Sequence record: DRR723986_6243
DNA: 35,846 nt
Direction: 5' to 3' (one strand)
The notes beneath the pieces are model-generated. The model worked only from the letters and a program-made list of their open reading frames with translations, was not told the origin of the DNA and made no database searches. The position numbers were made by a program, and so were the translations under genes. Shown here in pieces: positions 1 through 35,846 of the stretch (positions are counted from its first letter, which is position 1; each line of letters starts with the position of its first letter).

Positions 1-70
1 CGATTAAGAAAGAAGCTGCGGGACAGCTGAGCCCAAGCCGATTGGGCCAAGCAAACCAGTAAGAGAGCAA

Positions 71-862
71 TCAGCCTTCCATGCTCGCCCAAAGCCCGCT
101 CCAGATCCGCATGCCGGCTTGGTCCACTTCGTCCACTGCGCCTAAAAACCGCTCACGGGCCTGAACATTGACCCATTCTGCGGGCAAGAACGGGTCGTAC
201 ACCACATGCTTGATTGCGGTGCCGCCCAACAAGAATGATTCACGGGCGGCGACTTCAGGTTCCAGCGTACCGGAGCGGTCAAGCCAGGTGCGCATTTTCT
301 TTTCCAATTGTGCGTAGTTGGATTCCAGTTCACGTGGGTTCCACAAAGTAGCAATTCGGCGCTGAAGCTCGGAGTCAAAATCACGAGCCTCGAACACCGG
401 CGCGTCTTTCTCCAAACCCAGTTTGTACAATCGATCACGCACACTTTGCAGTGTGTCTTCAATGTTGTTGGGGCGAATGAACAGGTGTTCATTCAATGGT
501 TGAAAGCCCAGCATCAGCAAGGCACGGGCGCGTGCTCGCTGCTGTTTGGCCTCACTGCGCGAGAGCTTGTCGGCTTGTACCACAATGTAGCTGCCATCCC
601 AAGGGCGAACCCGTGTACTTCGGGTGCGCCAGGCGGCTACATCGTCTGCCAGCGTGTGTGCGTCGTCGGTGAGTTGGTACAGGGCGCGGCCTGCTGATTC
701 GATCAGGCCTTCAGCCGAGAGTCGCACTAGCGCCACACGTGTGTTGTTCACGCTGATGTCAAAAATGCCGCAGGCGGCGATGGCCTGTTTGGCTGAAAGG
801 GGTCGACCTTTGGAGGCAAGCAACAGGTCGAGAATGAGGCTTTTGGCGGTGGGTTTGCGCAC
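71..862 (-). CDS. PaaX-family transcriptional regulator (N-terminal wHTH plus PaaX C-terminal domain)
   Basis: 263 aa, GTG start. N-terminal 'SVNNTRVALVRLSAEGLIE...YQLT', central 'WDGSY...RARALLMLGF' and C-terminal 'DPFLPAEW' match the PaaX family. No paa genes nearby, so not called paaX. Confidence 0.8.
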   Translation of the reverse strand: MRKPTAKSLILDLLLASKGRPLSAKQAIAACGIFDISVNNTRVALVRLSAEGLIESAGRALYQLTDDAHTLADDVAAWRTRSTRVRPWDGSYIVVQADKLSRSEAKQQRARARALLMLGFQPLNEHLFIRPNNIEDTLQSVRDRLYKLGLEKDAPVFEARDFDSELQRRIATLWNPRELESNYAQLEKKMRTWLDRSGTLEPEVAARESFLLGGTAIKHVVYDPFLPAEWVNVQARERFLGAVDEVDQAGMRIWSGLWASMEG

Positions 863-973
863 GGCGTACTTGTTCTTCTAAGGCAAACCTGAAGTGTATG
901 CAAGGCAGGCCCGGCACGCAAATTTGGTGGCTTGTTTGTGCGATGATTGCCTCACCCAGAATAAGGAGACGAA

Positions 974-1984
974 ATGATCAGGGCATGGATTTCCCGGACG
1001 GCTGAGCAAGCGCAGGCCGAGATGGAAACTCTCGATGAGTCTGAGTTTGCCGGGCAGGATGTTGTGCTGAAGCTGCATTACAGTTGCCTGAACTACAAAG
1101 ATGCGTTGGCGCTTACCCACACCGCGCCGATTGCGCGCAAGTACCCCATGGTGCATGGCATTGATGCGGTGGGCGAGGTGATTGAATCGAATTCAGACCA
1201 GTGGCCGGTGGGCACAGTGTGCCAGGTGAATGATTGGGGCTTGGGTGAAACGCATTGGGGCGGGCTGGCCGAGCGTGCTAGTGTGCCGGCACAGTGGATT
1301 TCACCGATTCCGCAAGGGCGAAGCGCCAGGTGGGCGGCTGCACTGGGTACGGCTGGCTACACTGCCACCTTGTGTGTCATGGCTTTGCAAGATCACCCGG
1401 TGAAACCGGAAGACGGCCCCGTGCTGGTGACCGGGGTCAGCGGCGGCGTGGGCACGGTGGCATGTTTGCTATTGCAGCATTTGGGTTACGAGGTGGTGGG
1501 TTTGACAGGTTCAATCGATGCCATGGGTGAGCCTGTGTCCGAATCTGCGGCCAAACACTTTGAACGATTGCGGTTGGGTTCAACCCACCTGATTCATCGT
1601 GAGTCCATGTCGCGTCCTGGCAAGCCTTTGCAAAAAGAACAATTCGCGGCGGTGGTTGACAGTGTGGGCAGCCACACCTTGGTGAATGCCTGTGCTCAAA
1701 CCCGATACGGTGGTGTGGTTGCCGCATGTGGCTTGGCGCAGGGCATGGATTTTCAGGGCAGCGTGGCACCTTTCATTTTGAGGGGTATTACCTTGCGTGG
1801 CATTAACTGTGTGTACCGTACCCATGCTGAGCGGGACCGCGCCTGGCGCATGTTGGCGCAGGCCTTGAATGAATATGATCTGGATTTCATGATCAAGGAA
1901 GTGCGTCTTGCCCAGGCCCTTGACAGTGCGCGCCTTGTGTTGGCCAATCAATTGCAGGGGCGTGTGGTGGTGAACTGTGCCTGA
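974..1984 (+). CDS. MDR-family oxidoreductase, acryloyl-CoA reductase AcuI/YhdH-like
   Basis: 'YSCLNYKDALA', 'GLGETHWGGLAE', 'GTAGYTA', 'VLVTGVSGGVG' and 'PFILRGITLRG' are YhdH/AcuI signatures. RBS TAAGGAG upstream of ATG. Confidence 0.85.
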   Translation: MIRAWISRTAEQAQAEMETLDESEFAGQDVVLKLHYSCLNYKDALALTHTAPIARKYPMVHGIDAVGEVIESNSDQWPVGTVCQVNDWGLGETHWGGLAERASVPAQWISPIPQGRSARWAAALGTAGYTATLCVMALQDHPVKPEDGPVLVTGVSGGVGTVACLLLQHLGYEVVGLTGSIDAMGEPVSESAAKHFERLRLGSTHLIHRESMSRPGKPLQKEQFAAVVDSVGSHTLVNACAQTRYGGVVAACGLAQGMDFQGSVAPFILRGITLRGINCVYRTHAERDRAWRMLAQALNEYDLDFMIKEVRLAQALDSARLVLANQLQGRVVVNCA

Positions 1985-2882
1985 AAACCGGGCTTGGGCT
2001 TTGCCGTACCTGGCCCTGGTATTGAATGCATTGGTGTGGGGTGTGTCGTGGTGGCCGCTGCGCGAATTGCAGGGTGAGGGTTTACACCCGTTGTGGTCCT
2101 CTGCATTCACTTACCTGCTGGGTGCGGTGGCCATGTTGTGTTTCATGCCCCGGGTGTGGAGCGAGTTTGTACGTCACAAAGCGTTGTGGCTGCTGGCCCT
2201 GGCGGCTGGCACCACCATGGTGGGCTTTAATTGGGGCGTGTCGATTGGTGAAGTGATCCGGGTGGTGTTGTTGTTCTACCTGATGCCAATTTGGGCGGTG
2301 TTGATTGCGCGTGTTGCCCTGAATGAGCCGATAACCCTGAGGGCCTTGCTGCGTGTGGGTTTGGCTTTCGCTGGTGCAGTGCTGGTGTTAAGCCCCAATG
2401 GTAGCTTGGGTTTCCCGGTGCCTTCAAACTTGGCGGAATGGCTGGGTTTAATGGGTGGCGCAGCATTTGCCCTGAACAACATCATGTTGCGGCATCAGGC
2501 TGCGCGCACCGCGCAGGCGCGTTTGTTCGCCATGTTTGTAGGTGGCATTGTTGCGCCAAGCGCGGTGGCCGCTTTTTTGACCCTGTTGCTGGGCGACGGG
2601 AACGGTTTTGTTCAGTGGCCTGTGTTGCCAGGGCTGTACGGTGGTGTGGTGTTGTTGGGGTTCGCAGCCACTTTGCTGGTGGCTAACTATGGTTTGCAGT
2701 ATGGTGCATCTCGATTGCCGGCCAATGTGACCTCGGTGGTGATGTTGTCAGAGGTGGTGTTTGCTACGTTGTCCGCTATATTGCTGACCAACGAAGTGCT
2801 GACGCTGCAGGTTGGAATTGGCGGGTCCATGATTTTGCTGGCGGCCGCTTTAAGCGCGCTTGAAAACCAGGACACGCATTGA
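1977..2882 (+). CDS. DMT/EamA-family inner-membrane transporter
   Basis: About 10 hydrophobic segments, 'WGVSW', 'LFYLMPIW...LNE', 'SEVVFA'. GTG start overlaps the stop of the upstream gene. Confidence 0.85.
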   Translation: MPENRAWALPYLALVLNALVWGVSWWPLRELQGEGLHPLWSSAFTYLLGAVAMLCFMPRVWSEFVRHKALWLLALAAGTTMVGFNWGVSIGEVIRVVLLFYLMPIWAVLIARVALNEPITLRALLRVGLAFAGAVLVLSPNGSLGFPVPSNLAEWLGLMGGAAFALNNIMLRHQAARTAQARLFAMFVGGIVAPSAVAAFLTLLLGDGNGFVQWPVLPGLYGGVVLLGFAATLLVANYGLQYGASRLPANVTSVVMLSEVVFATLSAILLTNEVLTLQVGIGGSMILLAAALSALENQDTH

Positions 2883-2896
2883 TTGGGAGGAGAAAC

Positions 2897-3658
2897 ATGA
2901 ATCATTTGTTCAAGGTGGCCTTGGCCACGGCAGCGTCTACATTGCGTGGCTGGCAGGGCATGGTGGTGACTGAACCTGCAGCGGTTCAGCCTGAAAAACC
3001 GTTGAAACTATACGAGTTCGAAAGCTGCCCCTACTGCCGCTTGGTGCGTGAAACCCTCACGGAGCTGGCGCTGGACGCTGACATTTACCCCTGCCCCAAG
3101 GGTGGAACGCGGTTTCGTGCGGACGTGCTGGAGTTGGGTGGCAAGGCCCAGTTTCCTTTTTTGGTGGACGACAACACTGGCGTGAAGTTGTATGAGTCAG
3201 CCGACATAATCGAGTACCTGTACACCACCTATGCCAAGCGGGCAGTGCCGTTGCGCGCGAAGGCTGCGTTGCCGCAGGCGGTGTCCAGCCTGGCCAATTC
3301 GGCTTTGGGCTTGGGTGCGGGTACCAAGGTTCGTGCATCGAAAAAGCCTGAGCAAATGTTGACGTTGTACAGTTTTGAAGCATCGCCATTTTGCAGGCCA
3401 GTGCGCGAAGTGTTGTGCGAGCTGGAGATTCCTTACCACTTGGTGAATTTGGGCAAGGAGCAGTTTGCGGACATGGGGGTGAATGGCGTGCATGCTGCCG
3501 TTGGCGAATACAACCCGGTGAAGGGTGGTAAACGCGAGCAGTTCATGGCCAAAACCAACAAGATGATGGTGCCGTATCTGGAAGACCCGAACACGGGCAA
3601 AGCCATGTTCGAATCCAAAGCGATTGTGGAGTACCTGCTGGAAACCTATGGCGGGTGA
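2897..3658 (+). CDS. Tandem GST-N/glutaredoxin-like domain protein
   Basis: Two thioredoxin-fold repeats: 'LYEFESCPYCRLVRE...QFPFLVD...LYESADI' and 'LYSFEASPFCRPVRE...VPYLED...MFESKAI'. Start moved to ATG 2897, which has a GGAGGAG RBS. Confidence 0.8.
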   Translation: MNHLFKVALATAASTLRGWQGMVVTEPAAVQPEKPLKLYEFESCPYCRLVRETLTELALDADIYPCPKGGTRFRADVLELGGKAQFPFLVDDNTGVKLYESADIIEYLYTTYAKRAVPLRAKAALPQAVSSLANSALGLGAGTKVRASKKPEQMLTLYSFEASPFCRPVREVLCELEIPYHLVNLGKEQFADMGVNGVHAAVGEYNPVKGGKREQFMAKTNKMMVPYLEDPNTGKAMFESKAIVEYLLETYGG

Positions 3659-3661
3659 GGT

Positions 3662-4729
3662 TTATTTCGGGATGAAGAACATCACGGTCTCTGTCCAGCC
3701 TTCGGTGTAGTGGCGCAAATACACGTTGTAGTCGTTGCGTACACCGAGAATGATTTCAGGCACTTGCCAGAAATGGGCAGGGTCGTGGTACACCGCCACG
3801 GCTAGTTTGGGGTGGTCTTCCTGAATATGCCACTTCATGCCTTCTAGTGCTTTGGGTTCTGCACCTTCCAGGTCAAGCTTGATGAAGCTCACCGATTCTG
3901 TGACCCGATTGTCGAGTGCATCCACTTCGATTTTTACACGGCCTGTTTCCGAAATTTTGCTGGCCGAGCCTGCATCTGCATCAAATGACAGAGTTTGCTT
4001 TGCATCAAACAAGCCCACTGGATGGTAGTGAATGTCGCGGTGCTGGCCCAGTTTGCTTTTGGCCTTCCCAAGAGTGGTTTCAGTGGGCTCGAAAAAGTGC
4101 ACACCACCATACTGCGGGCATCGCTTGATGAATTCTTCAGTGGTGTAGCCGTCAAAGCCGCCACCATCCACAAAAACCTCGCCTGGTGAAAATTTTACAA
4201 AGGGTTCGAAATATTGCTGGTCGGCTGTGTAGTCGAAAAACCGCATGGCACGCAGGTTGGCGTTCAGGCGAAACTCCATAACCCGGTTAAAGACTTCCCG
4301 CGATTCCTGATCGGTGAACAGGTCGCGCACCCATTCAAATTTTTCGGGGTGGGCTGCGTATTCTTTTTGGGTGTCTGCCAGGGCTTGCACTTGCGGCAGC
4401 AGAAAATGACTGGCGTCAGCCACTGCAAAGTAATCCATCGACACCACACCATTGAGGCGCAGCAGTTTGTTCATGGCGGTTTTGGGGCGCGCCTGTGTCA
4501 CGGTTGAAATCACCATGCTGCCAGCGGGCACCTGGCTTAATTTCAAGACAGGTTTGCCGAGGTATTCGGTGGCGGTGGTGTATTCGTCAATAAAGCCGTC
4601 GAGGTTTGTACGGCTGGCCACTGCATCAGCAAACTCGTTAATGCCCAGCACATAGCGTTTCTGGGTGGTGTTGCCAAAAAATTCCGCATGAAAGGCGGCG
4701 GCGTGGGCTTTTTGACTGAGTTGTTTCAT
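3662..4729 (-). CDS. FkbM-family SAM-dependent methyltransferase with N-terminal extension
   Basis: 'FVDGGGFDG', 'FEP', 'FIKLDLEGAE', 'PKLAVAVYH', 'YLRHY'. Confidence 0.85.
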   Translation of the reverse strand: MKQLSQKAHAAAFHAEFFGNTTQKRYVLGINEFADAVASRTNLDGFIDEYTTATEYLGKPVLKLSQVPAGSMVISTVTQARPKTAMNKLLRLNGVVSMDYFAVADASHFLLPQVQALADTQKEYAAHPEKFEWVRDLFTDQESREVFNRVMEFRLNANLRAMRFFDYTADQQYFEPFVKFSPGEVFVDGGGFDGYTTEEFIKRCPQYGGVHFFEPTETTLGKAKSKLGQHRDIHYHPVGLFDAKQTLSFDADAGSASKISETGRVKIEVDALDNRVTESVSFIKLDLEGAEPKALEGMKWHIQEDHPKLAVAVYHDPAHFWQVPEIILGVRNDYNVYLRHYTEGWTETVMFFIPK

Positions 4730-4933
4730 GGCGAGGCACGTAGAAGGTGACGATGAAACCAGTCTAAAGACATCGTTGACGGCGGTAGCTTCGGAAAAGC
4801 GAGGGAAAACAGGTGCTTATGGGTTGTTTAGCTCAAGCTGGGTCGTCATGCCGGGTGGGGGCTAGACTGGTATTTCCACATTCGATTACCCTGATGGCCT
4901 CATTGACAATTTTTTGGCTCGCAGGATCTGCTT

Positions 4934-5374
4934 ATGCATTTAAATGACGTGGAATATGCCGGATTTTGGATTCGGCTAGGAGCAACCGTGGTGGATATGA
5001 TCCTAATCACTGTGATCACGGCTCCGGTGCTGTATCTGATGTACGGCTCAGTCTATGGCGATGCGAATAATCCGGAAATTTACAGGGGAATGGGAGAGGT
5101 AGTCGTATCTTGGATCGCCCCTGCGATCGCCACCATACTTTTTTGGATATACCGCCAGGCCACACCTGGCAAAATGTTGTTTGCACTCAAAGTAATCGAT
5201 GCTGAAACTGGCGCTACCTTGAAGCTGGGGCAGGCGATTGGTCGATATTTTGCTTACTATATTTCTTTCCTTCCACTTGGTTTGGGTGTCATTTGGATCG
5301 TGTTTGATTCGAAAAAGCGGTCTTGGCACGACAAGCTTGCCAATACTGTGGTGATCAGAGACGATCGTTTGTAA
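4934..5374 (+). CDS. RDD-family membrane protein
   Basis: 'YAGFWIRLGATVVD', 'ATPGK', 'WHDKLANTVVI' carry the conserved R, D and D residues. Confidence 0.88.
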   Translation: MHLNDVEYAGFWIRLGATVVDMILITVITAPVLYLMYGSVYGDANNPEIYRGMGEVVVSWIAPAIATILFWIYRQATPGKMLFALKVIDAETGATLKLGQAIGRYFAYYISFLPLGLGVIWIVFDSKKRSWHDKLANTVVIRDDRL

Positions 5375-5395
5375 CCTGTTACCTTGCTAATCCAA

Positions 5396-6088
5396 TTACC
5401 TTCTGTCCCAAGTGCCCATCAACCAGTCCATGATGGGGTAGGTGATATTGAAATTCTTGTGCGCCATGATCCGCTGGTCGTGGTGCGTGGTGTGCAGGCG
5501 CGCAAAGCGTGTGAATCCGGGAATGCGATGCACCCAGTGATCTTCTTTCAAGTGGTACGACAGGTGCAGCAGTTCATAGTTGAGGTAATAGGCCATGCCG
5601 GTGGCTACCAGCAACAGGGCCACATTGGGGCTGAACAGCCAGGCCAGTAAAAAGCCCATGGGCACGAAAAACGCCACCACAAAAAACCCGACAATTGCGA
5701 TTGGAAACAGCACGGCTTTGAAATCCTGGTTGCTGTCAATTTCCATGTGGGTGTCGGTGAAAAACTTGTGGTGTTGCAGCGAGTGCCGTTTGTACACAAA
5801 GCCAAGGCCCTTGACCGGGCGGTGCATGGCGTATTTGTGGCCCGCCCATTCCGCAAAATTGGCATACAAAAAGGTGGCGGGTATGGTCAACCATTCCAGT
5901 GCGCTGGGGGACTCTAGCCAGTAAATACACAGCGCGATCACGCCCAAGCCCAAGGTCATTGTCATGGCCAAATGCAGGTAGCCTTGGTAACCCGCTGAAA
6001 TGAATTCTGCCCTGTAGTTGGCCCGAACTGAGCGGACTGCCTCGTCCTGGGACTCCTTGGGCACAAGCTGTTTGACTTTGGCATGCAT
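5396..6088 (-). CDS. Sterol desaturase / fatty acid hydroxylase family membrane protein
   Basis: His boxes 'HKYAMH', 'HSLQHH', 'HLSYH', 'HTTHH' and 'NFNIT...DWLMGT'. Start moved to ATG 6088, which has a GGGAG RBS. Confidence 0.85.
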   Translation of the reverse strand: MHAKVKQLVPKESQDEAVRSVRANYRAEFISAGYQGYLHLAMTMTLGLGVIALCIYWLESPSALEWLTIPATFLYANFAEWAGHKYAMHRPVKGLGFVYKRHSLQHHKFFTDTHMEIDSNQDFKAVLFPIAIVGFFVVAFFVPMGFLLAWLFSPNVALLLVATGMAYYLNYELLHLSYHLKEDHWVHRIPGFTRFARLHTTHHDQRIMAHKNFNITYPIMDWLMGTWDRR

Positions 6089-6104
6089 GGTATTACTGTC
6101 TCCC

Positions 6105-6130
6105 ACATTATGAATTTTATTTTGTAATGT
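6105..6130. promoter_or_regulatory. Candidate operator dyad ACATTA-N14-TAATGT in the desaturase/aldolase divergent intergenic region
   Basis: Inverted repeat at 6105-6110 / 6125-6130 around an AT-rich core, abutting the desaturase RBS. Confidence 0.35.
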
Positions 6131-6238
6131 TAGATTGCCCCTGATTGCCTTGAATTTCAAGCGCTTTTGCAAGCGCATGCGCGTGCGCTGGTACACTTTG
6201 GGAAAAGACAATTCCAAAAGCAGCAAAGGAGACTCACC

Positions 6239-7006
6239 ATGAACGCACCGCTTTCAAGTACCCCACCCGCCCATATTGGCCAACAGGAATGGCAGGCCCG
6301 CGTTGATTTGGCTGCAGCTTACCGTTTGGTGGCCATGCACAAATGGGACGATTTGGTGTTCACGCATATTTCGGCACGGGTGCCCGGCGAAGACGGCCAC
6401 TTCTTGATCAACCCCTATGGTTTCATGTTCGAAGAAATCACCGCCAGCAGCCTGGTGAAGGTGAACATGAATTGCGAGAAAGTGGACAACAGCCCCTACG
6501 ACGTAAACCCGGCTGGTTTCACCATTCACAGCGCTGTGCATGCCATTCGGCATGATGCGCACTGCGTGATGCACACCCACACCGTGGCGGGCGTTGCGGT
6601 GTCTATTCAGGAACAGGGTTTGTTGCCAATTTCACAGCAGTCCCTGTTTCCCTTGGCTGGGCTGGCATATCACGACTACGAAGGTTTGGCCTTGCGCGAA
6701 GATGAGAAGGCCCGCTTGCAGGCCGACCTCGGCGAAGCCAACAACCTGATTTTGCGCAACCATGGTTTGCTGACCTGTGGTGCCACGGTGGCCGATGCGT
6801 TCTTGAATATGTTTATTTTGCAGCGCGCCTGTGAGGTTCAAATTGCGGCGCAATCGGGTGGCGCGCAATTGATTCCGATTGCCCAGCCGATTGTGGACGG
6901 TATCAAGGCAGCGGCTGCGCAGGTAACCCGCGGTTTGGGTGGCAATATTGCCTGGCCCGCGCTGCTGCGCAAGCTGGACCGCGAACAGCCGGATTACAAA
7001 AACTGA
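6239..7006 (+). CDS. Class II aldolase/adducin family protein
   Basis: 'HISAR', 'FLINPYG', 'GFTIHSAVH', 'MHTHT', 'LRNHG' (Zn ligands). ATG 6239 has an AAGGAG RBS. Confidence 0.9.
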   Translation: MNAPLSSTPPAHIGQQEWQARVDLAAAYRLVAMHKWDDLVFTHISARVPGEDGHFLINPYGFMFEEITASSLVKVNMNCEKVDNSPYDVNPAGFTIHSAVHAIRHDAHCVMHTHTVAGVAVSIQEQGLLPISQQSLFPLAGLAYHDYEGLALREDEKARLQADLGEANNLILRNHGLLTCGATVADAFLNMFILQRACEVQIAAQSGGAQLIPIAQPIVDGIKAAAAQVTRGLGGNIAWPALLRKLDREQPDYKN

Positions 7007-7009
7007 CGA

Positions 7010-7339
7010 TTAGGGATTGTTTCCACCAGTCACGATGGAAACATACTTCGCCAGAATTTTCATTTGATCCACGGTCAAATGATCAACAAAAGGGGGCATG
7101 CCCCCTTTGCCGTTTTTAAGTGCATTCAACACGCGTTCTTCGCTGGGTTTGAGCACATCGAGCACCGGACCAATTTTGCCCTTGGTGCCAGCATCGGCCA
7201 GGGTGTGGCAAATGGCGCAGGCCGGGTCCGCATCGGTTTGAAACAGTTTGCGACCCTGTTCAAGAATGGCGGCGTCGTCCATGGCGAAAGCATTGAATGT
7301 GCTCAGGCTTAACACCAACATGCAGCTGAATTTCACCAT
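7010..7339 (-). CDS. Periplasmic monoheme class I cytochrome c, SorU-like
   Basis: Signal peptide ending AFA, heme motif 'CAICH', 'TLADAG..G.IGPVLD.LKP', axial Met in 'GMPPF'. GGGAG RBS. Confidence 0.85.
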   Translation of the reverse strand: MVKFSCMLVLSLSTFNAFAMDDAAILEQGRKLFQTDADPACAICHTLADAGTKGKIGPVLDVLKPSEERVLNALKNGKGGMPPFVDHLTVDQMKILAKYVSIVTGGNNP

Positions 7340-7360
7340 GGCTGAACTCCCTGTGTTTGA

Positions 7361-8602
7361 TCACGCCCTTAATTTGCGGGCCTTGAACAAGCCCCAACTG
7401 CTATCCAGAATATAGAAAAACAGGGCTTTCAGGGCGCTCTCGTTCGGGACAGGGTTTTTGCCTTTGCCCATGCGATGAATTTGGCGGGTGTACCACTGAA
7501 TTTCCAGCAAACCAGTGCGGTCCACGGCTTTGACACCGGTAATCAAGGGCTTCACCGGGTGCAGGGCTTCCTTGTTGTCCAGCAGGCGTTTGGGCAAGTC
7601 GGGTTCAATGGCGATGGAGCGGGCAAGGCCAATCAAATCCACAGCACCACTGTTCAGCGCTTCTTTCATGCCGCCCACGGTGCGAAAACCCCCAGTCAGC
7701 ATCAGTGGCACTTTGCACACGGCACGAACTTTCTCGGTGAAGTCGATGAAGTAGGCCTCGCGCTTCACGGTACTTTCCTTCTTGGGTTTTGCACTTGCGC
7801 CCGTCATGGCGGGGGCTTCGTAGGTGCCGCCCGACACTTCAATCATATCGATGCCACGGGCAGTCAATTCCTGGATCACCGCCAGTGATTCTTCCTCTGA
7901 AAAGCCACCCTTTTGGAAGTCGGCTGAATTCAGCTTGATGCCCACCGGGAATTTGGGCCCGACTTGTTTGCGTACTTCGTCGTACACCGCCAGAACAAAG
8001 CGACGGCGGTTTTCGGCGTTGCCACCCCACTGGTCAGTGCGCTGATTGCTCAGTGGGCTCAAAAACTGGCTGATCAAGTAGCCATGCGCGCCGTGAATTT
8101 GCACTCCATCAAACCCCGCGTCTTTACACACTTTTGCAGTGCGGCCCCAGCGGGCAATCAGATCAAGGATTTCAGTCTCGGTCAGTTCGCGTGGCGTGGC
8201 AAACATCATTTGCAGACTTTTGTGGAAAGGCACCGCCGAAGGCGATACTGTTTCCTTGTTCATGCCCTTGGGGCACTGTTTGCCAGGGTGGTTGATTTGC
8301 ACCCAGATTTTGCTGCCATTTGCTTGGCCTGCCTTGGCCCACTGCTGCAGAAGGGGCATGTCGCGGTCGTCTTCAATTACGACGTTGCCCGGCTCTGCAC
8401 GTGCCCGGCGGTCAATCATCACATTCCCGGTTATATTCAAACCAATGCCACCGGCTGTCCAGCGCTGGTAGACCCGCACAATTTGTGGTGTAACCCGGTT
8501 GTCGCGGGTGCCCAAGGCTTCGCTCATGGCGGCTTTCACCAAGCGGTTGGGAACAGTGGCGCCACAGGGCAAGGTCAATGGGTCGCGAAGTTCAATGCGC
8601 AT
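7361..8602 (-). CDS. NADH:flavin oxidoreductase / old yellow enzyme family
   Basis: 'NRLVKAAMSE', 'QINHPG', 'GFDGVQIHGAHGYLISQFLSP', 'RTDQWGG'. Start moved to ATG 8602 (GGAGA RBS), because the longer ORF overlaps the divergent gene. Confidence 0.9.
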   Translation of the reverse strand: MRIELRDPLTLPCGATVPNRLVKAAMSEALGTRDNRVTPQIVRVYQRWTAGGIGLNITGNVMIDRRARAEPGNVVIEDDRDMPLLQQWAKAGQANGSKIWVQINHPGKQCPKGMNKETVSPSAVPFHKSLQMMFATPRELTETEILDLIARWGRTAKVCKDAGFDGVQIHGAHGYLISQFLSPLSNQRTDQWGGNAENRRRFVLAVYDEVRKQVGPKFPVGIKLNSADFQKGGFSEEESLAVIQELTARGIDMIEVSGGTYEAPAMTGASAKPKKESTVKREAYFIDFTEKVRAVCKVPLMLTGGFRTVGGMKEALNSGAVDLIGLARSIAIEPDLPKRLLDNKEALHPVKPLITGVKAVDRTGLLEIQWYTRQIHRMGKGKNPVPNESALKALFFYILDSSWGLFKARKLRA

Positions 8603-8663
8603 CGTGGGGGTCTCCGGTGGTTCTAAATTGAAAATTATTGTTGTCACATGGTAGCTTGGGTGC

Positions 8664-9575
8664 ATGAAAAAAATTGAAGTCAACACACTAATTTTTACGG
8701 CTTTCGCCATGTGTGCGTTTGCGGCCAATTCCTTTTTTTGCCGTGCGGCCTTGGGCGCCGGGCAAATAGACCCTGCCAGCTTTACAGCCATTCGCCTGAT
8801 TAGCGGGGCCGTCACGCTGTGGCTGTGTTTACGCATTCAAAACAAGGGCGGACAGCAGGGCAGCTGGGCGGGCGCTTGGGCACTGTTTGGTTATGCCGTG
8901 CTGTTTTCCATGGCCTATTTGTACATGAGCACAGGTACCGGTGCGCTGATTTTGTTTGCCAGTGTTCAACTCAGCATGATTGCCTATGCCGCCACACAAG
9001 GTGATCGATTGAGAGGTTTGCGTGCTTTGGGTGCAGTGGTAGCGGCTGCGGGCCTGGTGTTGTTGTTGTGGCCGCACTTGCAAACACCAGCCTCAGTGCT
9101 GGCTGCGGTCAGTATGGCTTTGGCGGGTGCCTGTTGGGGTGTGTATTCCGTGGTGGGCAAGGGTTCCAAATCGCCTTTGGCTGACACCGCAGGTAATTTT
9201 TCCAGGGCAGCCATCCTGATGGTGTTGGTGTGGATGGCCGTGTACTTTTCCGCCAAGGCAGGTGTGCACATTCCGGGTGTGACGATGGAGCGCGGCTTGG
9301 CCCTGTACACCGTGTATCTGCCAACACCCACCGTGGCTGGCGTGTTGTTCGCCTTGGCTTCGGGCTGCCTGGCCAGTGGCATTGGTTATGCCGTGTGGTA
9401 CAAGGTGTTGCCGGCGTTGCCCACCACCTCGGCGGCCAGTGTGCAACTGAGCGTGCCGGTGATTGCGGCGCTGGCGGGCGTGGTTTTCCTGAACGAGGCT
9501 GTGACTGTTACCTTATTGGTGGCCATGGTCATGACCCTGGGCGGTGTGTATCTGGTTTTGCGCGCCAAGCGTTAA
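8664..9575 (+). CDS. DMT/EamA-family transporter
   Basis: 'AFAANS', 'FTAIRL.SGA', 'SGIGYAVWY', 'QLSVPVIAA', with many TM segments. Confidence 0.85.
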   Translation: MKKIEVNTLIFTAFAMCAFAANSFFCRAALGAGQIDPASFTAIRLISGAVTLWLCLRIQNKGGQQGSWAGAWALFGYAVLFSMAYLYMSTGTGALILFASVQLSMIAYAATQGDRLRGLRALGAVVAAAGLVLLLWPHLQTPASVLAAVSMALAGACWGVYSVVGKGSKSPLADTAGNFSRAAILMVLVWMAVYFSAKAGVHIPGVTMERGLALYTVYLPTPTVAGVLFALASGCLASGIGYAVWYKVLPALPTTSAASVQLSVPVIAALAGVVFLNEAVTVTLLVAMVMTLGGVYLVLRAKR

Positions 9576-9611
9576 AGTCTTCTAAATTCAAATTGGCTGG
9601 ACATTGAATCG

Positions 9612-10769
9612 ATGAATGAAGTTTCGAAACCCGAAGACGAGAATAACAAGCCTGCCGGGCCGAGCCCGCAGAACGCGTCAAGCCTGTCCAATCTGGCCAA
9701 GCAGTTTTACCTGCAACATTGGGGCTTGCTGCTCAGTGCTGCCTTGGTGTTGGCGGTGGTGATCAATTTGTGGCCTGTATTGGCGCCCTTCGTGGCTGCA
9801 TTTGTTCTGGCTTATTTGTTGGCAGCACCCAGCCGTTGGGTGCATGGCAAGTTGCGCGGGCGCATTCCCCTGCCGGTGTGTGCTGTACTCACTTTTTTTG
9901 CGCTGTTGCTGATTTTCTCCAGTGTGGGCCTGCTGTTTATTCCGGTGGTGTTGACCCAGCTTGAACTGATTCAAAACAATTTGCCGCAACTGATTGTGAA
10001 TGTGAAGCGCACGGTGCTGCCATGGCTCAATGAGGTGTTTGGCCTCGCTGTGGTGGTGGACAGCACTGAGATGCGAGACCGGATCGCGGCCTATATCAGC
10101 GAAAACCGAGGCACGCTGGCTGAGATCAGTACAAAAATTTTGCGCTCGGGTTCGCAGTCGGTGTTGGGCATTACCGGCTTTGTATCGCTGACTGTCATTG
10201 CCACATTGTTCATTCTTCCCGGCTGGACTCAAATTACCAAGCAGTTTCAGCAGGTCTTTCCGCCGCATCTGTGGAGGCGTGCACAACCCTTGTTCAGCGA
10301 AATCGACTCCGTCATGACCGAATACATCAAAGGCATGATGATCGTCATGCTGTTTCTCAGCACTTTTTATTCAATCGGCTTGAGTGTGGTGGGGCTTCAA
10401 AGTGGCTGGGCGTTGGGCATGTTGGCGGGCGTGCTGTGTGTGGTGCCTTACCTTGGTTTTGCTGTAGCTTTGCTGGTGGGCTTGTTGACAGCAGCGCTTG
10501 AGTTGCAGGGTTTCTTGCCGATTTTCCTGGTGCTGCTTGTTTTTGTGGTGGGGCAGTTTCTGGAAGGTTTTGTGCTGACCCCCTTGGTGGTGGGCGACAA
10601 GATTGGCTTGTCGGCACTCGCGGTAATTTTTGCACTGGCGTTTTTCGGCGCCATATTTGGCCTGGTGGGGGTATTCCTTGCGTTGCCGCTGGCAGCAATT
10701 TTCAAAGTGGCCTACATGCACGCGTTTGCTCACTACGAGAAAAGCGACTATTACACGCGGGGCACTTGA
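9612..10769 (+). CDS. AI-2E/PerM-family transporter
   Basis: 'LAPFVAAFVLAYLL', 'VPYLG', 'QFLEGFVLTPLVVG...GL', 'GVFLALPLAA'. Confidence 0.88.
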   Translation: MNEVSKPEDENNKPAGPSPQNASSLSNLAKQFYLQHWGLLLSAALVLAVVINLWPVLAPFVAAFVLAYLLAAPSRWVHGKLRGRIPLPVCAVLTFFALLLIFSSVGLLFIPVVLTQLELIQNNLPQLIVNVKRTVLPWLNEVFGLAVVVDSTEMRDRIAAYISENRGTLAEISTKILRSGSQSVLGITGFVSLTVIATLFILPGWTQITKQFQQVFPPHLWRRAQPLFSEIDSVMTEYIKGMMIVMLFLSTFYSIGLSVVGLQSGWALGMLAGVLCVVPYLGFAVALLVGLLTAALELQGFLPIFLVLLVFVVGQFLEGFVLTPLVVGDKIGLSALAVIFALAFFGAIFGLVGVFLALPLAAIFKVAYMHAFAHYEKSDYYTRGT

Positions 10770-10771
10770 AT

Positions 10772-10807
10772 AAAAAAAACCGGTGGGCTGCTCACTTCTC
10801 CCACCGG
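10772..10807 (-). terminator. Intrinsic terminator for the metal-dependent hydrolase gene
   Basis: Perfect 8-bp stem CCGGTGGG (10780-10787) / CCCACCGG (10800-10807), followed on the minus strand by U8 (A-run 10772-10779). Confidence 0.75.
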
Positions 10808-10839
10808 CTGATCAGCCCAAAGTTTCTGTCACGAAATTT

Positions 10840-11760
10840 TTAAGCTGCGTTTGCTTTCAACTGGCTGTTCATGCGTGCGCGGATGGCATTTGCAATCTCA
10901 GTGTTGGGCTTGCGGCCAGAACCTTCAACAGACGCCACAAAATTGTCGATCTCTGTCAGGAAGCGGCTGTTGTCGTGCATCCAGGGGTGGAAGTCGGCTT
11001 TGAAATAGTCCAAAAACTCGCCATTGGCAACCGGGTTGCGCAACACGCCTACCTTCTTACCCCACAGCATTTTGGTCACGGTCCAGAAGCCCTTCAGGTG
11101 CCCACCTTGAATGGTTTTGTCGGCAAACACCAGGCGCATGTGGAAGTAAGCCACCAGTGGCCAGAAAATGGCCGTGGCCAGCACCATGGCCAAGCGCCGT
11201 GTGAAGCGATTGTGCATGTTGTCGGGCAAGACATGGTTCCACACGTCATAGGCCACAGCTTTGTGTTCGGTTTCTTCGTAGGCGTGCCAAGTCCACATCT
11301 GCTTGTAGGCGGGGTCGGATTTCTCGCCAAGCACTTCTGGGTTGCGCAGCAGTTGGTCAGCCATCAGCGCAGTGTAGTGTTCCAGCGCAATGGTGCCTGC
11401 CAGTGTGAGGCGTTTGCCCAGTGTCTTTTTGATGAAAGCCAAAAAGCCCCACAGGAAGTTGTCCAGCTGGGATGCAGGCAGGCCAGCCCGGTCCAGCATC
11501 TCGTTGTATTCAACGTGCTCGCGGCTGTGCATGGCTTCCTGACCGATAAAGGCCACCACTGCTTTTTTCAATTCAGGGTCGGTGATGTCGTCGCGGTAGT
11601 TGCGCACGGCGTCCATGAACATGCGCTCGCCAGCCGGAAAGAACAACGACAGGGCGTTCATGAAATGGGTCACATGGGGACCTTGCTCATGCCAATTGGA
11701 TACCTTTTCTTCAGGCAAATTCAATTTGACATCGCGGCGTACAGGCATGATGTTTTTCAT
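10840..11760 (-). CDS. Predicted metal-dependent hydrolase (ferritin-like; Metal_hydrol family)
   Basis: 'NALSLFFPAGE', 'FIGQEAMHSREH', 'LEHYTA', 'WHAYEETEHKAVAYDV', 'FHPW'. AGGAG RBS. Confidence 0.88.
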   Translation of the reverse strand: MKNIMPVRRDVKLNLPEEKVSNWHEQGPHVTHFMNALSLFFPAGERMFMDAVRNYRDDITDPELKKAVVAFIGQEAMHSREHVEYNEMLDRAGLPASQLDNFLWGFLAFIKKTLGKRLTLAGTIALEHYTALMADQLLRNPEVLGEKSDPAYKQMWTWHAYEETEHKAVAYDVWNHVLPDNMHNRFTRRLAMVLATAIFWPLVAYFHMRLVFADKTIQGGHLKGFWTVTKMLWGKKVGVLRNPVANGEFLDYFKADFHPWMHDNSRFLTEIDNFVASVEGSGRKPNTEIANAIRARMNSQLKANAA

Positions 11761-11805
11761 GGTTTGACTCCTACACTCGTTTTATTGTTGTTGTCACAAC
11801 TAACC

Positions 11806-11825
11806 GTGACATTGCGCAATGTAAC
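11806..11825. promoter_or_regulatory. Palindromic candidate operator GTGACATTGCGCAATGTAAC
   Basis: Perfect 14-bp palindrome at 11809-11822, extending to 20 bp with one mismatch, about 45 bp upstream of the hydrolase start. Confidence 0.5.
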
Positions 11826-11905
11826 AATAAAATTTCATGTCCACAATAGCAAAACCTGAGTACCCCTTCTAGAAAATAATGCGGGTTTACCCGGAGTTTG
11901 CTGTG

Positions 11906-12310
11906 CTATTCCTGCACGCCAAGTGTGCTTTTGAAGCGGTCTGGAATGGGCGTAGAACGACCTGTCTCGGGGCTGACCCACACCATTTTTGCGCTGCCGG
12001 TTGCCACCAGAACTTCGGGAGTATCGGTGCGGCGCATCTCGTATTTTTGCACCAGGCTGCTGCGGCCCACTTCACCTGCAAACACCTTGATTTCAACAAC
12101 ACCGGGCGCTTTCAATTCTTTCAGAAAGCTGCATTCGGTGTGAACGATCACCACGTACGCGGGGTTGTTGTCCATGTTTTCCGGAAACAGCGCTATCCAT
12201 TCCACCCGGGCTTGTTCAAAACAACGGAAGTACACGGTGTTGTTTACGTGGCCTATTTGGTCCATGTCGCCCCAGCGCAATGGCACAGTGGTGGTGTAGA
12301 TTTCTTTCAT
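11906..12310 (-). CDS. Acyl-CoA thioesterase (4HBT/YbgC hotdog fold)
   Basis: 'LRWGDMDQIGHVNNTVYFRCFEQAR'. Confidence 0.9.
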   Translation of the reverse strand: MKEIYTTTVPLRWGDMDQIGHVNNTVYFRCFEQARVEWIALFPENMDNNPAYVVIVHTECSFLKELKAPGVVEIKVFAGEVGRSSLVQKYEMRRTDTPEVLVATGSAKMVWVSPETGRSTPIPDRFKSTLGVQE

Positions 12311-12313
12311 GTT

Positions 12314-12916
12314 TTATCGCTGGTTGCGTTGTTCGGTGCGCCATTGCCAAGGGGCTTGTGGCGCTGTTTGTTGCCACAAGCCTCTGCGTGCCTTGCGGGC
12401 CTCATCTTCGGCGGTCTCGTAAAGCACACGGTCTTCACTGCTTTGGCTGCGCGCAAATTCCCGGTACCACCAGGCATGCCCGTTTTCGATGGCTTTCAGG
12501 TTGATGTCGGTTTCACCATCGCACAAACGCTGCTGGCAACCTTCCAGGGGCAACACCACTTTGGCCACTTGTCGTTTGTAGCGGTCGGTGTTGTTCACGA
12601 TGATTTTTACTTTTTTGTTCAGCACCTGTTCGGTCAACCAGCGCCTGGACTGCTCTCCGCCCGCCTGATTTAATTCAGGTGCATCCACCGCATGCATTCG
12701 AATTTTGTGGGTGGCACCGTCAAGGTTGCGCACAGTCATGGTGTCGCCGTCAGCCACACGGGTCACTGTGGCCATGTAAAAGCTGCCCGAGGTTGCCGAG
12801 CCGGGCTGGTTCTGACTTTCTGAGTCAATGGGGCCACCAATGCCAATGTTTGGGCCGTAGGGGCTCACGTAATAGCCTAACAGGGCCAAAACCAGAGCCA
12901 ACACTTTAAAGATCAT
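12314..12916 (-). CDS. Thermonuclease (SNase) family protein, membrane-anchored or secreted
   Basis: N-terminal hydrophobic segment, 'DGDT', 'IRMHAVDAPE', 'DRYKR', 'GLW...PWQWR'. Start is ATG 12916 or TTG 12937. Confidence 0.85.
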   Translation of the reverse strand: MIFKVLALVLALLGYYVSPYGPNIGIGGPIDSESQNQPGSATSGSFYMATVTRVADGDTMTVRNLDGATHKIRMHAVDAPELNQAGGEQSRRWLTEQVLNKKVKIIVNNTDRYKRQVAKVVLPLEGCQQRLCDGETDINLKAIENGHAWWYREFARSQSSEDRVLYETAEDEARKARRGLWQQTAPQAPWQWRTEQRNQR

Positions 12917-12991
12917 ATTGGGTTTGAGAATGTTCAAGGTTAAGATGACTAGCGAGCCAAATCACGATTTTATAAAACAGCCGAGAGTAAC

Positions 12992-13795
12992 ATGGACAGA
13001 GTCAACCTGCAGTTCAACAGCGACAACACTGTGGCCACCGTGGCCTTGAACCGCCCCGACAAACACAATGGCGTGGACTGGGCCATGCTCAAGGAAGTGC
13101 GCAAAGTGCAGCGAACACTTGCCAAACACCCCACGCTGCGCGCAGTCATTTTGAAAGGCGAAGGCCCGTCTTTTTGTGCGGGGCTGGATGTGAAATCGGT
13201 GATGAGCAACCCGAAAACCGGTTTGATCATGTACGCAAACCTGTGGTTGCCCATGCGCAATATTTTCCAGACCTGGAGTATGGGTTGGCGTGACCTGGGC
13301 GTTCCAGTAATTGCTCAGATTCATGGCAATTGCTTTGGCGCCGGCATTCAATTCGCGATGGGCGCAGACATTCGCGTGTGCACCCCCGATTCACAATTGT
13401 CCATTCTGGAAGCCAAATGGGGGCTTGTGCCCGACATGGGCGGTGCAGCGCTGGTGCGTGAATTGTTGCCGGTGGATGTGGCCAAAGAGTTGACCATGAC
13501 GGGCCGCGTGCTCAGTGGTTTGCAAGCCAAGGAGCTGGGCTTGGTGACGCATGTGGTGGAGAATCCCGAGGACAAGGTGCAGGCCTTGGTGCAGGAAATT
13601 TTGACCCGCTCCCCCGATTCTGTGGCGGCAAGCAAGTTCATGTTGCAACGGATTTTTGGTATTGACGAAGCGGCGCATTTGACCCAGGAACGCCGCTGGC
13701 AGCGCCGGGTTCTTGGCTTTAAAAACCAGCGTATTTCGGTTGTGAAAAACAGCAAGCAACCCACCATGCCGTTTGCCAAACGACAAATTCGTTGA
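12992..13795 (+). CDS. Crotonase/enoyl-CoA hydratase family protein
   Basis: 'LNRPDKHN', 'FCAGLD', 'HGNCFGAG', 'EAKWGLVPDMGG'. Confidence 0.9.
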   Translation: MDRVNLQFNSDNTVATVALNRPDKHNGVDWAMLKEVRKVQRTLAKHPTLRAVILKGEGPSFCAGLDVKSVMSNPKTGLIMYANLWLPMRNIFQTWSMGWRDLGVPVIAQIHGNCFGAGIQFAMGADIRVCTPDSQLSILEAKWGLVPDMGGAALVRELLPVDVAKELTMTGRVLSGLQAKELGLVTHVVENPEDKVQALVQEILTRSPDSVAASKFMLQRIFGIDEAAHLTQERRWQRRVLGFKNQRISVVKNSKQPTMPFAKRQIR

Positions 13796-13881
13796 AATCT
13801 CGGGGTGTGCCGCATCCAGCGGCGCACTTCATGCAGTAACAACAGATTCGGGAATAAAAAACACAACACGGAGACATACCC

Positions 13882-15294
13882 ATGAAGGCCCTGACCCCCA
13901 ATGACCAATTGTTCTTGTGGCTGGAGCGCCGCAACCAACCCATGCACGTGGGTGGGTTGGTGCTGCTGAAACCACCCAAGGGCCAGAGCACAATCGATTA
14001 TGTACACAAGGTGGTGGCCGACATGCGCACGTACACCCAGCCGGTGGCACCTTTCAGTTTGCGTTTGAAGTCGCGATTGGGAATGTGGTTTTGGGTGGAG
14101 GACGATGAGTTTGACCTGGAGGCACACTTCATTCATTTGTCGCTGCCCAAGCCGGGCCGCATTCGTGAATTGCTGGAGTTAACTTCAAAGCTGCATGCCG
14201 CGCCACTGGACCGCGCAAAGCCCCTGTGGGAAGCCTATGTCATCGATGGTCTTGAAGATGGTCGAGTGGCTTTGTACACCAAGGTGCACCATGCGTTGGT
14301 GGATGGTGTGGCCTGCATGAAAATGTTGCAGCGTTCCATGGCCGATAACCCAGAGATCATGGACATTCCGCCGCTGTGGGCCAACCCGAATTTGCGTGGC
14401 TCGGTTCACCGTTCCGAGGCATCGGAAGGTTTGGTGACCATGCTGGGCCAAGTGCTGGACACTGCGAAAACCCAACTGTTCAGTCTGCCCAAGGTGGTGA
14501 AAGAAGTCGGACGATCCTTGTGGCAAACCAGTGTTGCTGATCCAGATTTCGTGTCGGTCATTCAAGCGCCACGCAGCGTGTTGAACCGCCGTATCACGGC
14601 CTCACGCAGGGTCGCCGCCCAGTCGTGGTCCATGGAGAGAATTAAGGCCTGTGCGACCGGCCTGAACATGACGTTGAACGACGTGGTACTGGCCATGTGT
14701 GGCTCGGCCTTGCGTTCTTATTTGAGCGAATTGAACGCATTGCCCGCCCGCCCTTTGGTGGCAATGGTTCCAGTATCGCTTCGCAAAGACGACACTGCCA
14801 CGGGTAATCACGTGGCGCTGTTGTTGGCCAATTTGGCCACTGACACCGAAGACCCCGTGGAACGGATTGAAACCATTGCGCGTTCAGTGAACCATTCCAA
14901 AGAACGGTTTGCCAGCATGAATCAAACTGAAATCATGAACTACGTGGCCACCATGATGGGCATTAGCGGGTTCAACATGCTGACCGGTTTGGCACCCAAG
15001 TTACAGGCTTTCAACATTGTGATTTCGAATGTACCCGGCCCCAAACACACCCTGTATTTCAACGGTGCAGAAGTGGACGGGGTGTACCCGGTATCGCTGT
15101 TGCTCGACGGTCAGGCTTTGAACATCACCTTGAACAGCTATGCCGGCAAGCTTGAATTCGGCTTGGTGGCGTGTCGCAGAACCATGCCCTCGATGCAGAG
15201 ACTGTTGCAGTTTCTCGAAGACGGCCTGGTCGAGCTGGAGGAGGCAGCAGCCAAGGAAGCCAAAGCCAACTTGAAAAAGCGCAACGCGGCTTGA
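13882..15294 (+). CDS. Wax ester synthase / acyl-CoA:diacylglycerol acyltransferase (WS/DGAT)
   Basis: 'QPMHVGG', 'PLWE', catalytic 'HHALVDG' (HHxxxDG), 'TLNDVVLA', 'ISNVPGP', 'ALNITLNSY'. GGAG RBS. Confidence 0.93.
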   Translation: MKALTPNDQLFLWLERRNQPMHVGGLVLLKPPKGQSTIDYVHKVVADMRTYTQPVAPFSLRLKSRLGMWFWVEDDEFDLEAHFIHLSLPKPGRIRELLELTSKLHAAPLDRAKPLWEAYVIDGLEDGRVALYTKVHHALVDGVACMKMLQRSMADNPEIMDIPPLWANPNLRGSVHRSEASEGLVTMLGQVLDTAKTQLFSLPKVVKEVGRSLWQTSVADPDFVSVIQAPRSVLNRRITASRRVAAQSWSMERIKACATGLNMTLNDVVLAMCGSALRSYLSELNALPARPLVAMVPVSLRKDDTATGNHVALLLANLATDTEDPVERIETIARSVNHSKERFASMNQTEIMNYVATMMGISGFNMLTGLAPKLQAFNIVISNVPGPKHTLYFNGAEVDGVYPVSLLLDGQALNITLNSYAGKLEFGLVACRRTMPSMQRLLQFLEDGLVELEEAAAKEAKANLKKRNAA

Positions 15295-15297
15295 GGT

Positions 15298-15507
15298 TCA
15301 GTCCTCGCTAAAACGGGAAGCCATTGCAATGCCAAACAAGAAGGGCCAGCGCTGGAATGAGTCGTATACCGCCTGGTCCTGTTGAATGTCTTGGTACATG
15401 TTGTGGTCAAAACCTTCCAGTTGGGCGCTGAGTGCGTAAATATCATGTGCCATGTCTGCGGGTGGCATGAACAAGGCGGGCGGTGAATTGGGGTCAAATT
15501 GTGCCAT
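15298..15507 (-). CDS. bcsR: Cellulose biosynthesis protein BcsR (YhjR-like)
   Basis: 69 aa. 'DIYAL...YQDI..Q......RWPFL' matches the BcsR pattern (E. coli 'DIVAL...YADI..RE.....KRWPLL', recalled). Starts 17 bp after the bcsG stop. Confidence 0.72.
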   Translation of the reverse strand: MAQFDPNSPPALFMPPADMAHDIYALSAQLEGFDHNMYQDIQQDQAVYDSFQRWPFLFGIAMASRFSED

Positions 15508-15524
15508 GGTTGATCAAGCCCCCC

Positions 15525-17228
15525 TCAGTTGGATGCTGCAATGGTTTGAACCGGACCCAGTATTTTCCATGCGGCACCTGGGGCTTTGATCCAATACGAT
15601 CCCTGACTTTCCATCACAGTGATGTTGCCTTGTTGGGATACAAATCGGGTGTCGGGTAGGTCGCTGAGCAGCACTGGCCATGCTGGTTTTTGCTGTTGCT
15701 CGGCTGGTAGTGCCAGCCAACGTGCCAACAATTCACTGAGCGCGGTGTAGCTCACTGATTGCTTCACTGTCACTGGCCCGGTGCTTGCAGGTGTATAACC
15801 AGGTGCTATCCAGTAACCAAATACAGGTACTTTGGTGATGGCGGGTGTCGGTAACTCGCGCAGTCCCACCAGTTGACCAAATTCACCAGTTAAGCCGGCG
15901 CCGTGTTCGGGTACCACCACCACCAGCGCCTTGCGTTCACTGCGGCGAATTTCCCCAAGTACGGATTGAATGTCATTCAACATACGCTCAAGGCGCAAGG
16001 GGTAACTGTTCAAGCTGTTCAGGTTGCTGTTGGGCAAACGGTTGCCGTCATGCAAGGTGATGCTGTTGTAGTAATAAGCCACTGCGGGCCCGCTTTGCTG
16101 AACGCGTTTGTTCCACCATGCACGCAGGTAATCACCATCGCGACCCACGCGTGAGCCATCAAAGGCCTGCACCCCGGCGGGCACTTCATCATGGGCCACC
16201 AGTTCAGTGGCTCTGCCACCCAGGTTTGTTTTTACAAGTTTTGAGAAGTCTTGAAAACGACCATCGTGATTCAGCCCCATTTCCACTTCAAAGCCCACGT
16301 TTCTCAGTTGCTCGAACAGCATGCAACTGTTGCTCGCCGGGCTGTAAAGTGCATCGTGCGGTGTTTGCCCACATTTTCCGCGCAACAAGCGAATGGCGGC
16401 TGGCCCCGAGTAACTGGTCGCTGAGTTGAAGTTTTCGAATACGAAATCGGCTTGCCGAATAGCCGGGTGTTGGCTCTGTTTTGCATACTGCAGGTCAGCC
16501 CAGGACAGCGAACAGATTTGCAGCACAATCACATCGAAATCCGGACTGGCCTGGGGTGCAAAGGGTGCCAGTGCAATGGTGCGTTGCCTTTCAAAAAAGC
16601 CGGCGAGAACGGCGCCCGGCCCCGCACCTTCATAGGCGTTGTCTCGAAGTTTGGTTTGACTTTCCTGGTCGCGCGCTACCCGCAGTTTTTGAAAATCGAC
16701 TTGGCCGAGCGCCAGTAGTTCAGCGGGCGACAAGTTTTCACGCGCCTGTATTTGGGGTTCAAGCACGGTAGCAGTGTTGTTGGTTTGGGTCTGCTCTTGA
16801 ATAAACGGCAGTGCCTGAATACCCAGGATGCAGACAAGCCCGAAGCCGACCCAACTACTGATGCGTATGTAACGATCCAGCACCCGCACTACCATGAAGC
16901 CCAGAAGTGCGCCCCACAGCATCCAGGGTTGAATGGTACGCTTGAGCAGTTCCCACAAATAGTCTGGGGAAAAACCGAACAGTGCCTTGATTTGATCAAC
17001 CAGCGCCAGCGACACCACCAGTCCTAACTCATGCAAGAGCAAAGCGATCGCCGGCCCGGTGAACACCAGGTAGCGCAGTACCTTCATCAGTTGCTTGTTC
17101 TGATAGGCCGCCGGGTTGGTGGCAATCAACAGGGCAAACAGACCCAAATTCCACAAGGGGCTAATGGTCAGTTGCCCGGCGAAGTGCAAGCCAAACTTGA
17201 TCAGGAAGTACAGGTTCCACAACAGCAT
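15525..17228 (-). CDS. bcsG: Cellulose phosphoethanolamine transferase BcsG
   Basis: N-terminal 'WNLYFLIKF' TM domain, 'QICSLSWADL', catalytic 'NSATSYSGPAAIRLLR', 'LHDGNR', 'PEHG', 'GLRELP'. Confidence 0.93.
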   Translation of the reverse strand: MLLWNLYFLIKFGLHFAGQLTISPLWNLGLFALLIATNPAAYQNKQLMKVLRYLVFTGPAIALLLHELGLVVSLALVDQIKALFGFSPDYLWELLKRTIQPWMLWGALLGFMVVRVLDRYIRISSWVGFGLVCILGIQALPFIQEQTQTNNTATVLEPQIQARENLSPAELLALGQVDFQKLRVARDQESQTKLRDNAYEGAGPGAVLAGFFERQRTIALAPFAPQASPDFDVIVLQICSLSWADLQYAKQSQHPAIRQADFVFENFNSATSYSGPAAIRLLRGKCGQTPHDALYSPASNSCMLFEQLRNVGFEVEMGLNHDGRFQDFSKLVKTNLGGRATELVAHDEVPAGVQAFDGSRVGRDGDYLRAWWNKRVQQSGPAVAYYYNSITLHDGNRLPNSNLNSLNSYPLRLERMLNDIQSVLGEIRRSERKALVVVVPEHGAGLTGEFGQLVGLRELPTPAITKVPVFGYWIAPGYTPASTGPVTVKQSVSYTALSELLARWLALPAEQQQKPAWPVLLSDLPDTRFVSQQGNITVMESQGSYWIKAPGAAWKILGPVQTIAASN

Positions 17229-17232
17229 GGCC

Positions 17233-19719
17233 CTAGTTCTCCCACTTCTCGGTTTGGTTCTTGTTGCCCATCAGGCGATTGCCCAAATCAACAGCACCGT
17301 CTTTAAGCCAGGCAAACAGGCGAACGTAACCGATCATGCCTTTGGCAAATACGTCTTTCAGACCACCCAGTGCACGGTCACGCGTTTGGTCTTCTTGCCA
17401 GTTGAGCCATGCGTCGGCCCGGCCAAAGGTGCATTGAATCAACTGTGTTTCCTGCTCTGGGGTGAGGTTGGTGAACAAGGCCTCGACATGCCCTGTTTCA
17501 GTGAAGTGAATTTTGGCCGGGAACAGGAATTCCCGGTCGCCCCGGTGCAAGCCAACCTGCACCTGGCTGAATTCGCTGATACCCGAGGTGTCGGCCACAG
17601 CCAATGTCAGCCCGGCGGCTGAGTATTCTTCGGTGTAGCAACTGACCGTGTAGCCTCCGGGCAGTTTCAAAAAGGCGGGCATCACCATTCGCACCCGGTG
17701 GTGTACATGTTTCTGAACCGACTCGGTTGCCACACCCACGGCCGCACCCAGAATGGCCAGGTTGAAGCCACACCACAACAGGTTCATTAACACCGTGCCT
17801 GTTTCATGGGTATTGAACACAAACAGGCGAAGCAAACCCACTGAAAAGCCCAACACATTGATCAACAGCAAAATCAGGTAGGGCTTCGCAATGTTCGCAT
17901 CAAAATAACTTTTCTCGATCAAGCCGCCTTTCGAGGTGACGTTGAACTTGCCCAGTTTCGGATTAATAAAGGCCAGCGTAGTCGGCAGAATGATGTACCA
18001 GGACAACACGGTTTCATACACTTCAGACCAGAACGATCGACGGTATTTGCCCTGAATTACCGAGTTGGTGTAGCTGGAAATCATCAACTGTGGCAAGGCG
18101 TAACTGAGAATGGTCACTGCGGCAGCATTGATCAGGTGTTGTTCAAAAAACAGGTAAGCCATGGGCATGACCAAAAAGATCATGCGGGGTATGCCGTAGA
18201 AAAAATGCAGCATCGCATTGGAATAGCAAATGCGCTGAAACAGGCTCAACCCCTTTTTGAACATCGGGTTGTCCGTGCGGAAAATTTGAGCCATGCCGCG
18301 TGCCCAGCGAATGCGCTGACCAATGTGGCCCGCCAGGGTTTCCGTGGCCAGGCCCGCTGCCTGAATATTGTTCAAGTACACACTGTTGTAGCCCAGGCTG
18401 TGCAGTTTAAGGGCGGTGTGCGCGTCTTCAGTCACGGTTTCTACCGCAATGCCACCCACCTCCAGCAATGCTTTGCGTTCAATCACCGCGCAGCTGCCGC
18501 AGAAAAATGAGGCGTTCCAGTAGTCGTTTCCGTCTTGGATCAGGCCGTAGAACAAAGAGCCCTCATTGGGCATTTGTCGAAATGAGTTGAAGTTGCGTTC
18601 GAACGGGTCTGCCGAGAAAAAGTGGTGCGGTGTTTGTACCAACACGCACTTGGGGTCACGGCTGAACCATCCCATGCTGGTTTGTAGAAACGAGCGTGTG
18701 GGTATGTGGTCGCAATCAAAAATGGCAATGTACTGGCCATGCGTGTGTTTCAAGGCGTAGTTGATATTGCCGGCTTTCGCATGGGAGTTGTCAGGGCGGG
18801 AAATGTATTCAACACCGGCTTGTTTTGCAAATTCTTCAAAGGCAGGGCGGTGCCCGTCGTCCAGAATGTAGACCGTTATTTTTTCAAGTGGCCAATCCAA
18901 ACCTTTGGCCGCATAAACCGTGGGGCGCACCACGGACAAAGGCTCGTTGTAACTGGGGATGAACACGTCTACGGTGGGCCAGTCATTCAGGTTCAGTTCC
19001 AGCGGCATGGGTTTGCGTTTCAAGGGCCATGCGGTCTGAATGAATCCGAATATCAGAATAATCCAGGTGTAGGCTTCGGCAGCAACCAAGGTATAACCCA
19101 GGAAAATTTCAGTGCCACTTTCAAGGTCAAGTGAACTGGTGAAACGCCAAAACACATAGCGTGCCAGCAGCAACATGGTCAGTGCCATCAGGCACAAGTT
19201 GGCAAAGCGCTCGGGCAAGCGTTTGAACAACATGGCGAACAGATAGCACACCACGATAAAGATCCATTGTCCTGCCAGGGGCAATGAGGCTTGAGCCGTG
19301 AATAGAAACAGGGCCAGGGCAGAAAGGCCCAACGCCCAGCGTAACCATTTGAAGCGCACCACAAAGTGGCTGGCGTTTTCTATTCGCTGTTCAAGCCGTG
19401 CTGCGCGCACGGCATAGTCAGTGAATCTGCTGAATTGCAAGCGTACAACGCGATAGGGACGCTGAATCAGAAACTTGAACAGATAGGTGATCGGGCTCAG
19501 CAAATCGTGCAGAGCAACAACAACAATATGCAGCACGAAACTTGGAAGGCTTCGGCCTTGTCGGCCATTGGATGCCTCCAGTGCGCTGTTTAAACTGTTC
19601 GGGCGCAGCCAAAGTGCCTGGAATAGGCGTAACAAACGAACCCGGGTTTTCAGGTTCGGAAATTCGCGCAGGTCAAGCAGGCGCTCTAGTCGGTTGATCC
19701 AGCTTGATGAGGTGCTCAT
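17233..19719 (-). CDS. bcsA: Cellulose synthase catalytic subunit BcsA (GT2 plus degenerate-looking PilZ)
   Basis: 'PSYNE', 'DDG', 'HAKAGN', 'DCD', 'QTPH', 'FFCGS', 'TED', 'QRIRW' and gating loop 'FNVTSK'. Confidence 0.97.
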   Translation of the reverse strand: MSTSSSWINRLERLLDLREFPNLKTRVRLLRLFQALWLRPNSLNSALEASNGRQGRSLPSFVLHIVVVALHDLLSPITYLFKFLIQRPYRVVRLQFSRFTDYAVRAARLEQRIENASHFVVRFKWLRWALGLSALALFLFTAQASLPLAGQWIFIVVCYLFAMLFKRLPERFANLCLMALTMLLLARYVFWRFTSSLDLESGTEIFLGYTLVAAEAYTWIILIFGFIQTAWPLKRKPMPLELNLNDWPTVDVFIPSYNEPLSVVRPTVYAAKGLDWPLEKITVYILDDGHRPAFEEFAKQAGVEYISRPDNSHAKAGNINYALKHTHGQYIAIFDCDHIPTRSFLQTSMGWFSRDPKCVLVQTPHHFFSADPFERNFNSFRQMPNEGSLFYGLIQDGNDYWNASFFCGSCAVIERKALLEVGGIAVETVTEDAHTALKLHSLGYNSVYLNNIQAAGLATETLAGHIGQRIRWARGMAQIFRTDNPMFKKGLSLFQRICYSNAMLHFFYGIPRMIFLVMPMAYLFFEQHLINAAAVTILSYALPQLMISSYTNSVIQGKYRRSFWSEVYETVLSWYIILPTTLAFINPKLGKFNVTSKGGLIEKSYFDANIAKPYLILLLINVLGFSVGLLRLFVFNTHETGTVLMNLLWCGFNLAILGAAVGVATESVQKHVHHRVRMVMPAFLKLPGGYTVSCYTEEYSAAGLTLAVADTSGISEFSQVQVGLHRGDREFLFPAKIHFTETGHVEALFTNLTPEQETQLIQCTFGRADAWLNWQEDQTRDRALGGLKDVFAKGMIGYVRLFAWLKDGAVDLGNRLMGNKNQTEKWEN

Positions 19720-20456
19720 CCGATCTCCGTGTCAATCCAATTGCACAGCTTTTGCTGATCTTCCACCAACTGTGAGCGTGGTGCATAGTCGGCCAGGGCC
19801 AGGCCAGCGGCCAGGCTTTCTGCCAGTGCCTGGTCTTCATGCAAATAAAAGGGCAGCAAACGGTGGCTCAGTTTCATTTTGCACAAAGTCCACAAATCCA
19901 GATGCAGTACCTTGGCTGAGTCGAAGCGGTTCATGAGAAAGTACGATGCGCCCCGGCTTTCGAGCAAATGTGGAAGTAGTGCGTCGATACCCAAAATAGA
20001 GGCAGAATCCGGAATCAGGGTAATCAGATTAAGATCAGACAGGGCCATCACTTTTTGGCACCATGGTGCAGGCCAACGCGGCAGGTCAATAATGACCACC
20101 GCATCTTCAGCAAACTGATCTTTTTGAAACAGTTCTGTCAGGCGTTGGGGTTGCTCCATCAATACCCGGTCAATCGCCAATTGCTGCGCCATCGTCACTT
20201 CACCGAAAGGCAGCAGCTTGAAGTCCGAATTGCTGGTGCTCATCACCTGTTCCAGAGGATCGCTCTGCAAGAGGACATGTGCAAGGCCGCGACTGCTGCG
20301 TTTGGTGAACCCCAACTGAAATTCAATGTTGTTGACGGGGTCTGCCTGCATCAGCGTCACATTGCGTCCCAGCATGCTGAGGTGGGTGGCCGTCGCAATC
20401 GCCAGGCTGGTTCGTCCTGCACCCCCGGTGGGGGAGACCAAAGCAATAATGATCAT
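19716..20456 (-). CDS. bcsQ: Cellulose biosynthesis ATPase BcsQ (MinD/ParA-like)
   Basis: Deviant Walker A 'SPTGGAGRTS', 'DPVN', 'LPFG', 'IDLP', 'HEDQALAESLA...Y.P.S'. Its stop overlaps the bcsA start (ATGA). Confidence 0.88.
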   Translation of the reverse strand: MIIIALVSPTGGAGRTSLAIATATHLSMLGRNVTLMQADPVNNIEFQLGFTKRSSRGLAHVLLQSDPLEQVMSTSNSDFKLLPFGEVTMAQQLAIDRVLMEQPQRLTELFQKDQFAEDAVVIIDLPRWPAPWCQKVMALSDLNLITLIPDSASILGIDALLPHLLESRGASYFLMNRFDSAKVLHLDLWTLCKMKLSHRLLPFYLHEDQALAESLAAGLALADYAPRSQLVEDQQKLCNWIDTEIG

Positions 20457-20662
20457 GCGTCCTCTTTTTCATCGGGGCTGGCAATCCATTTGCCATGCCG
20501 CACCAGCTGATAACAGTCGTCGGGTAACTGGTTGTTGCTCCAGTTCACCCAGTCACTTAACCAGATTCTGGTTGTCGGGTTTTTCATCATTTTGCCCACT
20601 ATCAAAATAGTGAGCAAAACGCCCAGCAGCAAACCACTCGCTATCAATGCAAGAACGATCAT
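20453..20662 (-). CDS. Small single-pass membrane protein, BcsF-like by position
   Basis: 69 aa with one N-terminal TM helix and a soluble tail. Translationally coupled (ATGA overlaps) to both bcsE and bcsQ. Confidence 0.55.
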   Translation of the reverse strand: MIVLALIASGLLLGVLLTILIVGKMMKNPTTRIWLSDWVNWSNNQLPDDCYQLVRHGKWIASPDEKEDA

Positions 20663-22065
20663 TTTGCATCCTCACTCAATAGTGCATTCAGGCGTTGTGT
20701 CCATGGGCGATTCTGGTTCAATGCTTCTGGGGTTTCATCCCAAAGATCTGCCAATTCCGAAGACTCGTTCTGGTCAGAGCCCATCAGGTCTTGCACTGAC
20801 AATGGTTCCAGTTCTTCGTGCAAATCGGCCAGCAATTCACTTTGTGTTTCTTCGCCCAAAAATTGAATGTCCCCACTGAAAAGTACGGGCAGGCTTTCCC
20901 GGAAACACGATTCAAGCCATTGGCGATAGCTGGCTTCATCAGGTTCACTGTCCCACATCTTCAGCAGATAAATGGCCTCCCGGGTGGCGGTAAACACACA
21001 TGTGGCCTGCGACCAATTGGCCAGGCGAAGCGCCGTTTGTGCAGTCATGTGACGCATCAGTGAAAGGCGGGTCAACGTGCAATGCATGGACCATTGTTTG
21101 CTCAGTTGCAACATCATCAAGCCCTGCGCCGCGAATGTCGGATTGGCTACCACTGTCAACAGGCCAGGCATGAACACCTCATGCAAGTCGCGCGAGAAGG
21201 TGTTCAGATGAGTTTTTGGGAGGTAATCATGCGTAGACGGTTTATTGACCTGCCCTGTGTCCAGACCCAACCAGGTTTCCATGTTTTGCTCATGCAGCCA
21301 CACCGTGTCCGCACCCATGCGCAGCAACACGGAGGCATCTTGTGCTGATACCTCGCCATGCGTCTGGATGTGAATCCCATGTTGCTTGTCGTTCTCGAAG
21401 CGAAGGCTGTGGCTGGCCTGTGCCAGTTGCTTCAGGTTGCCAAACACAGTGCTGTCGAGCACATGGTGCATGGGCAGTTTTGACAGTTCACTGGTGTCAT
21501 TCCACAGGTTGGTTTGCAGGCCCCATTGACTGGGCCACCAGGGGCGAAACTCAAATTCGCCAAAGTCGCTGACATCGGCCAACCCATCAGCAAAAGTGCT
21601 CCACTCGGGCAAGTCACCCTGTACGGTCGTGACTACATGGGCCTGCGCATGGTGGGCCCATTGATGCAACAGTCGCATTTGAGCCAGTGGGTTTTGCCTG
21701 TCCAGAGACTCTTTGCTGTCATCAAACCAGAGTTCAGCATGTTCGATGATCACCAAAGCAGGTTTCAACACGCACAGCGTATTCAAGGAACGGCAAAGTT
21801 GGCGAATGCCGTTCTTGGCATGCCCTTTCGCCCACAAGTTTCGAACAGACACCACATCCAGGCCTTTCGGGGCGCCCGCACGTTTGAGCAAATAAGGTTC
21901 CAGAAGGCTGCGTACTTCGTTCTTTGGGCTTGCTGTCAGCCACAGGCAAGACTTGAATGGTGTCTCTTCTTGCGAGTCCAGCCAATGCTGCACCAAGCTC
22001 TGCGAAAAACGATTCGCATGGGGCGCGCGTACAACATAGGCTCCGGGCTTGGGCAAGTCGATCAT
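20659..22065 (-). CDS. bcsE: Divergent BcsE-like cellulose biosynthesis protein
   Basis: Lies within the bcs operon. 'SAQDASVLLRMGADTVW' resembles BcsE 'RATDERLLLACGANMVI', and 'FRESLPVLFS' resembles 'FPLPTGDIFS' (recalled). Degenerate ATPase-like N-terminus. Confidence 0.7.
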   Translation of the reverse strand: MIDLPKPGAYVVRAPHANRFSQSLVQHWLDSQEETPFKSCLWLTASPKNEVRSLLEPYLLKRAGAPKGLDVVSVRNLWAKGHAKNGIRQLCRSLNTLCVLKPALVIIEHAELWFDDSKESLDRQNPLAQMRLLHQWAHHAQAHVVTTVQGDLPEWSTFADGLADVSDFGEFEFRPWWPSQWGLQTNLWNDTSELSKLPMHHVLDSTVFGNLKQLAQASHSLRFENDKQHGIHIQTHGEVSAQDASVLLRMGADTVWLHEQNMETWLGLDTGQVNKPSTHDYLPKTHLNTFSRDLHEVFMPGLLTVVANPTFAAQGLMMLQLSKQWSMHCTLTRLSLMRHMTAQTALRLANWSQATCVFTATREAIYLLKMWDSEPDEASYRQWLESCFRESLPVLFSGDIQFLGEETQSELLADLHEELEPLSVQDLMGSDQNESSELADLWDETPEALNQNRPWTQRLNALLSEDAK

Positions 22066-24489
22066 TTAAAACCTCGAGTAAGGTGCAACGCCTTCAGGCG
22101 GCACGCTCAATTCGAAAAAGTCACCGAACGAATATTTCAGATAAAGCTGCAATCGATCGGGGTTGTAACCTTCGGATCGATCGATTTCAAAATAGCCACC
22201 CACGACAAAGTTTTTTAACACCTGACGCTCAAGTGCAAGGCGCAAACCGGTGCTGGTGCCGCCACCCGGGCCACCAATTTGCAAGGTAGGGTTACCTTGT
22301 GCTGCAGCGGCAGCGGCGAGTTCCGGGTTCAGGGGGTAAAGCGCAGTGTCATCTTCTCGTGATTCACTGGCACCGACCCGGGCTTGGGCCTGCCAGGACC
22401 AACCATTCATGTTGCCAGTCCAGGTAATCGGAAATGTGAGCGAACCAAATGCCTGGGGGCTGTAGTAACCGCCTTGTCCAAAGGTGTAAAACCGCAGGTT
22501 CTTCTCAAATGACCACAAAAAGAGCGACGCACCAATTTCTACCTCATGTCCAGGGCGCTGGAACACGGTTTTGCCCACAATCCCTTGCAGGTTGTACTCG
22601 GTGTTGTCGGGTATGTTTTTACCGGTAATCAGGTTCGCACGCGCAATGCCTACAAAATCGAGAGTGGGGTTGAACGCCTGGTAATACACTGCACTGACAC
22701 CGTTGCGCCTGGCGCCACCCCAGGTTTCGCCAGTTAATGGGTCGATGGCACCAGTGGTCGACAACACACTACCATTGACCATGCGCCGGGCCACTTCCAG
22801 CCGCAACGATCCCTCGCCGAGGTTGGTGCGCCACTGCAGGCCACCCACCCAGTCATTGACCGGGTAATCGCCCACCGTGGTGCCGATATCCACACGGTAT
22901 TGCTCGGTTTGTACGCCTACACCGACCACATGGCCTTTGTAGTTCTGGTCCAGTCGGTTGCTGGCGATGGCAGGATCGGTGGGCAGGGTGGTGCCCAGCT
23001 TCGCGAAGTTGCTGGCGGTGGCGGGGTTCACCCGGCCCGAGTTCACATTCAGTGTGTCCGCACGCAAAAACAGGGTGCGCTCAAAATCAAGCGGTAAATC
23101 CAGCTGCAGGGGAATTTCGTCGCTGTCGATCCGCGATACACCTTCATCGCCATCAATAATTGCGTTTTCATACGACATGCGCAAACGTACTTGTCGTTTG
23201 CGCTGAAGGTTTTGTTCCAGTGCCTGTACTTCGGGTTCGGCTCGCCATCTCGGTGTGGCAGTGATCGAGCTGGCCAGTGCATTGAACTCGCCATTTCTCT
23301 CTTGTGTGCGCAGGCCCTCGAGGTATTGGCCGTATTGCACCCGTTTTTCCAGCGCTGTCATGCCTTCGGTCCAGTTCTCACGCGGTACGGCATTAATCAA
23401 TGCAATCGCGTCATTGCCTCGGTCTTGACGGGCCGCCAGTAGCGCCGAGGCAAATCGCATCTCCTGGCCTTGGTCCAGTGCCAAACCCTCGTCCATCACC
23501 CGCCGGGCAGCCTGTTTGCTGCCTGCATCGCCTTGGTCGTCAAGCAGCGTCGCAAGGTCGTAGCGAAACCATGGGTAGCTTGGATTCAGGTCCACTGCAT
23601 TCTGGAGCAGCCTGGCTGCCTCGGTTTTGTTGCCTTGATCAATTTGTTGTTGTGCAAGGTCAGCCAGTTGTTGCCCTTGCTCAAAATTGGACAGCACTGG
23701 GGGTGAGGTTGCCTCTTGTTCCGCGGGCGGGGATTGCGTCACCTCAGTTGTGATTGGCTGTGCTTGAGCGGCCGGCGCGGGTGTCGTTCGGTTCACGCTG
23801 CCGGGGCGACGTGGGTTTTGGGTCGTCGATGGTGTTTGCGTTTGGGCCAGTGTGCTGGCACCCGCACCAACCAACTCCGCCAAAAGGGTTCTGTAACGGC
23901 GGTCGTCCGGATACTGCTTTGCAAGCTCGGCCACCTTCGCCCGCGCGTAAGCCCGTCCATCCGGTGTGCGGTTCATCAAACGATAAATTTGTACCGCTGC
24001 CTCACCCAAGGGTGCTTGCGGTAAAAGCTGCTGCAGTCGTTGGGGAAGATTCCCCGGCACTTGTTCGCTGTCTGCCAAATAACGCAATTCGGCAAACTGC
24101 TGTCGCTTGTCGGAGGCCAGGGTAATTGCCTGTTGCAATTCAATGGAGAAGGGGTTGTTTCCGTGTACCAGTTGAAGTTTCCCCAACCACACATTGGCTG
24201 CCTGTACATCGCCGCGGGCAAGGTCAATCAATCCCTGCCAGCGCAGGGCCGAAGCATTGGTAGGTTCAATCAACAGTATTTTGTTGAACGACTGCGCTGC
24301 GAGGTCGAATCGAAAACGCTCGTACCAGTAAACCCCTTTTTCACTGAGTGCGCGAATATTGGTTTGCTGTGCATTGACATTGGCCTGGGCTTGCTCAGGC
24401 AAGGCCCAGGGCAATGCAACAAAGCAGGCTTGAATCGCCAATACAAGCTTGCAGGCTTGCAGACGGGACATTTGTTTGCAGTTAGCCAC
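22066..24489 (-). CDS. bcsC: Cellulose export outer-membrane protein BcsC (TPRs plus C-terminal beta-barrel)
   Basis: Signal peptide ending AQA, TPRs ('P.YPWFRYDLA'), barrel motifs 'DIGTT', 'WVGG', 'YTFGQGGYYSPQ', C-terminal Phe. Likely start GTG 24489 (GAGG RBS) or ATG 24471. Confidence 0.9.
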   Translation of the reverse strand: MANCKQMSRLQACKLVLAIQACFVALPWALPEQAQANVNAQQTNIRALSEKGVYWYERFRFDLAAQSFNKILLIEPTNASALRWQGLIDLARGDVQAANVWLGKLQLVHGNNPFSIELQQAITLASDKRQQFAELRYLADSEQVPGNLPQRLQQLLPQAPLGEAAVQIYRLMNRTPDGRAYARAKVAELAKQYPDDRRYRTLLAELVGAGASTLAQTQTPSTTQNPRRPGSVNRTTPAPAAQAQPITTEVTQSPPAEQEATSPPVLSNFEQGQQLADLAQQQIDQGNKTEAARLLQNAVDLNPSYPWFRYDLATLLDDQGDAGSKQAARRVMDEGLALDQGQEMRFASALLAARQDRGNDAIALINAVPRENWTEGMTALEKRVQYGQYLEGLRTQERNGEFNALASSITATPRWRAEPEVQALEQNLQRKRQVRLRMSYENAIIDGDEGVSRIDSDEIPLQLDLPLDFERTLFLRADTLNVNSGRVNPATASNFAKLGTTLPTDPAIASNRLDQNYKGHVVGVGVQTEQYRVDIGTTVGDYPVNDWVGGLQWRTNLGEGSLRLEVARRMVNGSVLSTTGAIDPLTGETWGGARRNGVSAVYYQAFNPTLDFVGIARANLITGKNIPDNTEYNLQGIVGKTVFQRPGHEVEIGASLFLWSFEKNLRFYTFGQGGYYSPQAFGSLTFPITWTGNMNGWSWQAQARVGASESREDDTALYPLNPELAAAAAAQGNPTLQIGGPGGGTSTGLRLALERQVLKNFVVGGYFEIDRSEGYNPDRLQLYLKYSFGDFFELSVPPEGVAPYSRF

Positions 24490-25633
24490 AGCTTTTAACC
24501 TCTTTGCCACGGGGCAACAGTTCACCCAGTGAATTAAAACGATAAAAATTGTCCATATAGCCTTGAGCAAACAGGCTCAAGGCACCGTTGTAATAACCGT
24601 ATTTCAGCCACGCTTCCTTGTTTGCTGTTTTCAGGCTTTGGGTGTGAAATTTTTTCGCAAGCTCGGGCATGCCGATGGCTTGAAGAAAAGGTGCCATGCT
24701 GGCTTGAAAACCGGCAGGTCCTCGCTCCGCTGAATATTTTCCACTCAGTGGTTCAAACCACTCCGGCATATTCTGGCGTTTTAATAGCAGGGCAGCCATA
24801 GGCGAAAGCTGTTTCAGCAAGGCTGCTGTAGTCGGGTCTTTGTCGCTGCTCATGGCAATCCACAGGTAGGTGCGTATGGCGTCGTAGTCCCCTCGTTGCT
24901 CATCATCGGGCAAGCGCATTTCACCGTTGTTGTACAACACCCAGTCGGGATATTGGCCCGTGCGGCCAGTGTCCAGCAGCAGTTTTTGGCTGGCCAGGTA
25001 AACCTGTGCCCAACGTGTATCGTCCGCCCAGGCGTTGGCAAATCGAGCCATCATGAAAGGTGGCAGGTAACTGGGGTTCAGTTTCACTGCTCCGTCGTCC
25101 TGCACAAAACCGGTGCGACCAGGCAGTATGCTCAATCCCAAGCCACTGACTTCCATGCTTTCTTTATTGAGGATCAGTTCGCCGAGCGCTCGCGCCTTGT
25201 CTGCATAGGCGGGGTTGCACCACACGCGGCTTGCCTCCAGTAATGTGAATGCAATCCACAAGTCGGCATCGGAGGCGCTGTTGGCGTCAATCACCCCCCA
25301 GCTTTCTCCGGTCTTGCCCCAGATCCACGCAGGCAGTTGTTGACTCATATCGCCCGCACTCAGATTGTTTTCAGTCCACTGCAATATGGCGTCGAACGCT
25401 TTTCGGTCTTGTGCTACCAAGGCAAAAAACAGGGCATAGGACTGCCCCTCCGACACTGTGCGCAGGTCTTCCTGGCTGCGATCAATCACTCGCCCGTCGT
25501 CGCTGACAAACGCACTCTTGAACCCGTCCCAGGCGGGCCAGGCTTGAGCGGGTGCGGCGCTGCAGGCCGTGGTCGCAGCAAGCAGAAGGGTGCCCAGTCC
25601 GATGCGTCGCAAACAATCACGCCACAAGACCAT
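24482..25633 (-). CDS. bcsZ: GH8 endo-1,4-beta-glucanase BcsZ
   Basis: 'TVSEGQSYALFFAL', 'LPAWIWG', 'NSASDADLW', 'NPSYLP', 'YDAIRTYLW'. Start moved to ATG 25633, 2 bp after the bcsB stop. Confidence 0.93.
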   Translation of the reverse strand: MVLWRDCLRRIGLGTLLLAATTACSAAPAQAWPAWDGFKSAFVSDDGRVIDRSQEDLRTVSEGQSYALFFALVAQDRKAFDAILQWTENNLSAGDMSQQLPAWIWGKTGESWGVIDANSASDADLWIAFTLLEASRVWCNPAYADKARALGELILNKESMEVSGLGLSILPGRTGFVQDDGAVKLNPSYLPPFMMARFANAWADDTRWAQVYLASQKLLLDTGRTGQYPDWVLYNNGEMRLPDDEQRGDYDAIRTYLWIAMSSDKDPTTAALLKQLSPMAALLLKRQNMPEWFEPLSGKYSAERGPAGFQASMAPFLQAIGMPELAKKFHTQSLKTANKEAWLKYGYYNGALSLFAQGYMDNFYRFNSLGELLPRGKEVKSCG

Positions 25634-25635
25634 GT

Positions 25636-27867
25636 TCAGTTGCCTTTTGTACGACGCGACGCCCGGCCGGAAAGCCAGCCAAATGCAAGAATTGCCAAGA
25701 TGACACCGGCGAGTGCGCCGCCCACCGCGATGAGTGCCGGGTACTCGGAGAACGCGATCCTCAAACGCAACCACCAAGGCAGTGCACCGCTGATGTAAGT
25801 GTCTCCCAAGCTGTAACTTTGTATGTCATCACCCCGAATCAGGCTCACGCTGCCTTTGATTTTGGCGACGTCGCCGTAGTCCGACAATGCCGCCACCGCG
25901 CGTTCAAAACTGTCTTGGTCTGTGCCGGTGACGACCAGGCCAGCCTTTTTTGGCGCAAGGTGCGACTCAAAACCCATAATTGCGCCCAGCGAGCCAGCGG
26001 TTTGAATCAATGCACGTGCGTTGTCACCTGGTTGTAGCTCCGAGTCGCTTTGCCACAAACCTTTCAACCACTGAATGGCGGGAGGCAGGCCCATGCTGCG
26101 TTCCGTGGCACTCAGTACCATGGGCAAGTTCATGTTGGCTGTATTCAGCCAGCCCAGGCGGTCACTGGTGCCCATGGCCAGCCAGTTTTTGCTGCCAATA
26201 CCGTCTGGCTTGTCAGAAACAATCAGGCTTGTACGTGTGGCAGGCAAGCCGGTCCACTGACCAAACAGACCCATCACATTCAAGTAAGAGCGAATTTCAA
26301 GCGGTGTGGGGGTGGCGGGTAGCACAATGGCCGTATCGGAGAGGTCTGCCATGATGCTGAATGGATAGCCGCCGTTGGCAAAGGCGGTCAGGTTCGGCAT
26401 GCGGGTGTAATGGGGCAGATTGGAGAAGTCCAAGGTTGATTCGGGGTCAATGGATCCGCGCGCTACTTGCGATACCCGTGTGCAAGAGCCACCACCTTCG
26501 GCCATGAAGCCAAATGCAAAGGCCAGTTCGTTATTGCCGCCCACGCGGAACGCTGGAATTTGCAGGGCTTCTTCGCTGGTCAACTCCGCTTGACCCAACA
26601 GGTCAATGTTGATTTTGTTTTGTACCTGTTCCGAGCGCGGAGCCAGGCGGAAGGATTGAATCAGAGAGTTGTTGATTTCGATGTTCAGCAGCGAATCATT
26701 CCAACGGGAGGGGGCCGTGTATCGGTACTTCAAATCCATCGGAATGTTTCGGCCCGCCCAACTGAACAAATCTGGTGGCAGGCGCAAATTGATGCTGGCG
26801 CGTGGCTTGTCGGAACTGACTTCCAATTGTCCCGGGAAATCAATCAGTTCACCAAAACGTACCGGCCGGTTGGTGGGTACATAGCGTGGTGCATCATAGG
26901 GCTTGCGCGGCGCACCCAGGTCCACTTTTTTCACCAGGGCTTTTTGTCCGCTGAGCACCTGGCCTTCAATGACCAAGCCATATACAGCCTGTAAAAGCTC
27001 CTCATCGGTTCGCCCCATCACATACAAATGTTTGACCCAAGGGTTTTCCTTGGCGCTCACGATCATCAGGGAAGGACCTTCAATATCGGCCTCGCTCATG
27101 CCTTCCGGCATTTTCTTGCCTTTGGTCAGAATGATGGTGTGGCGTGTTGGCGATGCCGAGTCAAGCAGTTCAAATTCGGCTTGACGGTAAAAAGCTTGCG
27201 CACCCATCCAGGAGGCCAGAATGCCGGCGGCTTTCAAGCTGGCATCAGTTTGCTCCACTGGCAATACCAGCGGCAGTCTGAGTTTTCGGTTGTCGCGAGG
27301 GTCGAAAAATGGCGCTGGCAACAGCGCCAGGTCATTCACCAGATTCAGCGGTGTAGATCCAATCGTTAACGTGCTCTCCGGGCGAATGTCAAAACGCAGG
27401 GTTGGGTTGCCTGGGTCCACGCATTCACTGTCGTAGGTGCCGTCGTATTCAACTCGAATGGTCGCGAAATCGGAAAAAAGCAGTGGATCCAATTCAATTT
27501 CAACAGTGTGCGGCACACCGGCGCGTGCTGCGCTCAACTGGGACAGGCCTGAAAGCTGGTTGTTGACGTAAACACGAACAAATGATTGATCGTGACGCAT
27601 ACCCTGCGGATACAGTACCCGAAGGCTCAGGCTTGCGCGAGTCACCAACTCGTCCAGGCGGATACCCGAATTCAAGTCAACAAAGCGGTTGACCCCGCTT
27701 AGCCGAACCCCGTTTGGCTGCCCCATTTGGGCAAAGGTCAACGTTCGGGTTCGTTCAATGGCTGGGGCCATTTCCGAATTGGTAGAAGTCGATGTGGGCT
27801 CTTTACTTTCTTGTGAGTACCCAGTTAGACAGAATAGGAATAACGCTAGGGATAGAAGGTGTCGCAT
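25636..27867 (-). CDS. bcsB: Cellulose synthase periplasmic/co-polymerase subunit BcsB
   Basis: Signal peptide, 'NDLALLPAPFFDPRD', 'RKPYDAP', 'LPPDLF', 'PNLTAFANGGYPFS..ADLS', C-terminal TM anchor. Start ATG 27867 (alternative TTG 27903). Confidence 0.93.
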   Translation of the reverse strand: MRHLLSLALFLFCLTGYSQESKEPTSTSTNSEMAPAIERTRTLTFAQMGQPNGVRLSGVNRFVDLNSGIRLDELVTRASLSLRVLYPQGMRHDQSFVRVYVNNQLSGLSQLSAARAGVPHTVEIELDPLLFSDFATIRVEYDGTYDSECVDPGNPTLRFDIRPESTLTIGSTPLNLVNDLALLPAPFFDPRDNRKLRLPLVLPVEQTDASLKAAGILASWMGAQAFYRQAEFELLDSASPTRHTIILTKGKKMPEGMSEADIEGPSLMIVSAKENPWVKHLYVMGRTDEELLQAVYGLVIEGQVLSGQKALVKKVDLGAPRKPYDAPRYVPTNRPVRFGELIDFPGQLEVSSDKPRASINLRLPPDLFSWAGRNIPMDLKYRYTAPSRWNDSLLNIEINNSLIQSFRLAPRSEQVQNKINIDLLGQAELTSEEALQIPAFRVGGNNELAFAFGFMAEGGGSCTRVSQVARGSIDPESTLDFSNLPHYTRMPNLTAFANGGYPFSIMADLSDTAIVLPATPTPLEIRSYLNVMGLFGQWTGLPATRTSLIVSDKPDGIGSKNWLAMGTSDRLGWLNTANMNLPMVLSATERSMGLPPAIQWLKGLWQSDSELQPGDNARALIQTAGSLGAIMGFESHLAPKKAGLVVTGTDQDSFERAVAALSDYGDVAKIKGSVSLIRGDDIQSYSLGDTYISGALPWWLRLRIAFSEYPALIAVGGALAGVILAILAFGWLSGRASRRTKGN

Positions 27868-28121
27868 AAGTGGTTTCGCTGGTCGACTTGAATGTAAGAA
27901 CAAAAACAGGTTTGTGTAATTGGCCTGTTTAAATCAATGTCCTCGAAAATAATGGAACAATATTTGTCAATCTTTTAAAAAGCATGTAGCACAAGTTCAT
28001 ACGTTATCCTATTGTTTTTGTATATGCTCAATTTGTGGAACTTGTTTTATACAATTATTGCGTGAAGTGTCGAAAAGAGCACACTTTCAGAAAAGAGAAT
28101 TAACAGTTTAGGGCGAATAAC
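27868..28121. promoter_or_regulatory. AT-rich divergent promoter region between the bcs operon and the partner-switch operon
   Basis: About 250-bp non-coding AT-rich gap. Contains the inverted repeat ACAAGTTC (27991-27998) / GAACTTGT (28038-28045) and the direct repeat GAAAAGAG (28072-28079, 28090-28097). Confidence 0.6.
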
Positions 28122-28460
28122 ATGGTTTCGACAGAAGAGATGGGGGATGTTTTCGTGCTGCGTGTTGACGCAGTTCGATTGGACAGTGCTGTGGGAACCA
28201 TCATCCGCAACGCGGTGGTCTCCAAGCTGGACTCCACGCGGAAATTTGCTTTGGATATTGGTGCAGTCAAGCTGGTGGACTCAGGCGGTTTGGGTTCATT
28301 GGTTGCTTTGCTCAAGAACATCACCAACCACCAGGGCAAGCTGGCTTTGGTCGGGATGAACAAATCCGTGCGGATGATGTTCGAGCTGTCTCGCATGGAC
28401 CGACAGTTTTCCTTGCTGGACGACATGCCCAAGGCAGTCGCCTTTCTGCAGCAGGCCTGA
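28122..28460 (+). CDS. STAS-domain anti-sigma-factor antagonist (SpoIIAA/RsbV-like)
   Basis: 112 aa, 'RLDS', 'LDIGAVKLVDSGGLGSLV' (phosphoacceptor Ser after Asp), 'VRMMFELSRMD'. Confidence 0.9.
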   Translation: MVSTEEMGDVFVLRVDAVRLDSAVGTIIRNAVVSKLDSTRKFALDIGAVKLVDSGGLGSLVALLKNITNHQGKLALVGMNKSVRMMFELSRMDRQFSLLDDMPKAVAFLQQA

Positions 28461-28466
28461 CCCACT

Positions 28467-31400
28467 GTGACGGACCACAATCCCAACAAGCCGCTGCCCC
28501 GAATTCTGGTTGTTGATGATTCGGTGGTAGAGCGAAACCTCTTCGTTCACATGGTAGCCAGGTGGGGATATCCGGTTGAGTTTGCAGCCAGCGGTCAAGA
28601 GGCCATCCAACTTGTAGAACGTGATCGGTTCCAATTGGTGCTGGCGGACTGGCAAATGCCTGGCATGCAGGGCACTGAATTGTGTGCAGCCTTACGCCAG
28701 CTGGACCTGGGGCAGTACACCTACATCATCCTGATGTCTGCCCAGAATGATGAAGAGTTCTTGATCAAGGCGCTGGATGCCGGTGCCGACGATGTTCTCG
28801 CCAAGCCTGTAGATGGCAATGAACTGGAAGCACGCTTGCAGTCGGCCGTTCGCCGAATTGAACTTCAAGCGCAGCTCGCCCGCAAAACAGACGAACTGGC
28901 ACATGCCCACGATGTGATTGCACAAGATCTCCGAGCGGTGTCTGGCCTTCAACGCAGTTTCCTACCCGAAATACAAAGCCCATTCCAGGGTCTGAACTAT
29001 CAGTGGTTGTCCGTGCCGTCCAAATACGTGTCTGGCGATCACTTGCAGGTTTTTGAATTGCAGCGCGACGTGTATGGTTTTTACCTGCTCGATGTATCCG
29101 GGCATGGCATACCTGCCGCCGTGAAATCCATGCAACTGGTTCAGATGTTTGCGGATCGGTCTGCCACCAGCATTGTTTTTGAAGGTCGTCTGGGACCGGA
29201 TGGTCAGCGTTTGATTTCTCGCCCACGCGATGTAGTTGCGCGCCTGAACCGCCTGTTTCAGCAAACCGAATCTGATCTTTCTTACTTCACCATGATTTAC
29301 GGCGTGTTCAATACCGTCAATCGACAGGTGGCCCTGTGCCAGGCCGGCCATCCCTCCCCCTTGCTGTTGTCAGTCGGACAACCCGCCAAAGTGCTGGGCG
29401 GTGGCGGGTATCCTGTGGGTTTGTTCGACCTCGATGATTTTGAGGACATTGAACTGACGCTGGGCAACGAGGATTCCCTGATTCTGTATTCCGATGGTGT
29501 CACCGAGGTCCTGTCGGCCAGCGCTGAGGCATTTGGCGAAGAACGCCTGATTGAGTTTGTCAATCAGCAAGGCGCTCAGGGGCGTTGGTCCGATTTGCCT
29601 GAGCGCATTCAAATGCGCGTTCAACGTTGGGGCGGCTCGGTCATCGAGCAAAAAGGTTTTGAGGACGACGTGTCTATCCTGATGCTCGCGCCTCGCCCCG
29701 GGGTGTTGGACCAGAGTGATGTGGTGGATGCGGACCGGCAGGTGCCCGAACTGGTGTTTCGTCTTCAGGAAATTCAGAACAGTCAGCCTGTCTCTGTGCC
29801 CGCGAAAGCCGGGAAGTCAATTGTCATCGTTGACGATTCCCGCAGCTTTTTGAGAATTTTTGAGGCCATGCTGCACAGCTGGGGCTACACCGTTCATGCT
29901 GCAAAAAATGGCCATGAGGCTTTGACCCTGATTGAAAAACACCAGCCCGACTTTGTGCTCACCGACTGGGACATGCCTGGCATGAGCGGCATTGAGTTGT
30001 GCGAGCAAGTGCGGGCTCAAAAGCAAAACGCCTACACCTATATCATCATGATCACTGGCTACGCCAGTCGCGACGATCTGCTGAACAGCCTGCGCGTGGG
30101 GGCGGATGATTTCATGACCAAGCCGGTCAATCCAGGCGAGCTGAAAGTGCGTTTGAAAACCGCCGAGCGGATTGCAGATTTGCACATGGGGCTAGAGCGC
30201 AGACACACCGAACTCAGCCAACTGTATGAAGCGTTGCAGCGTGACATGCGAGAAGTGTCGCGCATTCAGCGGGCCTTGTTGCCTAAAAGTAAACAAGAAC
30301 CCTGGCCATTCGCCATTCAGACCATTTATCAACCGCAGGGCTATGTGTGCGGCAAACAAATGGGTCTGCTCGAAACCCAGGCCAATGAGCATGGTTTTTT
30401 CATGTTGAACATGGCGGGCCAGGACACGGCCACCGCCTTGCAGACCATGGCGCTGGCGAGGTGGTTCTCCATGGCGCGGGCCACTCGAGTCTTGTTTCCC
30501 GTGGAGGAGACCAGTTCGAAAATTCGACGTTACCTGGCCAGCCCGGAGCAGGTTCTAGCCCAGTTGTCGAGCATTTCCCCCTCCCTAAAGGACGAGCCTC
30601 CCCAGTTCGATCTGCTGTACGGTTTGATCAATCTGGATCAGGGCACCTTGTTGATCGCGGGTATTGGTGAGTGGTCCATGGTCATGGCCCAGCCTGGCTT
30701 GGCACCCGCATTTTTGGGTATGCAAGGCGAGCATGGCCAAGCACCTGGTGTAGGGCAGGTTATTTATCAGGGTGTGATTGCTCCTGGTAGCCGACTTTAT
30801 TTTTATCCGCGGGAATGCGCCCACACTCTGGGGGTACCTCATTCACAGGTATGGCAACAATCCGTCTTGCTGGATGACACCCAAGGCTATGTGCTGACTC
30901 GCGAGTTTTCGAGATTACTCGATTCCGGTCGCAAGGAAGACAGCACCGGGGGCGACTTGTGTTTGCTGGGTATTCAGTGGCGAGAGAGCTTTGAAGTTCA
31001 ACGCCTTGATTTGTCCTCAGCCCAAGTGTCCGAGTTGGTTGATGAGTTCGTGCAGACAGGCTTGACCCTGCAAGACGAGTTTTCATCTCACGAGCAGGCA
31101 TTTAAATTGGGTGAGTTTTTAAATTACACCGCATTCAGTGCCGTGGCCGACACCGTCAACATTGGCGTGTTGAGCCGCGCGGTCCGTACCTTTGTAGAAG
31201 AGCTGGCTTACACCGAGGAGGTTTGTTACAACACCGATTTGGTGGTGTCTGAAGCCCTGACCAATGTGATGCTGCACGGTTTTAAAGACAAACGTCCCGA
31301 GCCTGTGCGGCTCACCGTACTGGCTTTTCAGCACGGCGTCGGTGTGTTGATCGAGGACTGGGGTAGCCGTATCCCCGCCCATGTGCTCGGTAAAATGCAC

Positions 31401-31547
31401 CATGAACATTCATTCCAAGATGACCTTAGCTTGGACGACTTGCCCGAGGGGGGGATGGGTTTGGCATTCATGCGCATGGTGTCACAACGCTTCGTATACC
31501 AGGCCAGTCAAAACCAGCAAGGCAATCGCCTGTTGTTATTGTTGTAA
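28467..31547 (+). CDS. Fused regulator: REC - SpoIIE/PP2C phosphatase - REC - degenerate PP2C - RsbW-type Ser/Thr kinase (HATPase)
   Basis: REC1 'VVDDS..LADWQMPG..KP'. PP2C 'SGD','DVSGHG','AGHP','YSDG','DDVS'. REC2 'IVDDS..LTDWDMPG..KP'. Second PP2C-like block lacks the Asp motifs. Kinase 'SEALTNVMLHG','IEDWG','EGGMGL'. GTG start 6 bp after the STAS stop. Confidence 0.88.
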   Translation: MTDHNPNKPLPRILVVDDSVVERNLFVHMVARWGYPVEFAASGQEAIQLVERDRFQLVLADWQMPGMQGTELCAALRQLDLGQYTYIILMSAQNDEEFLIKALDAGADDVLAKPVDGNELEARLQSAVRRIELQAQLARKTDELAHAHDVIAQDLRAVSGLQRSFLPEIQSPFQGLNYQWLSVPSKYVSGDHLQVFELQRDVYGFYLLDVSGHGIPAAVKSMQLVQMFADRSATSIVFEGRLGPDGQRLISRPRDVVARLNRLFQQTESDLSYFTMIYGVFNTVNRQVALCQAGHPSPLLLSVGQPAKVLGGGGYPVGLFDLDDFEDIELTLGNEDSLILYSDGVTEVLSASAEAFGEERLIEFVNQQGAQGRWSDLPERIQMRVQRWGGSVIEQKGFEDDVSILMLAPRPGVLDQSDVVDADRQVPELVFRLQEIQNSQPVSVPAKAGKSIVIVDDSRSFLRIFEAMLHSWGYTVHAAKNGHEALTLIEKHQPDFVLTDWDMPGMSGIELCEQVRAQKQNAYTYIIMITGYASRDDLLNSLRVGADDFMTKPVNPGELKVRLKTAERIADLHMGLERRHTELSQLYEALQRDMREVSRIQRALLPKSKQEPWPFAIQTIYQPQGYVCGKQMGLLETQANEHGFFMLNMAGQDTATALQTMALARWFSMARATRVLFPVEETSSKIRRYLASPEQVLAQLSSISPSLKDEPPQFDLLYGLINLDQGTLLIAGIGEWSMVMAQPGLAPAFLGMQGEHGQAPGVGQVIYQGVIAPGSRLYFYPRECAHTLGVPHSQVWQQSVLLDDTQGYVLTREFSRLLDSGRKEDSTGGDLCLLGIQWRESFEVQRLDLSSAQVSELVDEFVQTGLTLQDEFSSHEQAFKLGEFLNYTAFSAVADTVNIGVLSRAVRTFVEELAYTEEVCYNTDLVVSEALTNVMLHGFKDKRPEPVRLTVLAFQHGVGVLIEDWGSRIPAHVLGKMHHEHSFQDDLSLDDLPEGGMGLAFMRMVSQRFVYQASQNQQGNRLLLLL

Positions 31548-31556
31548 ACAACGGGT

Positions 31557-32429
31557 TTACTTCTTGTCCTCGCCTGGGGTCGTTGCGTCAGGTGGTACCC
31601 AGCCCGTGGGTTGAAAGGCAGGATTGTTTGGCATTTCCTCGGCCATTTTGTCGATCAATCCCACAATGCGTTCATCCACAAATTTGCTGGCCGATTTTTG
31701 TAGGGCGCGAGACACTTCCGATTCAATGGCTGTCATCGCCAGAGGACGAATTTTCCAGATCAATTGAGCAAGCCTTGGCAATTCTTCCTTTGGAGGCAAA
31801 TTGTCACCGTATTGATCCAGTTCTTTCACAAACAGTGAAACGGCTTGGTCACAGAAGCTTTCAAGATGGCCACGCAGCGATGCAATCAGATCCAGCAGGT
31901 CCAGCAAAGGCAGGCCGGCGCTGGCCATTTCCGCGCCAGCGTGCAGAATTTTCGGGCTTGGCGCACGGTAACGCAAGCCATCGGGTTCCAGCAAACCTAG
32001 CTCAATGGTTTTGGCCAAGGCACCACGGCTGAGGCTAGTACCAAACATGGTCGCCAAATGCACCGGGTTGTAGTTCTTCGGGATTTCATCTGTCCACGGG
32101 CTGGTAATTGCATGCGTTAAACCCAGCAGCTGGCGAAGGTCGTAACCCTTGTCGATTGCGTCCAGCATTTCCTGAATGTTGCTCAGGGTGTAACCGCGCC
32201 CCAACATTTGCCCAATAAGCTTGAGCCGTGATAAATGGTCTTCGTTGTAAAAACCGACGCGCCCGCGTTTCTCGGGCGGGGCCAGCAACCCCCGGTCCTG
32301 GTAGGCACGCACATTGCGAACTGTTGTGTTGGCGGTGCGCGCAAGTTCGTCAATGGTGAACTCGCGACCTTGCCCACTGGTGGAAGTGTCTTTGTTTGCT
32401 GACGATTTTTTGAAGCGGAATGAAACCAT
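31557..32429 (-). CDS. MerR-family transcriptional regulator
   Basis: 'FTIDELARTANTTVRNVRAYQDRGLL.PP...GR...Y...HLSRLKLI..ML.RGYTL' MerR HTH. Confidence 0.88.
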   Translation of the reverse strand: MVSFRFKKSSANKDTSTSGQGREFTIDELARTANTTVRNVRAYQDRGLLAPPEKRGRVGFYNEDHLSRLKLIGQMLGRGYTLSNIQEMLDAIDKGYDLRQLLGLTHAITSPWTDEIPKNYNPVHLATMFGTSLSRGALAKTIELGLLEPDGLRYRAPSPKILHAGAEMASAGLPLLDLLDLIASLRGHLESFCDQAVSLFVKELDQYGDNLPPKEELPRLAQLIWKIRPLAMTAIESEVSRALQKSASKFVDERIVGLIDKMAEEMPNNPAFQPTGWVPPDATTPGEDKK

Positions 32430-32490
32430 TTAAGAATTGTAACCAAATGTGAGAGTATCTAGCCAACCAAGCTTGATGCAGTAAGCCATT

Positions 32491-33579
32491 ATGAACAAAA
32501 CCCTACTTGTTGTGCTGGGCCTTTTCGGCTTGGGCGGTTGGGCCCATGCCCAAGACATTCAAAACAAAACTCTGGACGAAGAAGCGCTTCGAGCTTGTCT
32601 TTTTCTTGAGGACGATCAACTTCGCTTGCGTTGCTTCGATGATGCCACAGGCAGAAGCCTTGTGGTCAAAGATGGTTCGGCCCCTGAAGCAGCTGCTGCA
32701 ATCGATGGGGGGCTGTTGTTGTACAAACGCAGCGAAGACACCACCTTGAGTTGGCTTGATCGTCGCTGGGAACTGGCACCGTCAGCCAAACGGGGTACCT
32801 TTTCCATTCGCCCTTATCAGCCGGTTTACCTGTTGCCGGTGTATCACAACAAGTCACCGAATATTCGCCCCACCAGCCCAAACCCCGCCAACACGGTGCA
32901 GCCGGGTGACGCCCCCGAGAATCTGGACCGCAACGAACTGAAGTTTCAGCTCAGCCTGAAAACCAAGGTGATGGAAAACATGTTTGGCGACAATGGCGAC
33001 CTGTGGTTTGGCTACACGCAGTCGAGTCGATGGCAAGTCATGAATCAGGATATTTCCCGCCCGTTTCGGGAGACCAATTATGAGCCGGAATTGATTTTCA
33101 CCTGGCGCTCCAGTTGGAGCGAGTTCAGGGAAGCCACTGGCTGGGAGCCGCGCTTGTTGGGCGTGAGCCTGAATCACCAGTCCAACGGGCGGGCTTTGCC
33201 ACTGTCGCGATCCTGGAACCGTCTGATCGGAATGGTCGGCTTTGAGCGAGAAAACACCATGGTTCAATTCAGGCCCTGGTTGCGTATTGCTGAAGATGCC
33301 GCTGAAGATGACAACCCGGATATCAGCGATTTCATGGGTCGTGGCGACATGTTGCTGGTTCATAAACACAACGGCCATGAATATTCGCTACTGACCCGCC
33401 ACAACTTTCGCGGCGGCGACGAGTCCCGGGGTGCGGTTCAGTTTGACTGGGCATTCCCGCTGACCAGCAACTTGCGCGGACACTTGCAATACTTCACCGG
33501 CTATGGTGAAAGCCTGATTGATTACAATTACAAGTCGGATTACCTGGGGCTTGGTTTGTCGTTGGTGGGGTGGTATTAA
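32491..33579 (+). CDS. pldA: Outer-membrane phospholipase A (OMPLA)
   Basis: Signal peptide, 'KFQLSLK', 'YTQ.S.WQ', 'PFRETNYEPE', catalytic 'HQSNG', 'SRSWNR', 'GYGESLIDYN'. Confidence 0.95.
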   Translation: MNKTLLVVLGLFGLGGWAHAQDIQNKTLDEEALRACLFLEDDQLRLRCFDDATGRSLVVKDGSAPEAAAAIDGGLLLYKRSEDTTLSWLDRRWELAPSAKRGTFSIRPYQPVYLLPVYHNKSPNIRPTSPNPANTVQPGDAPENLDRNELKFQLSLKTKVMENMFGDNGDLWFGYTQSSRWQVMNQDISRPFRETNYEPELIFTWRSSWSEFREATGWEPRLLGVSLNHQSNGRALPLSRSWNRLIGMVGFERENTMVQFRPWLRIAEDAAEDDNPDISDFMGRGDMLLVHKHNGHEYSLLTRHNFRGGDESRGAVQFDWAFPLTSNLRGHLQYFTGYGESLIDYNYKSDYLGLGLSLVGWY

Positions 33580-33581
33580 AA

Positions 33582-34454
33582 GTGAGGTTGAAGTGGTTTT
33601 TTCTGCTGTGCCTGTTATTCACCGGTGGCGTGCAGGCCAGTGAGCCTGTTGTCTTTGTCCTGGCCGCCACGGACAAGGTGGTTGTCACCAATCCGAAAGG
33701 GCAAAAATACAGTGCTCTTCCCACCCAGCGTCTGTTGCATGGACACACCATTGCAGTGCCCAAAGGTCAGCGATTCTCCGTGTTGATCTTGAATACCGGC
33801 AATCGAAGGGTTTACAACGGACCTGCCCGGCTCAAGGTAATTGCCGATACTGTTCGCGTGTTGAGCGGGCCGGCCGTAAAAGTGTTTCCGGTGGAGCAAG
33901 CCCACCTCGATTTAATTGATCAATGGATCAACCTGTACGCTCGTCCGCGCGGTGTGCCGCTTCCCAAAAGAGACAAAGCCGAGAAAGAGGATGCCTCTGA
34001 GGCAAATCCTCTTCGCGTTCTGCAACCCATAGACGGTTCACTGCTCTTGACCCGAACTCCCGAATTTGTGTTCCGGGGCGACTTGCCTCGGGAAGGGAAC
34101 TTGATGATATTTGATTCCAGAGGCAAGCGTTTTTGGGTTGAGCCCCTGGAAAGTGAGTATGTCAGTTTGCCGCCTGCTGCGAAATTTGAGTGGGGGCAAA
34201 GTTTTACTTGGGAAGTGCGGCGCCTGACTGGCGGCCGCGTGGTACATGGAAGTTTTCACATCGCCAGCGAAGAAACTGCGCGCAGCTTACTGGAGGCCAG
34301 GGTACCGGACCATGCCGGCACCTTGCCCGAGCTCAAGCTGTTCTATGGCATGCGGCTTCAACTGGCCAAGGCTTTCAAAGAGGCCAACGAGGTGTGGGAG
34401 TCTTTGGGTATGGAGTTGACTGTTCAGGGGCAACCCAGCCGAATTCGTCCCTAG
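33582..34454 (+). CDS. Secreted hypothetical protein
   Basis: Signal peptide ending 'VQA'. Fills the gap between pldA and uup exactly. Start GTG 33582 (or 33570). Confidence 0.65.
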   Translation: MRLKWFFLLCLLFTGGVQASEPVVFVLAATDKVVVTNPKGQKYSALPTQRLLHGHTIAVPKGQRFSVLILNTGNRRVYNGPARLKVIADTVRVLSGPAVKVFPVEQAHLDLIDQWINLYARPRGVPLPKRDKAEKEDASEANPLRVLQPIDGSLLLTRTPEFVFRGDLPREGNLMIFDSRGKRFWVEPLESEYVSLPPAAKFEWGQSFTWEVRRLTGGRVVHGSFHIASEETARSLLEARVPDHAGTLPELKLFYGMRLQLAKAFKEANEVWESLGMELTVQGQPSRIRP

Positions 34455-35846
34455 CCGTCCAGTTCTTCCCAGCGGGCATAAGCTGCCAGCAGTTCATTTT
34501 CCAGCTCAATCATGCGGGTTTGTGCCGCTGTCACCACACTTGCCTCTTGCTGATAAAAATCAGGGTCACCAATTTTTGCCACCAGTGCTTCCTGTTCTGT
34601 TTCCAGTTTCTCGATTAGCGCGGGCAGCATTTCGAGTTCACGTTGCTCTTTGTAACCCAGTTTTTTAGTCTTCTTCACAGGTGTTGGTGCAGTAGCTGCA
34701 ACTGTTAGTTGCGCAACGGCGGGTGGAGCAGGTGGTGCAGCATTGGGCGTGTTGGCCTTGCCCACATTGGCCCAGGGGTCGGTGGTGCGTTGGCGCAACC
34801 AGTCGTCATAACCACCCACGTAATCGCCCACTACGCCATTGCCTTCAAACACCAGGCAACGGGTCACGATCTGGTTTAAAAATTCCCGGTCGTGACTTAC
34901 CAAAATCAGTGTTCCCTGGTAAGCCATCAACTTTTCTTCCAGCAATTCCAGAGTCTCAATGTCCAGGTCGTTGGTGGGTTCGTCCAGCACCATGACGTTC
35001 GAGGGTGTTGAAAACAACTGGGCCAGAATCAGCCTTGCTCGTTCACCACCCGACAAACTACGCACCGGTTGGCGTGCCCGGTCGGGTGTGAACAGAAAGT
35101 CTTGCAGATAGCCGATCACATGCTTGGCCTGCCCATCGATGGTAATGAATTCCTTGCCTGCACCAATGATTTCAACCGCAGTGTCTTCTTCATTGAACTG
35201 GCTGCGCAACTGGTCGAAGTAGGCAATTTCAAGTTTGGTGCCCAACTTGATGTGGCCTGAATCGGGTGGCAATTGTCCCAGCAACACTTTCAGTGCAGTG
35301 GTTTTGCCAATGCCGTTGGGGCCCAGAAAACCTATTTTTTCACCGCGCAAAATGGTGTTGGTGAAGTTGCGCAAAATTGGCAAGTCACCCAACTGTTTGT
35401 TAATGTCGGTCAGCTCAGCGACTACTTTGCCGCTGCGCTCAGCCTCTTGCACTTGGACCTTTGCGCTGCCCACTACATTGCGTCGGTCGGAAAACTGTTT
35501 GCGCATTTCCATCAATGCGCGCACCCGGCCTTCGTTACGGGTGCGTCGTGCCTCAATCCCACGACGAATCCACACTTCTTCCTCGGCCAGTTTTTTATCA
35601 AACAGTGCGTTGGCTTTTTCCTGGGCATGCAAAAATTCGGCCTTGCCTTTCAAAAAACCTTCGTAGCCGCCCGACCAGCTTTTCAGCATGCCGCGATCAA
35701 GGTCACAAACACGAGTGGCCAGTTTGCGCATGAAGGACCGATCGTGACTTACAAAAATAACAGCCCCTTTGAATTGACGAATCTGTTCCTCCAGCAATTC
35801 AATGCTGGGAATGTCGAGGTGGTTGGTGGGCTCATCCAGCAACAGC
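34451..35846 (-). CDS. uup: ABC-F ATP-binding protein Uup (5' part outside window)
   Basis: 'LDEPTNHLD', 'EEVWIRRGIEARRTRNEGRVRAL', Walker A 'GPNGIGKT', 'LSGGERAR', 'LDEPTNDLD', C-terminal 'KLGYKEQREL...RWEEL'. Confidence 0.93.
   Translation of the reverse strand, partial: LLLDEPTNHLDIPSIELLEEQIRQFKGAVIFVSHDRSFMRKLATRVCDLDRGMLKSWSGGYEGFLKGKAEFLHAQEKANALFDKKLAEEEVWIRRGIEARRTRNEGRVRALMEMRKQFSDRRNVVGSAKVQVQEAERSGKVVAELTDINKQLGDLPILRNFTNTILRGEKIGFLGPNGIGKTTALKVLLGQLPPDSGHIKLGTKLEIAYFDQLRSQFNEEDTAVEIIGAGKEFITIDGQAKHVIGYLQDFLFTPDRARQPVRSLSGGERARLILAQLFSTPSNVMVLDEPTNDLDIETLELLEEKLMAYQGTLILVSHDREFLNQIVTRCLVFEGNGVVGDYVGGYDDWLRQRTTDPWANVGKANTPNAAPPAPPAVAQLTVAATAPTPVKKTKKLGYKEQRELEMLPALIEKLETEQEALVAKIGDPDFYQQEASVVTAAQTRMIELENELLAAYARWEELDG

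Follow-up and report, generated by a model that had tools for sequence, protein, structure and literature searches.

How is cellulose production turned on at a locus whose c-di-GMP sensors look eroded and whose synthase operon shares its promoter region with a partner switch? The locus lies in a stretch of DNA of 35,846 nucleotides (record DRR723986_6243; hereafter the window) which belongs to Limnobacter, a genus of fresh and marine waters. The eroded sensors, together with the constant presence of a partner switch as neighbour, suggest a different way of switching cellulose synthesis on, and we weigh this reading below against three others.

A complete bcs operon in rearranged order

Nine bcs genes, all on the minus strand, form one tightly coupled operon in the order bcsB-Z-C-E-F-Q-A-G-R, which is not the E. 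coli order:

25636..27903, minus strand: bcsB, first gene of the operon (PF03170, 555 bits; NF008323, 677 bits); the ATG at 27867 is an alternative and may be the true start
24482..25777, minus strand: bcsZ, GH8 endoglucanase (PF01270, 232.8 bits)
22066..24570, minus strand: bcsC, short form of 834 aa (PF05420, 266.6 bits; TPR matches)
20659..22065, minus strand: bcsE, divergent, with predicted NTPase*-REC*-GGDEF* fold (AF2 model and Foldseek)
20453..20662, minus strand: bcsF-like 69-aa single-pass membrane ORF between bcsE and bcsQ, with hydrophobic N-terminus
19716..20456, minus strand: bcsQ (TIGR03371, 175 bits against a cut-off of 157.85)
17233..19719, minus strand: bcsA, cellulose synthase catalytic subunit (TIGR03030, 849 bits; motifs read)
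15525..17228, minus strand: bcsG, phosphoethanolamine transferase (PF11658, 480.9 bits; TIGR03368, 470 bits against a cut-off of 410)
15298..15507, minus strand: bcsR-like, last gene of the operon (PF10945, 33.9 bits against a cut-off of 25.2)

From bcsC to bcsR the genes overlap by 4 nt or are separated by gaps of at most 17 nt, and a single promoter region precedes all nine, which are translationally coupled. Pfam, NCBIfam and motif reading upheld, at these coordinates, the earlier claim of a complete operon with intact catalytic motifs: BcsA retains DDG, DCD, TED, QRIRW and the gating loop FNVTSK, and BcsG retains SATSYSG and PEHG. BcsC has few TPRs and a C-terminal barrel. The bcsF-like ORF gave no match in a Pfam search and is kept in 21 loci. 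Judged by its sequence, the operon encodes in full a phosphoethanolamine-cellulose secretion system of the E. coli-like type (BcsEFG-containing), with the genes reordered as bcsBZCEFQAGR. The window had been said to hold no GGDEF or EAL gene; a Pfam scan of ORFs tiling it agreed, finding no GGDEF, EAL or histidine-kinase domain.

Erosion of the c-di-GMP motifs in the BcsA PilZ domain

The PilZ domain of BcsA had been described as an eroded c-di-GMP sensor. Direct alignment to the solved BcsA of E. coli (7lby) and R. sphaeroides (5ej1) placed the motifs and bore this out, as both RxxxR and DxSxxG are altered, the protein reading QKHVHHRV and EEYSAAG in the two motif regions:

17695..17709, minus strand: BcsA H671-V-H-H-R675, replacing RxxxR (alignment to 7lby and 5ej1; clade survey)
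17611..17628, minus strand: BcsA E698-Y-S-A-A-G703, replacing [D/N]xSxxG (alignment to 7lby and 5ej1; clade survey)

His671 aligns with R580 of R. sphaeroides, the first Arg of RxxxR, and Glu698 with D609, the Asp of DxSxxG; the second Arg (R675), S700 and G703 are kept here and in most clade sequences. The beta-barrel of a canonical PilZ receptor is present, as the fold aligns without gaps to the solved BcsA PilZ domains and is still recognised by PF07238 (25.0 bits against a cut-off of 22.5, and 57.0 bits in the canonical paralogue), but the full set of both Arg with D/N, Ser and Gly is not.

These losses have become fixed in the clade as a whole and are not peculiar to one sequence. Among Limnobacter BcsA, none of the 24 readable sequences has the first Arg, the position holding H 21 times and Y, F and N once each. 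We also compared clade with outgroup among the 120 nearest BcsA homologues from a search of 5.8 billion proteins: of the 43 clade sequences, 42 have another residue in place of the first Arg (H 30, N 6, F 2, S 2, Y 1, Q 1), the one exception being P0029 with R, whereas the first Arg was present in 78/78 nearest outgroup sequences. The motif Asp is replaced in 38/43 clade sequences, and Ser or Gly too in some. The Glu partner of the first Arg is Q, D or S in 5/43, as against E in each of the 73 outgroup sequences (of 78) with the pattern listed. That the substitutes at the first Arg are chemically unrelated argues for a role lost rather than replaced. Of 42 clade clusters, 14 carry no precomputed PilZ match. 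The barrel as such is not decaying, with a mean pairwise identity in the clade of 0.63 for PilZ against 0.82 for the GT domain (0.45 against 0.76 in the outgroup), so that the domain still has some role, possibly nucleotide binding. Furthermore, RxxxH is found naturally in 23/78 outgroup BcsA, which shows that BcsA elsewhere can depart from the motif by one residue with no loss of regulation known.

BcsE keeps its fold and appears to have lost its I-sites

The second sensor, BcsE, had also been called eroded. The BcsE-like ORF has no Pfam match and scores only 20.6 bits with TIGR03369 against a family cut-off of 244.65; by its predicted fold, it is a true BcsE, as a Foldseek search with its AF2 model (pLDDT 85.1) returned E. 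coli BcsE as top matches (9fnn_U, E 4.2e-13). The segments at the I-sites are:

20998..21009, minus strand: BcsE Q353-A-T-C356, at E. coli GGDEF* I-site R415TGD (hhalign; strand pattern of the model)
21337..21348, minus strand: BcsE S240-A-Q-D243, at E. coli REC* I-site R306ATD (profile alignments to 6tj0 and E. coli BcsE)

Neither site reads RxxD and both I-site arginines are absent in this low-confidence profile alignment, whose hhalign probability is only 25% and which is consistent with the strands of the model. Across loci, BcsE identity falls to 23-25% with gene order kept.

A His, Tyr or Phe at the first-Arg position could still stack on guanine, and the synthase may then be c-di-GMP-activated through a non-canonical PilZ site formed with R675, Ser and Gly, the partner switch being an extra upstream input, for example on a diguanylate cyclase, or acting on another process. 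The conserved barrel and linker, the retention of R675, S700 and G703 and the RxxxH variants of other BcsA would suit such a site, as would the seven GGDEF proteins (besides three other PilZ proteins) encoded in the nearest genome; for the upstream input, phosphorylated HsbA acting on HsbD in P. aeruginosa offers a precedent (PMC5085249). The Asn, Ser or Gln found at the first-Arg position in 9/43 clade sequences, however, can neither stack nor pair with Glu, the motif Asp has gone as well in 38/43 and Ser or Gly in some, the Glu partner is relaxed, and BcsE has apparently lost both I-site Args in parallel. In addition, neither the window nor the conserved neighbourhood holds a GGDEF gene, whereas the second bcs operon of one Limnobacter genome (G143), with canonical PilZ and the usual gene order, has one at its end and is without a STAS gene. 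We consider continued activation through such a site fairly unlikely.

A partner switch diverging from bcsB

The STAS gene and the dual-REC phosphatase/kinase gene reported earlier are indeed divergent from bcsB, and the regulator was found to have a degenerate second PP2C domain as well:

27904..28121, no strand: AT-rich divergent control region between bcsB and the STAS gene
28122..28460, plus strand: STAS-only protein (PF01740, 45.6 bits)
28467..31547, plus strand: 1026-aa regulator, REC-PP2C-REC-pseudoPP2C-RsbW-kinase (Pfam)
about 28500-28841, plus strand: regulator REC1 (Pfam)
29067-29687, plus strand: regulator PP2C (PF07228, 137 bits)
29820-30155, plus strand: regulator REC2 (Pfam)
about 30177-30746, plus strand: regulator pseudo-PP2C (internal duplication, E 7e-20; DVSGHG changed to NMAGQD)
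31158-31532, plus strand: regulator RsbW-type kinase domain, HATPase_c_2 (PF13581, 54.6 bits)

Ser54 of the STAS protein (28281-28283) lies within an invariant KLVDSGGLG, a motif kept in 22/22 orthologues, and matches, in alignment, the first Ser of the SpoIIAA motif DSSGLG; from the phosphorylation position in that motif, we take Ser54 to be the phosphorylatable Ser. The metal-binding motifs of the PP2C domain (DVSGHG, YSDG and DD), the REC2 Asp and the N and G boxes of the kinase (E929, N933, D964, G966, G996 and G998) are invariant in 5/5 regulators. The locus thus has a STAS Ser in DSxGLG, a SpoIIE-family PP2C and an RsbW/SpoIIAB-type Ser kinase, the parts of a partner switch, and with its catalytic and Ser motifs invariant the switch looks functional.

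The distance between bcsB and the STAS gene is 218 bp with the TTG start of bcsB and 254 bp with the ATG start, in keeping with the shared divergent promoter region of about 250 bp noted before. It contains a block at 28000-28029 conserved in an alignment of 20 species and a near-palindrome, GTGTCG-N6-GCACAC, at 28067-28084. A constitutively competent synthase could be governed from here by transcription alone, the RsbW-like domain or STAS holding and releasing a sigma factor or regulator which drives the single bcs promoter. Nine coupled genes behind one promoter region common to the STAS gene, and the conserved blocks in that region, are what this would call for; classical partner switches and P. 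aeruginosa HsbR/RssB act via sigma factors (PMC6482189), and it is RssB that the N-terminal half of the regulator most resembles (residues 12-362; best solved match 3eq2, E 1.1e-35). But no sigma or anti-sigma gene occurs in the four neighbourhood types examined, the outputs of SypA and All4160 are non-transcriptional in the sources cited below, and the control region has no recognisable promoter consensus, although the absence of a sigma-70 match is uninformative for alternative sigma factors. We would give a purely transcriptional switch a low probability.

Synteny and distribution

The order bcsR-G-A-Q-F-E-C-Z-B followed by the divergent STAS and regulator genes was found in 5/5 genomes examined in full. 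Among 25 full-length loci, all from Limnobacter or sister Burkholderiaceae MAGs, STAS and bcsB adjoin the regulator in each of the 24 with upstream DNA; a break in this synteny among relatives with the same motif losses, which the first-pass annotation had named as evidence against its proposal, was not seen. BcsA and the regulator are both encoded in 26/26 Limnobacter genomes, about 11 kb apart on one contig in 23, the remaining three being fragmented assemblies. Conversely, the regulator is absent (E<=1e-20) in all 36 other Burkholderiaceae genomes with BcsA, and the 15 BcsA retrieved from these all have RxxxR and DxSxxG. The suggested search for co-occurrence therefore came out as predicted: every checkable genome with an eroded BcsA has the STAS and phosphatase/kinase genes beside bcsB, and relatives with canonical BcsA are without the regulator. 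These co-occurrences all descend from one ancestor and count as one evolutionary event, not many.

The flank beyond the regulator varies (MerR/PLA1, MEKHLA/flagellin or sulfatase/RND pump; three changes). Within core Limnobacter, the flanks on either side of the locus are conserved as well.

The STAS protein and the regulator may be mere conserved neighbours with an unrelated target, bcs being regulated otherwise, as the single ancestor and the two conserved flanks would allow, and as regulator paralogues sit elsewhere in pilus or secretion clusters, which shows that the family is not bcs-specific. Against this, the adjacency has outlasted a fall in regulator identity to 36-39% and the three changes of the outer flank, the genes diverge from one common control region, and the adjacency is found exactly where the usual regulator sites have been lost. 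Mere neighbourhood is, in our judgement, quite improbable.

Proposed control of cellulose output

The central claim of the first-pass annotation, that control of cellulose moved from c-di-GMP to a Ser-phosphorylation switch, gains from the clade-wide motif loss, the co-occurrence and the contrast with G143, while the seven GGDEF proteins of the nearest genome and the retained R675, Ser and Gly speak against it; on sequence grounds the move is plausible but unproven. Gene content, the motif losses, their fixation in the clade and a strict synteny despite flank turnover are observed; we infer that the c-di-GMP response is lost, that the switch is linked to cellulose at all, and in which direction and on what target it acts. 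That c-di-GMP control of the Limnobacter synthase has been weakened or lost is probable, and that the partner switch controls cellulose output is only slightly less so; that both hold together falls just short of an even chance. Our preferred explanation as a whole, a c-di-GMP-independent synthase under partner-switch control acting post-translationally, we likewise hold tentatively.

In the preferred explanation both c-di-GMP receptors would be without their ligand-contact residues, namely the linker Arg and motif Asp of BcsA PilZ and both BcsE I-sites. With the R580-type Arg, the lock on the gating loop, gone, the synthase would most likely not be held off and would have no need of c-di-GMP; Morgan et al. 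reportedly obtained, in 2014, a constitutively active BcsA by changing R580. The partner switch, transcribed divergently, would take over control. Histidine kinases would act upon the REC domains of the 1026-aa regulator, and this input would set the balance of PP2C phosphatase and RsbW-type kinase and thereby the phosphorylation level of STAS Ser54, with unphosphorylated STAS, by analogy with SypA and All4160, as the form promoting polysaccharide synthesis. The most likely output would be post-translational action on the Bcs complex through BcsA-PilZ, BcsE or BcsQ, with bcs transcription from the shared promoter region as a close second; that the target is a protein directly within the Bcs complex is nevertheless doubtful in itself. 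A more specific and decidedly speculative version is that unphosphorylated STAS docks on the degenerate yet still conserved PilZ of BcsA, or else on BcsE with its I-sites gone, the one or the other having taken on this new role, and a phospho-regulated protein ligand would then replace c-di-GMP as the allosteric activator which frees the active site. If true, Limnobacter would provide both the first partner-switch-gated Bcs system and the first example of a synthase-fused PilZ domain with a protein, in place of a nucleotide, as its ligand; our literature search found no paper connecting Bcs with a partner switch.

Comparison with known systems

The operon has the same nine gene families as the type II Bcs systems of E. 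coli and Salmonella (bcsRQABZC plus bcsEFG), including the BcsG motifs, the BcsE fold, BcsQ and BcsR. The BcsA motifs with FxVTxK, BcsB, C, Z, Q and R and an above-cut-off BcsG are all present; within the phosphoethanolamine module, BcsE is assigned by fold only and BcsF by size, position and hydrophobic segment only. The BcsA of the window is 50-55% identical to E. coli BcsA (7lby) over the C-terminal 263 residues. Unlike that of E. coli, the system here is without RxxxR and [D/N]xSxxG (HxxxR and ExSxxG instead), appears to be without the RxxD I-sites of BcsE, has an 834-aa BcsC and a partner switch at the promoter, and places on a single strand what E. coli K-12 arranges as divergent bcsRQABZC/bcsEFG.

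In R. sphaeroides BcsA, the R580-E371 salt bridge locks the gating loop shut until c-di-GMP pulls the Arg away, and since R580 is His in the BcsA of the window, the lock cannot form there as described (PMC8892547). This BcsA does retain the Glu, along with the gating loop FxVTxK and QxxRW.

Precedents for partner switches acting on polysaccharide synthesis are SypE/SypA, HsbR/HsbA and Anabaena HenR/All4160. HsbR/HsbA and RssB/RssC of P. aeruginosa likewise pair a REC-PP2C(-RsbW kinase) protein with a STAS-only substrate encoded with it, but the Limnobacter regulator carries two copies of the REC-PP2C unit, of which the second has a degenerate PP2C, and the outputs known in P. aeruginosa (FlgM, HsbD and RpoS) do not include a polysaccharide synthase locus. 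Vibrio fischeri SypE resembles the regulator in joining kinase, REC and PP2C in one protein, with a STAS partner and a polysaccharide locus, and differs in domain order; the output of SypA is post-transcriptional (PMC4517449). Syp, however, is a Wzx/Wzy-type locus and not a synthase-dependent Bcs, with no c-di-GMP receptor being replaced. In Anabaena HenR/All4160/Alr3423, the phosphorylation state of a STAS domain controlling a polysaccharide glycosyltransferase depends on a Ser kinase and a REC-SpoIIE phosphatase, the unphosphorylated All4160 being the active form (bioRxiv 10.64898/2026.04.08.717354); in that system STAS domain and glycosyltransferase form one fused protein, whereas in Limnobacter a separate STAS protein stands beside a BcsA with a degenerate PilZ.

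The bcs operon and the divergent partner switch

The genes under study, with the bcs genes assigned by Pfam and NCBIfam, are as follows.

15298..27903, minus strand: nine bcs genes, namely bcsB, Z, C, E-like, F-like, Q, A, G and R-like
17233..19719, minus strand: bcsA
20659..22065, minus strand: bcsE-like gene, 468 aa
22066..24570, minus strand: bcsC, 834 aa
25636..27903, minus strand: bcsB
within the operon, minus strand: bcsZ, GH8
within the operon, minus strand: bcsF-like membrane ORF, 69 aa
28122..28460, plus strand: STAS protein, 112 aa
28467..31547, plus strand, 7 nt after the STAS gene: regulator, 1026 aa, with REC, PP2C (SpoIIE family), REC and C-terminal HATPase_c_2 domains

From bcsC to bcsR the junctions are 4-nt overlaps or gaps of at most 17 nt, and therefore the nine genes are read as one operon. 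Their sole upstream region is an AT-rich spacer of 218-254 bp which is common to the plus-strand STAS gene, in agreement with the divergent region of about 250 bp described in the first-pass annotation. The complete bcs operon with intact catalytic motifs claimed there was also recovered, both from the Pfam and NCBIfam matches and from the signatures read in BcsA (DDG, DCD, TED, QRIRW and FNVTSK) and BcsG (SATSYSG and PEHG). No GGDEF, EAL or histidine-kinase domain was detected in the scanned ORFs, which tile the whole window, so that the earlier claim of a window devoid of GGDEF/EAL genes holds. The window belongs to a Limnobacter (Burkholderiaceae), and BcsA of the nearest genome (G001) is 100% identical to the window BcsA over 828 residues. 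Contigs from two rRNA-depleted metatranscriptome runs of one study (X9 and X11) covered 30/30 bins of 15200-31600, a coverage which may include DNA carry-over and does not establish transcription, operon structure or co-expression.

A scan of the intergenic region for sigma-70 promoters and terminators gave 0 sites against 0.9 expected. Close species share a conserved block at 28000-28029 (ACGTTATCCTATTGTTTTTGTATATGCTC-like). The spacer also holds a near-palindrome, GTGTCG-N6-GCACAC, at 28067-28084, some 40 bp before the start codon of the STAS gene; the two could represent an operator or a 5'-UTR hairpin. Within the operon, the window BcsC is only 834 aa long, compared with 1359 aa in a second Limnobacter bcs operon, and it matches the E. 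coli-type BcsC model at positions 776-1157 only, besides a few TPRs; judged by these matches, its TPR scaffold is much reduced. A wax-ester synthase/DGAT gene (13882-15294) directly adjoins bcsR and keeps this position in Limnobacter and in a sister genus (G091). Two genes past bcsR in that sister genus there is a hybrid histidine kinase (HAMP-HisKA-HATPase-REC-REC, L004:4883-7192), a candidate input to the REC domains of the regulator, which is absent from that place in the window.

The first-pass annotation had described the regulator as a dual-REC phosphatase/kinase. Its two REC domains, PP2C and kinase were confirmed, and a degenerate second PP2C had been missed. Residues 565-750 repeat, in diverged form, the linker and PP2C at 130-315 (E 7e-20); in this repeat the metal-binding DVSGHG has changed to NMAGQD, and Pfam found nothing in residues 570-878. 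Because of this internal duplication and motif change the second copy is assigned as a pseudo-PP2C, and the predicted architecture is REC-PP2C, then REC-pseudoPP2C, then an RsbW-type kinase. In the STAS protein, KLVDSGGLG and a second stretch, MFELSRMDRQF, are kept in 22/22 orthologues, and the position of Ser54 corresponds in the alignment to the first Ser of SpoIIAA DSSGLG, where two deposited SpoIIAA constructs carry S or A. Across five diverged regulators the DVSGHG, YSDG and DD of the first PP2C, Asp500 of REC2 and the N and G boxes of the kinase are invariant; at the REC1 Asp, one of the five species has Asn. On these motifs the partner switch looks functional. The regulator orthologue of one low-completeness genome (65%; G128:C7:948-3428) carries an in-frame TGA, which may reflect a pseudogene or an assembly error.

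The PilZ site of BcsA

Direct alignment with the E. coli (7lby) and R. sphaeroides (5ej1) structures placed the first Arg of RxxxR (R580) on window His671, the second on Arg675 and the Asp of DxSxxG on Glu698. This BcsA is present in 26/26 Limnobacter species genomes. As observed in the 24 of them with a readable motif, the first-Arg place is H in 21 and Y, F and N in one each, never R, and the Asp place is E in 22, D in one and H in one. Wider counts were taken from the 120 nearest PilZ-region relatives in a collection of 5.8 billion proteins. In the clade formed by Limnobacter and its sister Burkholderiaceae (43 sequences including the window) the first-Arg place is occupied by H (30), N (6), F (2), S (2), Y (1), Q (1) and R (1), and in the more distant outgroup by R in 78/78. 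The PilZ erosion proposed earlier for BcsA is thus real and clade-wide for the first Arg and the Asp, and in most sequences does not extend to the second Arg, Ser and Gly, which remain. In 5/43 clade sequences Q, D or S replaces the Glu with which the first Arg pairs in the resting enzyme; this Glu is kept in 73/73 of those outgroup sequences (of 78) for which the pattern was printed. Retention of the Asp where the Arg is already gone is more frequent in deeper-branching members of the clade, which suggests a stepwise erosion of the motifs.

It could nevertheless be argued that clade BcsA keeps c-di-GMP binding, with an aromatic residue at the first-Arg place stacking on the guanine. The three remaining motif residues and the one clade sequence which retains the first Arg are in line with this, as is the content of the nearest genome, which encodes 7 GGDEF and 3 further PilZ proteins. 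The PilZ barrel itself is also conserved: mean pairwise identity of the barrel versus the GT domain is 0.63 versus 0.82 in the clade and 0.45 versus 0.76 in the outgroup, and simple PilZ decay was rejected, the barrel/GT ratio being no lower in the clade than in the outgroup. The domain is therefore still under selection for something. Departures from the canonical motif also occur elsewhere, since 23/78 outgroup BcsA (P0088-P0124; Dyella, some Paraburkholderia and others) read RxxxH, with the second linker Arg replaced by His and the first kept, apparently another natural variant with no known consequence. On the other side, the residues which substitute the first Arg are chemically unrelated, and so the change looks like a lost role rather than a new specific contact.

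The BcsE-like protein

Pfam gave no match for the 468-aa protein, and TIGR03369 scored only 20.6 bits against a cut-off of 244.65. An AlphaFold model built from 18 orthologues was of high confidence both per residue (pLDDT) and in overall fold (pTM), and Foldseek ranked full-length E. coli BcsE first, taken from the Bcs macrocomplex (9fnn_U, E 4.2e-13), and REC*-GGDEF* crystal structures next, by which the modelled protein is BcsE in fold. In profile alignments E. coli R306ATD aligns with window SAQD, and R415TGD with QATC, the latter gapless but of low alignment probability and in agreement with the strand-hairpin-strand pattern of the model. With these placements both I-site arginines appear gone, which upholds, at sequence level, the earlier view of BcsE as an eroded c-di-GMP sensor.

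Linkage of the switch to bcs across genomes

If the switch belongs with the eroded BcsA, STAS and phosphatase/kinase genes should accompany it beside bcsB, as the first-pass annotation predicted. Among 121 Burkholderiaceae genomes, 41 of them with BcsA, the regulator was found (E<=1e-20) in only 5/41, four Limnobacter and one of another genus, and these are exactly the five with the closest BcsA. All five have the order bcsR-G-A-Q-(F)-E-C-Z-B followed by the divergent STAS and regulator genes, and 15/15 BcsA fetched from the 36 genomes without the regulator carry canonical RxxxR and DxSxxG. A species-wide scan (one genome per species, 185,579 species) returned near-full-length regulators at 25 loci, all from Limnobacter or sister Burkholderiaceae MAGs, with STAS and bcsB upstream in 24/24 of those having upstream DNA; at 54 further retained loci the match was confined to the REC or PP2C parts. 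The predicted co-occurrence was therefore seen throughout, in 5/5 sampled Burkholderiaceae with the regulator and 24/24 loci.

Within the genus, 26/26 Limnobacter genomes have the regulator. In 23 of them one contig holds both it and the BcsA PilZ coding region, about 11 kb apart; the remaining three are fragmented assemblies, with the regulator on a different contig from BcsA. A sister lineage (G144) shows the same pairing, with THVHHR and EEYSAGG in BcsA. Along the conserved locus identity can be as low as 36-39% in the regulator and 23-25% in BcsE, and the genes beyond the regulator vary, from MerR/phospholipase A1 to MEKHLA/flagellin or sulfatase/RND pump. Only the bcs genes remain beside the switch as this outer flank changes. 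All of these co-occurrences stem from one ancestor.

Three Limnobacter genomes (loci L136, L127 and L128) encode a further BcsA, in which both motifs are canonical (REHPR and DFSMGG). In one, G143, the second operon (L136, G143:C1:2481000-2500900) has the usual order, bcsD and an unnamed ORF followed by Q-A-B-Z-C, its BcsA PilZ scores 57 bits, and no STAS gene was found in the locus. This canonical operon ends with a GGDEF-domain ORF directly after it, whereas the operons with eroded BcsA adjoin STAS and the regulator. Regulator paralogues of about 27% identity, made up of REC, two stretches of SpoIIE and HATPase_c_2, occur at L137:8203-11343 and L138:8383-11433, inside type IV pilus/T2SS-like clusters (T2SSE, T2SSF, PilO-like, M15 peptidase). 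The regulator family is thus not specific to bcs, and these multi-domain switches seem tied to surface machines in Limnobacter.

Proposed mechanism and comparison with known systems

c-di-GMP was discovered through cellulose synthase, and mutation of the R580 salt bridge of BcsA, in work of 2014 by Morgan et al., reportedly gives a constitutively active enzyme. According to a Bcs review (PMC8892547), in R. sphaeroides BcsA without c-di-GMP E371 and T511 hold R580 and the gating loop covers the active site, and c-di-GMP flips R580 away. Where R580 is replaced by His, Tyr, Phe, Asn, Ser or Gln, the synthase should be without this gating lock, and the cell would have to rely on some other brake, the obvious candidate being the conserved partner switch encoded divergently from bcs. 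We propose that unphosphorylated STAS promotes cellulose synthesis, by analogy with SypA and Anabaena All4160, and that the REC domains of the regulator, driven by histidine kinases, set its phosphatase-to-kinase balance. STAS acting at protein level on the Bcs complex is only slightly preferred over transcription from the shared control region. Uncoupling from c-di-GMP with control by the candidate switch is an attractive but hypothetical interpretation of the confirmed observation.

A comparative PilZ study states that BcsA-fused PilZ domains invariably retain c-di-GMP binding (10.1101/814665), to which the Limnobacter clade, judged by its motifs, would be an exception. STAS does not come up in the available text of the Bcs review. 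Full-text literature searches returned no relevant paper tying a partner switch or STAS protein to Bcs, and the papers found described no c-di-GMP-independent BcsA; for cellulose in Limnobacter they gave only a mention of bcsA/B/C in L. alexandrii LZ-4. In this literature the proposed rewiring appears new, as the first-pass annotation had supposed. If true, a genus and its sister lineages without key BcsA and BcsE contacts, and with a switch stably located at the single promoter region of the operon, form a natural counter-example, and a tractable one, as there are Limnobacter strains in culture. Such a clade provides a natural equivalent of the unlocked-synthase mutant and a possible route to cellulose production independent of c-di-GMP. 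A switch which is transcriptional only would be a more modest finding, yet new for Bcs.

The N-terminal REC-PP2C of the regulator is closest to P. aeruginosa RssB (3eq2, E 1.1e-35; NF045505). Partner switches controlling polysaccharides are known from SypE/SypA of V. fischeri, HsbR/HsbA of P. aeruginosa, acting via a DGC, and HenR/All4160 of Anabaena (bioRxiv 10.64898/2026.04.08.717354). For All4160, a STAS that cannot be phosphorylated restores polysaccharide formation, and the authors of that preprint argue for direct control of a glycosyltransferase. The Limnobacter system offers a test of such direct action on synthase-dependent exopolysaccharide machines, the support for which so far comes mainly from cyanobacteria and Vibrio.

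What the first reader, a model, noticed from the sequence alone, without database searches (positions are those of the whole stretch)
17611..17712. BcsA PilZ domain has His at the autoinhibitory/c-di-GMP-binding Arg (HxxxR; ExSxxG)
Seen: the PilZ entry reads ESVQK-H-VHH-R-VRM (His codon 17707-17709, Arg 17695-17697), and the second motif reads E-Y-S-A-A-G (17611-17628) instead of D/NxSxxG. The partner Glu in 'GLATET' (18340-18342) and the gating loop FNVTSK are retained. Established: in Rhodobacter sphaeroides BcsA the first Arg of RxxxR (R580) binds c-di-GMP and forms the R580-E371 salt bridge that holds the gating loop shut, and breaking that bridge yields a constitutively active enzyme. Inference: this may be a natural c-di-GMP-independent synthase. 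A His at this position might alternatively make gating sensitive to pH or metal, since the segment is His-rich (HVHH).
Basis: partly seen in the sequence, partly recalled or inferred. Interest (0 to 1): 0.8.

Follow-up and report, generated by a model that had tools for sequence, protein, structure and literature searches.

The report
Cellulose machine uncoupled from c-di-GMP
The cellulose-making machine of Limnobacter bacteria has lost the arginines that normally let the signal molecule c-di-GMP switch it on, in both of its sensor proteins, so it likely runs without that signal, and the same loss arose separately in gut Sutterella, many of whose genomes show no enzyme for making the signal.

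Summary
H671 aligns with Rhodobacter R580 and E. coli R696, and E698 with D609/D723. No scored Limnobacter genome has Arg there (0 of 25: His 22, Tyr, Phe, Asn), against Arg in 78/78, 75/75 and 38/38 outgroup BcsAs.

The operon's second receptor, BcsE, lost both c-di-GMP sites in the same lineage (0/22 versus 31/31). The catalytic motifs and BcsR contacts are intact and under purifying selection, and the cell keeps cyclases and canonical PilZ proteins.

A second, independent loss occurs in Sutterella. All 14 scored BcsA genomes there with no GGDEF match lack the Arg; the two copies keeping it lie in genomes with 15 and 4 GGDEFs.

[quoted passage not shown] A His pH/metal switch is not supported. 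A STAS/phosphatase/kinase module faces bcsB in 28/28 clade genomes and may be the replacement control. Counter-case: BgsA lacks PilZ motifs yet needs c-di-GMP. The scan noted a similar loss on other DNA (e1-5246467).

The parts
17233..19719 (-). bcsA, cellulose synthase, 828 aa; catalytic DDG, DCD, TED, QRIRW and gating-loop FxVTxK intact
   Evidence: (TIGR03030 849 bits, over cut-off)
17707..17709 (-). H671, in place of the gating and c-di-GMP-binding Arg (Rs R580, Ec R696)
17710..17712 (-). K670 (= Rs R579); K/R in 37 of 42 clade clusters, 2 of 153 outside
17695..17697 (-). R675, second Arg of the motif, kept (42 of 42 clade clusters)
17611..17628 (-). E-Y-S-A-A-G in place of D/NxSxxG (E698 = Ec D723)
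17482..17484 (-). E746 in place of the Gly of the last PilZ strand (Ec G771); Glu in 35 of 42 clade clusters, 0 of 153 outside
18340..18342 (-). E460, salt-bridge partner (Rs E371); kept here, drifts to D/Q/S in 5 of 42 clade clusters
17929..17946 (-). gating-loop motif FNVTSK
18694..18696 (-). R342 (= Ec R367), a contact of BcsR D21; 42 of 42 in clade
17419..17421 (-). R767 (= Ec R792), hinge contact of BcsR D21; 42 of 42 in clade
25636..27903 (-). bcsB
24482..25777 (-). bcsZ, GH8 endoglucanase (ORF from first start codon)
22066..24570 (-). bcsC, outer-membrane channel with a short TPR part
20659..22065 (-). diverged bcsE, 468 aa; both c-di-GMP sites lost
21337..21348 (-). BcsE REC* site reads S-A-Q-D where E. 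coli has R306-A-T-D
20998..21009 (-). BcsE GGDEF* I-site reads Q-A-T-C where E. coli has R415-T-G-D
20453..20662 (-). 69-aa single-membrane-helix ORF right behind bcsE, conserved in 26 of 26 genus loci; likely bcsF by position and shape (no family match)
19716..20456 (-). bcsQ
15525..17228 (-). bcsG, phosphoethanolamine transferase; CSLSW, SYSGP, LHDG and PEHG motifs match E. coli BcsG
15298..15507 (-). bcsR, last gene of the operon; keeps the D21-equivalent Asp
28122..28460 (+). STAS protein with invariant D53-S54-G55, head-to-head with bcsB; candidate regulator
28467..31547 (+). 1026-aa protein with two receiver domains, a SpoIIE phosphatase and a C-terminal serine-kinase-type HATPase; likely the STAS protein's kinase/phosphatase

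Best explanation
This is a complete, conserved E. coli-like cellulose secretion operon (bcsB-Z-C-E-F-Q-A-G-R) whose two c-di-GMP receptors, the BcsA PilZ linker and BcsE, have both lost their binding arginines, so the synthase likely makes phosphoethanolamine-cellulose without needing c-di-GMP. Shown: the substitutions, their spread through one clade, intact catalytic motifs, purifying selection, and a second independent loss in Sutterella. Inferred from R. sphaeroides and E. coli work: without the R580-equivalent Arg the salt bridge to E460 cannot hold the gating loop shut, BcsR/BcsQ dock on the PilZ domain and hold the active state, and BcsE and the PilZ barrel remain as scaffolds. Control would then sit elsewhere (expression, assembly, UDP-glucose supply, or the facing STAS switch).
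For: (1) Arg is absent in 25 of 25 scored genus genomes and in 41 of 42 clade clusters. It is present in 78/78, 75/75 and 38/38 outgroup BcsAs. The clade has support 100, and its single Arg (P0024) is nested deep. (2) BcsE I-site RxxD and REC Arg are intact in 0 of 22 Limnobacter rows and 31 of 31 outgroup loci. In the wider library 85 of 90 distant hits keep both. Two sister genomes (G043, G509) have deleted the REC domain altogether. (3) The partner Glu relaxes: non-Glu in 5 of 42 clade clusters versus 2 of 153 outside, and Asp in 21 of 83 scored non-Arg Sutterella-group clusters versus 0 of 5 Arg ones. (4) The gene is not decaying: dN/dS is 0.005-0.079 in PilZ and 0.009-0.034 in the TM+GT core over 12 pairs; both BcsR-contact Arg are 42/42. 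(5) Natural experiment: in genus g69 (Sutterella by homolog names), 15 of 22 BcsA genomes have no GGDEF match. All 14 that could be scored lack the Arg while keeping the catalytic motifs, and the 2 Arg copies are in genomes with 15 and 4 GGDEFs. A single origin with Limnobacter is rejected (AU p=4e-135). (6) R580A is reported constitutively active (second-hand, PMC5567048), and c-di-GMP-free E. coli BcsA held by BcsRQ has an open active site (PMC11470070). (7) L. alexandrii LZ-4, with the same linker (L100), makes EPS that its authors presume is cellulose (PMC12628687).
Against: Nothing was assayed. Limnobacter keeps c-di-GMP signalling: 7 GGDEF and 4 EAL matches in G001, 4 of the GGDEFs with GG(D/E)EF or SGDEF. 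The pocket is remodelled rather than eroded: K/R670 37/42, R675 42/42, R/K677 42/42, S700 40/42, G703 37/42, which could still bind a nucleotide. BgsA lacks PilZ motifs yet depends on c-di-GMP, and mutating its candidate Arg did not free it. An earlier scan note (e1-5246467, unchecked) reached a 'rewired' reading for another lineage. Five Sutterella genomes with 1-3 GGDEFs also lack the Arg, and G547 carries one copy of each kind. Only two origins are seen, so the link with cyclase loss rests on one of them. The R580A result is from a type I-like BcsAB in vitro, and I could not read the primary paper. The LZ-4 polymer was not shown to be cellulose in the passages I read.
Confidence: 0.65

Rival explanations
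1. Rewired, still c-di-GMP-dependent: K670, R675 and R677 form a non-canonical site, or K670 takes the salt bridge to E460.
For: K/R670 is gained in 37 of 42 clade clusters (2 of 153 outside); R675 and R/K677 are fixed; S700 and G703 are mostly kept; PilZ dN/dS is low. Cyclases are present. BgsA is a precedent, and note e1-5246467 argues the same (unchecked).
Against: R. sphaeroides has Arg at the K670 position (R579), yet R580A is reported constitutive. Position 670 is T, Q, D or E in 5 of 42 clusters. Two new Glu (698, 746) sit where outgroups have D/N and mostly Gly. BcsE lost both sites too. The same H/E pattern occurs in Sutterella genomes with no GGDEF match, one of them 100% complete with no EAL either (G397).
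Confidence: 0.15
2. Control was handed to a phosphorylation partner switch: the facing STAS protein and its receiver-phosphatase-kinase act on the Bcs complex or on its expression. This is compatible with the best explanation and adds to it.
For: The pair lies head-to-head with bcsB in 26 of 26 genus genomes (coordinates) and in both sister genomes. In G043 the genes beyond bcsR differ but this pair stays. The STAS ortholog was found in 3 of 401 order genomes, all Limnobacter. It was not found in G140, the nearest Arg-type relative, and the regulator was not found in 4 Arg-type genomes with the same operon order. Precedents: SypA/SypE in Vibrio fischeri (PMC4517449) and All4160/HenR in Anabaena (PMC13555669).
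Against: One origin only, so plain inherited synteny is possible; the wax-ester synthase gene is also beside bcsR in most of the genus and in G509. Three Sutterella genomes tested have no match to this STAS, so it is not needed for the loss. Such modules often regulate sigma factors for unrelated genes (introduction).
Confidence: 0.3
3. The His-rich linker makes gating sensitive to pH or to a metal.
For: His recurs at this site in both lineages (29 of 42 and 62 of 89 clusters). H673, E698 and E746 are clade-typical. LZ-4 EPS rose 61% from pH 5 to 9.
Against: N, F, Y, S, Q (Limnobacter clade) and D, E, Q, Y, L (Sutterella group) are tolerated at the site. H674 is ancestral. Arg-to-His is one transition away (CGY to CAY). 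Alkaline pH raised EPS in all seven strains of that study.
Confidence: 0.05
4. The synthase is held shut by another contact and opened by a different ligand or protein; or it is nearly inactive.
For: Remodelled and conserved pocket; a type II operon with all nine parts suggests tight control; three genomes carry a second, canonical BcsA.
Against: Strong purifying selection and an operon present across the genus argue against inactivity. Most genomes have this BcsA alone. No ligand is indicated.
Confidence: 0.1

Closest known systems
E. coli type II Bcs system (BcsRQABZC-EFG; PDB 9FNN, 9FP0)
   Same: All nine subunits have a counterpart (bcsF by position and shape only); top sequence and fold matches of BcsA and top fold matches of BcsE; BcsR-contact residues kept.
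   Different: R696 is His, D723 is Glu, BcsE R306 and R415xxD are gone; gene order B-Z-C-E-F-Q-A-G-R; a STAS switch faces the operon.
R. sphaeroides BcsA R580A (engineered constitutive mutant)
   Same: Same residue lost, partner Glu and gating motif kept.
   Different: Natural, fixed across a genus and two sister genomes, with further pocket changes and in a type II complex; activity not measured.
RiGT2 of Romboutsia ilealis (PMC10374906)
   Same: Natural BcsA-like synthase active without c-di-GMP, with a PilZ domain still needed for activity.
   Different: It keeps RxxxR and lost the Glu partner, makes mixed-linkage glucan, and is predicted not to need BcsB.
BgsA of Sinorhizobium meliloti (PMC5567048)
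   Same: A GT2 synthase without canonical PilZ motifs.
   Different: It has a different C-terminal domain and still requires c-di-GMP: the counter-example.
SypA/SypE (V. fischeri) and All4160/HenR (Anabaena) partner switches
   Same: STAS plus serine kinase/phosphatase controlling a polysaccharide.
   Different: Neither acts on a Bcs system; here the link is genomic only.

Membership tests
Bacterial cellulose synthase BcsA | GT2 D,D,D,QxxRW motifs, FxVTxK gating loop, TM channel | tested here: met
   (TM-score 0.82 to E. coli BcsA)
Bacterial cellulose synthase BcsA | C-terminal PilZ barrel | tested here: met
   PF07238 25.0 bits over cut-off 22.5; beta-strand domain in the model
Bacterial cellulose synthase BcsA | makes beta-1,4-glucan | not testable with these tools
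   presumed for strain LZ-4 in PMC12628687
c-di-GMP-activated BcsA | RxxxR linker | tested here: not met
   HxxxR
c-di-GMP-activated BcsA | D/NxSxxG | tested here: not met
   ExSxxG
c-di-GMP-activated BcsA | binding of and activation by c-di-GMP | not testable with these tools
   needs assay
Type II (E. coli-like) Bcs system | bcsE and bcsG with bcsQ, R, A, B, Z, C | tested here: met
Type II (E. coli-like) Bcs system | bcsF | tested here: inconclusive
   conserved 69-aa single-helix ORF behind bcsE, no family match
BcsE c-di-GMP receptor | R415xxD I-site and R306xxD second site | tested here: not met
   0 of 22 versus 31 of 31
Partner-switching module | STAS with conserved Ser, SpoIIE phosphatase, HATPase kinase | tested here: met
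Partner-switching module | target is the Bcs system | not testable with these tools
   genomic linkage only

The most novel reading that the evidence does not exclude
Bacteria have at least twice evolved the equivalent of the R580A mutant. In Sutterella this keeps cellulose synthesis going after loss of the cyclases. In Limnobacter the whole type II machine (BcsA and BcsE) dropped c-di-GMP while the cell kept it, and handed control to a serine-phosphorylation STAS switch acting on a remodelled PilZ pocket or on the BcsE scaffold.
Probability: 0.22. Interest if true: 0.85.

Novelty: new variant of a known kind. Interest (0 to 1): 0.7.

Why it matters
Cellulose synthase activation is the founding example of c-di-GMP signalling. 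A natural, complete type II system without any canonical c-di-GMP site tests directly whether BcsR/BcsQ docking alone can hold BcsA active, and separates BcsE's scaffold role from its sensor role. A cultured strain with the same linker exists (L. alexandrii LZ-4). It would also be a natural signal-independent source of modified cellulose, and it points to unexamined cellulose operons in common gut Sutterella. Ten paper searches listed no report of this loss in Limnobacter or Sutterella. I saw only the top listings, and the library lacks most subscription papers.

Tried and rejected
Sequencing or strain variant: rejected. Register shift to another RxxxR: the only candidates are H671-R675 and H673-R677, neither starting with Arg. 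Decaying gene: rejected by dN/dS; one copy in a 65%-complete genome (L025, G017) has three in-frame stops and was not scored. Genome-wide loss of c-di-GMP in Limnobacter: rejected; cyclases, phosphodiesterases and 8 of 8 YcgR-like PilZ loci keep canonical motifs ('YcgR-like' is my label). Missing bcsR: my first impression was wrong. Complex prediction of BcsA 130-810 with the STAS protein gave 'no answer' (score 0.02, alignments not used) and is not used either way. G043 has no GGDEF or EAL match but looks incomplete (3 matches to a synthetase family where six complete Sutterella genomes have 4-5), so it carries little weight. RNA runs are held only as long, evenly covered contigs and do not show transcription. 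A promoter scan between bcsB and the STAS gene found nothing. A clade-specific pattern in metagenomes gave 8 loci, all close Limnobacter relatives with His. Morgan 2014, McNamara 2015 and Acheson 2021 were not held. Model coordinates are not returned, so distances among R675, E698 and E746 were not measured.

Full report
OBSERVATION. Gap-free alignment to solved structures puts H671 on R. sphaeroides R580 and E. coli R696, R675 on R584/R700, E698 on D609/D723 and E460 on E371/E485. The closest named homologs are Limnobacter; the window's own genome is not held, and the nearest, G001, has an identical protein. Contigs of independent runs show the same codon.

SPREAD. Of 26 genus genomes, 25 could be scored and none has Arg at 671: His 22, Tyr 1, Phe 1 and Asn 1. 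The 26th (G017, 65% complete) has stops in the gene and was left out. Among 42 clade clusters the site is H29, N6, F2, S2, Y1, Q1, R1. Outside, it is Arg in 78 of 78 proteins and 75 of 75 loci, 38 of 38 family-level loci, and 17 of the 20 non-Limnobacter loci of an order-wide draw; these sets overlap. A tree built without the PilZ columns gives one clade of 37 rows (support 100) that holds all 36 non-Arg rows and one nested Arg row (83 rows chosen from the larger set). So what is conserved is the absence of Arg, not His. The partner Glu drifts in the clade (5 of 42 versus 2 of 153; Fisher p=0.006, descriptive only because kin are not independent). The domain is not decaying: dN/dS is 0.005-0.079 in PilZ over 12 pairs. 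New residues are typical of the clade: K/R670 37, H673 36, R/K677 42, E698 35, E746 35 of 42.

THE OPERON. The gene lies in bcsB-Z-C-E-F-Q-A-G-R. The 468-aa protein is BcsE by profile and by fold: model pLDDT 85, the nine top PDB hits all E. coli BcsE-containing entries. E. coli BcsE binds c-di-GMP through R415xxD, which is required, and R306xxD (PMC7840130 passages; PMC11470070 section 10). Neither site is intact in 22 of 22 Limnobacter rows (22 of 27 available; five near-copies left out), while 31 of 31 outgroup loci keep the I-site and the REC Arg. Of 90 distant library hits 85 keep both; the rest are three short REC-less proteins like the sister genomes' and two poorly aligned hits. The nearest Arg-type relative, G140, has a canonical BcsE and 32 GGDEF matches. 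BcsR and the two BcsA arginines that hold its Asp21 in E. coli (PMC11470070 passage) are kept. The loss is specific to this machine: G001 has 7 GGDEF and 4 EAL matches, other PilZ proteins are canonical, and so are second BcsA copies.

A SECOND LINEAGE. The three non-Arg exceptions in the order-wide draw belong to genus g69, whose homologs are named Sutterella. Of 34 genomes, 22 have BcsA and 8 have any GGDEF. Among 22 scored copies (one truncated copy left out), 20 lack the Arg (H15, E4, Y1), mostly with the second motif altered too, while the catalytic motifs are intact. All 14 scored genomes without a GGDEF lack it; 9 of these are at least 94% complete. The two Arg copies are in genomes with 15 and 4 GGDEFs. 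Against a strict rule, five genomes with 1-3 GGDEFs also lack the Arg, and one genome has both kinds. The two non-Arg groups are separate clades (48 rows), and a single origin is rejected (28 rows). A synthase kept intact where no cyclase is detectable is the best available evidence that this linker type works without c-di-GMP. Cyclases of other folds were not sought.

MECHANISM. In R. sphaeroides, R580 pairs with E371 to hold the gating loop shut and flips to bind c-di-GMP (PMC8892547 section 11). R580A is reported constitutive (second-hand, PMC5567048 section 6). In E. coli, BcsRQ docking leaves ligand-free BcsA with an open site. I infer that Limnobacter BcsA lacks the lock, is held active by BcsRQ, and keeps PilZ and BcsE as scaffolds. 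K670 is unlikely to replace the lock, because R. sphaeroides has Arg there (R579) and R580A is still reported constitutive. That E698 and E746 plug the empty pocket by pairing with R675 is a guess I could not measure.

WHAT MIGHT CONTROL IT. A STAS protein with an invariant Asp-Ser-Gly and a receiver-phosphatase-kinase protein face bcsB in 26 of 26 genus genomes and both sister genomes. The STAS ortholog was not found in 398 other genomes of the order at E<=1e-15, and the regulator was not found in four Arg-type genomes with the same gene order. Such switches control polysaccharides in V. fischeri (PMC4517449 passages) and Anabaena (PMC13555669, first third of the text). This is one origin and may be plain synteny. 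An earlier scan note (e1-3128534, unchecked) reports a STAS switch beside a cyanobacterial cellulose synthase.

COMPARISON. It is a type II Bcs system that fails the motif tests for c-di-GMP activation, and it works, by inference, like the R580A mutant. RiGT2 is a natural c-di-GMP-independent relative by a different route (PMC10374906 passages). BgsA is the counter-example. Passages of PMC13609730, PMC10333796, PMC7397504 and PMC10106347 showed no natural loss of this Arg. L. alexandrii LZ-4 has a 96% identical BcsA with the same linker and makes up to 160 ug/mL EPS, presumed to be cellulose (PMC12628687 passages). No supplements were read.

VERDICT. Real, lineage-wide and convergent; a new variant of a known system. 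c-di-GMP-uncoupled 0.65; rewired but still dependent 0.15; another lock or ligand 0.10; His pH/metal switch 0.05; STAS control (additive to the first) 0.3. Interest 0.7.

Noticed in passing
L329-L351 (genus g69), L281-L286: Sutterella-group genomes carry bcsA-B-Z-G (bcsC seen in G243), with no tblastn hit to bcsQ, R or E in the stretches fetched from three genomes. Their non-Arg BcsAs also lost the BcsR-contact Arg (Ec R367), while the two Arg copies keep it.
   Followed up: partly
L029, L030, L069/L084 (G011, G009, G016): Three Limnobacter genomes hold a second BcsA from a distant branch, with canonical RxxxR and DxSxxG and its own bcsB.
   Followed up: partly
L222:3943-4281, L223:4079-4396: A second STAS paralog lies between type IVb pilus genes and a GH17-GT2 (NdvB-like, label recalled) glucan synthase gene in the two loci fetched.
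   Followed up: partly
L104:7647-8744, L290:14134-15315: BcsE of the two sister genomes is 366-394 aa and lacks the REC* domain.
   Followed up: yes
P0024: One clade BcsA has Arg again at 671 while keeping E698 and E746: a likely reversion and a natural control.
   Followed up: no
L118, L136, P0108, P0109, P0119, P0120: Dyella-type BcsAs keep the first Arg but have His at the second (RxxxH).
   Followed up: no
window 13882-15294: A wax ester/triacylglycerol synthase gene converges on bcsR and is syntenic in most of the genus.
   Followed up: no
window 7010-8836: SorU-like cytochrome c gene next to an NADH:flavin oxidoreductase gene.
   Followed up: no
window 10783-11859 (+), 33570-34454 (+), 5396-6226 (-): Long ORFs with no confident family match; the first lies opposite a metal-hydrolase gene and the third overlaps other ORFs, so both may be spurious.
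   Followed up: no
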